A stretch of 64,000 bases of DNA from positions 32,001-96,000 of the IMG/VR virus record IMGVR_UViG_3300032038_000012; one strand, 5' to 3'. Within the stretch, counting starts at the first letter, position 1. The number at the start of each line of letters is the position of its first letter. The translations under genes were made by a program, and so were the position numbers. Under the pieces are notes generated by a model. The model ran no database searches. It saw only the letters and a program-made list of their open reading frames with translations, and was not told the origin of the DNA. This document shows positions 1 through 64,000 of the stretch, one piece after another. Source of the DNA: a virus (lineage: Duplodnaviria > Caudoviricetes).

Positions 1-456
1 GCATTAAAAGAAGATTGTTGGGGAAAATTCAGTAGTGATTTATGGTATGTTATGTTAGATTTAGATAATTTAGTAGAAGCAACATTAAATAATGATAAAT
101 ACCAATTATATTATAAATTATTAATTTATAAAATAGATGGAAAACAAAATGTAGAAATACAAGAGCTACTAGAAAAAGAATTTGGTATGACTCATTCTGT
201 AGAATATTTGTCGTCTTTATGACGTAATAAAATTCCTAAGATGATTGCGGAAACAGCTAAAGAACAATATTTAGAATGGCATTTTACATATAAAGAAAAA
301 GGGAAATGGAAAAAATGTACTAGATGTGGAAAAACTAAATTAGCTACAAATAGATTCTTTTCTAAGAATAGTACTTCTAAAGATGGATGGTATAGCATCT
401 GTAAACAATGTAGAAACGAAAAAAGTGCAGAAATGCGTAAAAATAAAACTAAGTAG
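1..456 (+). CDS. Partial (5'-truncated) protein with an HTH/sigma-region-4-like segment and C-terminal CxxC...CxxC zinc ribbon; in-frame TGA (Trp) at 220-222
   Basis: Frame 1 is open from base 1 except TGA at 220 (...VEYLSSL*RNKIPKMIAE...), continuous with the listed 241..456 ORF; CTRC and CKQC motifs; ends TAG. HTH call is by pattern only. Confidence 0.7.
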
Positions 457-470
457 AAGGAGGTGCGGAA

Positions 471-1655
471 ATGGCTAATAAATTATGTCAAAAATGTGGA
501 AAAATGCTTGATGAAGATACTCAATTTTATACTTATAAAGATGGTACTAAAACAGAAATGTGTAAAAAATGTCTTACTATGCACATTGACAATTTTGACG
601 AAAGTACTTACTTATGGTTGTTAGAAAAAATGGATGTACCTTATATTCCTGAAGAATGGAACGTATTAAGAGAAAGAGCTTATGCAAAAAATCCAAACTT
701 AAATGGAATGTCTGTATTTGGTAAATACTTATCTAAAATGAAATTAAAACAATATAAACAATATGGATGGGCAGATACAGAGAAGTTAAATGCTCTTAAT
801 GATGAAAGAAGAGCAGTACAAAAAGAAGAAAGAGAAAAATTTGAAGAAGAAATTAAAAAGCAATTTGAAGCAGGAGAAATTGGAGAAGCAGAATATAAAA
901 CTATGATAAGTGCGGAAACGCAGAATAAAGATTATATGTCGCGTCCAGTAGCTCCACCAGAGTTTCCACAAGATAAATATTTTAGTGAAAATAGTGAAAT
1001 AGTTCAAGAGCAAATGGATAGCTTAATTTCCGAATTAACACAAGAAGATAAAAAAGTATTAGCTATGAAATGGGGAGCTTTATACAGACCTGAAGAATGG
1101 ATTGAACTAGAAAAAGATTATAATAATATGATGAATTCATTCGATATTCAAGATGCTGATACAATTAATACTTTAATATTAATTTGTAAAACGAACCTTA
1201 AAATGAACCAAGCATTAGATGCAGGAGATATTGAAGGTTATCAAAAATTATCAAAAGTATCTGAATCTTTAAGAAAATCTGCTAAGTTTACAGCGGCGCA
1301 AAACAAAGAACAAAAAAATGATTATGTAGATTGTGTTGGTGAGTTGGTAACAATGTGTGAAAAAGATGGATTTATTCCTAGGTTTGAAACAGATATACCA
1401 CAAGACAAAGTAGATTTAACTTTAAAAGATATGGAGAATTATTTATATAAATTAGTTACTCAAGATTTAGGGTTTGGACAACAAATAGAAGACGCATTAA
1501 AGAAAATTCAAATTCAAAAAGAAATGAATGAAAATGTTGAAGATATATTAGAGGATGATGATCCTACTACTCTAATAGACCAAGACTATGAGGAATTTTA
1601 CAATAGCGTTAATGAGCAAAAAGAACAAGATAAAACACTTGGAGATGAAGAATAA
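471..1655 (+). CDS. Putative terminase small subunit with N-terminal Zn finger
   Basis: AAGGAGG RBS; CQKC/CKKC motifs; TAATG overlap with TerL; function inferred from position. Confidence 0.55.
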   Translation: MANKLCQKCGKMLDEDTQFYTYKDGTKTEMCKKCLTMHIDNFDESTYLWLLEKMDVPYIPEEWNVLRERAYAKNPNLNGMSVFGKYLSKMKLKQYKQYGWADTEKLNALNDERRAVQKEEREKFEEEIKKQFEAGEIGEAEYKTMISAETQNKDYMSRPVAPPEFPQDKYFSENSEIVQEQMDSLISELTQEDKKVLAMKWGALYRPEEWIELEKDYNNMMNSFDIQDADTINTLILICKTNLKMNQALDAGDIEGYQKLSKVSESLRKSAKFTAAQNKEQKNDYVDCVGELVTMCEKDGFIPRFETDIPQDKVDLTLKDMENYLYKLVTQDLGFGQQIEDALKKIQIQKEMNENVEDILEDDDPTTLIDQDYEEFYNSVNEQKEQDKTLGDEE

Positions 1656-3391
1656 TGGCATTAGCAGATTTAATGGAATTATCCTTAAATTCTAATACTA
1701 AAAAAGTAGGATTATCAGAAGAAAGAATAAAAGCACAAAAAGAACTTTTAAGAAAATATATAGCGTATTGGCGCGAATACCCTGATATGTTTGTAGACTT
1801 TTTATGCGGTAGTAACCCAGAAAATTTCCACCTATTCTTTTATCAAAGAATGTTTTTAAGAGCGGTAATGCGTCATAGATATGCCTATGCTACTTTCCCT
1901 CGTGCTTATTCTAAATCATTTTTATCAGTATTGGTATTAATGTTAAGGTGTGTTCTTTATCCTGGTTCACATTTATTCGTTACAACAGGTGGAAAAGAAC
2001 AAGCTGCGGGAATCGCTAGAGAGAAAGCAGAAGAAATCTGTAAATTAATTCCAGGAATGAGAAATGAAATTGACTGGTCAAGAGGTGCAACAAAAGCATC
2101 TAAAAATATGGTTGAATATATATTTAAAAATGGTAGTAAATTAGATATTATGGCCGCACAACAAAGTTCTCGTGGTAAACGTGCTACTGGGGGTCTAATG
2201 GAGGAATGTATCCTTATTGACCAAACATTATTAAACGAAGTTATAATTCCTACCATGAACGTAGACCGTCGTCTTTCGGATGGATCGAGACAAGAAGATG
2301 AAGTTATTAACAAAAGTCAAATTTATGTAACAACAGCTGGTTGGAAAAATTCATTTGCTTATGAAAAGTTAATACAAATCTTAATTCAACAAATTACAGA
2401 ACCTGGTCAAGCAATAGTCCTTGGAGGAACATGGCGAGTTCCTGTTATGGAAAAATTATTAAGAAAATCATTTATTGAAGAATTAAAACTAGATGGAACA
2501 TATAATGATGCCTCATTTGCGCGTGAATACGAATCTGAATGGAGTGGAGATGCGGAAAACGCTTTCTTCTCTGCAGAACGTTTTGATAAACATAGAGTTT
2601 TATTACAACCTGAATATGAATTTAGTGGAAGAAGTAGTAAAAGTGCATATTATATACTTGGTATAGACGTTGGTCGTAAGGGATGTACTACCGAAGTTTG
2701 CGTATTTAAGGTAACGCCGCAAGCACAAGGAACTTCCTTGAAGACTCTTGTTAATTTATATACTTGGGATGAAGAACATTTTGAAGCTCAAGCAATAAAT
2801 ATAAAAAGATTATATTATAAATATAAATGCCGTACTGCGGTTATCGATGCCAACGGTTTAGGTATAGGTCTTGTAGACTTCATGGTAAAAGATCAAATAG
2901 ACCCAGAAACAGGAGAATTATTACCAAACTTTGGTGTTGAAAATGATGATGAAGGCTTTTATAAAAAATTTAAAACTGCTGATACTGAACCTGATGCTAT
3001 GTATTTAATAAAAGCTAATGCGCCAATAAATACAGAAGCTCACACTTATGTTCAAACTCAATTATCTAGTGGAAAAATAAAATTCTTAATAGATGAAAAC
3101 CAAGCAAAAGTAAAATTAATGAGTACAAAGTTAGGACAAAATATGGATAATGATAAAAGAGCAGAATACTTAAAACCTTTTACTTTAACAACTATTTTAA
3201 GAGAGCAAATGTTAAATTTAGTTGAAGAAAATGAAGGTGTTAATATTATTTTAAAACAAGCATCAAGAAGTATTAAGAAGGATAAATTCTCTGCTTTTGA
3301 ATATGGTTTATACTATATCAAGCAGGATGAAGATAGAAAGAAAAAAAGGAAAAAAAGAAACATTGCAGATATGATGTTCTTCGGACACTAA
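1655..3391 (+). CDS. terL: Terminase large subunit
   Basis: Walker A-like PRAYSKS, Walker B-like RGKRATGGLMEE, F-REY-SEW, RNase H-fold GIDVG, IDANGLG, KDKFSA. Confidence 0.9.
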   Translation: MALADLMELSLNSNTKKVGLSEERIKAQKELLRKYIAYWREYPDMFVDFLCGSNPENFHLFFYQRMFLRAVMRHRYAYATFPRAYSKSFLSVLVLMLRCVLYPGSHLFVTTGGKEQAAGIAREKAEEICKLIPGMRNEIDWSRGATKASKNMVEYIFKNGSKLDIMAAQQSSRGKRATGGLMEECILIDQTLLNEVIIPTMNVDRRLSDGSRQEDEVINKSQIYVTTAGWKNSFAYEKLIQILIQQITEPGQAIVLGGTWRVPVMEKLLRKSFIEELKLDGTYNDASFAREYESEWSGDAENAFFSAERFDKHRVLLQPEYEFSGRSSKSAYYILGIDVGRKGCTTEVCVFKVTPQAQGTSLKTLVNLYTWDEEHFEAQAINIKRLYYKYKCRTAVIDANGLGIGLVDFMVKDQIDPETGELLPNFGVENDDEGFYKKFKTADTEPDAMYLIKANAPINTEAHTYVQTQLSSGKIKFLIDENQAKVKLMSTKLGQNMDNDKRAEYLKPFTLTTILREQMLNLVEENEGVNIILKQASRSIKKDKFSAFEYGLYYIKQDEDRKKKRKKRNIADMMFFGH

Positions 3392-3405
3392 AGTTGCTTC
3401 TTATT

Positions 3406-3452
3406 GGGCAACTTTAGCTTATCCAACCATGAAGAATTTAATATTATATTAG
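3406..3452 (+). promoter_or_regulatory. Bipartite late-promoter-like motif, copy 1
   Basis: GGGCAAC...TTTAATATTATATTAG with the same 46-nt spacing as other copies; overlaps perfect inverted repeat CTAAAGTTGC/GCAACTTTAG (3388-3417). Confidence 0.55.
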
Positions 3453-3512
3453 AAATATTTCGAGGAAATATTTTTTGGTATATCGTCATATCTTTATAGA
3501 GGAGGCGAAAAT

Positions 3513-3881
3513 ATGCGTGCAAGTCGTGGTGAAATAAAAATAGAAGAAATATTACAACAAGCAGGAATTCCTTTTCAAGAGGAGTATTCATTCCCTGATT
3601 TGCTAAGCTCAACTGGTCATCCACTAAGATTTGATTTTGCGGTATTCGATGATGAAGGAGAACTTGAATTCTTAATAGAATATCAAGGTATTCAACATTA
3701 TCAAGCAAAAAGTAAATTTGGTGGTTATACAGGTTTGCGCAAACAACAGCTAAATGATATGAGAAAGCGTGAATATTGTAGAAAACATAATATAATTCTT
3801 ATAGCAATACCTTATACAGACGAAGGTCGAATTACATATGATTATATTATGAATGCTTATTATGAACTGGGCGGTTACTAA
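3513..3881 (+). CDS. PD-(D/E)XK (Vsr/DUF559-like) endonuclease
   Basis: EYSFPDL..LRFDF..LIEYQGIQHY..D..KREYC..HNI.LI.IPY pattern; GAGGAGG RBS. Confidence 0.75.
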   Translation: MRASRGEIKIEEILQQAGIPFQEEYSFPDLLSSTGHPLRFDFAVFDDEGELEFLIEYQGIQHYQAKSKFGGYTGLRKQQLNDMRKREYCRKHNIILIAIPYTDEGRITYDYIMNAYYELGGY

Positions 3882-3886
3882 TAAAC

Positions 3887-3915
3887 TTGACAAGATTCAA
3901 TATTTATGATATACT
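3887..3915 (+). promoter_or_regulatory. SigA/sigma70-type promoter with extended -10, upstream of portal
   Basis: TTGACA-17 nt-TATACT with TG at -15/-14. Confidence 0.8.
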
Positions 3916-3950
3916 ATAAAAGAAAAAGGAAGAAAGGTAAGGTGTCGATT

Positions 3951-5561
3951 TTGATAAATAGAAAAGAAGAAATTAAGAAAAAAGGTTTCTCTATCGCTCT
4001 TGCGAGTGACACCAGAGCAACTCAAAGTCCTTTTGAAAACGTTGACTTTTCAAAAATTAAAGTTGGCGCAAAAACTTTAGACGATGCAATTTATACCTTA
4101 GGAGATCTAAAGAGAATAGATAAAACATTAGCAGATAAAAAAGAAATATTAAGAGCTATGCACACTTGTGATTATGCTAAATTAAGAGATGTATCAAATT
4201 TCTTTTATAAAACAAGTGGTATATATTCAAGACTTTGTCGTTATATGGCATACTTATACAGATACGATTGGATGGTTACCCCATATATAAATGCGGAAGA
4301 TGCAAAAACAGAAGATAAAGTATTGGATAAATTTTATGATGTATTATTATATCTTGATAATTTTGAAGTAAAAAAATTCTTTGGAGAAGTTGCTTTAAAG
4401 GTTATTAGATATGGATGTTATTATGGATATCTAATTCCTGGAGTAAAAAGAATGAATGTCCAAGAGCTACCTGCTAACTATTGTCGTTCTAGATTTATGG
4501 TTAATAATCGTCCAGCAATAGAATTTAATATGAAGTTTTTTGATGATTATTTTAGAGATACAACTCAAAAAATTAAAATGTTAAATTTATTCCCAAAAGA
4601 ATTTAAAAAAGGTTACATTATGTATAAAGAAGGTAAATTACCACCTCAATTCGCAGGAGATACAAGTGGTTGGTATTTACTTGATCCAGAATTTGCTTTT
4701 AAATTCAATATTAATGGGGAAGATTTTCCAGCCTTTATTTCTGTAATTCCAGCAATTATAGATTTAGATGAGGCAAAAGAATTAGACCGTAAAAAAATGG
4801 CTCAAGAATTATTAAAAATTATAATTCAAAAGATGCCATTAGATAAAAATGGCGACCTAGTGTTTGACGTTGATGAAGCCGCACAATTACATAATAATGC
4901 AGTTAATATGTTAAGTAAGGCTATTGGTGTAGATGTATTAACTACATTTGCAGATGTTGATGTTGAAGACATGGATAGCGATAGGTCTAGTGCGTCAAGA
5001 GACGATTTAGAGAGAGTTGAAAGAACTGTTTATAATGAAGCAGGTGTATCTCAAATGCAGTTTAATACTGATGGAAATATTGCTCTTGAAAAATCTATAT
5101 TAAATGATGAAGCATCTTTATATAATTTAATTACACAATTTGAGCAATTCTTAAATGTTATAATTGATAAATTTAACAAACAACCTAAGAAATTTTATTA
5201 CAGATGTCAAATATTAACAACAACTATTTATAATTATAAAGAAATGGCTAAATTATATAAAGAACAAATGCAAATAGGTTTCAGTAAAATGTTACCTCAA
5301 ATTGCATTAGGACAATCTCAAAGTTCTATCTTAGCAAATGCTTATTGGGAAAATGATGTCTTAGATTTAATTAACGTATTTATCCCACCATTAATGTCTA
5401 GTACAATGAATGCGGAAGCTCTTGCTATGACAGGAAATAAGGAGGCTAAAAAGGCTATAGGCGGAGAAGGAGAAAATCCTGAAGGCGGTAGACCTACTAA
5501 AGAGTCTCAAGGAGAGCCTGTTTCGGATAAAACTATCCAAAATAAAGAAAGTCAGAATTAG
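3951..5561 (+). CDS. Portal protein (probable TTG start at 3951)
   Basis: Size and position between TerL and protease/capsid; listed ATG at 3906 lies inside the promoter; AAGGTAAGGTG RBS precedes TTG 3951. Confidence 0.75.
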   Translation: MINRKEEIKKKGFSIALASDTRATQSPFENVDFSKIKVGAKTLDDAIYTLGDLKRIDKTLADKKEILRAMHTCDYAKLRDVSNFFYKTSGIYSRLCRYMAYLYRYDWMVTPYINAEDAKTEDKVLDKFYDVLLYLDNFEVKKFFGEVALKVIRYGCYYGYLIPGVKRMNVQELPANYCRSRFMVNNRPAIEFNMKFFDDYFRDTTQKIKMLNLFPKEFKKGYIMYKEGKLPPQFAGDTSGWYLLDPEFAFKFNINGEDFPAFISVIPAIIDLDEAKELDRKKMAQELLKIIIQKMPLDKNGDLVFDVDEAAQLHNNAVNMLSKAIGVDVLTTFADVDVEDMDSDRSSASRDDLERVERTVYNEAGVSQMQFNTDGNIALEKSILNDEASLYNLITQFEQFLNVIIDKFNKQPKKFYYRCQILTTTIYNYKEMAKLYKEQMQIGFSKMLPQIALGQSQSSILANAYWENDVLDLINVFIPPLMSSTMNAEALAMTGNKEAKKAIGGEGENPEGGRPTKESQGEPVSDKTIQNKESQN

Positions 5562-5567
5562 AAAATA

Positions 5568-5615
5568 GGACAAAAACTAATAATAAGAAACCACGTTATT
5601 TTATATTATTATAAG
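5568..5615 (+). promoter_or_regulatory. Bipartite late-promoter-like motif, copy 2
   Basis: GGACAAAA...TTTTATATTATTATAAG upstream of the head operon. Confidence 0.55.
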
Positions 5616-5649
5616 TGGAAGAAAATTATTAAGAAAGGAAAGATGATAT

Positions 5650-7092
5650 ATGATGCATCAATCAATTGCGACAATTGATTCTCCTGAGTTTATTAATTTA
5701 CAACCGCTAGAAATTAATCCGCTAATGAGTAGCTGTGAAATCAAGGTATTATATCTTGGTCAAAACAGAAATCATAGTTATATAACCAAAGACGTAGCTA
5801 CTGAGATGGCGAAGACTCTAAGAGGAGCTCCAATTGTTGGATACTACAAAGAAGAGAAAGAAGATTTTGCAGACCACGGTGAAAAAATCATCTTCGATGA
5901 TGAAGGTGTCAAATTTGAATGCATGACAAAACCTTATGGATTTGTCGCACCAGACGCAAAAGTTTGGTTCCAAAAATTTGAAGATACTGATGAGTTTGGT
6001 AACATAGTAACTAGAGAGTATTTAATGACTACTGGTTATTTATGGACAGGTCAATTTGAAGAAGTAAAATCTGTCATTGATAAAGGTAAACCTCAATCAA
6101 TGGAACTTGATGAAGAAACTTTAAATGGACATTGGTCAACTGATAGCAAATCAGGCATGGATTTTTTCATTATAAATGATGCGATATTTTCGAAATTATG
6201 TATTTTAGGTGACGATGTAGAACCTTGCTTCGAGGGCTCAAGCATTACCGCACCAGAAGTAAGTACTTCATTCACAAAAATAGATGATAATTTTAAGAAA
6301 ACATTGTACACTATGATGCAAGATCTAAAATTTGCATTAGAAGGAGGACAAAAGATGATTATAGATGAAGCTGAAACAAAAGTAACAGAACCTGAAGTTG
6401 TTGAAACTGAAGCTGAAGCTACTGCTGAAGAAACATCTACTGAAACTGAAATCGCTGAAGAAACTGAAGTTGTAACTGAAGAAGAATCTACTGTTGAAAC
6501 TGAAGAAAGTTTAGAAGATAAGGACACAGAAGATCAATCTGTTTTAGCAGAAAATGATAATTCTATAGAAGATCAATCTAGTCAAGAAAACTTTACTAAA
6601 GCAGATGACAAAGATGAAGACGACGAAGAAGAAGAATCTAAAGACGCAGATGCTGAAGATGAAGATTCTGAATCTGAGGATGATGAAGACGAAAAAGATA
6701 AGAAAAAATCTTATGCTTTATTAGAGTCTGAATTAGCAGAAACTAAAGCAGCTTACACAGATCTTGAACAAAAATATCAAGTTCTTGTTGAGTTTAAAAA
6801 ACAAATCGATGATGAAAAGAAAGATGCTTTAATCAATAGTTTCTATATGTTGTCTGACGAAGATAAGGCAGATGTTATCGAGAATAAATCAAATTATTCA
6901 TTAGATGAAATCGAATCTAAACTTTCTGTTATTTGCGTAAGAAAGAAAGTAAATTTTGATTTAGAGGACACTTCTAAAGAAGAAGAAGAAGTAGACAAAG
7001 ACGTTATGACTTACACAGTAAATGATAACGAAGGTAGTTCTACACCAGCGTGGATCGCTGCACTAAAGAATACTAGAGATAGTAGAAAATAA
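5650..7092 (+). CDS. Putative prohead protease/scaffold fusion
   Basis: Globular N-half (NRNHSYI, SMEL, LCILG..VEPCFEGS) then very acidic E/D-rich and coiled-coil C-half; lies between portal and capsid. Confidence 0.65.
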   Translation: MMHQSIATIDSPEFINLQPLEINPLMSSCEIKVLYLGQNRNHSYITKDVATEMAKTLRGAPIVGYYKEEKEDFADHGEKIIFDDEGVKFECMTKPYGFVAPDAKVWFQKFEDTDEFGNIVTREYLMTTGYLWTGQFEEVKSVIDKGKPQSMELDEETLNGHWSTDSKSGMDFFIINDAIFSKLCILGDDVEPCFEGSSITAPEVSTSFTKIDDNFKKTLYTMMQDLKFALEGGQKMIIDEAETKVTEPEVVETEAEATAEETSTETEIAEETEVVTEEESTVETEESLEDKDTEDQSVLAENDNSIEDQSSQENFTKADDKDEDDEEEESKDADAEDEDSESEDDEDEKDKKKSYALLESELAETKAAYTDLEQKYQVLVEFKKQIDDEKKDALINSFYMLSDEDKADVIENKSNYSLDEIESKLSVICVRKKVNFDLEDTSKEEEEVDKDVMTYTVNDNEGSSTPAWIAALKNTRDSRK

Positions 7093-7110
7093 TATTAAGG
7101 AGGAAAGACA

Positions 7111-7605
7111 ATGGCAAAAATTGAAAGAATTGGTTACGGACAAGTTGAACCAAATCATTTATCAGCTCAAAGAACTGCACAAATCTATGCTCAATTACCA
7201 TGTGAAGATAAAATTGAAGTATTAGAAAATGGTCAATTCGTAAAATATGACTATGCTAATAAAGAAGTTAACTTAACTGGTAAAGGTGAATGGATGTTAG
7301 TTTTCAATGAAATCAAATTATATGATGACAGAAAACAAATGTACAGAGACTTCGCAATGAAAAAAGAAGAATGCGTAAATGGTGAAATCGTACCAAGAGT
7401 ATTTAAAACTAATATAGGAGATATTTATACCACTAACATGGTTGATAGCACAAAAGAATATGAAGAAGGAGCTTTATTAAAAGTTAATGATGAAGGAATC
7501 TTAACTACAGGTGGAAGCTTAGATGACGACATGTGTTGGGAAGTTGCTATGGTTTATACTTTAGCAGATGGACAACCAGCTATCAAAATCATGAGGGTTA
7601 AATAA
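7111..7605 (+). CDS. Putative head decoration/cement protein
   Basis: Small gene directly before capsid gene; strong RBS; biased codon use. Confidence 0.5.
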   Translation: MAKIERIGYGQVEPNHLSAQRTAQIYAQLPCEDKIEVLENGQFVKYDYANKEVNLTGKGEWMLVFNEIKLYDDRKQMYRDFAMKKEECVNGEIVPRVFKTNIGDIYTTNMVDSTKEYEEGALLKVNDEGILTTGGSLDDDMCWEVAMVYTLADGQPAIKIMRVK

Positions 7606-7624
7606 TTGAGAGGAGGAAATAAGA

Positions 7625-8656
7625 ATGGCATTAAATAAAAGTGAATTAGTAAAATTAGCTAAAACAGTTGCTAGCGCAAATCCTACTTCTCAAGTTGCAT
7701 ATTCATTTGGAGAAGAAAAATTCAGTTATTCAGATTTAAATGAAACTTTAAGAACTGAATTAAGAGAATTAGCTGGTACATATAGCTTATATAGAGAAAA
7801 TAAAAACACAATCTTCAGTATAATTGAAGAAACAATCGATGATGTATTACCAAGAAAAGTTATGGAACAATACGCATCATTCGCTGAAATCAAAACTTAT
7901 GCTCAAGGTGACAAACCTGTTTTCACTCAAAGAATTACTGCAAGTGCTAAAAGAAGAGCTAAAAGATTTGTTACTAAAGTTGGTTTAGCAGGTATTTATG
8001 AAGTATTCAAATTAGATGGAAAAACATTAGAAGTACCTACTGAAGCATTCGGTGGAGCAGCTCAAATCGGATTTGAAGAATTCTTAGACGGTAGAGTTGA
8101 TTTCGCAGACGTATTAGACGTTATTATGGAAGGTTTAGATGAAGCTATCTACATCGAAATCGAAAAAGCATTAAAAGCAACAATTGATAGTTTACAAGAC
8201 ACTAACAAAGCATCTGAATCAGGATTCAATGAAACTGCAATGGATAACTTAATTGCTATCGCAGACTCATATGGAAAATCTACAATTTATTGTACTTATG
8301 AATTTGCTGCAACTATGGTTCCTGCAGAAGGATGGGTTTCTGATGATATGAGAAACCAAAAATGGAATAATGGATATTTAGCAAACTACAAAGGACATAA
8401 CGTAATCGTATTAGACCAATCATTCGTTGATGAAACTAACACTAAAAAAGTTATTGACCCATCTTATGCTTATATCATTCCAGTAGGAGCAGATAAACCT
8501 GTTAAAATTGCTTTTGAAGGAAATACTATTGTTGATGAATATGTTAACAAAGATCGTTCAAGAGAAGTTCAAGTTTATAAAAAATTAGGTGTTGCAACTT
8601 TAGTTACTAACAACATTTGTGTTTATGTTAATGAAGCTTTAACACCATCAATCTAA
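7625..8656 (+). CDS. Major capsid protein
   Basis: 343 aa, position, strongly biased codons (TTC/ATC/AAC), followed by terminator-like hairpin. Confidence 0.75.
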   Translation: MALNKSELVKLAKTVASANPTSQVAYSFGEEKFSYSDLNETLRTELRELAGTYSLYRENKNTIFSIIEETIDDVLPRKVMEQYASFAEIKTYAQGDKPVFTQRITASAKRRAKRFVTKVGLAGIYEVFKLDGKTLEVPTEAFGGAAQIGFEEFLDGRVDFADVLDVIMEGLDEAIYIEIEKALKATIDSLQDTNKASESGFNETAMDNLIAIADSYGKSTIYCTYEFAATMVPAEGWVSDDMRNQKWNNGYLANYKGHNVIVLDQSFVDETNTKKVIDPSYAYIIPVGADKPVKIAFEGNTIVDEYVNKDRSREVQVYKKLGVATLVTNNICVYVNEALTPSI

Positions 8657-8682
8657 TTTTAAATTAGGAAGATAGAAAATTA

Positions 8683-8743
8683 GGGAGAAGACTATGATAT
8701 ATAAGGAAGACTATATCAATTAAAAGTCTTCTCCCGTTTTTTT
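8683..8743 (+). terminator. Long-loop terminator/attenuator after capsid gene
   Basis: GGGAGAAGACT (8683-8693) / AGTCTTCTCCC (8725-8735) followed by T7. Confidence 0.7.
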
Positions 8744-8772
8744 AGTATATAGGAGAGAAAAGGAGAGAAAAT

Positions 8773-9345
8773 ATGTTAGAAGATAAAACTGTAATAACAG
8801 TATCAAACAGAGATAATGGAAGCGTTGGATATACAATCCCAGATTTAGGAAACTTACACAGAACTTTCCAACCTGGAGAAACAAAAGAAGTTACTATGGG
8901 AGAATTAAGAAAGCTATCTTATTTACCTGGCGGACTTAGCATATTAAAGAATTTATTAATTATAGATAATAAAGAAGCAGTAGAAGAATTAATAGGTGAA
9001 GTTGAACCTGAATATTATTATACTGAAGAAGATATTAAAAAATTAATTACTGAAGGTTCATTAGAACAATTTGAAGATTGTTTAGATTTTGCCCCAAGAG
9101 GAACAATTAATTTATTAAAGAAATTATCTGTTGAAATGAAATTAAATGATATGGCAAAGAGAAAAGCATTACTTGCGGCAACAGGATTTAATGTTACAAA
9201 CGCAATTAATGCAAATGAAGCTAGTGTAGAAGAAGACTCTGATGAGACTGAAACAAAATCAAAGAGAAGAGCTGCATCAATAAAAGATGACAGTGATACA
9301 AAAACTAGAAGAACTACTACAAGTAGATACAATGTAGTTAAATAA
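8773..9345 (+). CDS. Hypothetical head-completion region protein
   Basis: Intact ORF with AAGGAG RBS. Confidence 0.6.
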   Translation: MLEDKTVITVSNRDNGSVGYTIPDLGNLHRTFQPGETKEVTMGELRKLSYLPGGLSILKNLLIIDNKEAVEELIGEVEPEYYYTEEDIKKLITEGSLEQFEDCLDFAPRGTINLLKKLSVEMKLNDMAKRKALLAATGFNVTNAINANEASVEEDSDETETKSKRRAASIKDDSDTKTRRTTTSRYNVVK

Positions 9346-9365
9346 GAAAATTTTGGAGGTGTATT

Positions 9366-9926
9366 ATGGAAAGAACTACTACACCTTTTTCTATGATCTA
9401 CGATAGCTTTCTATCAAAAATAACTGATGATATGTATATGGAATTAAATGAATTAGATACATTCAGAATGTTACAAGAGCTATTAATAACAGCTACACAC
9501 AAATTTGAATTTCCACGTTTTGATATTACTGATTTTGAGGAAAGTTATGTAGAGGATGAAGGTACATATTGTGGAGTTGAGAGCGATGATTGCTGCGCTA
9601 AAGCACTTATTTATGGCGGCGGTTGCTTTAATAGTGTATTAACTCCAGAAGAAATAAATATCTTATCAACTTATATGATAGTAGAATGGTTAGGACAACA
9701 ATTAGCTAGTGTCGAAAACACTAGAATGAAATATAGTGGTTCTGATTTTAAATTTACTTCACAAGCTAATCACATGAGTAAGTTATTAAACTTAAAAAGT
9801 GATTATGAAAGAGAAGGATTTCATCTACAAAGATTATATAAGAGAAGATTAAAAGACGAAAATGGCATTATGCGTTCTACATTTGGATCTATTATGGAGG
9901 TTAGTACTCGTGATTTTATCGAATAA
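9366..9926 (+). CDS. Putative head-tail adaptor
   Basis: GGAGGTG RBS; position; helical protein with DFKFTSQANH motif. Confidence 0.5.
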   Translation: MERTTTPFSMIYDSFLSKITDDMYMELNELDTFRMLQELLITATHKFEFPRFDITDFEESYVEDEGTYCGVESDDCCAKALIYGGGCFNSVLTPEEINILSTYMIVEWLGQQLASVENTRMKYSGSDFKFTSQANHMSKLLNLKSDYEREGFHLQRLYKRRLKDENGIMRSTFGSIMEVSTRDFIE

Positions 9927-10230
9927 TATTGAAATAAAAAACGAAGCAATAGCCTATAATTTAAAAAGATTAACAAATCAAATATATAAGTTATTACCTA
10001 ATAGAGAAGAAAATATAGATTGGCAAACTCCATTAAGTACAATAGTAGAAGAGTTTGCGGGAATGAGTCGATTAATGCCAAAACAGCAAGAAAACATATT
10101 TCCGCTATTATGTAAACTCGAAGGTTTGCATAGTCTAACAGGAGAAGATGATTTCTTCCAATATAGAAGAACTATATTTGAATGTCTTAATCTAATACAA
10201 GTCTTAAAAGATAGTATAGAGGAGGAATAA
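9910..10230 (+). CDS. Hypothetical protein (probable GTG start 9910)
   Basis: GGAGG at 9896-9900 precedes in-frame GTG; listed start 9862 overlaps the upstream gene. Confidence 0.55.
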   Translation: MILSNNIEIKNEAIAYNLKRLTNQIYKLLPNREENIDWQTPLSTIVEEFAGMSRLMPKQQENIFPLLCKLEGLHSLTGEDDFFQYRRTIFECLNLIQVLKDSIEEE

Positions 10231-10233
10231 GAT

Positions 10234-11202
10234 ATGAGTTTGGAAACAATGAAAGAAAGAATTAATTATAACGGCGGAAAAGAACAAGAGTCTAGAATGA
10301 ACGCAGATAAACTACGTACATTAAAAAAGGCTCTTTTATATTCTTACCAAGCAGCAACCGCACGATTAACTGATGGTAGAGAATTTAGATGTTTAATAAA
10401 TCCTGATAAATTAAAGACAAATTATGATGAGAAAATCATTTCTATTCCATTTTTTGACATACAGCTTAATCCTGAGCTTAAGGAGAGTAAAAAATTTCAA
10501 AAAACTTCAAAAGGTGAAGAAGAAATTGGTATGAAGCCCGGAGATGTATTCACATGGAAAGAAACTAACACCGATTGGTTGGTATACTTAAGAAGATATG
10601 AAGAGACAGCTTATTTTAGGGCGGAAATCAGAAAATGTGATTACGAAATTGAGGTTAATGATAAAAAATATAAAGTATACATTGGCGGTCCAGATGAATC
10701 AGCTATTATTTGGAATAAAGTAAAAAAGATTGAATGGAATGATTTAAACTATTCTCTTACAATGTATATTACAAAAGATAAAAATACCGAAGAATTTTTC
10801 CATAGATTTACAAAGGTTGAAATAAATAAAAGACCTTGGGAAGTTCAAGCTGTTGACTCAATAAGTCAAGATGGTATTATTATAGTAGCCTTAAAAGAAA
10901 CTTATGAAAATAGTATTGAAAAGGCAGTTGAAAAAGAAAAAGTTGATACATATGTTGATTTAACTCAACCATATATAAAAGGACCTGAGACTGTTTACCC
11001 ATATGATGTAGTTACTTATTATATTAAGAATGCGGCAGATGGCGAATTTGTTGCTGAAGGTTCAGGTTTTGAAATTGCATCTCAAAATGCAGAACATATA
11101 AAATTGGGTATTGTTACTGGAAAAAGTGGTTCATTTACATTAAAGTATAAAATTCAAGACAAGGAAGATATTGTATTACCAATTACAATAGGTTCTTTAT
11201 AG
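10234..11202 (+). CDS. Putative head-closure/neck protein
   Basis: Position; beta-rich with KPGDVFTW..WLV motif; C-terminal Ig-like segment. Confidence 0.5.
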   Translation: MSLETMKERINYNGGKEQESRMNADKLRTLKKALLYSYQAATARLTDGREFRCLINPDKLKTNYDEKIISIPFFDIQLNPELKESKKFQKTSKGEEEIGMKPGDVFTWKETNTDWLVYLRRYEETAYFRAEIRKCDYEIEVNDKKYKVYIGGPDESAIIWNKVKKIEWNDLNYSLTMYITKDKNTEEFFHRFTKVEINKRPWEVQAVDSISQDGIIIVALKETYENSIEKAVEKEKVDTYVDLTQPYIKGPETVYPYDVVTYYIKNAADGEFVAEGSGFEIASQNAEHIKLGIVTGKSGSFTLKYKIQDKEDIVLPITIGSL

Positions 11203-11223
11203 AGATAAAAGGAGTGTATAAAA

Positions 11224-11808
11224 ATGAAAAGAGACGTATATACAAATAAATTTGATTCTTCATTTTTATCTTTTGAGAAAGACATAGAAACTATATTGAG
11301 AAAACTTTTTATAGAAAGTCATCCTTATAGTGATATATTAAAAAGATTATTAGTTATAAATACAAAAGATTGTTTAGATAATGAAGACAGTCCCGCAATA
11401 AAAGAAAAATTAAAAGATATGACATTAGCAAAATTAAGACAGGAAGGTTATATAAAGCTTGAACCAAAGATTGCTATGCCAGAACATGAAGAGGTAAAAA
11501 CATATATTATTATGTCTTGTGATAATTTCTCTTTAAATAAAACTAATAATCCTTATTATCGAGATTGTACTATTAATTTTGATATTATTTGCCATTTAGA
11601 CTATTGGGATTTAGGAAATTACAGAATAAGACCTCTTAAAATAGCTGGATATATAGATGGTATTTTAAATGAAGCCAAATTATCTGGAATAGGAACTTTT
11701 AATTTTTTAGGATGTAATGAACTAATATTAAATGAAGATTTAGGTGGATACACTTTATCTTATAGAGCAGTACATGGCAATGATGATAAACTTCCTAGAG
11801 ATGAATAA
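11224..11808 (+). CDS. Putative tail terminator/completion protein
   Basis: Position before major tail gene; I.FDIICH..W..RP..I...ID pattern. Confidence 0.5.
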   Translation: MKRDVYTNKFDSSFLSFEKDIETILRKLFIESHPYSDILKRLLVINTKDCLDNEDSPAIKEKLKDMTLAKLRQEGYIKLEPKIAMPEHEEVKTYIIMSCDNFSLNKTNNPYYRDCTINFDIICHLDYWDLGNYRIRPLKIAGYIDGILNEAKLSGIGTFNFLGCNELILNEDLGGYTLSYRAVHGNDDKLPRDE

Positions 11809-12554
11809 TGTTAGATAGTTTATTATTATTATCTGGTAATGATATACCTTTTATAAAAGCAAATTTAACAATTCACAATCCAACATTAAAAGAAATTGGA
11901 TACGTTGGAGAAGAAAATTTTTTAAATGGTTATCAGATGCTTAATGTTTCGAAAAACTTCTTACCTGAAAAGGACAAAGTTAATTTAGGAGACATAAGCA
12001 ATTTTGATATATTAATAGCAATACTAAGAGAGCGTAATGCGGTAATGCAAAAAAATAGGAGTTGCGTTTTAATGGCTTTGGCTTTATTATTTCCCTCATA
12101 TGCAATATCCTTAAAAAAAGATAGTATTGCATTGAAAAAAGAGGGAACCGATGAAGAGTGTTATTTGAATAGGGATAATTATGAAGAATTCCAACAAATA
12201 ATAAAACAAATGTTCAGTTTTAATACGGGAGAGCAAGATGATGATTTTAAGCCTGATGGGCGTTTAGCATCGAAAATTGCAGAAAAACTAAGAAAACGAC
12301 ATGAAAAATTAGCACAAATAGATAAAAAATCTACTAAAGTAGATATATATAGTCGATATGCATCTATTCTTTCTACGGGATTAAAAATAAGTATAGAAGA
12401 TATATTAAATTATACTCCATATCAATTGTTTGATCAACTCGAAAGATACCGATTGAAACAAGATTATGATCTCTTCATAAAGGCACAATTGGCCGGAGCT
12501 AAGGACTTAAAGGATCCAGAAGACTGGATGAAAGATGTTCATTCTATGTCTTAA
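11808..12554 (+). CDS. Hypothetical tail-region protein
   Basis: Intact ORF, TAATG-coupled to upstream gene. Confidence 0.6.
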   Translation: MLDSLLLLSGNDIPFIKANLTIHNPTLKEIGYVGEENFLNGYQMLNVSKNFLPEKDKVNLGDISNFDILIAILRERNAVMQKNRSCVLMALALLFPSYAISLKKDSIALKKEGTDEECYLNRDNYEEFQQIIKQMFSFNTGEQDDDFKPDGRLASKIAEKLRKRHEKLAQIDKKSTKVDIYSRYASILSTGLKISIEDILNYTPYQLFDQLERYRLKQDYDLFIKAQLAGAKDLKDPEDWMKDVHSMS

Positions 12555-12589
12555 AAACTTTAGAAAAAATTAAAGGAGGATATGTTAAT

Positions 12590-13531
12590 ATGAAATTTGG
12601 AGTACGTGAAATATGTGACGTAGTATTCAAAGCTAAAGATAGAGTTAAAATTGGTAAAAGAACTTTCGAAAAAGGTCAACCAGTTTTATATATCGATAGT
12701 GCAAAAACTTCTACTGTTGAAGGAGCAGCTACTACTGTATATGCTCAAGGTGGAAAAGGAAATACAAGATTAATCGCTTGGGAAGGTGAAAAAACATTAA
12801 CATTTACTGTTGAAGATGCATTATTATCTCCAATTGGTTTCTCAGTATTATCTGGAGCTGGTTTATTTAATGGTAAAAAGCCTGAAGATAAAGTTCATGT
12901 TCATACAACAGCTAATGCTTATTTAGGAACAGATGGAACAATCGATTTAACTGATGCACTAGGAACTAATGAAGAAATCGATGCAACTGCACCAATCTTT
13001 GCAATGGTGACTGAAGACGATGGTTCTATTACAGGAGAAATGGTTGATGAATTAACAGTAAGTACAGATGGTAAAAAATTAGAAGGAGCTGCTAGTAAAT
13101 ATCATGGAAAAACTGTATTCGTAGATTTTTATGTAGTTAAAGATGCTGCTAATGTATCTGAATTACAAATTGACGCAGAAAACTTCGCAGGTTCTTACTA
13201 TGTTGAAGCTTCTACATTATTTAGAAAAGAAGCTAATGGTGTGGATATGCCTGCTGAAATCACTTTACCAAACGTAAAAATTCAATCAAACTTCACATTC
13301 TCAATGGCATCTACTGGAGATCCATCAACATTTACATTTACAATGGACGCATTCCCAGGATACACTATGTTTGATAACACTCATAAAGTATTAATGGTAA
13401 TGCAAATCGTTGATGATACTACAGCAGCTGATAAAGATACAAATACAGTTATGAAACACTTAGCTGGTATCACAATTGAGGAAAACTTAAAAGATTCAGT
13501 TCCAGGAAATGATGGAGAAGAATCTATCTAA
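12590..13531 (+). CDS. Major tail (tube) protein
   Basis: Biased codons like the capsid gene, followed by terminator; GDPSTFTFTMD motif; position before chaperone/TMP. Confidence 0.7.
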   Translation: MKFGVREICDVVFKAKDRVKIGKRTFEKGQPVLYIDSAKTSTVEGAATTVYAQGGKGNTRLIAWEGEKTLTFTVEDALLSPIGFSVLSGAGLFNGKKPEDKVHVHTTANAYLGTDGTIDLTDALGTNEEIDATAPIFAMVTEDDGSITGEMVDELTVSTDGKKLEGAASKYHGKTVFVDFYVVKDAANVSELQIDAENFAGSYYVEASTLFRKEANGVDMPAEITLPNVKIQSNFTFSMASTGDPSTFTFTMDAFPGYTMFDNTHKVLMVMQIVDDTTAADKDTNTVMKHLAGITIEENLKDSVPGNDGEESI

Positions 13532-13547
13532 TTTATGAAATATAAAC

Positions 13548-13576
13548 GAGGGAGGCTAAATGTCTCCCTCTTTTTT
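13548..13576 (+). terminator. Rho-independent terminator
   Basis: GAGGGAGGC-loop-GTCTCCCTC + T6. Confidence 0.8.
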
Positions 13577-13593
13577 GATATAATAGAAAGGAA

Positions 13594-14610
13594 TTGATAA
13601 GTATGGATGATTTTAAAAATGTAGAGGCCATAAGAACTGCTCTTGCAGAAGCATTATCCGCTCCTAGTGAGCAAGCTACAAAAGAATATTTACAACGTGT
13701 TGAAAATATTTTAGAAAGTTATTTAAATAATTTAAATAATTTTTATTATCAGATTGAAGCTCAAAGCAGACCTATTATAGAACAATATGAAAGTGCAAAT
13801 GCAGATACAAAAACAATATCTTATGCAGTTTTTAAACATTTAAATTATGTAGATGGAGAAGTTGAACATTTATTAAAAGAAGGATATGTTTTAATGGATG
13901 AAATTCGTCATTTTTTTACTGGTGAGACTATTACTTATCAAATTGGTATTCCTTATCGAGGCACTTTATATGAACAGTCTATCACATTAGAAGAATTATT
14001 AAAATATACTAAAATTGATTTTAATACAAAAAGTAAGATTGATAATATTTTTAAATTAAGAATGTCAAATAAAAAAGGATTACGAGAAGCTTTTCAAGAT
14101 AATTCTGCAACAATTAGAACAAGTGTTCAAGATGGTTCAACAGTATATTCTGCGGTTTGGCATTATATAAATTCTCCTGGGGCAGATCCACGTAATAAAA
14201 ACTTAGGTAATGCTTATGAAGTTTATCGAGTATTAATTGCAAAGAGACAAAACTCTAATAAAATTCCTCCTGAAGTAACTGCGGAAATGATTGAAAATGC
14301 ATTTACTGAAGTTCGTTCTAATACAGCTTCTTCAATAAAAGGTGGAGACTTTTTAACTTCTCAGATTAAATATTTTGCAAGTGCGCCATCTTTAGCAACC
14401 ACTAGTTTAATTAGAACTACTTTGCAAGATGTTCGAGATAGTTTTAAGAGTTTTTTATCTTCTGCAAATATTAATAGTTTTAAACAATCCATTAAAGAAA
14501 TGTTCTTAAAAGATATTTCAGTAGTTGATAATTTAGAAAAAGATGCAATTCTTATTGCTGAAGAAAAAATCGATCAAATTTTTGCTGACTTAAAAATTGA
14601 CACAATCTAA
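13594..14610 (+). CDS. Hypothetical protein
   Basis: Intact 338-aa ORF; TTG start after GAAAGGA. Confidence 0.6.
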   Translation: MISMDDFKNVEAIRTALAEALSAPSEQATKEYLQRVENILESYLNNLNNFYYQIEAQSRPIIEQYESANADTKTISYAVFKHLNYVDGEVEHLLKEGYVLMDEIRHFFTGETITYQIGIPYRGTLYEQSITLEELLKYTKIDFNTKSKIDNIFKLRMSNKKGLREAFQDNSATIRTSVQDGSTVYSAVWHYINSPGADPRNKNLGNAYEVYRVLIAKRQNSNKIPPEVTAEMIENAFTEVRSNTASSIKGGDFLTSQIKYFASAPSLATTSLIRTTLQDVRDSFKSFLSSANINSFKQSIKEMFLKDISVVDNLEKDAILIAEEKIDQIFADLKIDTI

Positions 14611-14625
14611 AATTTTTGATATAAT
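14597..14625 (+). promoter_or_regulatory. SigA/sigma70 consensus promoter with extended -10
   Basis: TTGACA-17 nt-TATAAT with TG at -15/-14. Confidence 0.85.
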
Positions 14626-14658
14626 ATAAATAGAAGAAAGAAAAGGAGAGATATAATT

Positions 14659-15195
14659 ATGACAAAAACTACTTATGCAGGAATGAAATTAAAAGTAAAT
14701 TCTGAAGTTAAAACAATAGATGTTGGAGAAAATCAAATTGAAGTTCTACAATATCTACCAATTGATGATAAATATACTTTATTAAATGTAACACTTCAAA
14801 AAGCTAAAGAAGGCGCTATTTATAACCCATTAAAAAAGGATATGTTTTTCCATTTAAATATAATATATATGTACACTAATTTAACTTTTACTGAAAAACA
14901 AAGAGAAGATGAAAGTAAAATTTATGATACATTAGTAAGTAATGGTGTATTAGATAAGGTTTTAGAAGTTATTCCAGAAACTGAATTTAATACTTTATAC
15001 TCTTATTTAAATGAACAAGAAAAATCTATTTTAACTTACAAAAATACTATGGGTGGAGTTGTTACAGAATTAATTGAAAATCTTCCTTTACAAGCAGAAC
15101 AAATGCAAAAAATAGTAGATAATTTTGACCCTGAAAAGTTTCAAAATGTTTTAGATTTTGCAAGAGCTGCTAATGGTGGCAGAGAAATAAATTAA
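14659..15195 (+). CDS. Putative tail assembly chaperone
   Basis: Small acidic helical protein immediately before tape measure; positional inference. Confidence 0.45.
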   Translation: MTKTTYAGMKLKVNSEVKTIDVGENQIEVLQYLPIDDKYTLLNVTLQKAKEGAIYNPLKKDMFFHLNIIYMYTNLTFTEKQREDESKIYDTLVSNGVLDKVLEVIPETEFNTLYSYLNEQEKSILTYKNTMGGVVTELIENLPLQAEQMQKIVDNFDPEKFQNVLDFARAANGGREIN

Positions 15196-15199
15196 GCAA

Positions 15200-15247
15200 G
15201 GCCAAAATAAGATAATTAAAAACCCTCTATTCTTATATATAAATAAG
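15200..15247 (+). promoter_or_regulatory. Bipartite late-promoter-like motif, copy 3
   Basis: GGCCAAAA...TTCTTATATATAAATAAG upstream of TMP. Confidence 0.5.
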
Positions 15248-15262
15248 CAAGAGGGTTTTTTT
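15218..15262 (+). terminator. Terminator hairpin overlapping motif copy 3
   Basis: AAAAACCCTCT...AGAGGGTTTTTTT. Confidence 0.65.
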
Positions 15263-15302
15263 AGGTGGAAAAAACTCATAAAAAAGGAGGAAAAAGGATA
15301 AT

Positions 15303-18300
15303 ATGGCGAAGATAGATATTGCTAGAATGAAAGTCGGAGTCGATGTTGAAGTTAATCATCAAACATTATCAGATTTGAAAAGACAATTAGCTCAAATTAG
15401 AGTTGATATTCAATCTAAAAATCGTAATGGCATGACTGAAAGTTTAGAAGAAACTTTAAAAGTAGCTAATCAATTAGATAATATTATAACTAAGTCATGG
15501 AACAGTAGATTAAATCAATTTGATTTATCTAAATTAAATAATGATTTGAAAAAAAGTAATTTAACTGCAACTTCATTAAAACAGACTTTTTCAGCTTATC
15601 CAGAAGTATATGATAATTTTTCTAGAAAAATATTAGAAAGTAATGTTCAATTAAAACAGTCTAGTAAACTTTTAGATAAAATGTCTGTTACAATGGCGAA
15701 TACTGTTAGATTCGGAATTTCATCAAGCATTTTTAATAATTTAACAAGCTCTATTTCAAAGGCTTATAATTATACACTTCAATTAGATAAATCTTTGAAT
15801 GATATACGTATTGTTTCTAATGAATCCGCCGCAAACATGGAGCGTTTTGCAAAACAAGCTAATGCTGCTGCAAAAGAACTAGGAGCAAGTACATTAGATT
15901 ATACTAAAGCCGCATTAATTTATTATCAACAAGGTTTACCTTCAGACCAAATCGAAGAACGTTCAAATATCACTGTAAAAATGGCAAACGTTCTTGGTAG
16001 AAGTGCGGAAGAGGTATCTGATTATATGACTGCAATTTGGAATAACTTTGCAGATGGTTCTCAATCTTTAGAATACTATGCAGACGTTATTACTAAATTA
16101 GGTGCAACAACCGCATCTAGTGCAGAAGAAATCGCAGGTGGATTAGAAAAATTCGCAGCTGTAGGTGACACAATCGGTTTAAGTTATGAATATGCAACAG
16201 CCGCATTAACAACTATCACAGCACAAACTCGTCAAAGTGAAGATGTTGTTGGTACTGCTTTAAAGACAATCTTTTCTCGTATTCAAGGTTTAAATCTTGG
16301 GGAAACTCTTGAAGATGGAACCACATTAAATAAATATTCTGAAGCTCTTAGTAAAGTAGGAATCCAAATTAAAGATCAAAATAATGAATTTAAAGATATG
16401 GATACTATTTTAGATGAAATGGGTGAAAAATGGGGTTCTTTAAATAAAGACCAACAAGTTGCTTTAGCACAAGCAGTAGCTGGTGTTAGACAGTATAACC
16501 AATTAGTTGCATTAATGGATAATTGGGATTTCATGAAAGAAAATCTTGAAACTGCTGCAAATGCAACTGGAGAATTAGATGCTCAACAAGCTATTTATAT
16601 GGATAGTGTTGAAGCACATCTACAACAATTAAAAACTACAGCTGAAGAGACTTATAATACTTTATTTGATACTGATGCAATAAAAACATTTGCAGATATG
16701 GCTACTGGAGCTTTAGAAGCATTAAATGATTTATTAACAGGTCTTGGTGGCGGTATGAATGCTATTACCACAATAGGATTGGGAGCAACTAATCTATTTA
16801 GTAATCAAATTGCTGGTGGAGTTCAAAGAGGGCTAGAAAATAAACGTAGATCTAGTCAAAACTCTGACGAGTTAAAACAAGAAATTATTAACAATCATGA
16901 AATGCAAGGAGAAACTGATTTAGATTCAACAGCAATGGATAGAGAAGTTAAAGTTGCAGAAAAGATTCTTTCAATTAAGAAAAATCTTACTGAAGAAGAA
17001 GCTCAACAATTAATTTCTCAACAACAAAAAATAGGACTTCTTACAGATGAAATAAATAAACATACTAAGATAGATAAAGAAATTAGCGATATTGCTAAAA
17101 AATATGATTTATCAGACGATACTGCATATAGTCTTAATAGTGAGTTAAACGGAACAAGAGATGAATTAAAGAAGATAAAAAGTTTAATGAAATCTCTTAA
17201 TAGTGAAGATGCAAATATTTATGAAGAAGAAACATTAAATTTATTAAAACAACACGGAATTCAATTAAAAGAAAATGAAAAAACTAATGAAGGATATACT
17301 AAAAAATTAACAGCCCTTCAAGGAGAATTAGTAAATAAACAAAATGAATTAAATCAAGCCGCAAAAGACAGAGCTACTTTAGATGAACAAGATATAGATG
17401 TAACTATTGCGCAGAGGGATGCTTTAGAAGCAAATGTGGATAGTGTAGTTAGACAAAAACAAGAACAAGAAAATATTCAAACAGTTATTAAAGGGACTAC
17501 AGCTCTTTTATCAGCAGCGACTTCTCTTGGAGGAATATTTTCAACAGCTTTTGATGAAGACATGTCTACTTGGGATAAGTTTAAAAGTATTAATGCAGTT
17601 ATTTTAACTCAATTACCTTTTATGTTAGCTAATATGAGTAGTATAGCTAAGTTATTACCTGCAATAACAACTTTATTAGGTATAGAAACTACTGTTCAAG
17701 AAGCTTTAAATGCAGCTAAACAAAAAGAAAACATGGTAGATGCAGAAGGTAATGTTTTAAAAGGTAGAGAAATTATAATTAGACTTAAAGCTATAGTTGT
17801 AAAAGTTATAGAAACTATTAAGACTTGGGCTTTAGCTGCGGCACAAGCTGTATTAGATTTACTTACTGGTAATTTTACCGCTTTAGGTATTGCAGCAGCG
17901 ACTGCGATAGTAGCAATGACAGTAGCTATAACCGCATTTGTTATAAATATGGTTAAAGCAAATTCAGAAGAGGCTAAACTTAAGAAACGTGTAGAGGATA
18001 CTGCAGAAGCAGTGAAAGAAGCTACAGAGGTTTATGATGAATTAAAAGAATCTGTTTCAAAATATAGAGATGCTAAATCAGGTATTGACAGCTTAAAAGA
18101 AGGTACAGTAGAATTTTATGAAGCCGTTATGAAAAGTAACGAAGAGGCTCAAAAATTAATAGATACCTTAAACTTAATGCCTAAAGACATGATGGGTAAT
18201 GGACAGTATTCAATAGATAAAAATGGATTGATTTCTATTGATGAAGATGTTCTTCAAAGAGAAATGTTTAAAAAACAACAAGAAATTTATAGAAATCAAG

Positions 18301-21300
18301 GTCAAAATATCCAAGCTAGAAAAGATTTAGAAGTATATAATCAAAAGGAAATTGTTAAACAATTTAGAAAAGAAGTTAATCAAGAAGCTAGAAGGTCAGG
18401 GTCTGGAGCAACCATTTCTTATGATCAAGCTAAAGATATACTTTCTGGTCAAAATAAATTTAATGATACTTTAGTTCAAAATAATAAATTATTTTCTACT
18501 TTTGTTCCTCAGGTAGCAAGTATTTATGGCGTTTTAGATAGAAATAATCAACAACTAGGAGCTTTCCAAAATTTAACTGAAAATAAAGTAGGAGAAGTAA
18601 AAACTTCAGTTGATAATTCTTCTATTAATATTCAAAAAGCAATAGATAACAATTTAGGTAAATATAATCAATCTCAAAGTAACATTGACAGTCTTGAAAC
18701 TCAAAGAATTATTGCTACATTAAGAGGTTATGGTACAGAAGAACAGGTCGAAAACTTTGATAGTTATAGTGAGAGATCGCAAAAAGCTATTGCAGAAATG
18801 GTTAAAGAAGGAAATGCTGCAAATGCTCATAATGAAAATGTTAAAGATATGGGATTTGGAGATTATGCAGCAACATATGGAAAGAATACATTAAAATGGG
18901 GTTGGACTGGTCCATTTGCACCTATGATAGCATCTTTGAATACTGCAGCAGATGCAGGAACAAATGATGGTAAAAAAGAGGGTATAAAAGAATTATATGC
19001 TCAATATGCATTGGGTTATTCAAAAGAAGCGAATGGACAATGGTTTAATGAATATGGAAATGCAGTAGATAAGGATGAAATGAAAGAAATCCTTAAAGAA
19101 ATTAAAACTGATACTGCTGTTCAAGCATATAATAATGGAGATTTTGCGACAGCTCAAAGTTTACAAAATGCGCAAAACAGTGCAGATAATATAAGAAAAA
19201 ATGTTAATAACTGGGGATTTAGTACTAGTTCAAGTCAATATATGACTGAAGCTATGCTAGGTTTAAAAACTGGTACATTTGATGAAGAATTAACTAAATT
19301 ATTAACAAATGAAGAAAAAGAAAAAATTAAATCCGTAGTTAAACCAGAAATAACAGAGCCAGAAAAATCATTTAGTTTTTCTGCGAACGAACCTTTCTCT
19401 ATGTATAGTCAATACAGTCAAGAGGAATTAGATAAATTTTTAGCAACAACTGACGAAGTAGGTCGTTCTATAGAGAGAATTAAAGCGGATTTAAAAGAAT
19501 ATAATGGTACTTTAGAAAGTCAAGCTGCACAACTAGGCACTACTAAAGAAGCATTAGAGTTTTATGGCCAAGCAATGTATAATGCTTCTAAAGAAACTAA
19601 TAAAATGGATAAAACTTCTGCAGAAGCTATCGCTAGTCAATATAAATTCAACAAAAAATATAATGAAGCTGTAGCAATATATTATGATAATGAAGAAGCA
19701 ATAAAAGCATATGGAAAAGCTTTAAAAAATAATGAACAAATTGGTTATGATGTTGCCGATGCAATGGGAGAGCTTTCCAAATCTTTAAAAGAAATGGGAT
19801 TATCCTTATCAGCTGAACAAATTTCAGATAATCTTGATACCGTTCAAAAATTATTAACAGGAACTAAAGAAGAAGCTGAACAAGCTTATCAAAGTTTATT
19901 AAAATTATCTCAAATAAACACTATGAATACGATATTTGGTCCAGAAGCAAAAAATCAATTAGATAAATATACATATTCATATCAACAGTTAATTGATGCA
20001 ATTAACACCACAAAACCTGGAGCAAATTTATCACAACAATATGCAGCATCATTAAGTAAAATGATTCAAGATACTCATCTTACAATGGATGAAATTAATA
20101 AATTAGGCGAAGGTTTAAATATTACTATACCAGTAAAATATAAAGTTCCTAAAAAAATGTCCTTTAAGAAACAAAATTTTACAACTAAAGCACAATCTGT
20201 TTTACATAGATATAGTGGAGAAATGCCTAATCCAGCTTATGATGGGAAGAAACATAAGGATAAGAAAATTACTATTAATTATTCTTGGATAGAAACAACA
20301 GAAGAAAAAACTGATAGCTTTTTAGTACCAGATGAAACTGGAATCACTGTTAATCAAAGTACTCAATCTTTAGGAGGAGGATCTTCAAGAAACTTTACCC
20401 CTTCAATTGCAAATCAAAACGCTGCAAGAAATAGTGGCGGTGGCGGTGGAGGAAGTAAATCTGAGCCAAGTAAAAAAGACTTAAATGAAGACAAAGTAGA
20501 TAGATATGAAAAGGTTAATGTTCAATTAGAACTAATTGAAGACCAATTAAAGAAAATTCAAAAACAAGAAAAGAAATTAATAGGTCAAAAATTAATTGAT
20601 AATTTAAATAAACAATTAGATGTATTAAATAAAAAAATAGATAAAACTAATGAAAAGATGCAAATTGCTAGAGGTGAACAAGCTGAATTACAACGAGAAT
20701 TAGCTTCTTATGGTGTTGGTTTCGATGCTGATGGAGTAATGACTAATTATGCTCAAGTGTTTGCCGCACAACAAAATGCACTTAATAATGTTTATAGGCA
20801 ATATAATAATATGTCTGCAGATGCACAAAAGAATTTTGATGATACTGTTAAAGCTGCAGAAAAGAAATGGAATAACTTTAAAGACGCTGTTTCAAAATAC
20901 GATCAACTTATAGGATCTACTATTCCAGGTTTACAAAATGATATTCAAGAAGCGGTTGACGAACAAATTGAAATAAAAATAAAAGAATTTGATATGGAAA
21001 TTGAGTTAGCTTTAGACATTAAGGCTGCTCAAGATAAATGGAACGACTTTAAACGAAATATTATAAAAGACCTTAAAGAAGATGACATATTTGGAATTGC
21101 AATGGATAATTTTGAAAGATTCTTTGATTTTTATAATGAAGAGGGTTTTGGAGTTATTCAAGAAGAATCTAAATATTTAACAGACTTGATGAAACAAATT
21201 GATCAATATAATGCAACAGGCAAATCCGATTGGTATGGCGACAATGAATCTGCTATGATGGATGATTTACAAAAATATTATGAGCAAGCTTTTGACGATT

Positions 21301-23474
21301 TACAAAATGTAAAAGAATTAGTAAATGAAATCCACAAAGCTTTAAATGATACTTTTGATGATATCTCAGACCGAATGGAAGAACAAATGGACTATTATGA
21401 TACTATTTCAGACACATTAGAACATGATATGAAAATGGTTGAATTAGTCTATGGTGATGAAGCATTTGGTAAATTAGAATTATATTATTCTGAACAAGAG
21501 AAAAATTATAACAATCAATTAGAATTCCAAAGAGCCCAAGTAGATTTCTGGAGGCAACAAATGGATGCTTTAGATAAAGGTTCTGAAGAATGGGAAACTG
21601 CAAGAGATAATTGGTTAGATGCTGTTGGTGAATGGCAATCAATGGTTGAAAGTGCTATTGAAAATTTAACTGATAAATACTTAAATACAATTAACAAAAT
21701 ATTCCAAGAATTAAATAATCAAGTTACTAAAGGTGCTGGTATGGACTTTATCAACACTGAATGGGAATTAATTCAAAAACATGCAGATGAATATTTAGAT
21801 ACAATTAATTCAACATATGGAATCCAACAATTACAAAATAAATATTTAGACGCTATGAATAACACTGATAACTTAGCTTATCAAAGAAAATTAAATGAAT
21901 TAATGAAAGCGGAAGTTGCCGATTTAAAAGCTAGAGATCGATTAACTCAATATGATTTAGATAGAGCTGAATTAAAATATCAAATTGCTTTAAAACAAAT
22001 TGCATTACAAGAAGCTCAACAAAATAAATCTACCATGAGATTAAAGAGAGATACTCAAGGTAACTATACTTATCAATATGTTTCAGATGATGATGAAGTT
22101 AAAAAAGTTCAAGAAGAAATATCTGATTTATATAATCAATTATATAATTTAGATGTGGATAGATATACTGGTAACCTAGATCAATTATATGAAATTTGGA
22201 TGGAATACCAAGAAAAAATGGCGGAAGCCGCAGCAATTAATGATCCAGAAGCAAGATTACAAAAAGAACAATTATTAACACAACAATATGGTGATTTAAT
22301 TAATGGTATTGTAGACCAAAATGAACAAATAAAACGTAATCTATATGAATCTACATTCTTAGAATTAGAAGATTTATATGGAAAACAAGCAGAAATAGTT
22401 CAAGATTTCCTTGATAATCAAGATGATGCAATGAGTTTATTGGTAAACGGATGGGCATCAGGATTACAAGAAATGGCAGATCAAATTTATGCAGATGGTG
22501 GTTTTGAACCAACATATGAACAAGCTTTAGCTGATATAACAGAGGCTACCGCAGACTATGAAGAAAGTTTAAAACAATTACAAGACTCTGCAAAAGTTAC
22601 ATTTGAAACTCTTGGTGAAGATGTAGATGAAGTTGAAACTGAAGTTCAACAGTTAATAAATAAAACTGATGAATTAATATCTACATTTGGTAATGAGGTT
22701 GCGCAAATTAAAGACGTTATAGGTCAAATTGATGAGTTAAATAATCATTATCAACAACAAACAAAAGTAATTAATACTGCTATTGATGCTTATAATAAGT
22801 ATATTCAAAAAATGAAAGAAGCTGAGCAAGCCGCAAATAAGAATACAAGTTCTAATGGTGGAAGTGGTCAATCTACTGGCGGAGCTTCAGGTAATGGATC
22901 TTCTGGTGGAGGCGGAGGAGCAGGAAATGCAAATAGAATGCCTTCAGTAGGACAATGGGTAACTTATAATGGTGGATACTATTATGCAGACTCATATGGT
23001 AATGGTGGAAGAGGAAGCCGTGGACCTGGTAAACGAGTTAAAGTTACTATTGTTAAAAATGACGGAAGACCTTATCCAATACATGTTGAATCTAGTGATT
23101 CTGCTTATGGTTGGTTAAGAAAAGACCAATTAAGTGGATATGATACTGGTGGATACACAGGAAGCTGGGGTTCTACAGAAGGACGTGTAGCTTTACTTCA
23201 CGAAAAAGAATTAGTATTAAATAAAGAAGATACTAAAAACTTATTAGATACGGTTGAAGTTATGAGAAACTTAACAAATTCATTAGGAAGTTCTATACTT
23301 AAACAAATGGCAAGTATGTCAAGAACAGGTATAAATGGAATGGTTGGCGGAGATGTCGTAGAACAAGATGTTCACATTGATGCTCAATTCCCTAATGTAA
23401 GAGATTCTCGTGAAATAGAAAACGCACTTAACAATTTAGTTAATGCAGCAGCTCAAAGAGCAAATAAAAGGTAG
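15303..23474 (+). CDS. Tail tape measure protein (2723 aa)
   Basis: TP901-type TMP core (LD..L..I..VS, AKELG.ST.DY..AA..YYQQG, VGTALKTIFSRI, AGVRQYN), long helical body, C-terminal YDTGGYTG..GR.A.LHEKELVLN. Confidence 0.9.
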   Translation: MAKIDIARMKVGVDVEVNHQTLSDLKRQLAQIRVDIQSKNRNGMTESLEETLKVANQLDNIITKSWNSRLNQFDLSKLNNDLKKSNLTATSLKQTFSAYPEVYDNFSRKILESNVQLKQSSKLLDKMSVTMANTVRFGISSSIFNNLTSSISKAYNYTLQLDKSLNDIRIVSNESAANMERFAKQANAAAKELGASTLDYTKAALIYYQQGLPSDQIEERSNITVKMANVLGRSAEEVSDYMTAIWNNFADGSQSLEYYADVITKLGATTASSAEEIAGGLEKFAAVGDTIGLSYEYATAALTTITAQTRQSEDVVGTALKTIFSRIQGLNLGETLEDGTTLNKYSEALSKVGIQIKDQNNEFKDMDTILDEMGEKWGSLNKDQQVALAQAVAGVRQYNQLVALMDNWDFMKENLETAANATGELDAQQAIYMDSVEAHLQQLKTTAEETYNTLFDTDAIKTFADMATGALEALNDLLTGLGGGMNAITTIGLGATNLFSNQIAGGVQRGLENKRRSSQNSDELKQEIINNHEMQGETDLDSTAMDREVKVAEKILSIKKNLTEEEAQQLISQQQKIGLLTDEINKHTKIDKEISDIAKKYDLSDDTAYSLNSELNGTRDELKKIKSLMKSLNSEDANIYEEETLNLLKQHGIQLKENEKTNEGYTKKLTALQGELVNKQNELNQAAKDRATLDEQDIDVTIAQRDALEANVDSVVRQKQEQENIQTVIKGTTALLSAATSLGGIFSTAFDEDMSTWDKFKSINAVILTQLPFMLANMSSIAKLLPAITTLLGIETTVQEALNAAKQKENMVDAEGNVLKGREIIIRLKAIVVKVIETIKTWALAAAQAVLDLLTGNFTALGIAAATAIVAMTVAITAFVINMVKANSEEAKLKKRVEDTAEAVKEATEVYDELKESVSKYRDAKSGIDSLKEGTVEFYEAVMKSNEEAQKLIDTLNLMPKDMMGNGQYSIDKNGLISIDEDVLQREMFKKQQEIYRNQGQNIQARKDLEVYNQKEIVKQFRKEVNQEARRSGSGATISYDQAKDILSGQNKFNDTLVQNNKLFSTFVPQVASIYGVLDRNNQQLGAFQNLTENKVGEVKTSVDNSSINIQKAIDNNLGKYNQSQSNIDSLETQRIIATLRGYGTEEQVENFDSYSERSQKAIAEMVKEGNAANAHNENVKDMGFGDYAATYGKNTLKWGWTGPFAPMIASLNTAADAGTNDGKKEGIKELYAQYALGYSKEANGQWFNEYGNAVDKDEMKEILKEIKTDTAVQAYNNGDFATAQSLQNAQNSADNIRKNVNNWGFSTSSSQYMTEAMLGLKTGTFDEELTKLLTNEEKEKIKSVVKPEITEPEKSFSFSANEPFSMYSQYSQEELDKFLATTDEVGRSIERIKADLKEYNGTLESQAAQLGTTKEALEFYGQAMYNASKETNKMDKTSAEAIASQYKFNKKYNEAVAIYYDNEEAIKAYGKALKNNEQIGYDVADAMGELSKSLKEMGLSLSAEQISDNLDTVQKLLTGTKEEAEQAYQSLLKLSQINTMNTIFGPEAKNQLDKYTYSYQQLIDAINTTKPGANLSQQYAASLSKMIQDTHLTMDEINKLGEGLNITIPVKYKVPKKMSFKKQNFTTKAQSVLHRYSGEMPNPAYDGKKHKDKKITINYSWIETTEEKTDSFLVPDETGITVNQSTQSLGGGSSRNFTPSIANQNAARNSGGGGGGSKSEPSKKDLNEDKVDRYEKVNVQLELIEDQLKKIQKQEKKLIGQKLIDNLNKQLDVLNKKIDKTNEKMQIARGEQAELQRELASYGVGFDADGVMTNYAQVFAAQQNALNNVYRQYNNMSADAQKNFDDTVKAAEKKWNNFKDAVSKYDQLIGSTIPGLQNDIQEAVDEQIEIKIKEFDMEIELALDIKAAQDKWNDFKRNIIKDLKEDDIFGIAMDNFERFFDFYNEEGFGVIQEESKYLTDLMKQIDQYNATGKSDWYGDNESAMMDDLQKYYEQAFDDLQNVKELVNEIHKALNDTFDDISDRMEEQMDYYDTISDTLEHDMKMVELVYGDEAFGKLELYYSEQEKNYNNQLEFQRAQVDFWRQQMDALDKGSEEWETARDNWLDAVGEWQSMVESAIENLTDKYLNTINKIFQELNNQVTKGAGMDFINTEWELIQKHADEYLDTINSTYGIQQLQNKYLDAMNNTDNLAYQRKLNELMKAEVADLKARDRLTQYDLDRAELKYQIALKQIALQEAQQNKSTMRLKRDTQGNYTYQYVSDDDEVKKVQEEISDLYNQLYNLDVDRYTGNLDQLYEIWMEYQEKMAEAAAINDPEARLQKEQLLTQQYGDLINGIVDQNEQIKRNLYESTFLELEDLYGKQAEIVQDFLDNQDDAMSLLVNGWASGLQEMADQIYADGGFEPTYEQALADITEATADYEESLKQLQDSAKVTFETLGEDVDEVETEVQQLINKTDELISTFGNEVAQIKDVIGQIDELNNHYQQQTKVINTAIDAYNKYIQKMKEAEQAANKNTSSNGGSGQSTGGASGNGSSGGGGGAGNANRMPSVGQWVTYNGGYYYADSYGNGGRGSRGPGKRVKVTIVKNDGRPYPIHVESSDSAYGWLRKDQLSGYDTGGYTGSWGSTEGRVALLHEKELVLNKEDTKNLLDTVEVMRNLTNSLGSSILKQMASMSRTGINGMVGGDVVEQDVHIDAQFPNVRDSREIENALNNLVNAAAQRANKR

Positions 23475-23494
23475 TTGAAAAACTACCTTTTTTT
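23466..23494 (+). terminator. Rho-independent terminator
   Basis: AAAAGGTAGTT-GAAA-AACTACCTTTTTTT. Confidence 0.8.
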
Positions 23495-23499
23495 ATTTG

Positions 23500-23546
23500 G
23501 GTTAAAATATTTAAACAATATTATAATATTTTGATATATTATTAAG
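23500..23546 (+). promoter_or_regulatory. Bipartite late-promoter-like motif, copy 4
   Basis: GGTTAAAA...TTTTGATATATTATTAAG, 46-nt spacing. Confidence 0.55.
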
Positions 23547-23570
23547 GAAGAGATAAAAGGAGATGTGATT

Positions 23571-26500
23571 ATGAACAGTTATGAAAATAATATTTTAGAA
23601 GCCGTCGAGATAATTACAAATCAAAAAATCGATGAAGCTGATTTTAATAAAACTGTTCAAGCCACAATTATTAAGATGATTGATGCGGCATCCGCACATT
23701 ATTTGGTTAAATACCAAGATAGTAGATTTGATGCTTTTGCCGTAAACAAAACAAAACAATATCAAGATGGACAAAATGTTTATGTATTATTCCCAGGAAA
23801 TGATACTAAACAAGATAAAATGATTATAGGTCCAGTTGAAAAGAACGCAGAGTTTGTTACTACTATTGTAGACGCAGAAAGATATGAAATAGTTGGAACA
23901 AATTGCGCAAATAGTTTAAATGATACTTTTGAACTATGTTCTTATACTCCTAATGGAGATATAAAAGTTTTATATGATAGAGAAAATAGAATTAATTTAA
24001 TTCATCTTAATATAAGAGATGTCCAAGAATATATACAACAAAGTAGTATATTATGTTGTGGAGCTGATTTTAGAACTCAGTTATCTGCAGAACAACAAAT
24101 AAAAGGAAACTATGGAATTGTATTTGAATTGGCTTTTAAAGATGGCTTGATGAAAAATTATATGGTGGATGTAAATCAAATGAGTGGAAACCCATATAAA
24201 TTAATTAAGAATACAACTCAAAAAAGTTATTTTGAAATTGGAGAAGGGTTTCAATATGTAAATAAAATTTATATATTTGAGAAAGACTTCCCATATACAG
24301 ATGATAATAAAGAAAATGATATATTCGTAAAGAATATTTTTATAGGAGGAGCAATAGGTTTAACATCTGATGAATTATTGTCTACAAGAATAACATTAGA
24401 AACACCAGATGGAAGTTACTTCTCACAAACCGAAGATGTAAATGAAAAAAGAATAGAAGCAAAAATAAAAGTAAGTGGGAAGGTTCAAGAAGATATTAGC
24501 AATGTAAAATTTTATTGGTTTAAAGAAAATAGTAGTGTTGATTTAACCAGCCCTAAATATAATCATGCGGGAGGTGCCGGTTGGGAATATTTAACCGAAG
24601 GTACAAGCACTTATACTGTACATAAAACAGATATTGTATCTGAAGAACAAATGTATAAATGTGTAGCAGATATAGGAGGAATTTTATATTCACAGGTAGC
24701 TATTTTTAAAAACTATGATACAGAAATAAAAATTTCAATTCAATCTAGTAATGGAACAGTTTTCTATTATGATATGGGAGAAATTACTTTAACTTGTAAT
24801 GTTGAAGGAGGAGATTCCGCGAATGAATATAGTTATCATTGGACTTTTGAAGATAGCGGAGCAGGAACCACTTTTTTAGAAAACGACACTAATATACAAA
24901 ATGTATATATTAAGGACATATCTCTTTCGAGAAAATATATTTGTTCTATATATTTAGGAGATGTTTATATTGGAACATCATCTGTAATGTTATATAATCA
25001 GACAAACACTCAAGATATTCAATTTCAATTAAAGGTTTTAAATAATGATATTTTATATCAATATGATATAGATGGAAATAAACCTGATATAGAAATAAAA
25101 CCTTTAAAATGTATGTTGCAGGATGCAGATGGAAATGAGATAGATGAAAGTATATTTTCAAAATGTAAAATTATTTGGACGTGTCCGCAAGAAAAATCTA
25201 TGATGAAAGATTTCAGTGCAAGTTTAAATAATTTAACTTACACTATTGAAGATAGATATGATGTAGAAAAAACAAATAATAAAATTGGAGTTCAAGTTCA
25301 ATTAGATACTCAATATATTTACAAAGAGTTTTCTATTAACTTCATTAAAAAGGGAGAAATAGGAACAAACGGAACTAAATATACAGGGAAAATTGTAGTG
25401 AATGCAGAAAATGATTTACAATATCCAGTTTATTCAGGGTCTTCTCGAGTAACTTTTTGGAATTGTAATTTATATTCTAGTTCTAAATGGTTTAAAATTC
25501 AATTATGGAGAGATAGTAAAAAAATATATGAAGGGTATTCTGATGGAACTTCAACTGAAAATAAGCCAGTTCAATTAAAATGGAGTGTATTAAAAAATAA
25601 ATATCCTAATGAAATTAGTGATTATAGTAAAATTAACATAGATGAATATAATAATTATACTGCAACAGGATATGTTCCTGAAGATAGAATTGCCGCAAGT
25701 GTAATTCAATGTGAAATTAGTTATGATGGGACAAAAATATATTGCACTAAATCTTTATTAGAAGGTGAATCTTGGCCTGGGAATAAAGTTCTTTTAGTTG
25801 AAGGAACAGGATTTACAAGTGTGCAATATAATTCTCAAGGAAGAAATCCTAAATATCAAAATGATATTTTTGAATTACAAGTTTTAAATCAAAATGGTTT
25901 AGATATAACTCAAAGAGATTTAACTTTTAATTGGTCTGTTTATGGACAAGTTTGGGATGGATTAACTTGGAAAGAAACTCCTATTGTAAATATTATAGAA
26001 GATAATGCTTTACCAGCTTGGAAAAAACGTATTCAACCAAACTCAGAGTGGAACGGAGAATGTGTTACCGCAGGAGTGAAAGTTGATGTTTATCAAGCTA
26101 CTAACTATATAGCGACATTAAAAATTCCAATTCATGGATATTTAAATAGAAGTATGAATCAGGCTATTGAAGGGTGGAATGGAAATTCAATTCAATTAAA
26201 ACAGTCTGGTGGATATCTATATACACCTCAAATTGGAGCAGGTAAAAAAGAATCTGATGAAAGTTTTACTGGAATGATAATGGGTAAAGCTAGAGAAAAA
26301 AACGTAGAAAAAACAGGGTTGCTTGGATATAGTCATGGTGAACAAAGTTTATTTTTAGATGCAGAAAGCGGAGGAGCCATCTTTGGAAAAGGTTCTGGAG
26401 ATGGGCAAGTAACAATTGATCCTAAAATTAATAAGAGTTTATTATTTAGTAAAAGTTATTGGAAAAATTATGATACTAAAGGATTTCCGCTTAATTATGA

Positions 26501-27563
26501 AGAATCTAATAAAAATCATAATGGTTTACTAATAGATTTAGCAACGCCAAAAATAGAATATGGAAATCAACGTTTTATTGTAGATAGTCAAGGAAATTTA
26601 ACTTGTGGAGAACAAATTACTGGTAATGGTATTTTAATGCAAGTTCAAGGTTTCGTAGAAAATCAATTAGCAGGATATTTTTTAACAGAAACTGGACATA
26701 CTACATACCCAGAGACAGGACCTGAAGCGGGTGGAGGTGAAGTAAGCTGGCCAACGGCTCATATAGATGGTTTTAAATATGGACGAATTCCAGCTTTAGT
26801 AAATTTGTATATTCCTGAGAATTTTCATATTACTCAAGCTCTTTGCAAAGTAATACAAGGTGGAATGGTAAATGAAAGTCCTGAGCAGACTCCTCAATAT
26901 AAAGGAGGAGAAGCTTTTTGGGGATGGACGACATTAAGTGATGGTTGGAAACCTGAAATGAATCCACCATCTTCACAATATAAATATCATATAGATGGAC
27001 ATTATACAAAATATGCATGGTCTGATTGAGGTCAAAACTACCCAGAAACATATAGCATTGATTATTGTTGCGGTAGTCTTAGTGATGATTTTGCTTTATA
27101 TTATTTCCCTGGAGAAGTGGTTCATTATGAAGTAGATGCATATGCCACATCTGTAATGGGTATGCAAGATGCATATTTTAATGTTTGGGTAGAAGAAGAT
27201 TCCCCATTAGTTAAACAATTAGGTTTAGTTCAAACAGGTTTTCCTTCTGTTAGAAATTATAGAATCAACCAAGAAGACTTAATAGTTCAACAACATGAGA
27301 GAATTATTGATTTTACAGAGGATGCTAAACAATATTTTCATACTGGAACTAATACGATAGGATTAATGCCATCATCTGTACCTGAAAGCGTAGATATTAG
27401 ACCATATATTCGAGATAGAAGATATTATCCTGATTTTGGTTATTCTATGACGCATTATCATTCTACTATTTGTGCAGAACCTTATATAACAGAAGCAAAC
27501 ACGAAAAATGGATATGTGTCTTTATCAGTAATAATCTATGGACATTATAATCCAACTCAATAA
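23571..27563 (+). CDS. Large tail (tip/baseplate) protein A, ~1330 aa, TGA=Trp at 27027
   Basis: Listed ORFs 23565..27029 and 27117..27563 are one frame separated only by TGA; C-terminus (GYVSLSVIIYGHYNP) matches that of paralogue B. Confidence 0.75.
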
Positions 27564-27588
27564 AAGGAGATAAAAGGAGAGATAACAA

Positions 27589-30500
27589 ATGAATAACTAT
27601 GAAGATAATATATTAGAAGCAATAGAAACTATTGTAGATAATTCTATTGCTAAATCTAATTATGATAGAACAATTCAAGCTACAATTATTAAAATAGTAG
27701 ATAAGTCTTTGGGGCAATATAATGTTAAGTATCAAGATAGTTATTTTGATGCTTTTTCAATAGATACAACAATAGAATATGTTGAAGGAACTAATGTTTA
27801 TATATTAGTGCCTAACGGTGACATGTCTAAAGATAAAACTATTTTAGGTGCGGTTGATGGATATAAAATTCAAGGTGTTACCGCAATTACAGATGCGGAT
27901 GCATCGGACCCAGTTGGATACAACTGTGTTAATAGTGAAGTAAGTTTTGAATTATGTTCTTATACAGAAGAACAAAATATCGTATTGTACGATAAAGATA
28001 GCGAAATTAATTTAATAAATTTAGATAGTGAGGCTTTAAAGAATTTTTTACAAAATAGTTCTCAATTAGTTGCGGGAGCTTCGTTTAGAACAAATTTACC
28101 TGGAGAACAAAGAATAAAAGGTAATTATGGTATTATTTTTGAATTAGGTTTTAAAGCTCAGGTTTCAGATGAAATTATGTTAAAAAAATTTATTATAGAC
28201 ATAGATAGAATGAGTGGTAATCCATATGTTTTAAATAATGCAACTCCGCAACTTGGATATTTTGAAATTGATGGAGAAAATTTTGAATATATAAATAATG
28301 TTACAATATTTGAAAAAGATTTCCCTTATCAAGCGACAGATAAAGATAATGATATTTTTATTTCTGAGCTTCAAATTTTTGGATCTAATAGAATAAGTGA
28401 AGAAGAATATAATGTTGCACGATTAGTAATAAATACGCCTCAAGGTAATTATTTTACAGAACAAGACAGTCTTCAAACAACTAAGCAACTTGTAGCAAAA
28501 ATAAAAACCAATGGTGCAGAAATGGATTTATCTAAATCTAAAGTGGAATATTATTGGTTTAAAGAAAATGATGATATTACAATAGAAAGTCAAAAATATA
28601 ATTTTTATGGAGGCGAAGGCTGGGAATGCTTAAATGATTTTACACTAATTGATGGTAATCCTAATTTAGTAACATGGAGTTCAGCATCTAATATATGGAA
28701 TATTGCAAAAGCAAGTGTTAGAAGTGAACAAGTTCAATATAAATGTATTGTTGTTTATAATAATATTATTTTACAAAGATTAGTTACAATAAAGAATCAG
28801 GGGGCTGCATTTTCTATAAAAATAGTTTCAGATTTAGGAGCTGATTTTATAGATGGACTAGGATATCCTACATTAACTTGTATGATAAATAATTCAGAAG
28901 AACCTTTAACGGGATATAGATACGTATGGTCTAGAACAGATAATAATGGACTATATATGAAGTTAGATGAAACCACAGAAGAAAATTTAGCATATCAAAA
29001 TGCTTATAATAATTATGAGAATTTATTAACTCAAATTCAAACTGAACAAGTCTTCCCAAATGCGGTTGCCGCACAGTTAGAAGAGTATAAAAATGAATTT
29101 GAGGCTTTTGAAAAAATAACAAGAGTTGATAAAAATAAAATATATAAAATAAATACAAGTGAAATTACTAATTATATGCACTATAAATGTTCTGTATATT
29201 ATAATAATGAATATGTTGGAACTGAATCTATTATTTTATATAACACAAATTCAACTAATCAAGATTATTTCATTCAATTAGTTAATGGCACTCAAATTTT
29301 TAAATATGATGAAAATGGTATATCACCTTGTGATGAAACTAAAGATAATCCACAAGAAATATTACCACTTCAATTTAATATTATAAATAAAGAAGGATTA
29401 GATGTTACTAATGAGATTTTAGAAAAGAGTCAAATAGAATGGGAAGTCCCAACTGAAAATACTTTAATTACAGTTTCAGGGGCGCTAACCGCAAGACAAT
29501 TGCTTTTTACTATTGACAATTTTTATGATAATACAAAAAATAATAATGAAATTAAATTAACAGTAACATATAAGAAACAAAAATTGGTTGCTTATACTAA
29601 TTTAAGTTTTATAAAAGAAGGAGATATTGGAACAAATGGAACAGATTACTATTGTAAAATTGTTCCTAATACATCTCAAAAGGTTGATTATCCAATGATA
29701 GTTAATGGGACTTTAAATTACACTCCAGCTCAACAAGGAAAATGGTTTAAAGCTCAAATTTGGAGAGGTGGTAAATTAATATTTGAAGGAGCTGAATCTG
29801 GAGCTTCTATTGAGAGTGATAGAGCTGTTATTAGATGGGGAGTTCAAAAAAATAAGTATAATGCTCAAGTATCAGACCCAAGTTCAATAATAGTAACTAA
29901 TAATATCTTTAGTACAACGGGGTATTATATTGAAGATGGTTCTGGCGCAAATTGCCCTGCTAATATTGTTCAATGTAAAGTCACTTATAAAGGAATAGAT
30001 TATTTTGTAACTATTCCAGTTATTACAGTTTCTTATAATGATCCTTATCAAATATATTTAGAGCCAAGAACAGGATTTAATTTTGTAACATATAGTTCTG
30101 ATGGTAGATATCCTAAGTATAATGATAGTAAGCCTTTTGAAATTCAAATATTGCAAACGATTAATGGAGTAAAAGAAAATATTAGTTTACTTCGTTCAAA
30201 TCAATATGGAGTAAAATTTGAATGGTATATAAGAGGTCAAGTTTATGATACTAAAACGGGCTTATGAGTAGACAAAACCATGTTTACTATTGATGAAACT
30301 GAAGTTTTAGAACAAAATAAAATTAAGTTAATCCCTATATCAGAATATTCTGGGGAATGTGTTTCAACTGCATTAGAGTGTATTTGTAAAAAGAAATCTG
30401 ATAATACCACAGTAATTGGAAAAATTCATATTCCAATACATTGTATGTTAAATAGATATGCAAATGCGGCAATTAATGACTGGGATGGAAATAGTGTAAC

Positions 30501-31755
30501 AATTAATGATACAGATGGTTATATATTAACTCCGCAAGTTGGGGCCGGAACAAAAGATGAAAACAATCGTTTTACCGGAATGTTAATGGGTTCTGTTAAA
30601 GATAATTCTAATGGAGTTACTAAAACTGGATTGTTAGGTTACGACACTGGACAACAAAGTTTATTTTTAGATGCTGAATCAGGTGGTGCGATATTCGGAA
30701 AAGGAAATGGTGGTCAAATTATAATTGATCCGCAAAGTAATAAGAGTTATTTATTTAGTCATGACTATTGAAAAAGTTATAATGAAAAAGGTTTTCCAAT
30801 TAATTATGAAGACTCTAATAAAGATAATAAGGGAATGTTGATAGATTTAGCAACACCGCAAATTGTATTTGGAAGTGGTAATTTTAAAGTTGATAAAGAT
30901 GGTAATGTTACTTGTGGGGATATGTTAACCTCAAGAGGAATTTTAACAATGTTGAGATATGAAAATGAGGGGTTTGTAGGATGGGATTGAAACCTTTTTT
31001 CTACAGATTATATATCAAAAACAGCAAGCTCTACATCAGATGGTTATACACAAACAATAACATTAGCTTGTCCAAATTATTTTGAATATGAACCTCATTT
31101 ATTGTTATTCTCTTGTTTTATTCCAGAAGGATTTTCTTTATATAAAGCTGTTTGTACTTTAGAACAATATTCTTATAATGATCCTTATAGTATAGATTCT
31201 TGGTATGGAGAAAGATCAGGAGACATTCCAAGTTGGATAACTAGGACAACAACTGAACAGGAAACTAGTTTAACTGTACCTGGCTCAGCAACAGATGCAC
31301 CGGCAGTATGGTTTGTCCCATATGAAGCATATACAAGAGTCGTAGGTAGAGGACATATGAGTGGGGGATATAATAGATATAGTGTTGATACTTCTCAATG
31401 TATAAGACTAGGAGTGGCAGATTCAGGTTTCCCTGATGCGGTTACAACACCTCAGACTACAGTATTATCTAAAACAATAGATTTTTCTGGAGCAATAACA
31501 AATAATTATTTAGTTCCTGGACAAGTAAATTTATTGGCTGTTATGCCAGGAAACATATTGGCTAAAGTTCCATTGACTTGGAATTCTGTAAGTTTTACGG
31601 AGACAGAATATGCTCATACCACAACTTATAATACATGGAGAGCCTCTCAAGGGACAGCAAATTTAAAAGCTTGATGTAGAAGACGAACTGGATATGTAAA
31701 AGCTCAAATTGTTTTGTATGGATATTATGATCCATCATTAGTTAATAATAGTTAG
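27589..31755 (+). CDS. Large tail (tip/baseplate) protein B, ~1388 aa, paralogue of A; TGA=Trp at 30265, 30769, 30988, 31672
   Basis: Single frame to TAG 31753; SHDY*KSYNEKGFPINYEDSNK aligns with A SKSYWKNYDTKGFPLNYEESNK. Confidence 0.8.
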
Positions 31756-31772
31756 TGCAAAGGAGGTTTATT

Positions 31773-32948
31773 ATGGCACAATTATCAAGTGAAGAAAGAA
31801 TTGCTAGAGTTGAACAAGCACCTGTTGAAGTGCAAACAATGGTAGCAAAAGCTTTTTTAAGAGATGATATTGACGATGAAGATGTTCAATATCTATTTAA
31901 TACAGACACTATTGAACAATTAAATGATAGTGAAAGTAATCAAGAAGTTGAGCATGTAAACGAAGAAGAGCCAGAAGGGATTGGTGCTGCGGGTTTTACA
32001 ATGAGAACTTCAAAGCCTAGTAATAATAAAAACTTTATTACAACAGGTTCAGGTGGATGGAATACATGTATTAAAGGATATCCAATGGATCCAAACGCAA
32101 ATGTTTTAGCAAATTGCGTTGGATACGCAAGTGGGAGATTTAATGAAATAATTAATATTGCTAGAGATCAAGGTGGTTGTACATATAAAACATTAAATTG
32201 TAATGCAGTAGGTTTCAAAGAAAGAGCGGAAGCAGCAGGACTTCAAACAGGTAGTACTCCAAGACGTGGAGCTATTATGTGTTGGGGAAATGGTGGAGCT
32301 GGACATGTTGCAATTGTTGAAAGAGTAGATAGCAATAATCAAGTTTATACTTCTGAATCTGGATATGGTTCAACAGCATTTTGGAATCAAATAAGAACAA
32401 ATAATAATGGTAGATGGGGATGTTCAAGTAATTATTACTTTAGATGTTTCATTTATTTACCAAGTGATGTTCAACAAAAAATTGATGGCGGACAACCCGC
32501 CCCAACACCTACTCCAGGACCAAGTAGCAAATACAATATAGGAGATAAAGTAGTTATTAATGGGCCTTTATATACTAGTTCAAATGCGGCAAGTCCTGCA
32601 GGAAGAACTGGAGATAAGGTTACTAATATAACTAGAAAAAATCCTGGAAGTGCGCATCCTTATAATACAACAGGAGATTTAGGATGGATGGATGAAAGTT
32701 CTATTAAGCCATATGCAGAACCAACTCCTCAACCTGCACCACAGCCTAAAGGACTTCAGGTTGGAGATACAGTTGTTATTGTAGGAACTGGTAATGGAAG
32801 TTCATATGGTGATAGTAACACAGCATATGGAATTGGATGGACTAGACAAATCTTAAGAATCTGGAGTGGAAGATCATTCCCATATCAAGTTGGAAACGGC
32901 TCTGGTACAACTGGATTCTATAGAGCAGAAGCTTTACAAAAAAAATAA
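31773..32948 (+). CDS. CHAP-domain peptidoglycan hydrolase with acidic N-terminus and two SH3-like C-terminal domains
   Basis: ANCVGYA.GRF (Cys), GHVAIVE (His), SESGY; Pro-rich linkers; AAGGAGG RBS before ATG 31773. Confidence 0.85.
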   Translation: MAQLSSEERIARVEQAPVEVQTMVAKAFLRDDIDDEDVQYLFNTDTIEQLNDSESNQEVEHVNEEEPEGIGAAGFTMRTSKPSNNKNFITTGSGGWNTCIKGYPMDPNANVLANCVGYASGRFNEIINIARDQGGCTYKTLNCNAVGFKERAEAAGLQTGSTPRRGAIMCWGNGGAGHVAIVERVDSNNQVYTSESGYGSTAFWNQIRTNNNGRWGCSSNYYFRCFIYLPSDVQQKIDGGQPAPTPTPGPSSKYNIGDKVVINGPLYTSSNAASPAGRTGDKVTNITRKNPGSAHPYNTTGDLGWMDESSIKPYAEPTPQPAPQPKGLQVGDTVVIVGTGNGSSYGDSNTAYGIGWTRQILRIWSGRSFPYQVGNGSGTTGFYRAEALQKK

Positions 32949-32960
32949 TAGGAGGTTAAT

Positions 32961-33410
32961 ATGTTAGAAGCAATTATGGAAACTTTAAGAATTATGGGTT
33001 GGCTAGGAATTGTATTAGGAATTCTTGCAACAGTTAATTTAGTTTGTGGAACAGTTTATAATATCAATGACGGTCAAACATTTTCTTGGAAAAAGTTTTT
33101 CAAAGGAATTTTAAAAGTTGTAATCTTTTATATGAGTGCTGTATTTGTAAGTGTTGCATTTACAATGCTACCTTATATTAATACAATGATTACAGACGCT
33201 TTTGGAGTAGTATTACTTTCAAGCGAATTATTAAACACTTTATCAAGTGTGGCAGTTTTAGGAATTGTAGTAGCTTCAGTAGTTACTCAAGCTAAAAAGG
33301 CTTTTGAAAATATTAGTAAATTATCTACTATGTCTTCAGATGTAGAAGTAATTACTTGGGATGTAGTAGAACCAGAAGAAGATGAAATGGAAGAAGAAGC
33401 CTCTGTATAA
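32961..33410 (+). CDS. Holin
   Basis: About three hydrophobic segments, FSWKKF..G..K motif, charged C-terminus, adjacent to lysin. Confidence 0.7.
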   Translation: MLEAIMETLRIMGWLGIVLGILATVNLVCGTVYNINDGQTFSWKKFFKGILKVVIFYMSAVFVSVAFTMLPYINTMITDAFGVVLLSSELLNTLSSVAVLGIVVASVVTQAKKAFENISKLSTMSSDVEVITWDVVEPEEDEMEEEASV

Positions 33411-33427
33411 GAGGTTTCTTCATTTTT
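33395..33427 (+). terminator. Possible terminator
   Basis: GAAGCCTCT-GTATA-AGAGGTTTC followed by T-rich tract. Confidence 0.45.
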
Positions 33428-33441
33428 AAGGAGGGACAATA

Positions 33442-33942
33442 ATGAGTAGTATAAAAAAGATTAGAACTACTGAAGGAGATTTATCTATTGATTATAATAG
33501 TTTAGATAATCTTCCTACCATCCCTAGTAAAGTTAGTGATTTAACAAATGATAGTGGATTTATAACAAAAAGTGTTAGTAGTTTAGATAATTATTATACA
33601 AAAACTGAGGTTGATGAAAAAGAGGTTGAAGTTACATTAAATGGGGCTTCAGTTAGTTCACCTAGTTTTTACGCACCTACAACAGCGGGAACATCAGGAC
33701 AAGTCTTAAAATCTAGCGGAAATGGCGCACCTGTTTGGGGGAGTGTAGATGTAGACGCGAAAGAAGATAAATCAAATAAAGTTACTTCAATGACTAGTTC
33801 AAGCACAGACCTTCAATATCCTAGTGCAAAATGTGTATACGACTGGATGTCAGGAATAAAGATTGTAGCTTTAACTCAAACTCAATATGATGCTTTAACA
33901 ACTAAAGATGCTAATACTTTATATTTTATAACAGGAGCATAA
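33442..33942 (+). CDS. Small fibre-type structural protein
   Basis: IPSKVSDLTNDSGFIT, GTSGQVLKS.G.G.P.W, YPSAK and LTQTQYDAL..KD.NTLYFI motifs typical of phage fibre/adaptor proteins. Confidence 0.55.
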   Translation: MSSIKKIRTTEGDLSIDYNSLDNLPTIPSKVSDLTNDSGFITKSVSSLDNYYTKTEVDEKEVEVTLNGASVSSPSFYAPTTAGTSGQVLKSSGNGAPVWGSVDVDAKEDKSNKVTSMTSSSTDLQYPSAKCVYDWMSGIKIVALTQTQYDALTTKDANTLYFITGA

Positions 33943-33955
33943 GGGGGTTTTAAAC

Positions 33956-34978
33956 ATGGCTCGTAGTGAGATACACGTAGGAGACGATTTATCTGGTAAA
34001 ACTTTATTCTTTAACTTCCAAGAGACGGGTGATTTTCAAGGTAACTCAAATGGAGATGCTTTTACTACTTCTGGCGGTTATGTTTTAAATTATTATCATG
34101 CAGGGGCAACAGGAGTAGAAGAATTAATAGAAATAACTGGACCAAATGACTTTTATGTTGCTGTTTTTTCAAACTGGAGATGGAGGATTGATCCAAATCT
34201 TAGTGAATATACTCTTCCTGAAGATGCAGGAACAGTAACCGCGATAGATACATCAATAGGAATTTTAGATAAAGTAAAATGGGGAAACCCTTTTACTTCA
34301 AAAGTTTATTTAGGTAATAATGAAATTTCTCAAATTTATTTAGGGACTACTGCAATTCATAAAGCTAATTTAGGTGAGAATGAATGTTCTATTGCCTCAT
34401 TCATAGTAAGAAGTAGTGAATTTATTTTTGAAAGAGGACAGACATGGAAAAACTGGATTGATCAAGCTAAATATTGGACTTCTTCAGATAATTTTAGTTA
34501 CAATGAAAATGGAGTATATTATGGTGAAGCTAGTTTATATCAAAAACCTGGATGGGGAAGTGTATCCTATACAGATTTAATTACTGAAGGCGGAGAATAT
34601 GGTGCAGCATCAGCATGTTTAAGTCCAGATACATTAATAAAAACAGATAAAGGACTAGTAGAGATTTCTACACTTTCAGTAGGAGATGAATTAACTGAAA
34701 AGAATATAGTAGAAAAAATAGTTGCTCATAATAGAGAGCAATATTATATTATTACACTTGAAAATGATGACACTATAAAAGCTTCGAATGACCACTTATT
34801 TATAAGCGGAAATGAAATAATAAGAACTGAACAACTTGAAAAAGGACAACTTTTAAATAAATTAAAAATAAAAAATATAGAATTGGTAAATGAACCAATG
34901 ACTATGTATGAAATAAAAACAAGCACAAATCAATATACATTATTCAATGATATAATTTGTGAATGTGAAAATATTTAA
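33956..34978 (+). CDS. Protein with C-terminal Hint (intein/Hedgehog-like) domain
   Basis: From 34616: [19 protein letters not shown] (block A), IKASNDHLF (block B), MYEIKT (block F); no terminal His-Asn. Confidence 0.75.
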
Positions 34979-34991
34979 GGAGGAAATTAAT

Positions 34992-36149
34992 ATGGCAGTT
35001 TTTGGAATAGATATTAGTGCACATAACGCAGGTTTAAATTTACAAGCTGCTAAAAATGAAGGTGTGCGTTTTGCAATTTTAAGAGCAGGATATACAGGTT
35101 ATGGAAATGGTATTAGCAAAGCAAAAGATACACAATTTGAAAACTTTTATTCACAATGTAAAAACTTAGGTATCCCAGTTGGTGCATATTGGTTTTCATG
35201 CGCAAATACTTATCAAAAAGGTGTAGATGAAGCAAACTGGATGTATGATAATTGTTTAAGAGGAAAATCATTTGAATATCCAATTTACTTAGATGTAGAA
35301 GAAGATGCTGGAGGTAGACATTATTTAAGCGGAGCAGGAAAAGACGCGGTTACCGCAGGTATCAAAGGATTTTGCGAGACTCTTGAAAAGAAAGGTTTTT
35401 ATGTGGGGGTTTATGCCAATAGTGATTGGTTTAATCGTTTAATTGATGCTAGTATTCCAAATAGATTTGACTGTTGGTTAGCAAACTGGAGCTCTCATAA
35501 TCCAGGTTCACCAGCACATGGAATATGGCAATTCGGTGGAGAAACTAATAGAGTAAGAAGCAATAGAGTTGCAGGTATGGTGATCGACCAAGATTATGCT
35601 TATAAAGATTATCCTAATATTATGAGAAGTGGTAACTTTAATGGATGCGGCGGAGGTGCTCCTACACCTGCCCCACAACCTCAACCAACCCCTTCTAAAT
35701 CTGTTGATGAGTTAGCAAGAGAAGTAATCGAAGGAAAATGGGGTAATGGAAACGACAGAAAAAATAGACTTCAAGCCGCAGGGTATAATTATAGTGAAGT
35801 CCAAGCAAAAGTAAACGAAATCTTAAATGGTGGAAATAAACCAGCACCAAAAAAATCTAATGAAGAAATAGCTAGAGAAGTTATAAATGGTCAATGGGGA
35901 AACGGTGAAGATAGAAGAAATAGATTAACTCAAGCTGGATATAATTATTCTGAAGTCCAAGCTATTGTAAATAAAATTTTAAATGGCGGTTCAAGTAAAC
36001 CATCTGCAGAGTATTATACAGTTAAAAGTGGAGATACTTTAAGTGGTATTGCCGCAAGATATGGAACAACAGTAAAACAATTAGTTGCTTGGAATAATAT
36101 TTCAAATCCTAACTTAATTTATCCAGGACAAAAATTTAGAGTAAGGTAG
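34992..36149 (+). CDS. Endolysin: GH25 muramidase + 2x CW_7 + LysM
   Basis: GIDIS, GAYWFS, YLDVE; two [24 protein letters not shown] repeats; [31 protein letters not shown]. Confidence 0.92.
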
Positions 36150-36168
36150 TTATAGCCTTACTCTTTTT
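36138..36168 (+). terminator. Rho-independent terminator
   Basis: AGAGTAAGG...CCTTACTCT + T tract. Confidence 0.75.
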
Positions 36169-36184
36169 CTTTTGGATAAATGTA

Positions 36185-36231
36185 GGGTATACTAGATTAA
36201 TATTTTAAAAGAACTTTTAATATATTTTTAG
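36185..36231 (+). promoter_or_regulatory. Bipartite late-promoter-like motif, copy 5
   Basis: GGGTATAC...CTTTTAATATATTTTTAG, 46-nt spacing; hairpin AAACATATT/AATATGTTT immediately downstream. Confidence 0.6.
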
Positions 36232-36276
36232 AAAACATATTGAAAATATGTTTGGAGAAAGAAGGAGGCTAAAATA

Positions 36277-36636
36277 ATGAAAATAATGAGTGATAATACT
36301 ATTGGCATAAATCGCGGTGACGAATTATTATTTGATTATCAGATTTATAATGGTAATGACATTTACGTTTTCGGTGAAGGAGACGAAGTTGGATTTTATC
36401 TTTATAAAAAAGGTCAATACAATAAAGAACCGATTATTCAAGAAGTGTTTACCCCTGAGGCTGGAGATGAAGTTGTAGAAATCCGCATTTCTGCAGACGA
36501 TATGGATATTGGAGGATATACTAATATACAACAAGAATACTGATATGAAATTACTTTAAATGATGAAGTTACTTTAGGTTATGATAGCGATGGACCTAAA
36601 GTGTTAATATTATATCCTACAGGAAAGAAAATCTAA
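36277..36636 (+). CDS. NRGD-family small adaptor protein, paralogue 1 (119 aa; TGA=Trp at 36541)
   Basis: EY*YEITLND..LGYD.DGPK...LYP aligns with YWYEIELN and YWYEISLND of paralogues 2 and 3. Confidence 0.8.
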
Positions 36637-36863
36637 TGAATAATACAGGAAGAATTTTATCCAAAGTCGGAAAAGGGCAAATAGTAAGTAAAAAACCTTT
36701 ATTAATAAGTATAAAATCAAAAAATAATTTATATGGAAAATTAAATATAGGAACTAGAAGAATTATTGAGTATATTCACTATGAACCCTATGTAGTAAAA
36801 ACAACTTTATTTTTTAGAACTCAAGCCTCTGTCGAAGAAAGTGAGTTGACGATAAGTGGATAA
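36636..36863 (+). CDS. Hypothetical protein
   Basis: TAATG-coupled to the extended upstream gene. Confidence 0.55.
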   Translation: MNNTGRILSKVGKGQIVSKKPLLISIKSKNNLYGKLNIGTRRIIEYIHYEPYVVKTTLFFRTQASVEESELTISG

Positions 36864-37257
36864 AAAAATTGAATATATAAATGTAGAAGGTATAACATAT
36901 CAAGTTTCAGACCCATCAACTCCTGAATTCGTAAAACAAATTAGTCAAGAAGAAATTTACAATTGAAATAATCCTGACTATGAAAACGAAGATAATAAGC
37001 CATCTATAAATGGAGTTACTTTAATTGGAGATATAACATCAGAAGAATTAGGTTTAGATGCGGACAAAACTTATCTTTACCAACAAACAGTAGCTTCGGA
37101 TACATGGATAATAGTTCATAATTTAAATAAATATCCATCAGTATCAGTTATAGATAGTGCAGGGAATGAAGTGATTGGAGAAGTTTCTTATGATGATAAA
37201 AATCAAGTAACTTTAAAATTTGAAGGTGGCTTTAAAGGAGTTGCCACTTTAAATTAA
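36856..37257 (+). CDS. Small structural protein absent from the ORF track (133 aa; TGA=Trp at 36964)
   Basis: GTG start; MDKKIEYINVEG...ISQEEIYN*NN...NKPSINGVTLIG...SDTWIIVHNLNKYPSVSVIDSAGNEVIGEV...F.G.A.LN, TAA. Confidence 0.7.
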
Positions 37258-37281
37258 TTTATAAGAAGGAGGAAATAAAAA

Positions 37282-38934
37282 ATGGCAAAGAATTTTTTAG
37301 TTGATTTAAACTTAAATCAAAATGAAGTTCAAAATGGTGTTATTCAAAATTTAGCATCAGATCCATCTAATCCCATAAAAGGTCAAGTGTATTTTAATAC
37401 AACAACAAATAAATTTAGATGTTTTAATGGTACAACTTGGGATGAAATGGGAACTGGTGGAGGAACTGTAACAAGTGTAGCTGTTGAAAATAGTACAAAT
37501 GGGGGTTTATCTGTTAGTGGAAGTCCTATTACTACAACAGGTACAATTAATATTGGACACAGTAACGTATTAGAAAAGGCACAAACTACTAGTGGAATTT
37601 ATCCAATAAAAATAGATAAAAATGGACATATTACTGATTATGGGACAGCTTTTGATCCATCTACTAAACAAAATTCATTAAGTGAAACTCAATTAGCTGC
37701 TGTTAATTCTGGAATTACATCAGCAAAAGTTACAACTTATGATGGATATGCAAGTCAAATTGCAGGAAAACAAAATACAATCGAAGACTTAGATGATATT
37801 CGTAGCGGAGCTGCTTTAGGAGCAACTGCATTACAAACTGAAACAGACCCAGTCTTTTCAGCAAGTGCTGCTGCAGGTATTACAAGCACAAATATTTCTA
37901 CATGGAATGGAAAACAAGATGCAATTAGTGATTTAGCAACAATTAGAAGTGGTGCTGCAGCCGGAGCTACAGCAGTTCAACCAGATGATTTAGATGATTA
38001 TGCACCATTAGCAAGCCCAGCTTTAACTGGAACACCAACTGCGCCAACTGCAAATGCTGGAACTAATACAACACAAATTGCAACTACTGCTTTTGTTACT
38101 AATGCAATAAGTGGAATTACAGGAGCAATGGTATTTAAAGGTACTATTGGTACAGGAGGAACAGCTGGAACTGCATTACCAACTTCTAATGTAAAAGTTG
38201 GAGATACTTACAAAATTGTTACTGCTGGAACATATGCGGGACAAGCTGCAAAAGTTGGAGATTTATTTATTGCTTCAGCAACAACTCCAACATGGGCATA
38301 TGTACCATCAGGTGATGATACTGATGTAACTCAAATCACTGCAGGAGCTGGTTTAAATACAACAAGTTCAGATTCAAGTACAGATGGTGGTTCAATCACA
38401 ACTACTGGCACATTATATTTAACTAAAACTGCTGTTACACCTGGAACATATCAAGGTATTACAGTAGATAAATATGGACGTGTAACTGGAGCTAGTGACC
38501 AAGGTTATACAACTAATACAGGTACTGTTACAAGTGTAGGTATTACACAAGGTACAGGTGTTACAGTTAGCGGAGGTCCAGTTACAACTAGTGGAAATAT
38601 TACAGTTGGATTAGCAGATCAATTATCTGCCGCACAAACTACATCTGCAGTATATCCAATTAAAGTTAATAAACAAGGTCAAATTACTGAGTTAGGTACT
38701 GCAGTTACAATATTAAAAAAATATGCAGCTGATATTACAGGAAATGCAAATGCAACATCTTTTGATATAACTCATAATTTAGGCTCAAGAGATATTACTA
38801 TTCAAGTTTATGATGCAACTACTTATGAAGAAGTTATTGTAGATATTACAAGAAAATCTACAACTGTAGCTACTATTGCTTTTGCTAGTGCACCAGCAAA
38901 TGGTAAAAAATATCGTGTAGTTTGCATTGGCTAA
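37282..38934 (+). CDS. Tail fibre-like protein
   Basis: T/G/S/A-rich; GTVTSV repeats, YAPLASPALTGTPTAPT..AGTNTTQIATTAFV, ITVDKYGRVT, ITHNLG motifs. Confidence 0.7.
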   Translation: MAKNFLVDLNLNQNEVQNGVIQNLASDPSNPIKGQVYFNTTTNKFRCFNGTTWDEMGTGGGTVTSVAVENSTNGGLSVSGSPITTTGTINIGHSNVLEKAQTTSGIYPIKIDKNGHITDYGTAFDPSTKQNSLSETQLAAVNSGITSAKVTTYDGYASQIAGKQNTIEDLDDIRSGAALGATALQTETDPVFSASAAAGITSTNISTWNGKQDAISDLATIRSGAAAGATAVQPDDLDDYAPLASPALTGTPTAPTANAGTNTTQIATTAFVTNAISGITGAMVFKGTIGTGGTAGTALPTSNVKVGDTYKIVTAGTYAGQAAKVGDLFIASATTPTWAYVPSGDDTDVTQITAGAGLNTTSSDSSTDGGSITTTGTLYLTKTAVTPGTYQGITVDKYGRVTGASDQGYTTNTGTVTSVGITQGTGVTVSGGPVTTSGNITVGLADQLSAAQTTSAVYPIKVNKQGQITELGTAVTILKKYAADITGNANATSFDITHNLGSRDITIQVYDATTYEEVIVDITRKSTTVATIAFASAPANGKKYRVVCIG

Positions 38935-38965
38935 TTAAATATATAAAGAAGGAGGATTTTAATAA

Positions 38966-41062
38966 ATGAAAGTATTGTCTGTAATTAATAATGATAAAGA
39001 TGCAGTAACAAAAGAATATGTTGATAGTAAAGCGGGAGTTACTGCAGTAGATCCTACTTCAGGTCCTGTTGAGACAGATTTTTTCATCCCAACAAAGACA
39101 AGTGAATTAACAAATGATAGCGGCTTTATAACTGAAGCCGCTTTAGCTACTAAACAAGATACATTAGTATCAGGAACTAACATTAAGACAATAAACAACA
39201 CTTCTTTACTTGGAAGTGGAAATATAAGCGTAGCAACTGCAAGTGATATACCAACGAAGACTTCGGATTTAATAAACGACAGTGGATTTATTACAAGTTC
39301 TGCAAACAAATATAGTTTAACAGAATTAAAAGCTTTAACAGATCCGACAGACGATCTTTTTTTAAGCCTAAAAGCAGACATTATCAATCACAACCCAATG
39401 GTTATAACTTATAGCCAAAATCTAAACAGTAGCGCGTCTATTAGCGCTGAAGCTGTAGTTTTATCTGCAACGGTTGAAACGGTACAAAATTATGGCGAAG
39501 TTTATATAATTAGTTTTAGAAAAGATATTATAACACACCCAGGCATTATACACACTATAGGGTTTATACCTCAAGGAGAACAGCTTGTAGTTTCAGAAAT
39601 TTTAATGATAGAAAACGAAGTTGTGGCAGAAGCGCCAGAGCCCACATCTAATTTGACTCTCAACAGCCTCGAACCTGGCGATATGGTGGGGTGCATCTCA
39701 AACATGGAAATCAGATATTCAGAATCTGACGAGTGGTCAACATTAGAAGGAGTAAATACTGGAGACATCTTTATTAAAAATGCACCTCAAAGAAGCGGCG
39801 ATCCGGTTGGTTATATTGCGGCCAAAACACGAGATCATTGGTATATGGTATATGCAGCCGTTTATCACAAAAGTGGTGATGAATTGGGTTATTATATTTC
39901 TGAGCTCACTTATCATGGCAACAATCCAATCAATCCCATAGCTTACATATTGAAAAACTCTGTCCGAAAAGATCGACTTATAGAAGGGGCAAATGTATCC
40001 ATTGAAGACGATGAAAGCGGTTGGCTAAGAATTAGTGCAAACGAGAACGAAGCTTATGGTACGTGTTCATCAAGCGGAGATGCCAGCGTTAAGGTGGTTA
40101 ACATTGTTAGGGGAAGTTCTTTGGTCGAAAGCACTGTAGGAAATATATTAAGAGTGAGATTTGATAACGCTCTAACGTGTAATAATCCAACATTAAGAGT
40201 AGGAAGTGGAACCTTTGATATATATGACCGAGATACTAACAACAAATTGCAGTCGGGCGCTTGGGGTGCAGGAGATATAGTAACTTTCTATTGGGACGGA
40301 AGTGCGGTTAGAGCTATTGCGGGATTGCGCGCAACCACCACTAATTACGGAGAGGCAAAACTTAGCAGCAGTGTTTCTTCAACAAGCACAACCGAAGCTG
40401 CAACCTCAAGCGCTGTTAGACAAGCTTATAATTTAGCAAATGGCAAGCAAGATGCATTAATAAGTGGAACCAACATAAAAACGATAAATAATGAATCTTT
40501 ATTAGGTAGCGGAAATATAAATATATCTGGAGGCGGAGGAACTGCCACAGATGTTCAAATTAATGGTACATCAATAACTTCAAACAATGTTGCAAATATA
40601 GTAACAGAAGGAACTTATAATGCTAATACAAATAAAATTGCAACAATGACTGATGTATCAAATGCTGTTGCTAGTAAGTTAGATGGTAATTGAAATGCAG
40701 ATGATAGCAATGGATCTATTGAATGACAAGAAGGAGAAAGTCCAACAGCTAGTAAATTAATCACTAAAGTTGCTTCTAATACAAATAATAATTTTAGTCA
40801 AACAGAAATAACATCAGATAATATGCTTTTAACTTCTGGAGTTAATGGTGCTCAAATGAATACTTCTATTAATATGACTCCTTATGCTATTAATATTACT
40901 AATCAAACTACTGATGGAAGTATTACTATAGACGCAGACTTAATTACTTTAAATGGAGGAGCACAAATTGCAACTGTTCCAGATACAAATAATAGTATTG
41001 TAAATAAAAAATATGTAGATGATATTGTTGGAGATATAGAAAGTTTATTAGGAGGAATATAG
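38966..41062 (+). CDS. Tail fibre-like protein (698 aa; TGA=Trp at 40691, 40724)
   Basis: Joins 38966..40693 and 40823..41062 in one frame; KQD.L.SGTNIKTINN.SLLGSGNI twice; ends NKKYVD..TAG one base before next ATG. Confidence 0.7.
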
Positions 41063-41063
41063 T

Positions 41064-41921
41064 ATGAGTATAGCTAGTGAAATTTCAAGATTACAAACTG
41101 CAAAGACAGATATAAAAACAGCGATTGAAGCAAAAGGAGTTACAGTTCCTAGCTCTGCAAAAATAGATGTTTTTGATGATTATATTGCTCAAATTCCAAC
41201 TGGAGGTTCTTATCAAAGCAAAACAGTTTCTCCAACAGAGTCTTCTCAAACCGTGTCTCCTGATAGCGGATATGATGCTTTATCGAGTGTTACTGTTAAT
41301 GCTATCAGTAATACATATGTAGGAAGTGGAATTGCTAGAAAAAGCAGTTCAGATTTAACTGCTTCAAGCGCAACTGTTACAGTACCTGCGGGTTATTATA
41401 GTTCGCAAGCTACAAAGTCTGTTTCAAGTGGTTCTGCAACAGCTCCTGCATCAATTAGTGGTTCAAGTGCTACTGTTAGTACAGGAACTAATGCTTTAAC
41501 TTTAACTAAAACCGTAAGTGTTACGCCTTCAGTTTCTGCTGGGTATGTAAGTGCGGGAACAGCTGGCAACAGTTCAGTAAGTTTAACAGCTTCTATTGCT
41601 ACTAAGGCAGCAGCTACTATTACTCCTGGAACTACTAATCAAACAATAGCTTCAGGAACTTATTTAACAGGGACTCAAACAATAAGCGGCGATGCCGATC
41701 TTGTAGCCGCAAATATTAAAAAAGGCGTTCAAATATTTAATGTAACTGGTTCATATACTTCAGATGCCACAGCCGCAGCAAGCGATATTGTTAGTGGAGA
41801 AACTGCTTATGTTGATGGAAATAAAATAACAGGAAGTTTAGTTATAAATAAATATTATACAGGATCAACAGCACCATCATCTTCTCTTGGTAGTGATGGT
41901 GATATATATTTCCAAAGTTAG
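41064..41921 (+). CDS. S/T-rich fibre/appendage protein
   Basis: QSKTVSP..SQTVSPDSGYDALSSVTV, DADLVAANIKKGV.IF.VTG, DATA.ASDI.SG.TAYV.G.KITG motifs. Confidence 0.65.
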   Translation: MSIASEISRLQTAKTDIKTAIEAKGVTVPSSAKIDVFDDYIAQIPTGGSYQSKTVSPTESSQTVSPDSGYDALSSVTVNAISNTYVGSGIARKSSSDLTASSATVTVPAGYYSSQATKSVSSGSATAPASISGSSATVSTGTNALTLTKTVSVTPSVSAGYVSAGTAGNSSVSLTASIATKAAATITPGTTNQTIASGTYLTGTQTISGDADLVAANIKKGVQIFNVTGSYTSDATAAASDIVSGETAYVDGNKITGSLVINKYYTGSTAPSSSLGSDGDIYFQS

Positions 41922-41933
41922 GAGGACAATTAA

Positions 41934-43280
41934 ATGGCAACAATTAGATTAGTACCTAGTACATATGCAGTTTCAAGCACTTCTTATTTATCAGTTGAAA
42001 ATGCGGCAAATATGTATACTAACACAGATAGCACTACATATGCAACTATTACAAATAAATATGCATCTACTTCTAGTAGATATTTATATATAAGAGGTTT
42101 TAATTTTAATGATGTTCCTAGCGATGCAATAATTAACTCTTTTACAGTAAAAATTAAAGGATATGAAAGTGGCTTAGCAACAAGCACTTCTTATGCTCCA
42201 AGACTTGCAAATAGGACATCAACTATTTCAAACACTGCAGCAGGAGAAAATTTTGGAACATCAACAAAAACTATAACAGTGCCTACAGGAGCATTAACTT
42301 GGCAACAAATTTCTTCTACTTACGGTAGTAATTTTACTATTGTAGTTTATGTTAGAAGAAGTAGTAGAAATACAACAGGATATTTTTATTGTTATGGAGC
42401 AGAAATTGAAGTTGATTATACAATTCCTACTTATCATACTGTTACATCATCTACTTCTGTTGGAACTATTTCTCCATCCGGAGCAACTTCTGTTTTAGAG
42501 GGCAATGATTATACATTAACAATTAATGCAAGTAATCCTGTAGCGACTGATAATAATGTTGATGTAACTTCTCAATTAGTCCGAATGACAGGAGGAACTG
42601 GTGAATATGTTCCATATAATTTTACTCGTACTGGATTTTCAGTTACAGACATTTCAAATGCTTATACAAATATAGAAAGTTCTACTCGTGCAACATTATC
42701 TCTTTCTGGAAATACAACAGGAACATTATATTTAGGATTAGGTCCAATTAATATTCCATCTAGCGCGACAATTACAGATATAAGTTGTCAAGCTAGTTTA
42801 GCTTTTAGTAGAAATGGTTCTTCTGCAAGTGTAACCGCATCATGTCAATTATATAGTGGTGACACTGCAAAAGGCTCATCTACTTCAGTAGTATCAAGTG
42901 CAACTGATTTAAGCCAAACTACATTCACACTTACTCCGGGGACATGGTCTGCAAGTGAATTAGCAAATGCACAATTTTATTTTACTGCACATAATGGAGC
43001 ATGAGGTACAACTAGATTTTTTTATGTATATGGAGTATCTTTTACTGTTACTTACACAGTAAATGATGAAATTTATATATATACAATTACTAATGTTGTT
43101 GGAGACCATACAATTATAATTTCTCAAGGAGTAACAACTAAAATATATGTAAAAGTAAATAATACATGAGTTCAATTTTCAAAAATATATAAAAAAATAA
43201 ATGGTAGTTGGATTGAACAATCTCCTTCAGATTGGGGAACTATATTTGATACAACTGCTAATTATGTAAATAAGGATTAA
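41934..43280 (+). CDS. Beta-rich receptor-binding/appendage protein (448 aa; TGA=Trp at 43002, 43167)
   Basis: Frame continues past 43004 to TAA 43278; internal repeat YVKVNNT*V / YKKINGSWI. Confidence 0.7.
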
Positions 43281-43294
43281 AAGGAGGAAAAAAA

Positions 43295-46200
43295 ATGGCA
43301 AATTATCCAGTAAAATTATTAAAGGATAAAGATGGGACAGCTTTTATTCCTGTCGTTAATTCAGATTCCATTATTACCCCAGAGGGCGATACTCTTAATG
43401 ATTTACTAGAAGAAAAACAAGATTTATTAACTTCTGGTACTAACATTAAAACAATTAATAATGAATCTTTATTAGGGTCAGGTAATATTTCAATACAAGG
43501 TGGTGGAGATGCAACTGATGTTCAAGTTAATGGAGTTAGTATTACACAAAATAATGTAGCAAACATAGCAACTCAAACAGCATATAATTCATTAACAAAT
43601 AAGATTGCTACAAAAAATGATATTCCTACACAAACTAGTCAATTAACAAACAATAGTGGATATATAACATCATCTGTTGATAATTTAACTAATTATACAA
43701 AAACAAATGATTTATCAGAAGTAGCGACATCAGGTTCATATGAGGATTTGTCAGATAAACCAACCACTTTAAGCGGATACGGTATTACAGATGCAGGAAT
43801 TTCAAACGGGACAATTACTTTAGGTAGTAATACTATTACACCTTCTACAGTTCAAAATATAAAAGATGGTTCTAGTACAGGTAGTTTAAGAAGTTCGGGG
43901 TCTAGGACTGAAAATGCAAATTATACCATTGGAAGTTATGCTTTTGCAGAAGGTTACAATACAAAAGCATCTGGTGGTAATTCTCATGCGGAAGGAAATT
44001 ATACCGAAGCCTCTGGTAATAGTTCTCATACAGAAGGAAGTAATACAAAAGCTATTGGAACGATTTCTCATGCAGAAGGAAATTATACAGAAGCCTCTGG
44101 AAATCAATCTCATGCGGAAGGCTATTATACAATAGCTTCTGGGTCTGATTCACACGCAGAAGGAATTCGTACAGTAGCGAATGGAAACAATGGAAGTCAT
44201 AGCGAAGGATATTATGCAGAAGCTAATGGAAATTATGGGTCTCATGCTGAAGGACGTGATACAAGAGCTATTGGTGATAGTTCACATGCTGAAGGTAAGG
44301 GTGCAGTTGCATCTCAATCTTATTCGCATGCTGAAGGATGAGATACAATAGCAAGTGGAAGGTATTCACATGCGGAGGGTGGTCGCAGAGACGGTTATCT
44401 TTTTGTAGGAACTGTTGTTTCTGTGGATGCAGAAAATCAAACTTATGAAGTTAGTGGAGTTCCAAAAGAAGCAATAAGTGATAATTTATTTTATAGTGGA
44501 GCTTTTTTCTCAGAAACTAATAATACTGATTCAGACCAAAGGATAGTTTCAGCCACTCGTTCATCTGACACAAATAATGTTACTTTTACAGTTTCAAGTT
44601 TTGACTCTTCTATAGCAGTAGGAGATAGTTTTAGAGTTTTTGCAGGATCAAAAGCAAGTGGAAATTATTCTCATGCTGAAGGAAATAGAGCTTATGCTAT
44701 TGGTAATTATTCTCATGCAGAAGGAAATGATACAATTGCAATTGGAACAACTTCTCATGCAGAAGGATTTAATACATTAGCAAGTGGGTATTGTTCTCAT
44801 GCAGGAGGGAATAATACAAAAGCAAATAAAGATTATCAAACTGCAATTGGAAAATACAATAAAAATGTAAATAATGCTTTGCTTGAAGTTGGAAATGGGA
44901 CTGCAGATGACTCTCGTTCAAACGCTTTTGTTGTTTATTCAGATGGAAAAGCTGAATTGGGTGCAGATCCAACTTCATCTATGCATGTTGCAACAAAACA
45001 ATATGTAGATAATAAAACTAGTAGTCTTGCTTTATCTAATATAAAAGATGGTTCTGCTACAGGTAGTGTTAGAACATCTGAAGCTTCAAGTGAAGGTTCC
45101 TCTTATACTATGGGAAGAGATGCTTTTGCAGAAGGAAATAATACAAAAGCATCTGGTAATAGTTCTCATGCGGAAGGTTCTAATGCAACAGCAAGTGGGG
45201 ATTATTCACATACAGAAGGAAACTGGACAACAGCTTCGGGAGGCTCTTCCCATGCAGAGGGGTATAATACAATAGCGAGTGGGAACTATTCTCATGCTGA
45301 AGGATATTATACTCAGGCAAGTGGAAATTATGGAGCTCATGCCGAAGGATCTTCAACAAGAGCTATTGGTAATAGTTCACGTGCTGAAGGAGAATACACA
45401 ACAGCTTCTGGGACTTGATCACATGCAGAGGGGTATTGAGCTAGGACAGGTGGAAAAGGATCTCATGCTGAAGGAGGATGGGATTCAAGTATACCTTATA
45501 ATATTGTTGGTACAGTTGTTTCTATAGATACAGAAAATAAAACCTATGAAGTTAGTGGTTTAACTAGGTATGTTACTAATGATAAAAATTATGTAGGAGC
45601 AATGTATCATAATAGTTCAAATGGTTGTGCTAATAGTTATTATATTACTTCAGAAACTTATAATACAGCTACTAAAAATTTTACTTTTGAAGTATCATAT
45701 ATAGATTCTTCTATAGTAGTTGGAGGTTCTTTTTATATAAAGATATCTTCCACTGCGCTTGGAGACTTTTCTCACTCAGAGGGAAGAAACACTTTTGCAC
45801 CAGGAACAGGTTCACATGCTGAAGGATGAAATACAATAGCAAGGTATAGTGGTTCACATGCGGAAGGAGATAGTACTTATGCAGGACCTTTTTCACATGC
45901 AGAGGGGTCTTGGACAACCGCAGAAAGCAATGGTTCTCATACCGAAGGATACGATACTTTTACTAAAGGATACGGCGCTCATGCAGAAGGTTTTGCTGCT
46001 AGAGCAATAGGAGATTATTCTCATGCTGAAGGTGGCGGAGATATTGTTACTGGAACTGTAGTTTCTTTAAATTCTACTGATAAAACTTATGAAATTAGTG
46101 GATTAACTAGATATAGTGATAGTAATAATAATTATATAGGTTGTGTTTTTTCTTATCAGGCATCATATGGTTATGGGAATCAGAACAAAATAGTTTCGGA

Positions 46201-46582
46201 AACTTATGATTCTACAACTGGTAATTTTACTTTTACAGTTACAAAATTTGATGAAACTCATTTTAATGTTGGAGATAGTTTTTATATTATAATGGGTTGT
46301 ACCGCTTGAGGAGACGGTTCTCATGCTAGCGGGTTAGCAACAATAGCGAAAAAGAATTTTCAAACTGTAATTGGAAAACACAATGATAATAAAAGTGACA
46401 CTTTATTTGAAATTGGAAATGGAAGTCGTTTTGGTGGTCGTTCTAATGCATTTGAGGTTTATTCAGACGGAAGAGCTATCGTTGGGGCAGATCCAACTAC
46501 TGCAATGGGGGTTGCAACTAAACAATATGTTGATGATGCAATAGCTAGTGCTATTACTACAACTTTGAACGGAGGTTATTAA
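43295..46582 (+). CDS. Long fibre with YadA-head-like SHAEG repeats (1095 aa; TGA=Trp at 44339, 45416, 45437, 45827, 46307)
   Basis: One frame across three listed fragments plus unlisted 45830-46582; ~14-aa (A/S)G..SHAEG..T repeats continue through each TGA; TAA ends one base before next ATG. Confidence 0.8.
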
Positions 46583-46583
46583 T

Positions 46584-47738
46584 ATGGCAAGAACAGATAC
46601 ACTTCCTAACTTCTTAACAGATGTAGCTGACGCTATAAGAGAAAAAAAAGGAACAGAAGAAACAATACAAGCAAGTAATTTTGACACAGAAATAATTAAT
46701 TTACCTAGTGGTGGAGCAACACCAAGGGTAGGTTTTACAGTAGATGAGTATGATGAAAATGGCTATGCTACTAGGGTTACACTTCTTGGTATGACTAGTG
46801 TACCTGCTGGTGCTTTTGCTTCTCAAACTTCTTCTACACCTTCGTTATTAGGAAGAAAGTTACAAAGTATAACTTTACCTAGTGGAATAACAAGTATAGA
46901 AATGTATGCTTTTCAAAATTGTAATAGTTTAGCTTTAACTAGTTTACCTAGTGGAGTAACAAGTATAGGAAACTATGCTTTTAGTGGGTGTACTAATTTA
47001 GCTTTAACTAGTTTACCTAGTGGAATGACAAGAATAGATAGCTATGCTTTTTATAATTGCACTAATTTAGCTTTAACTAGTTTACCTAGTGAAGTAACAA
47101 GTATAGGAATGTATGCTTTTAGTGGGTGTACTAATTTAGCTTTAACTAGTTTACCTAGTGGAATAACAAGAATAGACACATATACTTTTCGAAATTGTAC
47201 TAATTTAGCTTTAACAAGTTTACCTAGTGGGATAACATATTTAAACAATGGTGCTTTTCAAAATTGTACTAATTTAGCTTTAACTAGTTTGCCTAGTTCG
47301 GTAGGCACTATATCAGCCTCAGCTTTTGAAAATTGTACTAATTTAGCTTTAACTATAATACCTAGTGATTCAAAGGATTTGTATGGAAGTAGTTTCAAAG
47401 GTTGCACAAATTTAAAAAAACTTAGGATCACAAGGGCATCAACAATTACAGGTACTAGCACTTCTAACGGTGCATTTAATGGTTGTACAGGCTTAAAACA
47501 AGTATGGATAGGGACATATTCAACTTCATCTAGTTCTATAACTATAGGTAGATATGCTTTTTATGGTTGTAGTGCTTTAGAAAAAATTTATATAAATCGA
47601 CCGAGAGCAACTGTAGAAGCTATAGCTAATTACCAATATGCTTTTATGAATGATGAAAGTAAAACAGGAATTATTGTATGTAATGATGATGAAGGGTTTA
47701 TTACTCAAGAAGAATTTGATGCATTAGTAATTTCGTAA
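46584..47738 (+). CDS. BspA-type leucine-rich-repeat (LRR_5) protein with phage attachment N-terminus
   Basis: 23-aa repeats AF.NCTNLALTSLPSG.T.I; N-terminal L.DVADAIREK.GT...I.A..F..EI..LPSGG. Confidence 0.85.
   Translation: MARTDTLPNFLTDVADAIREKKGTEETIQASNFDTEIINLPSGGATPRVGFTVDEYDENGYATRVTLLGMTSVPAGAFASQTSSTPSLLGRKLQSITLPSGITSIEMYAFQNCNSLALTSLPSGVTSIGNYAFSGCTNLALTSLPSGMTRIDSYAFYNCTNLALTSLPSEVTSIGMYAFSGCTNLALTSLPSGITRIDTYTFRNCTNLALTSLPSGITYLNNGAFQNCTNLALTSLPSSVGTISASAFENCTNLALTIIPSDSKDLYGSSFKGCTNLKKLRITRASTITGTSTSNGAFNGCTGLKQVWIGTYSTSSSSITIGRYAFYGCSALEKIYINRPRATVEAIANYQYAFMNDESKTGIIVCNDDEGFITQEEFDALVIS
46926..47365 (+). repeat. Tandem 69-bp coding repeats (about 7 units)
   Basis: AATTTAGCTTTAAC core at 46995, 47064, 47133, 47202, 47271, 47340. 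Confidence 0.9.
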
Positions 47739-47805
47739 AGGAGGTTAGTATGAAATATTATAAAGTAATGGCATAATTTTACTTTACAATATTTTGTAGA
47801 CTAAT

Positions 47806-47840
47806 AAAAAGAAGAGAGAGATTCCTTCTTCTTCTTTTTA
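47806..47840 (+). terminator. Possible terminator
   Basis: Imperfect purine/pyrimidine stem AAAAAGAAGAGAGAG / CTTCTTCTTCTTTTT. Confidence 0.5.
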
Positions 47841-47844
47841 TTTA

Positions 47845-47891
47845 GGTCTAAATAGTATAATAAAATAAAACTCTTTTTGATATAATTTTAG
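47845..47891 (+). promoter_or_regulatory. Bipartite late-promoter-like motif, copy 6
   Basis: GGTCTAAA...TTTTTGATATAATTTTAG, 46-nt spacing. Confidence 0.6.
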
Positions 47892-47922
47892 TAAGAGAGA
47901 AATGGAGATAGGAGGATTTAAA

Positions 47923-48273
47923 ATGTTTAGAGTAAGAAACAAAAATATTTACTTAAACAGAGGAGACGCCATTACTTTACAATTAGTAAATAATGAAGGC
48001 AAATTCGAAGCTGGAGACACAATTAAATTTTATGTTTGTGCAAATGGCGACTATACAAATATTCTTTTTGAAAAAGAATTTACTGTAGAAGAAACAAGTA
48101 ATTTTGCGGAAATAAAATTAACTTCTGCAGAGACTCGTATTGGAGATGCATTCAAAGATGGTTCAGTTACATATTGGTATGAAATTGAGTTAAATGGAGA
48201 TACAACTCTAATTGGATATGATGATGAAGGAGCTAAAAAATTCGTTTTATATCCAGAGGCTACTACAGAGTAA
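47923..48273 (+). CDS. NRGD-family small adaptor protein, paralogue 2
   Basis: GGAGG RBS before ATG 47923; LNRGD...WYEIELN...IGYD..G.K...LYP. Confidence 0.75.
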   Translation: MFRVRNKNIYLNRGDAITLQLVNNEGKFEAGDTIKFYVCANGDYTNILFEKEFTVEETSNFAEIKLTSAETRIGDAFKDGSVTYWYEIELNGDTTLIGYDDEGAKKFVLYPEATTE

Positions 48274-48295
48274 GAAATAAAAGGAGGAAATAAAT

Positions 48296-48979
48296 ATGGC
48301 TAAAAATACAATGGGATTTAGAGATGCTTACACTCAAACATTAGATATAGATATTTATCCTAAAGGTAATGATGGAGCCGATGGTATATCGATAATAGAT
48401 GTTGCAGTTGATAATAGAAGACATTTAATTTGCACTTTATCTAATGCTGAAGTTATTGATGCTGGAGAGGTCCCTGCACCAGAAGGAACTTTTGATGTTG
48501 AAATTATAAATTCATTACCTGCATCTGGTTCAATATCTACAATGTATTGCGTTCCACTTCCAAGTGAGCAACAAACAACAATTAAAAAATATGAAGAATA
48601 TTTTTATATTAGTAATGCTTGGGAAAAAGTAGGAACAGCTACAATAGATTTAAGCGGTTACTACACTAAAACTGAAGCTGATGCTATTACAGATGCATTA
48701 GATGATAAAATCGATCAAGAAATTGAAGATAGAGAAGCAGCTATTGCCGCGCACACTAATAGTGAAACTATTACTACTGATTTATCTGCAAAAGAATCTA
48801 CTTATTATTTATTAGGAACAGAAGATGGTATTGGTAAGGGGACTGGAATTTCACAAGCTAAAACTACTGTTGAAGGTAGTGGTGTAAAATATGAAAGTGG
48901 TAGTGAACAAGAAAATGGAAAATTATATATAGATGAAGAAAGGGTTACAACTGGATTGTACTTCACAATTTCAGAGTAG
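48296..48979 (+). CDS. Fibre/adaptor-type structural protein
   Basis: PKG.DG.DG, YEEY.Y....WEK.G...IDLSGYYTKTE.D motifs. Confidence 0.6.
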   Translation: MAKNTMGFRDAYTQTLDIDIYPKGNDGADGISIIDVAVDNRRHLICTLSNAEVIDAGEVPAPEGTFDVEIINSLPASGSISTMYCVPLPSEQQTTIKKYEEYFYISNAWEKVGTATIDLSGYYTKTEADAITDALDDKIDQEIEDREAAIAAHTNSETITTDLSAKESTYYLLGTEDGIGKGTGISQAKTTVEGSGVKYESGSEQENGKLYIDEERVTTGLYFTISE

Positions 48980-48996
48980 AGGAGGATTAGATAATT

Positions 48997-51249
48997 ATGT
49001 CAAAAACAATTAAATTTTATGAAGACGAATTAAAAACTAAACAAGTTTATCCTGAGATTGATCCTGAAGGAAAATATCCTGGGGTAACAGTTGGTTTAGC
49101 AGAGAACTTAACTTCTATAGATGGAGTTACTGATGGTTCATCATTCCAATATAGATCTGCTGCAAGTCATACAAGTGTGGCAACTGATGGATATGCAGTA
49201 TTAAAGAAATTACATGGAGCTAAATCAACAACTACAACAATTCCAGAAAGTATTAAATATAATTTATTAACTACTGGAGTAAAAAGTATTACATTAACTT
49301 TAGCAACTTTTAAAACTCAAAAAAGTGAAACTGGAGTTTATAATTTTATTTATACTCCAACAATTACATATACATCAAATTTAATAAGTTCAATTAATAA
49401 AGCTACATTTGCTAGAAAAATGAATGCTGCAACAGGAACTTTTGTATTTGAGTTTGATGCAGCTATTGATTATAATGATCCATCAACAATAGTATCAAAT
49501 TTTAATAAAAATACTTTTGCAAATAAAGTTTTAGGAACTGCAAATACATATGAATTTACATATGCAACAGATAATTGGTATTTAGGGACAGAACAAGTTT
49601 CTTTATCTCAATATGGATTTACTTTAAATTCAACAACACTTACAGAAGGAATGAAAATTACAGTTTATTATACTGCTAATAATTGAAAATATGGTCAAGA
49701 TGTAGTTGCATTATACCAATATGGAATTATTACAACAGGAAAAGAAAAACCTGGAAATACTATTACAATTAATTATACTGCAAATAATTGGATGTTAGAA
49801 GATGATATTGTTACATTATCAAGTTATGGTATTTCTATTACAAATGGAGCTGCCGCAATTAATGATAACATTCAAGTTATATATCAAGCTGAAGAGGTTG
49901 GAGTAGTTCAAATAGCAAATCCAACACATTTATTATCAATAGGAATGAATCAATTCAATAAAAGAGGTAGTCAAATTTTATCTAATAGTGGGATTGATGG
50001 TAATGGAGCTATAGGAACTGTTAATGACCATTATGTTATTTGGTTTAAGTGTTTAGGTGGACAAACTTATACTATTTATGATAAAAACGAAGGTAGTATA
50101 GTTCAAGCTGCATATAGTACTGAACCTATTGCAAGTTATTCAACAGGATTAACGATTTTAACACCTGTAACAACTTCATCAGAAGGAAATGAAGTAACAA
50201 CTACAACAACAAAAACTTATTATCAAACAACTAATAATGGTTATATGGCTATTGAAACTACTGATATTGAAGATTTATGTTGTCATTTAACCTGGTCTGG
50301 GACAGAAGATAATACTTATTCAGATTATTGAGAATTTAAATTAGAAATTCCATATGAAGATAAAAATGGAAATAAGATTTCTACATATGGATTACCTCAA
50401 TTAAATGATAATGTATTTGATGAAATTGATTTAGAAAATAATAAATATTATGTTAGAGTAGGAAGAGTTGAATATACTCCTACAAATTTATCTAATATTA
50501 GTGCTCAAACTTCTAATTATATATATGATAGTAATTGAATTTATTATAAGGCATCAAAAGAAAGAGTTTATGACTTAAAAGAAAGAGAAGATATATATCC
50601 TTGTGCGGACTTTGGTACAGAAGAATTTTTAAATAGTGTTTTAGAATTATCCCCTACAATAATTTATCAAAACAATTTAAAAGATAAATTAAGAAGAGAT
50701 GTTGAAGTTTTAGCTAATAAAACAAATGACTTATCAGATGTTTATGATTGAAATGCAACAACTATGTATCCAAGTGCAAAAGCTGTAAAAACAATAACTA
50801 ATAATATTTATGCAATGTTAGGTTTAGCTGTAAACACTTATGATAATAGTACTGTTTACTCTGCTGGGGACTATGTTGTATATGATAATATATTATATAA
50901 ATGCGTAACAAGCTCTAGTTCTGCAGGAGGCTTGACTAGAAAACCATCTGCAGTTATTTGGGATAGTTCTAATGAAGTATTCTCAATTACAGATGAAACT
51001 ACTTTACTTAATAGCGATCCTATTCAAGAACATGGTATAGGTGAGTATCAAATAAAATTACAAGCAGATTATCATGATCCAAATCATTCACATTATTTAC
51101 AAACACTAATATGTCCTGATGGGTATGTTTATGGACCGGAAGAAGGGCTTTTCTTGAATATGGGTATTCAAACCTTAACTAATACTGGTGAAGGAAGTTT
51201 TCAAATTACAGATGGACAATGGACTAGATCTTATTTATTTAAAGCTTAA
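48997..51249 (+). CDS. Tail structural protein (750 aa; TGA=Trp at 49684, 50329, 50536, 50749)
   Basis: One frame across three listed fragments; internal repeat YATDNWY / YTANN*K / YTANNWM; Y..GDYVVY...LYKC module. Confidence 0.8.
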
Positions 51250-51254
51250 TTTAT

Positions 51255-51288
51255 AGGGAGAGGGAGATAGTTCCTTCTCCTTTCTTTT
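51255..51288 (+). terminator. Rho-independent terminator
   Basis: AGGGAGAGGGA...TTCCTTCTCCTTT + T tract. Confidence 0.65.
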
Positions 51289-51316
51289 AGTATATAGAGA
51301 TAAAAGGAGGATATAT

Positions 51317-52150
51317 ATGATTTTAAATATAAAACGATTTGCGCCAGAGTTAGATGAATATAATCCTGAATATAGTTATACCTATACTAAAAAAGGATAT
51401 GTTGCAACAGTAGAGGTTTCTATTGAATGTGATTATGATATTTCAAGTATAGAATTAAGTCGAGGAGAAACTTTATTAGGAGATTTAGTTGATGTAACTT
51501 CTGATTGAACTCTTTATAATGATGGGAGTTCCATTAAAAGAACTTTTACTGAACCTTGTCATGATACTTTTGTTATAAATTTTGAAAACGCTACTGTAAC
51601 TGGATATGTTATAGTAAATACATCTGATGACTTTACCCCAGAAAGTGAACAATATCCAGTAGAAATTAATGGAGATATTCGAATTAGTAATAGTGAAATT
51701 AAATTAAAAAAAGTTGCTGAAACGATTAAAGATTTAACGAATATTATTTATCCTGTTGGAAGTATATATAGAAGTACAAATGCGATAAATCCACAGAATA
51801 TTTTTGGCGGAACGTGAACACAAATTACAGATGATACAATTGTTGCTTATGCAGAAATGTCTGGAACAACTTTAAATCAATCAAAAAATATTTCTTCCAT
51901 TACTGGATCTAGTACTTTTATAGTAACTTTTTCTAAAACTATGGCAAATACAAAATACAAGGTTTTTGTATCTGGAGAATGTAGTGGATTAGGAGCTGAA
52001 ATTATAGGAGTTTATGGAAAAACAACAACAGGTTTTAAATTTGATTTTTGTAATTATAGTGGGACAGCAACAACTCCTACAAGTCAAAATATTTTAGTAA
52101 TAGGGCAACTTGCTAATCCTGAATATTACGAATGAAAAAGGACAGCATAG
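51317..52150 (+). CDS. Tail-collar/gp10-C-like protein 1 (277 aa; TGA=Trp at 51506, 51815, 52133)
   Basis: YPVGSIY...NP..IFGGT*TQI and C-terminal YE*KRTA match the FGGTW/WKR motifs of paralogues. Confidence 0.8.
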
Positions 52151-52161
52151 GGGGTAAAAAT

Positions 52162-52605
52162 ATGATTATTAATACAGATTTAATTTATCCGATAGGAGCA
52201 ATTTATTTGTCAGTGTCACCTATAAATCCTAAAACTCTTTTTGGTGGAGATTGAGAAGCTATTTCTCAAGGAAGATTTTTACTTGGAGCTGGTTCTCCTG
52301 AAGCGAATACCGCAAATGATTTTGGAGATTTACAAAATTCAGGATATATTTTTCATGTTAATGATAGAGGCGGAGCTTATAAACATACTTTATTAACAAC
52401 TGAAATTCCTGCTCATAAACATCAAATAAAAACAAATAATGATGACTGGAATAATACTCAAAGTGGTGGTAACTATGGTACTACTAAGGACGGAACTACC
52501 GCTTGGTATAATAATAACTGGTATACAGAGAATACTGGTGGAGGTCAAGCACATAACAATATGCCGCCTTATACAGTAGTTTATATGTGAAAGAGGGTGG
52601 CTTAA
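52162..52605 (+). CDS. Tail-collar/gp10-C-like protein 2, absent from ORF track (147 aa; TGA=Trp at 52252, 52588)
   Basis: MIINTDLIYPIGAIY..NP..LFGGD*E...GRFLLGAG...HTL...EIPAHKH...TGGGQAHNNMPPYTVVYM*KRVA. Confidence 0.85.
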
Positions 52606-52607
52606 TA

Positions 52608-53528
52608 ATGAAAAAATTAAATATGAAAAGATTTGCAACTCCAGATCCGGGTTCAGATACTTTTGAAATAACTGTTCATTATACAGAAAATTATAACCAA
52701 GCAGGTTATTGTAATAGTGTAACCGTATTAGTAACATCTAGTATAGCTATGGCAAGTGTAGAAAGAAATGGAGTGGATGTTGCAGAAGAATGGAACGCAG
52801 AATTTCCTACAACTACAATTCAAAAAATTTATACTGAAAACACAACTGAAACCTTAACTTTTTCAAGTAGATATGGTGAAGAAATAACACAAACTATTGA
52901 TATTATTTCAATAGATGCTCAAAGTGTTATTGGAGCAGATCCAGCAATAGATGCAAATATAAAAATTAATCCAGATATAAAAATAGAAAAATTATCTTTA
53001 AAAGAAATAGATGAAACTGTAAGCACTTTGTTTGATTTAATTTACCCTGTTGGCTCTATTTATTATACAAATAATGCTAATTTTAGTCCTAATGTAAGTT
53101 TTAATGGAACATGGGAACAAATTAAAGATGTATTCTTACTTGCGGCAGGAGATACTTACGTTGGTGGAACTAGCGGCGGAGACACCAACACGGGCGCTGC
53201 TTCAGGTAATACTGGTGCTGCAACCGGAAATACAGGTTCAACTACCTTAACTGTCGATCAAATACCAGCGCATACCCATAAAGTAAAAAGAAATAATAAT
53301 TATTCAAATAATTTCATGATAGATACTGGTAAGACTAATCAATGGGGTAGTGCTATAATAAATACATCAGGATATACGGCACAATCAATGGGCATTACCA
53401 TTGAAAATACGGGCGGCAGTAAAGGTCATACACATACACTAAACTCACACACTCACACCTTAAACGATCATACCCACACCAATATGCCCCCTTATATTGT
53501 AGTTTATGTATGGAAGAGGGTGTCGTAA
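52608..53528 (+). CDS. Tail-collar/gp10-C-like protein 3
   Basis: YPVGSIY, FNGTWEQI, IPAHTH, MPPYIVVYVWKRVS; start reassigned to ATG 52608. Confidence 0.8.
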   Translation: MKKLNMKRFATPDPGSDTFEITVHYTENYNQAGYCNSVTVLVTSSIAMASVERNGVDVAEEWNAEFPTTTIQKIYTENTTETLTFSSRYGEEITQTIDIISIDAQSVIGADPAIDANIKINPDIKIEKLSLKEIDETVSTLFDLIYPVGSIYYTNNANFSPNVSFNGTWEQIKDVFLLAAGDTYVGGTSGGDTNTGAASGNTGAATGNTGSTTLTVDQIPAHTHKVKRNNNYSNNFMIDTGKTNQWGSAIINTSGYTAQSMGITIENTGGSKGHTHTLNSHTHTLNDHTHTNMPPYIVVYVWKRVS

Positions 53529-54211
53529 TGAAAAAAAGAATGAAATTAAATATTTTAAGATTTTCAACCAGTGCTGAAGAAAATATAGACATAAAAATTA
53601 ATGCAGATTTAAAAATAGAAGGAACAGATAGAAAATTAAAAGATATTGATTTGTCATTAACCCATCTTATAGATATTCTCAATTCTCAATGTGATATTGG
53701 AGGATTATATGAAACAACAGATAGTGCTGTCGATCCTAATACTTTTTTACCTGGCACTTGGACATTATTAAGTTCTAATGTTATTGACACTGGATGGCAA
53801 AATTTTTCTTGGACTAATTCTACATATATAGGAACATCACAATCTAGTTATACTCTTAATAAATGGCGTATAACAGATAATGTTTTACACGTTGTAATAG
53901 GTGTAGGATGTACATCTACTATTAACCATGGTAACGAAGATGAAATTGCTAGAGTCCCTATTGCAAACAGTGGATTGAATGAAAGTGCAACAAGAATATG
54001 GACGGGTGCCGTTGGTGGATCTGGATGTGTGGCAGGTTTCATTTTAAAAGAAACTTCAAATGGTGTGACAGTTGGAATAAAACCTCATACATCTTCTACT
54101 TTTGCTACAGCTCCTTGGTATTCAACTTATTTTACTTATCCATTACCAAGTAATTTTGTTTTTAAAAGCGGTAATTATAAAAGAAAATATATTTGGGAAA
54201 GAACAAATTAA
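53528..54211 (+). CDS. Tail-collar-like protein 4 with inserted DTGW beta-domain
   Basis: IGGLY...DP..FLPGTW...YIWERTN; TAATG overlap start. Confidence 0.7.
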   Translation: MKKRMKLNILRFSTSAEENIDIKINADLKIEGTDRKLKDIDLSLTHLIDILNSQCDIGGLYETTDSAVDPNTFLPGTWTLLSSNVIDTGWQNFSWTNSTYIGTSQSSYTLNKWRITDNVLHVVIGVGCTSTINHGNEDEIARVPIANSGLNESATRIWTGAVGGSGCVAGFILKETSNGVTVGIKPHTSSTFATAPWYSTYFTYPLPSNFVFKSGNYKRKYIWERTN

Positions 54212-54227
54212 GAAGGAGGGTTAAAAA

Positions 54228-54674
54228 ATGAAAATTAATGTAGATTTTATTTATCCTATTGGATCTGTTTATATTAGTACTGAATCTATAAACCCTTCTG
54301 TTTTATTTGGAGGGGTTTGGAAACAGACTGCAAAAAGTAGAGCTATTGTAGGAGCAGGGGCAAATATAGCTAACACAAATACAACTTATGGTTCTTTATC
54401 TGCGGGAACGTTAAATTTTACAGCTGGCACCCTTATGGGAGAATCAACACATACACTATCTATTCAAGAAATACCATCACATTCTCATGATTTAACTGTA
54501 CATTCAGGAGGAACTACAGCAGCTCCTATAGGTGGAGTAGCAAATACCGCAAATGCTTCAGGCAGTGGTCTACTAACAGATGCTAGGTGAAAAATACAAA
54601 ATACTGGTGGAGGACAAGCTCATAATAATATAATGCCTATTGAAGTGTATTATATATGGAAGAGGGTGTCGTAG
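54228..54674 (+). CDS. Tail-collar/gp10-C-like protein 5 (148 aa; TGA=Trp at 54588)
   Basis: After TGA the frame gives NTGGGQAHNNIMP..VYYIWKRVS-TAG, completing the family C-terminus. Confidence 0.85.
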
Positions 54675-55279
54675 TGAAAAAGTTAAATATTAAAAGATTT
54701 GCAGTTGATGATAATGCAAATATAAAAATTAATGATGAATTGAAACTTGGAACAAGTGGTATATCATTAGCAGATTTAGTAGTAATGAAAGGTTTCTTTG
54801 ATATGTTTCATTTTGAAACTAAAACTTTTGGCGGAGCTACTTGGTTAAAGGTTTATTATACAAATAGTAAAAATGGAACTGTTTTATGGAAAGATATAGA
54901 TGAATTAGGTTTTAGTTTGCAGGCTTATAAATGGTCTATATTGGGGATGCTTCCATATTTTTATAATAATACTTGGAAATATGAGTTCTTATTAGAGTAT
55001 CCGTCTTTAGGAAAATATAATAGATGGCGTCAAACAAGTAATCCATTATTGGCAGATCAATCTGTTTCTGGTTATAGTGCAGTAGATATTTCTATGACAC
55101 AAAATAATTGGGGCGGATTAGCATTATCAAGTACAAAAGGAACCTCTTGTATTATAGATGGCTCACCTGGAGCAACAACTTGGTATTATGCAATAGGACA
55201 ACAAGCTGCTTATCAAGGTGGAATTCCTGCCAATGATCCTAGTGTTCAAGAGGTTTATTTATGGATTAGAATAGGTTAA
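54674..55279 (+). CDS. Putative receptor-binding protein with fibrinogen-C/lectin-like domain
   Basis: GG.TW..V, YEFLLEYP...YNRWRQTSNP, NNWGGL, IDG...WYYAIG...GGIP...V.LWIR pattern; GTG start overlapping the upstream TAG. Confidence 0.6.
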   Translation: MKKLNIKRFAVDDNANIKINDELKLGTSGISLADLVVMKGFFDMFHFETKTFGGATWLKVYYTNSKNGTVLWKDIDELGFSLQAYKWSILGMLPYFYNNTWKYEFLLEYPSLGKYNRWRQTSNPLLADQSVSGYSAVDISMTQNNWGGLALSSTKGTSCIIDGSPGATTWYYAIGQQAAYQGGIPANDPSVQEVYLWIRIG

Positions 55280-55286
55280 TATAAAT

Positions 55287-55312
55287 GAGATGTGGAAACA
55301 CATCTCTTTTTT
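55287..55312 (+). terminator. Rho-independent terminator
   Basis: GAGATGTG-GAAA-CACATCTC + T6. Confidence 0.85.
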
Positions 55313-55315
55313 ATT

Positions 55316-55362
55316 GGTCTAATATAGAAAATACAAATTAGTGTCTTTTTAAATATTTTTAG
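55316..55362 (+). promoter_or_regulatory. Bipartite late-promoter-like motif, copy 7
   Basis: GGTCTAAT...CTTTTTAAATATTTTTAG, 46-nt spacing. Confidence 0.6.
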
Positions 55363-55397
55363 AAGAGGGAATATTATAGGAAGAAAGGAGTTATGAT

Positions 55398-55910
55398 ATG
55401 GGACAACTATTAGCTAAATATACTATTACTGAAATTGTTGTATTTTTAGTTCTTTTAGGATTTGCTATTAAAGAGGTTGTTACTTTTTTTGACTGAGCTC
55501 ATAACAGACTTAGAAAAACTTTTAATAAAGAAGATGAACATGAAGAAATTAAAGAACAATTAGAAACAGTTGTAAATCGTTTAAATGATATTGAAACACA
55601 TTTTAACACAATGATAAACGAAAGTCGAGTAAAATATACTGAAATGCAACAATCAATAGATTTATTAATATCGTCAGACAAGGATGATATTAAAGCCTGG
55701 ATAACAGCGCAACATCATTTATTCGTTTATGAATATAAATGTATAGATGATTATAGTTTAGATTGTATTGAGAAAAGATATTCTCATTACAAAGATGAAG
55801 GCGGAAATAGTTTTATTGAATTATTAATGAGCGAAATCCGCGCATTGCCTAAAGTGTCTGTTCTACCAGAGCAGGAAGGAGTAGAGAAAAATGTTGAAGA
55901 TAAAAGATAA
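55398..55910 (+). CDS. Single-TM, coiled-coil holin-like membrane protein (170 aa; TGA=Trp at 55494)
   Basis: AAGGAG RBS, ATG 55398, hydrophobic IVVFLVLLGFAI, FFD*AH, then in frame with listed 55611 ORF ending Y..YK.EGGNS. Confidence 0.65.
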
Positions 55911-56244
55911 AACAAATTTATGCTTCAACCGCGGTGACGAAATTTATTTAACTATTACTCTTGTAAATGAAACGTTTAAAGCTGGAGATAAAGTTCAAAT
56001 GAATATAGTTGAAAAAGAACATTATGAAAATGTTTTATTCACAAAAGATTTTACTGTTGAAGAAGAAGGTGCTTCATATGTTATACACTTAACATCTGAT
56101 GAAACTAGATTTGGAGAGACATTAACAAAAAGAGGAAAAAATTATTGGTATGAAATCTCATTAAATGATATTACACTAATTGGGTATGATGCAATGGGGC
56201 CTAAAATATTATCACTTTTCCCTGAGGCAGAGGTGTCTGAATAA
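55891..56244 (+). CDS. NRGD-family small adaptor protein, paralogue 3
   Basis: FNRGD...WYEISLND..LIGYD..GPK...LFP. Confidence 0.75.
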   Translation: MLKIKDKTNLCFNRGDEIYLTITLVNETFKAGDKVQMNIVEKEHYENVLFTKDFTVEEEGASYVIHLTSDETRFGETLTKRGKNYWYEISLNDITLIGYDAMGPKILSLFPEAEVSE

Positions 56245-56330
56245 TGGATAAAATTTGTGTAAAAATAGAACCACAAAAAGATATAAAAGTCATTTTATCT
56301 GTGGGACAAAATGGAAACGTTAACCAATAA
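56244..56330 (+). CDS. Possible 28-aa peptide
   Basis: TAATG overlap and GAGGTG RBS; MDKICVKIEPQKDIKVILSVGQNGNVNQ. Confidence 0.35.
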   Translation: MDKICVKIEPQKDIKVILSVGQNGNVNQ

Positions 56331-56342
56331 AATCTAAATAAT

Positions 56343-56371
56343 AGAGATGTGATTTTCACATCTCTTTTTTT
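56343..56371 (+). terminator. Rho-independent terminator
   Basis: AGAGATGTGA-TT(T)-TCACATCTCT + T tract. Confidence 0.85.
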
Positions 56372-56374
56372 ATT

Positions 56375-56421
56375 GGACTAATTAAAGCAATATAAATGAC
56401 TACTTTTTTATATATTTTTAG
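56375..56421 (+). promoter_or_regulatory. Bipartite late-promoter-like motif, copy 8
   Basis: GGACTAAT...TTTTTTATATATTTTTAG, 46-nt spacing. Confidence 0.6.
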
Positions 56422-56450
56422 AACAGAGAGAAAAAAGGAGTGTGAATTAA

Positions 56451-58106
56451 ATGGCAGCAACAAATGCTTTATATCCAGCATTAATAGAAACATATATGCC
56501 CGCTTTTTTAATTGACAGTGGAGACACAGAAAAAGATATTTGTAAAGTTTATTTTTCTATATCTCAATATAATAGTATTGGTGATATTGCTAATGCACAA
56601 GTTTCAGTAAGAAATCAAAATACTAATTTATCAGTATTAAATAAAGCACAATATCCTTGTGAAGTTATGGTAACTAATATTTATACAGATGAAACAGTTA
56701 CAACTGATTATAAATATTATGTAAAAATTAGAAAAACAGATATGGAAAATAATAACTTTAAAATAGATGAATATTATAAGGTACAAATTAGATTTACAGA
56801 TACTCAGGCTAGTCCTCTTCCTCAAGGAATGACACCTCCGCAAAAGATTGATAGCTGATTAGTTAGCAATTTAGATCATTTTTCAGAATGGTCAAGTGTT
56901 TGTTTAATTAGGGGCATTTCTAAACCAAGTTTAGACTTATTAGATTGGGATCCTGAAGAAACAAGAGATATAGATTGAAGTATTCAAAATACTCAAATAA
57001 ATGGTTCTTTAACTTTTACAGATGCTAATGAAAATGAAACATTAAAAAGTTATAGAATTAAACTATATGATAGTGAAGATAATTTATTAACTGATAGCGG
57101 AGATATTTTTACAAGTAATTATAACAATGTAAATACTATTAGTTATACTTTTAAATATAATTTTAAAGTAGATACTTCTTATTATTATACTTTTGAATAT
57201 ACAACTCAAAATCTTTATTCAGAGATTTTTACTTATAATTTTAGAATGATACAAGGAAATACTCAATCTTATAATTTACTTTTAACAGGGTATATCCGCC
57301 CTGAAGATGGAAATATAGATATTCAAGTTAGAAGAAGTACAGACCAAACCCCAGTATCAGGAAATATTGTTATTAGAAGAAGTTCTAGTAAAGAGAATTT
57401 TACAATATGGGAAGATATTCATACAGAAAGTATTTTAAATGTTCAAGAGGTAGATATTACATGGTCTGATTTTACTGTTGAAAGTGGAGTATGGTATAGT
57501 TATTGTGCTCAAGTTGTATTACCAGATGGAACAAGAGGTAAAATAACTGAAATTGCAAAACCTGTTATGATTGTTTTAGATGATATATTTCTAACAACCG
57601 CAGAAAGACAATTAAAAGTAAAATTCAATCCATCATTAAGTTCAATTAAAAGAAATATTAATGAAACAAGAACTGATACTATTGGTTCTCAATTCCCTTT
57701 CATAAAAAGAAATGGAGATATGAACTATGTTTCATTTCCTATTGGAGGACTTATATCTTCAGAGATGGATGAAAATAGAAAATTTACTTCTAAAACTGAA
57801 TTGTATGGAGATAATAGAAATTTCTATCAAGAGTATAATGAACAATATGAAATCAATAGACATTCAGATGTAGTATATGAAAGAGCTTTTAGAGAGGCGG
57901 TTATGGATTTCTTATACTCAGGAGAGGTTATGTTATTTAGATCTCCAACTGAAGGAAACTACTTAATTAGAATTATGGATTTAAGTTTCTCACCAGAAAC
58001 TACTTTAGGCAGACGTCTTTGGTCATTTAGCGGAACTGCTTATGAAATAGATTCTTGTTCTATTGACAATTATGATACTTATAAAATTATTGAAGGAAGA
58101 TACTAA
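56451..58106 (+). CDS. Distal tail/baseplate protein with Fn3-like segments (551 aa; TGA=Trp at 56856, 56976)
   Basis: Joins 56451..56858 and 57246..58106 in one frame; FSEWS motif; C-terminal DTIGSQFPF..RNG...Y..FPI, FRSPTEGN. Confidence 0.75.
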
Positions 58107-58108
58107 TT

Positions 58109-61100
58109 ATGAAACGTAATTATGTATATTTAAATGACTCAGATTTTTTAGAAAAAATAAACTCAGATAGACAACAAACCCAATATGTAAAAATTACATT
58201 GTTAGACTGGGAAGAAAATCCTATAGAGGAAATTCAAGGTCTTACTACCGGAGGTTCTATCAATTTGAACGGCGACTCCGCAGTAAGAAGAACTTGTAAT
58301 TTATCAATGTATGTTTACAAAGAAAATTATATGAGGATTACCGATCCAAATAATATGATTTCAATAAATAAAAAAGTTTTTCTTGAGGTGGGTTTAAAAA
58401 ATAATACAGATAAATATACTGATTATGATATTATATGGCAACCTCAAGGAATATATGTAATTACAGCATGTGGGACTTCACACAGTACAAGCGGAATTAC
58501 GTTAAATCTTAACTTGCAAGACAAGATGTGTTTATTAAATGGTACATGCGGTGGAGTCCTACCCTCATCAATTCAATTTGATAGATATGATACTATTGAT
58601 GAATCAGGTATGTATGTTACATTAAGACCTACTATTGTTCAAATCATTCGAGAATTAGTAAACCATTGGGGAAATGAACAATTAGGTAAAATTATTATAA
58701 AAGATATTGATGAAAGAATTAAATGTGCTATGCGTTGGATTGGAGATACTCCTGTTTATGCTTATCATAATGGAAGTCAATATGGTATGACAACTAACAA
58801 ATCAGAAGTTGAAGATTCTGGTGAAATACTAGGAATAAGCGGGAATGGTACATTAACAGGAAATAGTGATTTTACTATTGATGAAAATGGAGTTCTTGAT
58901 TATCCTGATGGACTTTATACAGATTCAAATGGAAAAATGAAAGTCGTATCTCATAATTATACAGAATATAATTGGGGTGAAGATGTTGGATATATCTTTA
59001 CAGACTTCACTTATCCTGGAGATTTAATTGCAAATCCAGGAGATACAATTTGTACTATTTTAGATAAAATAAAAGCTACATTAGGTAATTATGAATATTT
59101 TTATGATGTAGATGGAAACTTTCATTTTCAAGAAATTAAAAATTATTTAAACATTACTCAAGCAACAACAGACTTAAATAATATGCATAATGAACAATAT
59201 CTAGTAGATATTTCAAAAGGACAAAATGTTTATAACTTTAAAGATAGTACATTATTTACAAACTATTCTAATTCACCAAATTATAGTAATATTAAAAATG
59301 ATTATGTTGTTTGGGGAATTAGAGAAAATACAGAAGGAATTAAAGTTCCTATTCGTTATCATTTAGCTATTGATACTAAACCACAAACAGGAAATATATA
59401 TAATGTATTTTTCTACGATGATCCAGATGATGGATTAACAAAAGTTAAAGTTCCTATTGAGTTTGTAGATAAAAGTCATTTCCCAACTAAAGGTGCAGAA
59501 GGATGCTTTTATATGGATAAAGCGTCTAGCATTATTTATAAGTGGGATGGCGAAATAGAAGATTTTGTAATTGTTTCTGGCGGAGAGATCGAGCCTTATA
59601 GCACTAAGAGTGAGTTCCCGCAAACAGGAGAACAAGGTGTTGTATATGTTGATAATTCAACAGCAAAGACATATAATTGGGGATTAGATAAGACATCAGA
59701 GCATTTTAGCAAAGTGCAAGAAGAGTTGGATGGACTTTCTACTACATATTATACCAATTTACAAAGTGTCCATTCAAACATTGAAAATACCGATGACACT
59801 ATTAACAGTTTACAAAATTCACTTGTTGAAGTGAACAATACAATTACCCCTATTGAACAAAATATTGCTAAAACTACAAATGAGAAAAATGAAGCTGAAA
59901 GACAAAAACAAAGAAATTTAAATGAGGCGGATGCTCTTCAAGATCAATACGATGAGGATTTAGAACAAAAACCTATCGTTGAGGCGGAGATCGCTGACTT
60001 GAATGATGAGCTAACCGAGTTAATAGATTTAAATAAGGCAACAGTCAATGGAGAATTAATTGATGTAACAAATGCAGAAAATGCAAATATATTATCAATT
60101 AAGGTTCATGGTAAAACAACTCAAAGAGCTACTCCATCAATGACTAGACCTATACAAGTATTCCCTTTAACAGGTAGTGTATCTATTACCGCAAGTACAA
60201 GAACAGGGTTAGAAAATACTTTATATTATTATTTAGGAAATGGAAATTTTGCTCTTGCAGATGATTATATTAAAGATGGAATATTAACTAATAATTATGG
60301 AAAATATACTTTATTAGGATATGAGAACTGGATTGTAACAACTACAACTTCAGACTATATTGAATTTAGTTATGATGCTCCTATTGAAGCTGGAGTAACT
60401 GCTACAACTTATTCAAGTTATTTTCCTAATACAGAAGATTGTAGAATAGATGTAACTGGAACTATGATTTCTGTTAGAGTTCCTAGAAATATGAATATTA
60501 CTACAAAAGAAGAATTTAATGATTGGATTATAAATAGTTTAACTCAATTTGCTATTCCTGTTGATGTTTATTATAAATTAGCTACACCTAAAGAAACTGA
60601 AATAGCTTCAGTAGGAATTTTAAAAACTTATAATCCAGAAACAATTATTTCAAATGACATCTCATCTCAAATAGAATTAACATATATGACTAACACATAT
60701 TCACAAGAGATTGCAGATGTTGAAGCTGAATTGAGGACTCAAGAGAAAAAATTAAGAACTATAAATAAAGAAATTGCGGAATTACCTGATACTATCCAAA
60801 CTCACCTAGATATTGCTCAACAATTAACTGGAGATATTATGGTAATGGAACAAAATTTAACTCGTTTAAACAATCAATTAGCGCCACTAGAAGCTCAAAG
60901 AGCTGAAATAGTAGAAGCTATTACCGCCCAAGAAGGTTATAAAGACGATTATATTAATCAAGAAAATGTTCTTACATATGGCTACAATGAAGATTATGCA
61001 GCAATTGCCGCAACTCAATATGAGTATGTAGAAACAAGTTTGATTGCAATGGATAAAGTTCAAACTACAGACTGGCGTTCTGAATTATATCTTCAAGGTG

Positions 61101-61756
61101 CAGCCGCAGAACCTCTAGGAGTTTCAAGTAATTATTACTATCCAGAGTTAGCTGCCGAATGGCCAAAGATATATGATATGAAGAAAAATCACTATTTAGA
61201 TACGCAAGGAAATATTATCTACACAGGTGGATTTAAAGATGAAATATTAGCTAATCCAAGTAATATGGATTATTTCCTAGACTTTATTGATTCAGATGCA
61301 GCAATTTCTCAATTCAATGTAAATGCCATTGGTAGAAGATCTATGGTAGAAAGTAATGATGGATTTAATTGTGTGTTTGAACCTATTATTCCTGACTATG
61401 TTATTATTGAAAAGGGACAAGGAGAAGATACTAGAAGAAAAAGAGAAGAATGTGAAAAGAAAGGTCAAGCATTTATTCAAGTTGAATCAGCAATTTTTAA
61501 TACTTTAGCAACTGGTGGTGCTTCTAACGGATGTTTTGAAGAAGTAAAAATGTTATTATATAATTATACAGGATATAATGAACAAATTAATTTAAGTATG
61601 ATACCATTATATTATTTAGAACCAAATATTAGAATTGGAGTTAGAGATATAGAAGCTGATATTTCAGGTGATTTTATTATTAAAACTATATCTTTACCTT
61701 TAGCCGTTGGTGGTACAATGTCTGTCTCAGCTACTAGAGCGATTGAAAAGTTATAA
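58109..61756 (+). CDS. Tail hub/baseplate protein with coiled-coil insertion
   Basis: GGSINL.G.SAVRRTC.L, YEYFYD.DG.F.FQ, C-terminal P.YYLEPN.RI.V.D......GDF.I..IS.PL...GTM. Confidence 0.65.
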   Translation: MKRNYVYLNDSDFLEKINSDRQQTQYVKITLLDWEENPIEEIQGLTTGGSINLNGDSAVRRTCNLSMYVYKENYMRITDPNNMISINKKVFLEVGLKNNTDKYTDYDIIWQPQGIYVITACGTSHSTSGITLNLNLQDKMCLLNGTCGGVLPSSIQFDRYDTIDESGMYVTLRPTIVQIIRELVNHWGNEQLGKIIIKDIDERIKCAMRWIGDTPVYAYHNGSQYGMTTNKSEVEDSGEILGISGNGTLTGNSDFTIDENGVLDYPDGLYTDSNGKMKVVSHNYTEYNWGEDVGYIFTDFTYPGDLIANPGDTICTILDKIKATLGNYEYFYDVDGNFHFQEIKNYLNITQATTDLNNMHNEQYLVDISKGQNVYNFKDSTLFTNYSNSPNYSNIKNDYVVWGIRENTEGIKVPIRYHLAIDTKPQTGNIYNVFFYDDPDDGLTKVKVPIEFVDKSHFPTKGAEGCFYMDKASSIIYKWDGEIEDFVIVSGGEIEPYSTKSEFPQTGEQGVVYVDNSTAKTYNWGLDKTSEHFSKVQEELDGLSTTYYTNLQSVHSNIENTDDTINSLQNSLVEVNNTITPIEQNIAKTTNEKNEAERQKQRNLNEADALQDQYDEDLEQKPIVEAEIADLNDELTELIDLNKATVNGELIDVTNAENANILSIKVHGKTTQRATPSMTRPIQVFPLTGSVSITASTRTGLENTLYYYLGNGNFALADDYIKDGILTNNYGKYTLLGYENWIVTTTTSDYIEFSYDAPIEAGVTATTYSSYFPNTEDCRIDVTGTMISVRVPRNMNITTKEEFNDWIINSLTQFAIPVDVYYKLATPKETEIASVGILKTYNPETIISNDISSQIELTYMTNTYSQEIADVEAELRTQEKKLRTINKEIAELPDTIQTHLDIAQQLTGDIMVMEQNLTRLNNQLAPLEAQRAEIVEAITAQEGYKDDYINQENVLTYGYNEDYAAIAATQYEYVETSLIAMDKVQTTDWRSELYLQGAAAEPLGVSSNYYYPELAAEWPKIYDMKKNHYLDTQGNIIYTGGFKDEILANPSNMDYFLDFIDSDAAISQFNVNAIGRRSMVESNDGFNCVFEPIIPDYVIIEKGQGEDTRRKREECEKKGQAFIQVESAIFNTLATGGASNGCFEEVKMLLYNYTGYNEQINLSMIPLYYLEPNIRIGVRDIEADISGDFIIKTISLPLAVGGTMSVSATRAIEKL

Positions 61757-61761
61757 AAACT

Positions 61762-61805
61762 AAAAAAGACTCAAGAGATTTTAAAACTCTTGAGTCTTTT
61801 TTTTT
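61762..61805. terminator. Bidirectional terminator between convergent units
   Basis: AAAAAAGACTCAAGAG...CTCTTGAGTCTTTTTTTTT. Confidence 0.85.
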
Positions 61806-61895
61806 ATGCAATTTTAAATTGTATTTATTTTAAAAATAAGAAAAAGAAAACTTATGATAAAAAATCTTACCACTTGTAATTTTTGTTAGTTATTT

Positions 61896-62402
61896 TTATT
61901 CCCAATTAATTTCATTAGGTTCATTTTTAAATTGCGCGAATCCGATACATATTGCATCAGCCTCGTCATCATTTACTTTTATCCCATATTGTTCTTCTAC
62001 AAAGGCGATATCCGCTTCTTTTAATGAGGTTCTTTTTATACCTCTACCATTTTTAATTCCGCATGCCGCTCTCCATGAACTAGGATATATATATTCAATA
62101 ACAACTTTTTTATTGTATTTATCATGGATTAAAAATTCTAACGCAGCCTGAAGATACATTAACGCTTTATGAGTTTTTTGATTACCTACCCCATATCCGC
62201 CTTCAGGTCTAACTTCTTCTACTATGATTTTATCAATTTCATTATTTTGTAAAATTTCATCGATAGCATCCGCCATAATGTGAATTCTTTTTATTAAGTC
62301 TGTTGAAGAAGATGTAATACATCCGTGGTCTTTTAAGTCGCCATCTGCGAAGATTGCCCATCCAGAACTTTTTGTACTTAAATCTAACGATAATAATTTC
62401 AT
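61896..62402 (-). CDS. ruvC: RuvC-like Holliday junction resolvase
   Basis: LSLDLSTKSSGWA, IVEE, P..WR, DDEADAICIG acidic catalytic pattern. Confidence 0.8.
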   Translation of the reverse strand: MKLLSLDLSTKSSGWAIFADGDLKDHGCITSSSTDLIKRIHIMADAIDEILQNNEIDKIIVEEVRPEGGYGVGNQKTHKALMYLQAALEFLIHDKYNKKVVIEYIYPSSWRAACGIKNGRGIKRTSLKEADIAFVEEQYGIKVNDDEADAICIGFAQFKNEPNEINWE

Positions 62403-62432
62403 TAAATCTCCTCCTTTATTTCCTATATCTAC

Positions 62433-62461
62433 ATTATATCAAAAAATATTGAATTTGTCAA
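62433..62461 (-). promoter_or_regulatory. SigA/sigma70 consensus promoter for the resolvase gene
   Basis: Minus strand TTGACA-17 nt-TATAAT with TG extension; AAGGAGGAG RBS downstream. Confidence 0.85.
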
Positions 62462-62540
62462 GAAATTATTTTCGATTTAAAAAATTCCAAATGGCTTTTT
62501 GATTTTGAGTTGACGATTGTCCGCGCGCCATTCGTCCCAT

Positions 62541-62571
62541 AAAAAAAAGATGGATACTATTTATCCATCTT
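62541..62571 (-). terminator. Terminator after glycosyltransferase gene
   Basis: Stem AAGATGGATA/TATCCATCTT with A8 on the plus strand (U8 on minus transcript). Confidence 0.75.
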
Positions 62572-63684
62572 ATTAACTACTTTATATTTGCTTTTAGGTT
62601 TTTCTTCTTCAGGAGGAATTTTTTCAACTAGGGTAACATATCTCAAATGATTTCTATTATTCCCAGATAATGTATCATATCTAATTTTTGAAACTATCCA
62701 CTCATATCCTGGTTTAGGAATAAAACCTAATTCTCCATCAGTGCAATTTCTTTCTTTATATAAATTTGTTGCTCTAACTTTATATTTACATTTTAAATCA
62801 TATTGATATTGTGAATCTCCTGGCTCTAAAATCTCATCCCAACGATCTTTAGGAGGTTGATAATCAAAATTAAATCTTTTTTCATAAATTTCTTTTACAG
62901 GAATATTCTTCATATCAAAAGGTAATATAAAACCATATTTTTCTGTAATACCTAATTCTTTTAAGCATCCCCAAGGAGTTACTATAATTGGAATATGTAA
63001 TAATAATGCTTCTATCATTGTATAACAATACGATTCGGAGTCGCTTAATTGAACTACATAATCGGCTTGCGCAAGCTGAGTATTTATATCTAAAGTTGGT
63101 GGCATATATTTAACATTTGGACTTGGGATTGTTTCTCTACTATTTGTATAAACATACCAAGTATAAGGGATTCCCGCATCATCAAGAGCCTTAGCTAAAG
63201 CACACATTCTTTTATATCCTTTTTCTTTTGTTAATCTAGTTGCGGAAACTAGCTTTAAGATTCTTTTAGGCGGATCTATTGTTATTGGATTGTAACATAA
63301 TTCACAAGGCTTTCCAGATATTTCTGTGAAACTGTCGCATACTGCTTGACTTACTCCAATATATTTTACATATTTAGGTACTTTTGGAGGTTCTATTCCT
63401 TGTGCTTTATAATCAGCATGGATTATCATATAATATTCTTTAGCTTTTACATTGTTAATAATAGGGGCTTGATAGTTGAAAAAGACTTTATCACATTCTA
63501 TTGTTTGTCCTGTTTCATATTTTCTTACATCTACATATTGTTTTAATCTTGCAATTTGATTTTTATCTCCTGAACCGTAGTAAACAACTATATCCCAATT
63601 TTTATACTTTTTACCTAGTTCATAGAACATGTTTTCTACTCCACCTATAACATTTAAGTGGTGAAAATAAAATACGTTTTTCAT
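62557..63684 (-). CDS. Glycosyltransferase, GT-B (family 4-like)
   Basis: IGGVE, IHAD, GVS, YNPI, SATRL..EKG, LSDSESYCYT..EAL (E-x7-E). Confidence 0.8.
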   Translation of the reverse strand: MKNVFYFHHLNVIGGVENMFYELGKKYKNWDIVVYYGSGDKNQIARLKQYVDVRKYETGQTIECDKVFFNYQAPIINNVKAKEYYMIIHADYKAQGIEPPKVPKYVKYIGVSQAVCDSFTEISGKPCELCYNPITIDPPKRILKLVSATRLTKEKGYKRMCALAKALDDAGIPYTWYVYTNSRETIPSPNVKYMPPTLDINTQLAQADYVVQLSDSESYCYTMIEALLLHIPIIVTPWGCLKELGITEKYGFILPFDMKNIPVKEIYEKRFNFDYQPPKDRWDEILEPGDSQYQYDLKCKYKVRATNLYKERNCTDGELGFIPKPGYEWIVSKIRYDTLSGNNRNHLRYVTLVEKIPPEEEKPKSKYKVVNKMDK

Positions 63685-63698
63685 CTAAGCACTCCTTC

Positions 63699-64000
63699 CT
63701 ATTGAATATATTTTCCATCTTTTATATTATTTAAACAAATACCTAATCTCCATTTTCTATGGTCTTCACATACTTGATTTTCACAAGTGAAGTCCATTAA
63801 ATCTGCGGCGTATCTATACATACTAGATTGCCATTTTCCTTGTTGTAAATTTTGATTTTCTTCTCTACTACAAGAATTTGTATTATTTCTATTCCAAACT
63901 ATCATAGGTTCTTTTATACTTACAATAGTTTTTAATTTATCGCAGCATTTTATATGTTGAACCACATCTTCCATTAAAGTGTTCTCAGGGAAAAGTGGAA
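63699..64000 (-). CDS. Partial probable glycosyltransferase family 2 (C-terminal part)
   Basis: Frame open to window edge: PLFPENTLMED...VWNR.N.NS; adjacent to another GT. Confidence 0.5.
   Translation of the reverse strand, partial: PLFPENTLMEDVVQHIKCCDKLKTIVSIKEPMIVWNRNNTNSCSREENQNLQQGKWQSSMYRYAADLMDFTCENQVCEDHRKWRLGICLNNIKDGKYIQ

Follow-up and report, generated by a model that had tools for sequence, protein, structure and literature searches.

Comparative evidence supports tryptophan at in-frame TGA codons in tail and fiber genes of a bovine gut phage that encodes its own tRNA(UCA)

We analyzed a stretch of 64,000 nucleotides (here referred to as the window; positions 32,001 to 96,000 of IMG/VR record IMGVR_UViG_3300032038_000012) from a complete phage genome of 135,791 bp (~136 kb) that has terminal repeats, a low G+C content (~30%), and a bovine gut source. 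With the same strong confidence that we place in our explanation as a whole, we take the window to be the late operon of a complete siphovirus. Its features are listed in Table 1. The gene cut by the left edge of the window matches PHROG 5767 ("sigma factor"; E value, 1.4e-31) and has additional HNH/zinc-finger-like matches. The block that follows has no in-frame TGA against 56 TGG codons, ends all of its genes with TAA or TAG, and includes a tape measure protein of 2723 aa. The YonB capsid label of the product of 7625-8653 is based solely on an Atlas feature match; a PDB profile search and Pfam returned no match for this protein, and its AlphaFold model, from a 5-sequence alignment, was unusable (mean pLDDT, 44.7). 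Pfam domains CHAP, Glyco_hydro_25, CW_7, and LysM were found above cutoff in the lysis block and Hint-type matches below it; this block also has no in-frame TGA. The predicted 170-aa protein at 55398-55910 is possibly a holin-like membrane protein. An Rfam search of window positions 28500 to 33500 gave no match.

Table 1. Features of the window (window coordinates; all listed TGA codons are in frame)
Feature	Position	Strand	TGA codons	Remarks
370-aa gene (genome 31344-32456), 3' part	1-456	+	220	directly upstream of packaging genes
TGA-free block	471-23474	+	none	large terminase, portal, YonB-like putative capsid protein, virion proteins, tape measure
1332-aa tail protein	23565-27563	+	27027	PHROG 3267 tail protein
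1388-aa tail protein	27589-31755	+	30265, 30769, 30988, 31672	paralogue of 23565-27563 product
TGA-free lysis block	31755-36149	+	none	CHAP protein, two small genes, protein with weak Hint-like matches, GH25-CW_7-LysM endolysin
119-aa gene	36277-36636	+	36541	
133-aa gene	36856-37257	+	36964 (residue 37)	
698-aa tail fiber	38966-41062	+	40691, 40724	Pfam Phage_fiber_2
448-aa tail protein	41934-43280	+	43002 (Ser column), 43167 (Trp column)	
1095-aa SHAEG-repeat fiber	43295-46582	+	44339, 45416, 45437, 45827, 46307	PHROG 25468, YadA_head
750-aa tail protein	48997-51249	+	49684, 50329, 50536, 50749	CBM_5_12-like part
277-aa gp10-like baseplate/tail protein	51317-52150	+	51506, 51815, 52133	Pfam Gp10_C
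147-aa tail protein	52162-52605	+	52252, 52588	start is ATG with RBS
148-aa tail protein	54228-54674	+	54588 (residue 121)	
170-aa protein	55398-55910	+	55494	hydrophobic N-terminal helix
551-aa virion protein	56451-58106	+	56856, 56976	

The original prediction, made from the letters of the window, counted 30 in-frame TGA codons in 14 genes. Every listed coordinate reads TGA, and an independent scan of six frames for genes of at least 100 aa, with only TAA and TAG as stops, returned the same set, all 14 TGA-bearing genes lying on the plus strand. Reading through the TGAs fuses code-11 fragments, as had been described; for example, it joins 23565-27029 to 27117-27563 and assembles 27589-31755 from four pieces. 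The genes are interrupted solely by TGA and never by TAA, TAG, or a frameshift, and all window genes of at least 100 aa stop at TAA or TAG. The ORFs at 36277-36636, 36856-37257, 51317-52150, 52162-52605, and 55398-55910 reach 100 aa only under code 4. A total of 3,262 codons lie past the genes' first TGAs without one TAA or TAG among them, compared with ~0.075 such stops per codon in the off-frames, so that the chance of so many stop-free codons is log10 P ~ -110. Assembled contigs from independent bovine gut studies (X2, X3, and X4) are identical to the window over 43002/43167, 45416-45827, 50329/50536, 51815, 52252/52588, and 54588, where support for each site was counted only from contigs with zero differences and sites covered solely by contigs carrying differences were left out; one identical contig, from independent run X4, spans both 43002 and 43167. 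The TGAs are thus not an assembly error. Other TGA-bearing ORFs proved to be artifacts, namely, N-terminal run-ons at 7568, 23475, and 46548, each preceding a start codon that has a strong RBS, and an antisense ORF at 62113-62631 that overlies two minus-strand genes; the original prediction had rightly omitted these.

Homology and open frame continue beyond the TGA codons. The 177 codons past 27027 align with the C terminus of the paralogue at 27589-31755, the last 27 codons past 31672 align with the end of the paralogue in turn, and read-through yields a 1388-aa product that directly adjoins the following gene at 31755. A match to PHROG 21918 covers residues 32 to 133 of the 133-aa product and so crosses its TGA, which is followed by 96 open codons. 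PHROG 24267 is matched up to the last residue of the 147-aa protein only with read-through of 52588, and the match to the same family in the 148-aa protein runs across the TGA from residue 5 to 147, reaching profile position 265 of 266. The TGA at 55494 has 137 open codons downstream, and that at 52133 opens the C-terminal motif WKRTA-stop, for which paralogues have WKRVA-stop and WKRVS-stop.

To ask which amino acid TGA encodes, we scored it as X in alignments, which is neutral as to the residue, and took codons at homologous columns from IMG/VR loci. Opposite the TGA columns of five related IMG/VR genomes, our phage has W in 207 of 396 cases (52%); Y and F follow with 21 each, and S, G, and C make up 3.5%, 2.5%, and 1.3%, respectively. 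In the terminase large subunit (TerL) of one relative (G002; 90% identity), four of six Trp codons are TGA where our phage has TGG. Judged from these codons, flux between TGG and TGA among the phage and its relatives is synonymous-like.

At the TGA columns of the phage itself, the relatives have W or TGA at 220 (two and three genomes) and 36541 (four and one), and W at 55494 (one) and 56856 (five of five); at 56976, two have TGA and the other three have D, S, or L. Tail fiber orthologues in the five whole relatives were mostly too diverged for alignment, and wider protein searches were therefore used. Column 43167 is W in 104 of 108 homologues, and 46307 is W in the closest orthologue of the SHAEG-repeat fiber. 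For the 750-aa tail protein, 14 IMG/VR orthologues were compared at the DNA level, 10 of them without any TGA: at 49684, 11 have W and 3 have TGA; at 50536, 12 have W and 2 have Y; at 50329, 13 have W, F, or Y and one has N; and 50749 is variable. At both 49684 and 50536, orthologues lacking any TGA have TGG. Paralogues have W at 30265, 30769, 36541, 51506, 51815, 52252, 52588, and 54588 (one paralogue at the last), and all six paralogue motif comparisons quoted in the original prediction were reproduced; for instance, EY-TGA-YEI at 36541 aligns with TYWYEI and NYWYEI of the paralogues at 47902-48273 and 55891-56244, and YTANN-TGA-K corresponds to YTANNWM within an internal repeat of the 750-aa protein. 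At the protein level, W also occupies 40691 and 40724 in database entries that are 82 to 84% identical; these proteins were possibly translated with code 4, and W there is thus not independent evidence.

The earlier assignment of TGA to tryptophan consequently stands overall, on alignments, TGG in TGA-free orthologues, paralogues, and the tRNA described below, and the comparisons support UGA as a sense codon for tryptophan in this phage. About a third of the sites (11 of 30) lie in variable columns that are silent on the amino acid, including four TGAs at a variable repeat position of the SHAEG-repeat fiber, where Tyr ranks first or second among the residues. The exception is 43002, a conserved Ser column, at which 120 homologues have S (106), R (8), Y (5), or L (1) and none has W. 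The protein sequences of the nearest strains, at 95 to 97% identity, have S or L at this column, and the site looks like a recent TCA-to-TGA change of a single base at the middle position of the codon. With a suppressor present, nonsense-type mutations of this kind turn into ordinary missense changes.

Searching for a tRNA-Trp(UCA), which the original prediction had placed among the genes to be sought in the rest of the genome, we found a tRNA-Trp-derived tRNA(UCA) outside the window (genome 8971-9066), within the phage tRNA array and directly beside tRNA-Trp(CCA). It is detected by ARAGORN, scores 61.6 bits with the Rfam tRNA model, and occurs in three of the five relatives. The two neighboring tRNAs share the first five acceptor pairs (A1-U72, then G:C) and G73, and their anticodon stems are identical except for the outermost 3' base. 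At the position of the variable arm, tRNA(UCA) has a conserved second hairpin whose 7-nt loop, CUCCAAA, is the Trp (CCA) anticodon loop, and the stem of this arm covaries, with three of five pairs changed on both sides. When we scanned with the arm unfixed, 49 of 95 Trp-like UCA tRNA loci had a UCCA-loop arm. A class Ic synthetase gene as large as one for TrpRS accompanies 3 of 18 records with a plain variable loop versus none of 32 UCCA-arm records (one-sided Fisher P ~0.04, computed by hand).

The explanation that we favor, and consider very probably correct, is that UGA is read as Trp by the phage tRNA(UCA), charged by the host, in a standard-code Bacillota host. Because the complete genome contains neither an RF-1 domain (release factor) nor a class Ic synthetase (TrpRS), host TrpRS would charge tRNA(UCA), which would then compete with host RF2 at UGA. 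The second, CCA-loop hairpin may serve as the handle for host TrpRS. Recoding would thereby depend on a natural "two-headed" tRNA, whose second head lets an unmodified host TrpRS charge a UGA decoder, and the phage would need neither a TrpRS nor a release factor of its own; this is a tentative proposal, to which we give just under an even chance. A literature search found no paper on a natural tRNA with such a second anticodon-like arm. The closest design is artificial: the engineered tRNAs of Mukai 2020 (PMC7590224) likewise have a copy of the cognate anticodon arm at the variable-arm position of a suppressor, and this pseudo-anticodon arm recruits the anticodon-binding domain of the synthetase. 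That system, however, uses HisRS and requires a synthetase fused to an extra anticodon-binding domain, whereas the phage tRNA is natural, relates to Trp, and would have to work with unmodified host TrpRS. Charging a tRNA with a changed anticodon is a standing problem of genetic-code engineering. Should the second arm function in the way suggested here, it would solve this problem simply and by natural means.

The TGA codons are unevenly distributed. About one-eighth of late-operon Trp is written TGA (the 30 sites), mostly in tail and fiber genes. The distal tail block has a TGA/TGG ratio of 29/136; the head block (471-23474 plus the 370-aa gene, the source of 6 TGG codons and of the single TGA, at 220) has 1/62, and the replication block has 6/124 (Fisher P = 7e-4 and 5e-4). 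TGA is concentrated in distal tail, baseplate, and fiber genes, which are low-copy, in a small membrane protein, and in the gene ahead of the terminase. The genes for the putative capsid protein and the endolysin lack it, and so does the replication block, two small genes excepted. About 11% of Trp codons are TGA in this phage versus 28 to 44% in relatives, making it the least recoded of a heavily TGA-recoded lineage. Coding density rises from 0.69-0.79 under code 11 to 0.86-0.90 under code 4 in the relatives, a clear gain; for our phage the same check, which the original prediction had proposed, is weak (0.837 to 0.893) because a control with TAA as sense scores even higher (0.914).

Recoding may delay or limit late-protein synthesis until the suppressor tRNA accumulates; RNA runs contain only small shares of the window stretch. 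All window genes of at least 100 aa have TAA or TAG as their terminator and so are not lengthened by suppression. The absence of TGA from the endolysin and capsid genes weakens the idea of such gating. The strongest alternative concerns this regulatory part only and accepts TGA as Trp: TGAs, arising from TGG or through different single-base changes, would drift in wherever slightly inefficient decoding is tolerated, a real possibility that we rate somewhat below an even chance. As a corollary, for which our rating is equally guarded, low-copy, fast-evolving tail and fiber genes would take up TGA, and highly expressed genes would be purged of it. Such drift fits the putative capsid (YonB-like) protein and a 313-aa virion protein, without TGA in all six genomes, the free gain and loss of TGA across those genomes in TerL, portal, tape measure, and fibers, the TGA-free endolysin and CHAP protein, and the de novo Ser-to-TGA change at 43002. 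Furthermore, T follows sense TGA less often than TGG (15% versus 25%; pooled P = 3e-10), which would fit avoidance of strong termination contexts. However, the replication block is nearly TGA-free in every relative, which also fits a temporal partition, and enrichment in lysis-linked genes has been reported (Borges et al., bioRxiv 10.1101/2021.08.26.457843).

The explanation by a host-charged phage tRNA(UCA) also specifies the host, which is most likely a walled, standard-code member of Bacillota. The wall-lysis set comprises GH25, CW_7, LysM, and CHAP lysins, and the closest bacterial lysin homologues, on MAG contigs of Bacilli and Clostridia with high coding density under code 11 and TGA as a stop, point broadly to gut Bacilli/Clostridia MAGs, although those contigs could be prophages or misbinned phages. 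A host with genetic code 4, like Mycoplasma and Spiroplasma, whose code the phage simply follows with no code switch, is very unlikely. The low G+C content and the labels "Tenericutes" or uncultured Bacilli on some MAGs with close lysin homologues would agree with such a host, but an AT-rich code-4 genome is expected to have TGA dominant everywhere, and here TGA is a minor Trp codon that replication and head genes almost entirely lack. The phage moreover supplies its own tRNA(UCA), its peptidoglycan hydrolases have wall-binding LysM and CW_7 modules, the candidate host contigs have genes that end in TGA, and a left-arm gene outside the window (genome 13552-14037) appears to stop at TGA, exactly where its orthologues end. 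We therefore rejected a phage of a code-4 host.

Decoding of TGA as another residue (selenocysteine, glycine as in code 25, serine, or cysteine) is highly improbable. ARAGORN labels the tRNA(UCA) "SeC," its long extra arm would suggest serine, and column 43002 is Ser; against this stand the predominance of W over S, G, and C opposite the relatives' TGAs, the anticodon stem that tRNA(UCA) has in common with the adjoining tRNA-Trp, and its fit to the general tRNA model end to end, with an extra-arm loop that is the Trp anticodon loop. Selenocysteine insertion was rejected on the Trp-like acceptor stem of 7 bp with G73 and on Cys being so rare among the aligned residues. Finally, it is hardly credible that the TGAs are true stops or errors in 14 split, decaying, or misassembled genes with truncated products: code-11 fragments do stand as separate public proteins (P0220, P0221, and P0373), and 43002 resembles a fresh nonsense-type mutation of a Ser codon, but the frames past the first TGAs lack TAA and TAG, in-frame homology persists, no frameshifts occur, independent studies yielded identical contigs, and in relatives such codons stand at Trp columns and are three to four times more numerous.

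Public protein sets list the tail and fiber genes as code-11 fragments; the database contains fragments of 348 and 331 aa of the SHAEG-repeat fiber itself, and three entries for the 698-aa fiber end at residue 575, the code-11 truncation point. Annotation, host-range prediction, and mining for receptor-binding proteins will thus be wrong unless code 4 is used, a problem that affects an abundant rumen phage lineage. Since close relatives differ by TGG versus TGA at single Trp codons, the lineage is a natural series in which to follow the capture of a stop codon, to see what genes are the first to accept it, and to ask if recoding is a timing device or tolerated drift.

In the code 4 of Mycoplasmatales and Entomoplasmatales, UGA is Trp via tRNA-Trp(UCA) and is the main Trp codon genome-wide, RF2 having been lost. 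The codon assignment and the anticodon are the same in our phage, but here the change is limited to some of the genes and to a minority of their Trp codons, and it is virus-borne. Among viruses, the closest named complete phage in GenBank is phAss-1 (OQ749652), with a portal 38% and a putative capsid protein 50% identical. It resembles our phage in its nearly equal size (135,976 bp) and in having a large tRNA set with suppressor tRNAs and no cognate synthetase; in 41 of its ORFs, among them TerL and portal, TAG is recoded to Gln (Babkin et al. 2023, PMC10607447), whereas our phage recodes TGA to Trp, leaves TerL and portal unrecoded, and uses TAG as a stop. Placement in the proposed genus Phassvirus was rejected on this use of TAG and on the portal protein identity, as the similarity is far too low.

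That stop-recoded gut phages are known, as the original prediction stated, is borne out by the literature (Borges et al., bioRxiv 10.1101/2021.08.26.457843), in which TGA-recoded "Agate" phages of ~127 kb are described from animal guts. [quoted passage not shown] The phage is thus a clear but ordinary example of known gut-phage stop-codon recoding.

Each of the 30 positions at which the original prediction had read in-frame TGA as tryptophan does carry TGA, and an independent scan that accepted only TAA and TAG as stops, for genes of at least 100 aa, returned an identical set of 30 sites and 14 genes (bare site numbers here are window positions). The observation is thus confirmed, and its interpretation as tryptophan is supported. 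Reading on past each gene's first TGA gives a total of 3,262 codons without TAA or TAG, compared with approximately 0.075 such stops per codon in the off-frames. Assembled contigs from three further, independent bovine-gut studies are letter-identical over 43002/43167, 45416-45827, 50329/50536, 51815, 52252/52588, and 54588, so the TGAs are not an assembly artefact. Three further TGA-bearing open reading frames were rejected as run-ons 5' of start codons with GGAGG-type ribosome-binding sites, as was one more that lies antisense over two minus-strand genes. The stop-start overlaps at 52133 (ATGA) and 52588 (GTGA) are only apparent; the downstream genes begin at ATG 52162 and 52608 and have their own ribosome-binding sites. 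With TGA as tryptophan, the two upstream genes finish five codons later as WKRTA-stop and WKRVA-stop, a C-terminal motif common to the paralogues.

The virus record is a complete genome of 135,791 bp with direct terminal repeats and a G+C content of ~30%; the window spans its bases 32001-96000. At least 253 relatives were found in IMG/VR, with portal identities of 65 to 80% among the 80 matches listed, and parts of the stretch are present in sequencing runs of 16 studies, labeled mostly as bovine gut. G+C is 0.33 to 0.35 at window 32001-48000, versus 0.29 to 0.31 across most of the remaining window, which fits mosaic exchange of lysis and fibre modules. One lysis-block protein (340 aa) has weak Hint, PT-HINT, and intein-splicing matches in its C-terminal third, all under Pfam cut-offs. 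Within both terminal repeats lies an 89-nt tRNA-like match (Rfam tRNA, 45.6 bits) that ARAGORN does not call.

Features of the phage genome, with locations in window or whole-genome coordinates
Feature	Location	Strand
Large terminase, portal, YonB-like putative capsid protein, virion proteins, 2723-aa tape measure protein	window	+
Two giant paralogous tail proteins	window	+
Lysis block: CHAP protein and GH25-CW_7-LysM endolysin	window	+
Long series of fibre, baseplate, and tail-tip genes	window	+
340-aa lysis-block protein	window 33956-34978	
tRNA array	genome, left arm	+
tRNA(UCA)	genome 8971-9066	
tmRNA gene	genome 987-1411	
OLE RNA match	genome 5822-6158	
Left-arm gene with a single TGA	genome 13552-14037	
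Small replication-block gene, 3 in-frame TGA	genome 98430-98918	+
Small replication-block gene, 2 in-frame TGA	genome 98954-99400	-
tRNA-like match in the terminal repeats	genome 23-111 and 135687-135775	

To identify the amino acid, TGA was translated as X in alignments, so that nothing pulled the columns toward tryptophan. Of 396 TGA columns in five whole relatives from IMG/VR, 207 stand opposite a tryptophan of this phage, the next residues being tyrosine and phenylalanine (21 each). For the gene of the 750-aa tail protein, we read 14 IMG/VR orthologues as DNA, 10 of which lack any TGA; the TGA-free orthologues have TGG at the 49684 and 50536 columns. The 50329 column holds W, F, or Y in 13 of the 14 and N in one, and the 50749 column is variable. 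Tryptophan occupies the 43167 column in 104/108 homologues, the 46307 column in the nearest orthologue of the SHAEG-repeat fibre, and the columns of 30265, 30769, 36541, 51506, 51815, 52252, 52588, and 54588 in within-genome paralogues. It is also found at 40691 and 40724 in database proteins that are 82 to 84% identical, as read at the protein level. Four TGAs of the SHAEG-repeat fibre fall at a variable repeat position, where tyrosine is the commonest or second-commonest residue. The columns of 27027 and 31672, in the two giant tail paralogues, are themselves variable; the C-terminal ends of these proteins align beyond both sites, which proves read-through there. Public collections carry code-11 fragments as separate proteins (P0220, 348 aa; P0221, 331 aa; and P0373, 575 aa, from window 43295-44341, 44423-45418, and 38966-40693, respectively), and the fibre genes of this lineage are mis-annotated in databases.

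The exception is 43002, in the 448-aa tail protein, where 106 of 120 homologues have serine and none has tryptophan. Strains that are 95 to 97% identical have S or L at this position in an otherwise identical flanking stretch. At the protein level, a recent single-base change at the second codon position (TCA or TTA to TGA) would account for this, and with an identical contig from an independent study, an error in a single assembly can be discounted. Read with code 11, the protein would lose its conserved last 92 residues; under the code of the phage the change is from serine to tryptophan. New TGA codons can therefore arise from codons other than TGG.

The tRNA-Trp(UCA) that the original prediction proposed to seek elsewhere in the genome is present. 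The tRNA array comprises 25 tRNAs called by ARAGORN, and the left arm also has a tmRNA; the 96-nt tRNA with anticodon UCA lies 22,934 to 23,029 bases ahead of the window start, four bases before tRNA-Trp(CCA). The two share the first five acceptor pairs (A1-U72, then G:C), the G73 discriminator, and, except for the outermost 3' base, the anticodon stem. The Rfam tRNA model matches the suppressor end to end (61.6 bits), and its ARAGORN label of “SeC” is due only to the anticodon and long extra arm. As to the other decoding genes proposed, the complete genome encodes neither an RF-1-domain protein nor a class Ic synthetase. The host TrpRS would therefore have to charge the suppressor, and host RF2 would stay as a competitor at TGA.

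The extra arm, at the variable-arm position, has a 5-bp stem and a loop, CUCCAAA, identical to the anticodon loop of tRNA-Trp. Among 15 distinct sequences, picked by this loop sequence, both partners vary in three of the five stem pairs, and 97% of cells pair. A second IMG/VR scan, with a pattern in which the UCA and T arms alone were fixed, yielded 95 Trp-like UCA tRNA loci: 49 with a UCCA-loop arm, 28 with another long arm (many of them Sec- or Ser-like), and 18 with a plain variable loop. Of the plain-loop records, 3/18 include a synthetase gene of TrpRS size, versus 0/32 UCCA-arm records (one-sided Fisher test, hand-computed, P of ~0.04), a weak indication in the direction expected if the extra arm makes a phage TrpRS unnecessary. 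An engineered pseudo-anticodon arm aids charging by a modified HisRS (Mukai 2020, PMC7590224). We found no literature on a natural tRNA with such a second anticodon-like arm, and this second head, outside the window, could be the new part.

The tmRNA gene matches the full Rfam model RF00023 (72.7 bits), its ARAGORN tag ends in CVAFA, and similar genes occur in three of the relatives (G002, G004, and G005). We speculate that it may rescue ribosomes that run past TGA stops of host genes after the suppressor has become active. The tRNA region also contains a 337-nt match to OLE RNA (RF01071; 109 bits, with the gathering score at 50). As an RNA of Bacillota, OLE RNA would be unusual in a phage, and a copy here would hint at the host phylum.

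Use of TGA is uneven. The distal tail block has 29 TGA against 136 TGG, the block of head, packaging, and tape-measure genes 1 against 62, and the minus-strand replication block 6 against 124. Across the whole genome (genes of ≥150 aa), TGA makes up 11% of tryptophan codons, versus 28 to 44% in the five relatives. Relatives also use TGA in TerL, portal, and tape measure, and in the corresponding columns this phage has TGG; G002, with a 90% identical TerL, uses TGA for 4/6 tryptophans there. The putative capsid protein and a 313-aa virion protein lack TGA in all six genomes. This pattern fits a temporal partition, in which replication genes keep to the standard code, just as well as it fits TGA being avoided in those late genes that are expressed most strongly; in this phage, the TGA-free endolysin argues against a simple lysis gate. 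The replication block opens, just past the window end, with two small TGA-bearing genes; relatives have W or TGA at several of these TGA columns, with homology running on past the TGAs, so recoding is not strictly limited to the late operon. After sense TGA the next base is T in 15% of cases and C in 6%, versus 25% and 11% after TGG (all in-frame TGA of the six genomes; pooled chi-square P = 3e-10, the genomes being related and hence not independent), perhaps because strong RF2 contexts are avoided or because the neighbouring residues differ.

The low TGA share among tryptophan codons also argues against a host that itself uses code 4, which we consider unlikely. The lysins require a peptidoglycan wall, and their closest bacterial homologues lie on metagenome-assembled contigs of gut Bacilli, Erysipelotrichaceae, and Clostridia, where coding is dense under code 11 and genes end in TGA. 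Moreover, the single TGA of the presumably early left-arm gene stands at codon 149, where orthologues end (147 to 149 aa), and may still be a real stop.

The nearest named phage, phAss-1 (portal 38% and capsid 50% identical), is likewise a gut phage of the same genome size, but it recodes TAG to glutamine (PMC10607447) rather than TGA. The features described here agree with those of the TGA-recoded phages reported by Borges et al., notably the ~127-kb “Agate” lineage, which takes in cattle samples (bioRxiv 10.1101/2021.08.26.457843). TGA recoding in phages is already known, and the present phage is a lightly recoded case.

Follow-up and report, generated by a model that had tools for sequence, protein, structure and literature searches.

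Clustered, lineage-specific use of TGA as a tryptophan codon in the late genes of a lightly recoded bovine gut phage

Why do the terminase, portal, tape measure and lysis genes of a phage that reads TGA as tryptophan contain only TGG, when TGA is found in the tail-tip and fibre genes beside them? The question comes from an initial annotation of a 64,000-nucleotide stretch (the window) of IMG/VR record IMGVR_UViG_3300032038_000012, which offered a regulatory gate, an inefficiently decoded codon, or a recent reassignment confined so far to fast-evolving AT-rich genes as possible answers. The source of the window is a complete phage genome of 135.8 kb from the bovine gut. The features concerned are as follows.

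471..23474, + strand: TGA-free run of 17 late genes, 58 TGG and 0 TGA
471-1655, + strand: gene of unknown function, within the TGA-free run
1655-3391, + strand: TerL (PHROG 2)
3906-5561, + strand: portal, within the TGA-free run
5650-7092 and 7111-7605, + strand: late genes in the TGA-free run
7625..8656, + strand: putative major capsid protein, SPbeta YonB family
12590-13531, + strand: virion protein, within the TGA-free run
15303..23474, + strand: tape measure protein (TMP), 2723 aa, TGA/TGG 0/24
23565..27563, + strand: distal tail protein (PHROG 3267 'tail protein'), one sense TGA at 27027-27029
27589..31755, + strand: large distal tail protein, 1388 aa, four sense TGAs (30265, 30769, 30988, 31672)
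31755..36149, + strand: lysis block, 28 TGG and 0 TGA
31755-32948, + strand: CHAP protein, lysis block
32961-33410, + strand: holin-like protein with three TM segments, lysis block
33442-33942, + strand: Phage_tail_C protein, lysis block
33956-34978, + strand: Hint-domain protein, lysis block
34959-36149, + strand: GH25-CW_7-LysM endolysin, lysis block
36277..58106, + strand: fibre/baseplate region, 24 sense TGAs in 11 genes
36277, 36856, 38966, 41934, 43295, 48997, 51317, 52132, 54228, 55398 and 56451 (starts), + strand: TGA-bearing genes of the fibre/baseplate region
58109..61756, + strand: late gene, 1215 aa, TGA/TGG 0/12

The fibre/baseplate region encodes Phage_fiber_2, YadA-head repeat, CBM_5_12 and Gp10_C domains, and many of the genes between its TGA-bearing members carry no TGA. 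The TerL label had been placed at the start of the run; it belongs to the second gene, the first being of unknown function. The name "holin" has three hydrophobic segments as its only basis, and the CHAP protein is possibly a lysin carried in the virion. A search of PDB sequences with the products of 7625 and 12590 gave no match, and an AlphaFold model of the 7625-8656 product was unusable (mean pLDDT 46.7). A frameshift suspected at 9862-9926 was dismissed, as the orthologues are equal in length to the gene here.

The phage uses genetic code 4, with UGA read as tryptophan. In-frame TGA codons in conserved genes match Trp/TGG columns of their homologues, code-11 relatives included: codon 893 of gene 27589 is TGA here and TGG in seven relatives, among them the code-11 genome G013, and nine other genomes carry TGG at codon 136 of gene 56451, a TGA in this phage. 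The code-11 ORFs of at least 100 aa with a terminal TGA number 14, and every one of them continues in frame, for 12 to 746 further codons. No gene of the present genome ends in TGA, early genes included, compared with 14 of 95 in G013. Programmed stop-codon read-through with two isoforms was rejected, since the genome has no TGA stops and a single gene holds up to five TGAs. Three TGAs in code-4 ORFs that open at 7568, 23475 and 46548 precede the true start codons and were set aside as artefacts. The TGAs at 52133 and 52588, which form ATGA or GTGA overlaps with the next start, were considered as true stops; G016 has TGG at both, and they are therefore sense codons. Thirteen distal-tail and fibre genes require read-through for full-length products.

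A phage-encoded tRNA(UCA) adjoins a tRNA-Trp(CCA) in an array of 24 tRNAs, matches the Rfam tRNA model with 61.6 bits and is conserved in relatives. Its acceptor stem has A1-U72, G2-C71, G3-C70, G4-C69, G5-C68 and G73; the Bacillus-type (bacterial) Trp identity set consists of A1-U72, G2-C71 to G5-C68, G73 and the anticodon CCA (PMC9976931). UCA is the decoding anticodon, and a CCA loop is placed in an extra arm, giving a two-armed tRNA. ARAGORN labelled it a selenocysteine tRNA, an assignment that we rejected because the acceptor stem is 7 bp, the gene is paralogous to tRNA-Trp, and the TGA codons line up with TGG. Neither a TrpRS gene nor a release-factor gene was found in the complete genome. 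In the variable stem of its extra arm the tRNA matches that of the distant G010 exactly, is one base off that of G004 and is unlike that of the sister clade, a resemblance from which tRNA gene transfer could be suspected. In a DNA-pattern search for the tRNA, a loose pattern gave mostly chance matches and a stricter one worked; contigs with an identical or near-identical tRNA (G021-G025) had no DNA match to the TerL-portal region. No Rfam group I intron model matched the interrupted tRNA genes of relatives.

The partition reported in the initial annotation was borne out. With a curated gene list, the counts of TGA and TGG are 0/58 over the 17 genes of 471..23474, 0/28 in the lysis block and 0/12 in gene 58109-61756 (the "hub" of that annotation), against 29/96 in the remaining late genes (23565-31755 and 36277-58106), where the TGAs are spread over 13 genes. 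Fisher tests gave 6e-6 for head-to-TMP versus the rest and 1.4e-8 for all TGA-free blocks versus the rest. Because the blocks had been picked post hoc, we added a permutation test over all 230 late Trp codons, 30 of them TGA, in which their order was randomised; the longest run of TGG comprises 82 codons (p = 2.5e-5). Such a run is very unlikely under random scatter among late genes; more than independent drift shapes this genome. A single TGA occurs in the gene that precedes the block (window -656..456), and this sets the beginning of the TGA-free run at 471. The replication module has 6 TGA and 127 TGG. A C-terminal bias of TGA within genes looked suggestive and was not significant (Mann-Whitney p = 0.12-0.33).

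Base composition does not account for the partition, and the description of the TGA sites as AT-rich genes was not upheld: GC3 is 0.11-0.12 in every block and the A-ending share of Lys, Glu and Gln codons 0.86-0.91, equal in TGA-free and TGA-bearing blocks. The TGA share of late Trp codons, by comparison, is only 0.13, and TGA is far rarer than A-ending synonyms elsewhere throughout the clade. In the capsid, 7111 and 12590 genes 97-100% of these codons are A-ending and Trp is encoded only by TGG; in the capsid gene itself (7625-8656) the figure is 100%, yet both Trp codons are TGG.

The present genome is nested inside a ten-phage clade with TGA as Trp, and the block pattern is not conserved among its relatives. 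TerL, at 92% protein identity, has TGA at six of six Trp codons in G007 and G008. Relatives also carry TGA in gene 471, the portal, the TMP, the 58109 homologue, the holin-like gene and the Hint gene, the last two in some relatives only; TMP homologues have TGA/TGG ratios of 23/6, 15/8 and 12/16, and 58109 homologues have 7 to 11 TGAs. The exceptions are the CHAP gene (0/8 in three relatives), which is TGG throughout the relatives, and the bulk virion genes (the YonB-like capsid and a putative tube), with 0 to 1 TGA in each of the ten recoded genomes; the capsid gene is essentially TGA-free in all ten, a single TGA occurring in a G003 ORF. Replication genes are TGA-poor across the clade. About 0.12-0.13 of the late Trp codons are TGA here, the lowest share in the clade, compared with about 0.29-0.6 in the rest; a low share of about 0.13 extends to the nearest relatives of this phage.

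Those nearest relatives differ in where their TGAs lie. Of 174 Trp codons shared with contigs 89-97% identical in DNA, 19 differ, some in one direction and some in the other, and TGAs move in and out of both compartments. G018, whose contig is 96% identical, carries TGA inside gene 471. The -656 and 471 genes contain four Trp sites that are TGG here and TGA in that 96% relative, three of the four being TGA in much of the clade; a change from TGA to TGG at these sites, against the mutation bias, hints at directional selection in the present lineage. G016 has TGG at 12 TGA sites of the present genome and even fewer TGAs overall. In late genes, Trp flip rates scaled by 2p(1-p) are similar to the third-position rates of Lys, Glu and Gln. 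The reassignment is old, since the same unusual tRNA-Trp(UCA) is common to the whole code-4 clade, whereas the individual TGA codons are young, turning over between near-identical genomes. The recency suggested in the initial annotation thus applies to the codons and not to the code.

We regard it as probable, with moderate confidence, that TGA carries a cost and is kept scarce at a level particular to the lineage, and that the block pattern is contingent. UGA would be decoded by the phage's own tRNA-Trp(UCA), and would always be a poorer Trp codon than UGG because host TrpRS must charge that tRNA and host RF2 competes with it; we infer that RF2 competition and limited charging are the source of the cost. 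TGG and TGA interconvert by a rapid synonymous transition and AT-biased mutation would favour TGA, with selection against TGA opposing it. That selection would be strongest in the replication module, read before the suppressor accumulates, and in the bulk virion proteins, and weak in other late genes, so that the TGA share would settle at a lineage-specific set-point. At a low set-point the few TGAs would fall unevenly, here into distal-tail and fibre genes; the lack of TGA in the lysins and over 471-23474 would be a state of the lineage and not a conserved design. In the ten genomes T at +4 after sense TGA is depleted (odds ratio 0.58, p = 1e-9). The earlier suggestion of an inefficient codon in low-copy proteins comes nearest to the data, but copy number gives no account of TGA-free TerL, portal and TMP, all low-copy, and this counts against our favoured reading, as do the run of 82 TGG codons and the four TGA-to-TGG sites in the -656 and 471 genes. 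The unevenness within the genome we take to be contingent; possible causes of the clustering are blocks created by linkage or recombination, or selection on individual genes in this lineage alone.

Three other readings were weighed against a costly codon. In a regulatory gate, UGA decoding would be kept only for the adsorption apparatus, so that tips and fibres are finished once the suppressor is abundant and heads, shafts and lysins are made in the standard code. The strongly non-random pattern, the thirteen genes that depend on read-through for full length, and the retention of tRNA(UCA) by the phage would all suit such a gate. Against it, relatives place TGA in TerL, the portal, the TMP, the 58109 homologue and lysis-block genes, which is largely what the initial annotation had named as evidence against a partition; only the bulk virion and CHAP genes keep to it. 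In addition, the nearest contigs shift TGAs into and out of both compartments, many fibre-region genes have no TGA, and the tRNA(UCA) lies in a 24-tRNA array that gave no sign of late-specific control. We therefore consider a gate very improbable, and it is just as improbable that this lineage has withdrawn UGA decoding from all but the adsorption apparatus as a genetic-code checkpoint on infectivity and not on lysis; if it had, infectious particles would form only in cells in which the two-armed tRNA-Trp(UCA) is expressed and charged.

An early or re-started recoding, with a suppressor recently gained or regained and TGAs so far only where turnover is fastest, would explain why this phage has the smallest TGA share of its clade (0.12, the others 0.29-0.59) and why G016 has still fewer TGAs; some TGAs, such as codon 136 of gene 56451, are derived here. 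The extra-arm stem, like that of G010 and G004 and not that of the sister clade, could mean that the tRNA gene was transferred, and a comparable path has been proposed by Borges et al. (10.1101/2021.08.26.457843). We nevertheless judge this course unlikely: the genome is nested among heavy TGA users with the same tRNA, none of its genes, early ones included, ends in TGA, the four -656/471 sites point to loss and not gain, and TGA-bearing and TGA-free fibre-region genes are equally diverged from G016. A recombination mosaic, in which fibre and tail-tip modules were imported with their TGAs from more heavily recoded relatives and the head-to-TMP genes came from a TGA-poor line, seems quite unlikely. 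The TGAs are clustered, eleven more distant relatives lack counterparts of most fibre genes, and the fibre region is 77-93% identical in DNA to G016 compared with 97% for the replication module; however, the search turned up no donor, gene 43295 has best homologues of 32-47% identity with TGG or Tyr at its TGA sites, and the alignment to G018 over the head genes is a single unbroken block of 9.7 kb. Import of the TMP from TAG-recoded phages was also rejected: best-segment identities reach 47-54%, but whole-length scores favour relatives of the TGA clade.

By its shared features the phage is probably a lightly recoded member of a kind already known, the Agate-type recoded phages (Borges et al., bioRxiv 10.1101/2021.08.26.457843). 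These likewise have genomes of about 127-135 kb from the guts of cattle and other animals, read TGA as Trp by means of a phage tRNA(UCA), carry in-frame TGA in structural genes and not in the replication machinery, possess homing endonucleases, and have close relatives with the standard code, code usage shifting over short distances. Lysis-cassette genes were preferentially recoded in that study, whereas those of the present phage have no TGA (0 TGA and 28 TGG in 31755-36149), and only about 13% of its late Trp codons are TGA. The phAss-1 group, represented by a 136-kb siphophage from the human gut that encodes many tRNAs (Babkin et al. 2023, PMC10607447), has a portal 38% identical to the one here; it too encodes suppressor tRNAs and has its recoded codons mainly in virion genes, but the recoding is TAG to Gln and includes TerL, portal and TMP.

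The AT-rich genome, UGA as Trp and the tRNA-Trp(UCA) are shared with Mycoplasma and Spiroplasma code 4. Those bacteria lack RF2 and encode most of their tryptophans with UGA; here TGA is the minority codon and its decoder is supplied by the phage. The host has a cell wall, given the CHAP and GH25-LysM lysins, and presumably uses code 11. There is a likeness also to translational selection in highly expressed genes, in that the most abundant virion proteins shun the poorly read codon clade-wide, but the disfavoured codon here is a host stop, and the penalty would be truncation as well as slowness.

For annotation, table 4 is needed for this genome, although only 13 genes of the window depend on code 4. 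The earlier remark that a lysis-timing model is at odds with lysins free of the recoded codon holds for the present genome, whose endolysin and holin-like gene need no suppression; it is a counter-example to lysis timing as the purpose of recoding. Because a lightly recoded genome lies within an otherwise heavily recoded sampled clade, and near-identical contigs differ in where TGA is placed, the clade provides a natural series in which to measure what a reassigned stop codon costs in fitness and to follow the spread or retreat of a code change.

The source phage record is complete, 135,791 bp long with direct terminal repeats and a GC content of ~30%, and the sequencing runs that hold this phage are bovine gut metagenomes from about fifteen studies. 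Late genes occupy the plus strand from about -656 (negative coordinates lie upstream of the window) to 61756, followed by a replication module on the minus strand. The closest named relative of the portal is that of phage phAss-1 (38% identity), in which TAG is recoded to Gln (PMC10607447). The Hint protein (33956-34978) has weak Hint/intein-type matches at its C terminus.

Features of the late region
1655-3391, plus strand: TerL
3906-5561, plus strand: portal
7625-8656, plus strand: capsid candidate of the YonB family (SPbeta type)
12590-13531, plus strand: virion protein
15303-23474, plus strand: tape measure protein (TMP), 2723 aa
23565-31755, plus strand: two large distal-tail proteins, between tape measure and lysis block
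31755-36149, plus strand: block with CHAP protein, holin-like protein with three TM segments, Hint protein and GH25-CW_7-LysM endolysin
About 20 kb, plus strand: fibre and baseplate genes

When TGA is read as sense, fragments that share a frame fuse into long genes with TAA or TAG as their stop. All 14 TGA-ending code-11 ORFs of at least 100 aa in this genome continue in frame, by 12 to 746 codons; in the standard-code relative G013 (IMGVR_UViG_3300045988_169876), well suited as an outgroup to the code change, 14 of 95 genes end in TGA. TGA also stands opposite TGG at conserved Trp columns of relatives, among them G009 and G013, which use code 11. Two sense TGAs, at 52132-52135 and 52587-52590, overlap the next start codon as ATGA and GTGA, like true stops; in G016, a close relative, both sites read TGG.

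Gene starts were curated before in-frame Trp codons were counted. The initial annotation had described TGA-free genes from 471 to 23474 and in the lysins, with TGA in tail-tip and fibre genes, and the counts confirm this: TGA/TGG is 0/58 in 471-23474, 0/28 in 31755-36149, and 0/12 in 58109-61756, versus 29/96 in 23565-31755 plus 36277-58106, where the TGAs fall in 13 genes. Fisher tests against the rest gave 6e-6 for the head-to-TMP genes and 1.4e-8 for all TGA-free blocks, and the longest TGG run, 82 codons, was matched in 2.5e-5 of shuffles of the 230 late Trp codons. Any C-terminal bias of TGAs within genes was not significant. The suggestion that AT-rich genes or local composition explain the pattern did not hold, because all blocks are alike in GC3 (0.11 to 0.12) and in the A-ending share of Lys/Glu/Gln codons (0.86 to 0.91). 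By features rather than tree placement, the genome resembles the TGA-recoded "Agate" phages, of about 127 kb, from cattle and other animals, which share >90% ANI with standard-code relatives, in every feature compared but one: Agate phages preferentially recode lysis-cassette genes (10.1101/2021.08.26.457843), whereas the lysis genes here are not recoded.

The likely decoder lies outside the window, about 23 kb upstream (L001:8971-9066 of the whole genome record), among 24 tRNA genes and a tmRNA (L001:987-1411) in the first 11 kb of the genome; at L001:693-761, a tRNA-like gene, rich in AT, whose anticodon loop has 8 nt (GAAA), may be spurious. This 96-nt tRNA(UCA) is a paralogue of the adjoining tRNA-Trp(CCA) and has the Trp identity set of the Bacillus type: A1-U72, G2-C71 to G5-C68, and G73 (PMC9976931). 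The complete phage genome holds no TrpRS or release-factor gene, so the host enzyme must charge tRNA(UCA); host RF2 would compete with it at every UGA. Its variable region contains an extra hairpin, with a 5-bp stem and a 7-nt loop, CUCCAAA, that duplicates the tRNA-Trp(CCA) anticodon loop, and cloverleaf plus extra arm is the minimum-energy fold. In related phages, 14 distinct sequences of the gene show pairing of the arm in 100% of cells; the stem covaries, with both-sided changes at three of its five pairs. In pattern-found sequences an invariant loop is in part a product of the pattern itself, but BLAST-found ones have it too. Plausibly, the arm could present the CCA loop to host TrpRS as a handle. 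A literature search found no paper describing such a two-armed tRNA(UCA).

In four relatives an insert of some 600 nt separates bases 34 and 35 of the anticodon in the tRNA(UCA) gene. It is preceded by U, ends in G, and encodes a 153-aa PD-(D/E)XK endonuclease (PF11645). The insert resembles a group I intron that carries a homing endonuclease, but an Rfam search gave no intron match in it.

Interrupted tRNA(UCA) genes in related contigs
G002:106260-106995 (L085)
G003:97435-98170 (L086/L088)
G006:96560-97290
G008:515-1250

A portal search of IMG/VR returned 253 related loci, from which eleven long contigs were taken whole. A tree of seven concatenated late proteins places the genome within a well-supported clade of ten genomes that use code 4, with G013 and G009 outside; the TGA share of Trp codons is 0.12 here, versus 0.29 to 0.59 in clade relatives. 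TGA/TGG in relatives' TerL is 6/0, 6/0, 4/2, 4/1, and 4/1 (6/0 in G007 and G008, at 92% protein identity to TerL here), in gene 471 up to 6/2, and in the TMP 23/6, 15/8, and 12/16; the homologue of gene 58109 has 7 to 11 TGAs, the holin-like gene 4/0 in G003, and the Hint gene 6/4 and 7/2. The Hint homologues of G001, G007, and G008 are heavily recoded (6 to 7 TGAs), unlike the copy here. The bulk virion set (genes 5650, 7111, 7625, 8773, and 12590) has 0 to 1 TGA per genome in ten genomes, the CHAP gene stays TGG across the clade, and every genome compared has few TGAs in its replication genes. TMP homologues of nearly equal length on IMG/VR contigs L379 to L392 (37 to 198 kb) carry 5 to 87 in-frame TAGs and, except on L391, no TGA or other in-frame stop; TAG recoders thus belong to the wider family as well. 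The related contig G010 carries both tRNA(UCA) and tRNA(CUA).

The equilibrium share of A-ending Lys/Glu/Gln codons is about 0.87, and that of TGA in late genes 0.54 in G001/G007 and 0.13 in this lineage. As TGA lies below the A-ending share, to an extent that differs by lineage and gene class, it is selected against everywhere in varying degree. The three genes with the strongest A-ending bias (97 to 100%) use TGG only, a further sign of cost. So is the depletion of T directly after sense TGA across ten genomes (odds ratio 0.58, p = 1e-9); relative to TGG, T and C are depleted and purines enriched (chi-square p = 1e-15). In E. coli, U right after a stop codon gives the strongest termination context, and the skew fits selection against strong termination contexts.

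Close contigs show Trp codons turning over. G018 shares 96% DNA identity over -839 to 8822, and G016 77 to 97%, in segments, over 43064 to 85124; 19 of the 174 Trp codons shared with them differ. At four sites G018 has TGA for TGG: codon 201 of gene 471, and codons 208, 226, and 322 of the gene upstream of it. G016 has TGG at 12 TGAs of this genome, including three of four in gene 48997 and both in 56451. Polarised with outgroups, changes run both ways: this genome gained TGA at codon 136 of gene 56451, and at three of the four G018 sites TGA is shared by much of the clade, which points to loss in this genome. Scaled by 2p(1-p) in close genomes, the late-gene Trp flip rate is similar to that of Lys/Glu/Gln third positions; early genes have a lower scaled rate. 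The same holds for G001/G007, a pair with heavy recoding.

Each rival explanation accounts for part of the data, and none is supported. A designed gate confining TGA to the adsorption apparatus, one of three options in the initial annotation, which set it apart from heads, tails, and lysins, fails on conservation, since relatives carry TGA in TerL, TMP, holin-like, and Hint genes. Recent or re-started recoding fits the small share of TGA and the likeness of the tRNA arm to that of distant relatives, but the genome is nested in a code-4 clade, TGA stops are wholly absent, and TGA losses are seen. For recombinational import of TGAs, a search for a donor identified none.

Only this genome shows the partition in which TGA is present in distal tail and fibres but missing from heads, tail shaft, TMP, and lysins; even its 96% relative does not share it. 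The partition probably arises from a low lineage set-point for TGA plus history, and we accept that the 82-codon run and apparent TGA-to-TGG reversals against mutation bias leave part unexplained by these. The conserved rule is an ordinary one: early and bulk virion genes avoid a poorly read codon.

Follow-up and report, generated by a model that had tools for sequence, protein, structure and literature searches.

The bacteria in which TGA classically encodes tryptophan, Mycoplasma and Spiroplasma, have no peptidoglycan, and their phages therefore need no muramidase. In phages of such natively code-4 hosts TGA is read as Trp, as it is in the phage described here, a tailed and probably virulent gut phage with a complete genome of 135,791 bp (~136 kb) and a G+C content of 31%. 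Unlike them, this phage carries lysins and its own suppressor, and TGA is a minority Trp codon in one module.

Closer parallels are the TGA-recoded gut phages for which standard-code Firmicutes are the predicted hosts (Borges et al., 10.1101/2021.08.26.457843), and the phage is a fresh instance of this already published class. By descriptive traits it is like the Agate phages of that study (~127 kb, animal guts) in size class and low G+C. The Agate phages are also similar in having in-frame TGA in structural but not in replication genes, a suppressor tRNA(UCA) and a predicted Firmicutes host, given at phylum level only. The present phage differs from the Agate and other phages of Borges et al. 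in that its lysis genes are without TGA, and its lysis cassette revealed no recoded membrane protein. In the Jade phages, too, a phage tRNA reads UGA as Trp, but there the tRNA(UCA) is part of a "code-change module" with TrpRS and RF1 (Borges et al.; the pair was tested in PMC12636597). Our phage encodes neither TrpRS nor a release factor; its tRNA has a spare CCA-loop arm instead.

The terminase large subunit (TerL) is 45-47% identical to those of phAss-1 and of the large siphophages H1, EF1 and E3 of Enterococcus and Geobacillus; the hosts of the TerL relatives are Enterococcus, Geobacillus and Bacillus. These siphophages are of similar size and are not reported here as recoded. The genome of phAss-1 (Phassvirus group, 135,976 bp, human gut; PMC10607447) is also similar in size, but phAss-1 recodes TAG to Gln and the present phage TGA to Trp. 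The sole megablast match in the phage collection was one 12-kb human-faecal fragment, at 77% identity.

We think it highly likely that this phage infects a Gram-positive gut bacterium which is walled, low in G+C and uses the standard code, that it is equipped with a holin and two peptidoglycan hydrolases, and that its TGA=Trp codons are decoded by its own tRNA(UCA). TGA read as Trp beside intact wall-cutting enzymes is then no paradox, because the phage brings a TGA-reading tRNA into a walled, very probably standard-code host.

The lysis block and its neighbours

The window, that is the whole stretch of DNA analysed (64,000 nucleotides), holds a lysis block at 31773-36149. The following features were found in and around it:

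27589-31755, plus strand: large tail protein of 1388 aa, immediately 5' of the lysis block; one open reading frame in translation table 4
31773-32948, plus strand: CHAP peptidoglycan hydrolase (Pfam CHAP) that ends in two SH3-like wall-binding repeats; AAGGAGG ribosome-binding site; no TGA
32961-33410, plus strand: candidate holin (149 aa) between the two lysin genes; three hydrophobic helices and an acidic C-terminus by hydropathy
33442-33942, plus strand: small tail-fibre-like protein within the block (Pfam Phage_tail_C, E 7.5e-14; phrog_1197, tail protein)
33956-34978, plus strand: protein of 340 aa; the C-terminal domain, from Cys221, is of the Hint type (intein-like autoprocessing), with Pfam matches under the cut-offs
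34992-36149, plus strand: endolysin with GH25 muramidase, two CW_7 repeats and LysM (Pfam; phrog_291, E 3.9e-62); no TGA
36277-37257, plus strand: three small genes 3' of the endolysin; soluble, tail-fibre-like products in phrogs of unknown function

The original prediction had named two lysins and a holin here, and both lysins are plainly present. The CHAP domain matches its Pfam profile with E 1.5e-13 (51.5 bits against a gathering cut-off of 26), and on alignment with the PcsB CHAP domain its active-site motifs are intact: GHVAIV with the His, SES with the Glu and, upstream, the cysteine of NCVGY. In the endolysin all three domains are above their gathering cut-offs of 27, 25 and 20.9 bits, with GH25 at 74.1 (E 2.3e-20), CW_7 at 149.7 (E 1.8e-44) and LysM at 70.8 (E 9e-20). 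The GIDIS and LDVEE motifs are seen in its GH25 domain, for which we presume the catalytic residues to be those of Cpl-1. The enzyme resembles Cpl-7, the endolysin of Streptococcus phage Cp-7 (PDB 5i8l, 4cvd), in which GH25 is likewise followed by CW_7 repeats; the repeats align over their full length with those of 5i8l. It differs from Cpl-7 in having two CW_7 repeats in place of three and an extra LysM at the C-terminus. Translation starts at ATG 34992, with AAGGAGG ahead of it, and not at GTG 34959; no signal peptide or membrane segment was seen in the protein.

The holin is upheld as a candidate. Its profile matches are weak (phrog_199, E 4e-4; TIGR01593, E 0.002 and 18 bits against a cut-off of 40), and pairwise comparison with the holin of a prophage (locus L018) carrying one of the nearest endolysin relatives showed no similarity. 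The Hint domain of the 340-aa protein is recognised by PT-HINT, Hint_2 and Intein_splicing, all under the Pfam cut-offs, and by TIGR01445 (E 1.7e-4). Terminator-like hairpins lie 3' of the candidate holin (33393-33421) and at the 3' end of the endolysin gene (36138-36164).

The signals for expression gave a divided answer. The predicted AAGGAGG ribosome-binding sites were confirmed, AAGGAGG or AGGAGG preceding four of the block's five genes; genome-wide, 77 of 132 open reading frames of at least 80 aa have a Shine-Dalgarno core 5 nt or longer, compared with 1.4% among background windows. The extended -10 sigA promoters that were also claimed could not be upheld: between 31000 and 37600 the promoter-like sites number 23, fewer than the 32 +/- 5.5 of shuffled sequences, and none has the TG extension.

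TGA as a tryptophan codon and the tRNA that would read it

The tail gene directly upstream contains four in-frame TGAs (30265, 30769, 30988 and 31672). With table 11 it breaks into four open reading frames, and start codons follow some of the TGAs, so that one might take these for real stops, the tail and fibre genes being split or decayed in an ordinary code-11 phage. This we regard as scarcely credible. The four pieces are consecutive and in the same frame, their joints hold no ribosome-binding site, no TAA and no TAG, and full-length homologues of ~1385 aa (~1380-1390 aa) exist. When 19 homologues were aligned, TGA codons 893 and 1061 fell on invariant Trp columns, an invariance that is partly circular because many database homologues may have been translated with code 4. 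A check against TGG is afforded by one code-11 locus from IMG/VR (L001) and for one of the two conserved positions: it has TGG at 1061, and Lys, not Trp, is aligned at 893. Recoded sister phages have TGA where the phage has TGG, and code-11 sisters have TGG throughout. These alignments, together with a dedicated UCA tRNA, indicate that the TGAs of the tail gene are decoded as Trp. Selenocysteine and glycine were considered as readings and rejected, since the aligned residues are Trp and the acceptor stem, G73 and arms of the tRNA are those of tRNA-Trp.

To call the phage a code-4 phage, as was done originally, is right in that TGA is read as Trp and overstated in extent. TGA makes up ~10% of all Trp codons and occurs in roughly 14-17 genes of one module, which comprises the tail-tip, fibre and baseplate genes; there about one Trp in five is TGA. 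Counts of TGA to TGG are 29/135 in the fibre module, 0/57 in the head genes, 0/27 in the lysis genes and 2/116 in the replication genes. Part of the genome, the head module and nearly all of the replication arm, can be read in the standard code. Two of the three small genes 3' of the endolysin have one in-frame TGA each (36541 and 36964).

A scan of the phage for a suppressor tRNA had been proposed as a check, and one was found. The tRNA lies outside the window, at 8971-9066 of the genome, has the anticodon UCA and scores 61.6 bits with the Rfam tRNA model. It adjoins the phage tRNA-Trp(CCA), with which it has the D arm, anticodon stem, T arm and G73 in common, and this comparison marks it as a paralogue of that tRNA with the anticodon changed to UCA. 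The label "SeC" that ARAGORN gives it arises solely from its long arm. This extra arm, of 22 nt, reproduces the CUCCAAA anticodon loop of tRNA-Trp. Among 18 phage tRNAs all five pairs of its stem covary, with 91.5% of cells paired, a result reached by none of 500 shuffles, and U-CCA-A is retained in the loop. One distant relative, itself recoded, has an arm-bearing UCA tRNA; two code-11 relatives have only tRNA-Trp(CCA).

RF1, for which a scan had likewise been proposed, was not found: the complete genome has no PCRF domain (PF03462) and neither RF1 nor RF2. Nor does it encode a TrpRS or any other class-Ib synthetase (PF00579), so that the host enzyme would have to charge the tRNA(UCA). Copying the CCA loop in an extra arm would be pointless unless the charging enzyme looked for CCA, which argues that this enzyme belongs to a code-11 host. 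The extra arm is probably a handle for the host TrpRS, which would charge the tRNA through this CCA-loop arm; once charged, the tRNA would compete with host RF2 at TGA. That a phage tRNA-Trp(UCA) can insert Trp at UGA has been demonstrated (PMC12636597).

Candidate hosts and rival readings

The predicted walled Gram-positive host is in keeping with the intact lysins and with the candidate host genomes. The best genomic matches to the endolysin are in gut Bacilli, "Tenericutes" and Erysipelotrichaceae MAGs, at identities of only 42-61%. RF2 and penicillin-binding proteins are present in all seven candidate genomes (G001-G005, G112 and G040). In the five where the search went further (G001-G005), RF1 is present together with an RF2 that has the SPF and GGQ motifs, 4-7 Mur ligases each were found without in-frame TGA, and tRNA-Trp(CCA) has the loop CUCCAAA. 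The prfB and tRNA-Trp checks suggested at the outset, applied to these candidates, gave prfB in 7 of 7 and tRNA-Trp(CCA) in 5 of 5.

Our most likely host group is the family of G003, small-genome (0.4-1.7 Mb) gut Bacilli with OLE RNA, to which three weak and independent leads point: lysin similarity, co-binned contigs and OLE RNA. The GH25 catalytic domain finds its best match in a MAG of this family (locus L020), which also has a wall-binding domain in common with the phage. Contigs of related phages were binned with two MAGs of the family, G112 and G040; the G112 contig (C4) was considered as a prophage and rejected, all of its 44.6 kb being phage DNA. OLE RNA occurs in 40 of 61 genomes of the family, and the phage itself has a miniature OLE. 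Long phage-like matches were found in 2 of the 301 G003-family genomes and in 0 of 201 from the G002 family, a suggestive difference that is not significant. Locus L018, the prophage mentioned above, is integrated and contains genes for tail proteins, a holin, an endolysin and integrases. CRISPR spacers, also suggested for host prediction, gave no link: when 20 kb of phage DNA was compared with the 301 genomes, none of the 20 best short matches lay in a repeat array, and the E-values of this comparison are untrustworthy, as short AT-rich matches occur in 216 of the 301.

The original prediction had left two explanations side by side: that the host uses code 11 and UGA suppression is forced on it by the phage, or that the phage follows the code of a walled lineage which reads UGA as Trp natively or leakily. 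UGA is somewhat leaky in Bacillus subtilis, and low read-through without a suppressor is conceivable on that account; the alignment of in-frame TGA with Trp would also suit a host of this kind. But in such a host both the UCA tRNA and its CCA-mimicking arm would be needless, TGA would hardly be so rare among Trp codons and so nearly absent from head, lysis and replication genes, and RF2 is present in all seven candidate genomes, with prfB in 40 of 41 genomes of the favoured family. Phages on code-25 hosts, in contrast, have in-frame TGA in ~90% of their genes (Borges et al., 10.1101/2021.08.26.457843). We found no support for native decoding and consider it very improbable; the tRNA, its arm, the distribution of TGA and the RF2 of the candidates all favour suppression imposed by the phage on a code-11 host.

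Imposed suppression may still be the right kind of explanation with the wrong host, some other walled standard-code member of the Bacillota such as Oscillospiraceae or Lachnospiraceae among the Clostridia. This is quite possible, though less likely than not. OLE RNA is found in many anaerobic Bacillota, and some partial lysin matches are in MAGs of Oscillospiraceae, Clostridia and Lachnospiraceae. Five phages sharing the suppressor tRNA yielded no GH25 endolysin (only one of these records is complete); the enzyme may be a swapped cassette and would then tell little about the lineage at large. For phAss-1, a distant relative, Clostridia are the predicted hosts (PMC10607447). Against these points stand the three leads to the favoured family, and the candidates' G+C of 24-34% agrees with the 31% of the phage. 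It is unlikely, in turn, that the CHAP protein is a virion-associated entry hydrolase and not a second endolysin. Its gene is directly 3' of that of the large tail protein, it has an unusual acidic N-terminus of 70 aa, and it is kept in relatives without a GH25 lysin. In two related phages it is conserved at 79% and at 63-69% identity. Against an entry role, it adjoins the holin and has its own strong ribosome-binding site, its terminal wall-binding repeats are common to a prophage endolysin, and in relatives without the GH25 enzyme CHAP may be the only endolysin. Its C-terminal part and the end of the GH25 lysin at L020 have 37% identity. Either role requires a peptidoglycan wall.

Implications for recoded phages

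With both hydrolases taken as lysins, the phage would lyse its host with a holin and two wall-cutting enzymes, all encoded by codons that mean the same in either code. As the lysis genes are without TGA, recoding cannot gate lysis directly here. Such code-neutral lysis enzymes beside a recoded tail gene limit the literal use of the idea that recoding times lysis.

A more specific suggestion can be made, tentatively. The tRNA may carry a second, decoy "anticodon arm" that is read by the host TrpRS in place of the altered anticodon, so that no phage synthetase is needed, and the host may be the OLE-RNA-bearing family of gut Bacilli with very small genomes, which would receive a miniature OLE RNA from the phage. 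We found no published description of a suppressor tRNA with a decoy anticodon arm. The host lead is finer than the phylum level available in the literature.

A "Mycoplasma code" found together with enzymes that cut the cell wall offers a useful plausibility check for recoded phages. In the present case the apparent conflict resolves toward the published model, in which the phage temporarily changes the code of a walled standard-code host, and a suppressor tRNA with a spare CCA arm itself argues for a charging enzyme from a code-11 host.

The recoded tail gene and the lysis block

Read with the standard bacterial code (table 11), the tail gene directly upstream of the lysis block (window 27589-31755) falls into four same-frame pieces, and no ribosome-binding site was found in the joints between them. 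If TGA is read as Trp (table 4), the same stretch gives one protein of 1388 amino acids, and homologous tail proteins of about 1380-1390 amino acids are common. In an alignment of 20 sequences, TGA codons 893 and 1061 lie on invariant Trp columns, and the remaining two are within the variable C-terminus. Since database proteins may have been called with code 4, codons were also read in the loci of IMG/VR relatives as a check on the protein alignment. Six standard-code loci have TGG at all conserved Trp; in L001, one of these six, the 1061 site is TGG and a Lys is aligned at the 893 site. Seven recoded loci carry TGA at conserved Trp positions that are TGG in the present phage. These codons, together with a tRNA with anticodon UCA, uphold the original prediction that TGA means Trp here.

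The lysis block (window 31773-36149) comprises five complete ORFs by table 11, and table 4 leaves them unchanged.

Genes of the lysis block (window coordinates)
31773-32948: CHAP peptidoglycan hydrolase (Pfam E 1.5e-13); Cys, His and acidic motifs are present, and the C-terminus has two SH3-like repeats
32961-33410: candidate holin of 149 aa, whose three hydrophobic helices are followed by an acidic tail; assigned by architecture and position, profile matches being weak
33442-33942: small tail-fibre-like protein
33956-34978: 340-aa protein with a C-terminal Hint autoprocessing domain; profile matches all under family cut-offs
34992-36149: endolysin, a GH25 muramidase with two CW_7 repeats and a LysM domain

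The Hint domain starts at Cys221 and ends 18 aa short of the stop. Because there is no downstream extein, the protein is probably self-cleaving rather than splicing. Four of the five genes have AAGGAGG or AGGAGG ahead of the start codon, and a strong Shine-Dalgarno core is found at 77 of 132 ORFs genome-wide versus 1.4% of background windows. Terminator-like hairpins lie 3' of the holin and of the endolysin. Thus the lysin domains and motifs and the strong ribosome-binding sites described originally are confirmed, and the gene between the two lysins is a holin by architecture and position. The extended -10 promoters did not hold up: none was found around the lysis block, nor were promoter-like sites enriched there.

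The CHAP gene is kept in two related phages whose suppressor tRNA is nearly the same (G512 and G514), in the first of which it has one in-frame TGA. The GH25/CW_7/LysM endolysin was found in none of five suppressor-sharing relatives searched, only one of them a complete record, and for this reason it looks like an exchangeable cassette, recently swapped in. Such a swap may explain its freedom from TGA.

A suppressor tRNA with a spare anticodon loop

The virus record is a single sequence of 135,791 bp with 31% G+C, in which at least 100 bases at the start are repeated at the end; its ends are classed as direct terminal repeats (IMG/VR) and its completeness is 100% (CheckV). The terminal repeat holds an 89-nt tRNA-like sequence (genome 23-111 and 135687-135775), found by Rfam (45.6 bits) and not by ARAGORN. 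Genome 1-11 kb, outside the window, has about 25 tRNAs in an array. Within it, immediately 5' of tRNA-Trp(CCA), is the suppressor tRNA that the original prediction proposed to look for: a 96-nt tRNA with anticodon UCA (genome 8971-9066, plus strand). The two share the D arm, anticodon stem, T arm and G73, and tRNA(UCA) differs in having U for C34 and a 22-nt insertion. The insertion forms a stem of 5 bp capped by the loop CUCCAAA, which is exactly the tRNA-Trp anticodon loop of the phage copy and of all candidate hosts.

This extra arm is present in 19 of 24 IMG/VR phage tRNAs with the same UCA stem-loop (those 19 being 93-97 nt long) and in one distant recoded relative; two standard-code relatives have tRNA-Trp(CCA) only. 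When the present tRNA was aligned with 17 of the 19 (n=18), all five stem pairs showed covariation, 91.5% of cells were paired (0 of 500 shuffles scored as high), and the loop kept U-CCA-A. Neither a release factor gene, RF1 included, nor a TrpRS gene was found in the complete phage genome. Since the phage has no TrpRS and the loop copies the CCA anticodon loop, the most natural reading of the arm is that it offers a handle to a host TrpRS expecting CCA. A host TrpRS of this kind would argue for a code-11 host. A phage tRNA-Trp(UCA) has been demonstrated to insert Trp at UGA (PMC12636597); our literature search found no published account of a suppressor tRNA with a spare CCA-loop arm.

The phage also has a tmRNA (genome 987-1411, plus strand, outside the window; Rfam 72.7 bits), whose ARAGORN tag peptide ends VAFA. 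It could be relevant in a cell in which translation stalls or ends at recoded TGA codons.

Distribution of TGA and the probable host

TGA and TGG codons by module (ORFs of at least 100 aa, first 25 codons of each ignored)
Tail-tip, fibre and baseplate module: TGA 29, TGG 135
Head to tape measure: TGA 0, TGG 57
Five lysis-block genes: TGA 0, TGG 27
Replication arm: TGA 2, TGG 116

Recoding is uneven. TGA occurs in 13 of the 28 fibre-module genes, and its use there differs from that in the replication arm (p = 9e-6), where both TGAs belong to one small ORF lacking TGG (genome 98954-99400, minus strand; window 66954-67400, past the window end). In Agate phages an early gene has a recoded intron homing endonuclease (Borges et al., 10.1101/2021.08.26.457843). 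Replication genes stop with TAA or TAG only. The same study reports the same partial recoding, unlike what is seen in a phage whose host shares its code. Of the two routes originally offered, UGA suppression imposed on a code-11 host or a walled lineage with its own or leaky UGA-Trp decoding, the former is supported by tRNA(UCA) with its CCA-loop arm and by the confinement of TGA mainly to the fibre module.

The presence of peptidoglycan hydrolases argues for a host with a cell wall. This earlier reasoning is sound. Phages with related TerL proteins have Enterococcus, Geobacillus and Bacillus as hosts. A comparison with 185,579 species genomes places the nearest relatives of the endolysin (42-61% identity) in gut MAGs of small genome size, labelled Bacilli, Candidatus Onthousia, Tenericutes, Erysipelotrichaceae or Clostridia. 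One relative (L018) sits in an integrated prophage with tail, holin, endolysin and two serine integrases, which has tail-tip proteins in common with the present phage. All five genomes behind the endolysin loci encode RF1, RF2 (the latter carrying SPF and GGQ motifs) and tRNA-Trp(CCA), the host features singled out for checking being prfB and the tRNA-Trp anticodon. Each encodes 4-7 Mur ligases and gives 2-7 matches to the transpeptidase domain of penicillin-binding proteins; none of these genes contains TGA in frame.

Three independent leads, individually weak, favour one family of small-genome gut Bacilli, that of candidate genome G003. The GH25 domain most similar to that of the phage occurs in this family, joined there to wall-binding repeats homologous to those of the CHAP protein. 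In 2 of its 301 MAGs, versus 0 of 201 genomes of another candidate family, the bin includes a contig from a related phage: one is collinear over 44.6 kb, the other a TerL fragment with 70% protein identity. Finally, OLE RNA (RF01071) is encoded, at full length, by 40 of 61 genomes of the family versus 0 of 14 controls, and was not found in candidates G001 and G002; the phage has a miniature OLE. This 337-nt match (genome 5822-6158, plus strand, inside the tRNA array, outside the window; 109 bits, cut-off 50) retains the core motifs conserved on the 3' side, and the greater part of the 5' half is missing. Such a miniature form in a phage may be new. One MAG of the family has, besides a full-length copy, a second, shortened OLE-like RNA at a contig end (G040:C3:70010-70394; 385 nt, 154 bits). 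prfB is present in 40 of 41 family genomes examined, and both phage-contig MAGs have prfB and penicillin-binding proteins. Because the CRISPR route proposed originally gave no link between phage and host (of the 20 best short matches to phage DNA in 301 family genomes, none is in an array), the identity of the host remains inferred.

Probable suppression in a standard-code host

The conflict of codes is very probably settled by a suppressor that the phage brings into a Gram-positive cell using the standard code, as in the model of Borges et al. (10.1101/2021.08.26.457843). The demonstrated insertion of Trp at UGA by a phage tRNA-Trp(UCA) backs this model. The phage is of the kind of TGA-recoded phages that they describe; it fits their description of Agate phages, a likeness by description and not by clade placement. 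The recoded tail gene directly 5' of a code-neutral lysis cassette also matches their report. One may speculate that early stops in the tail gene lower lysis-gene expression until the suppressor accumulates.
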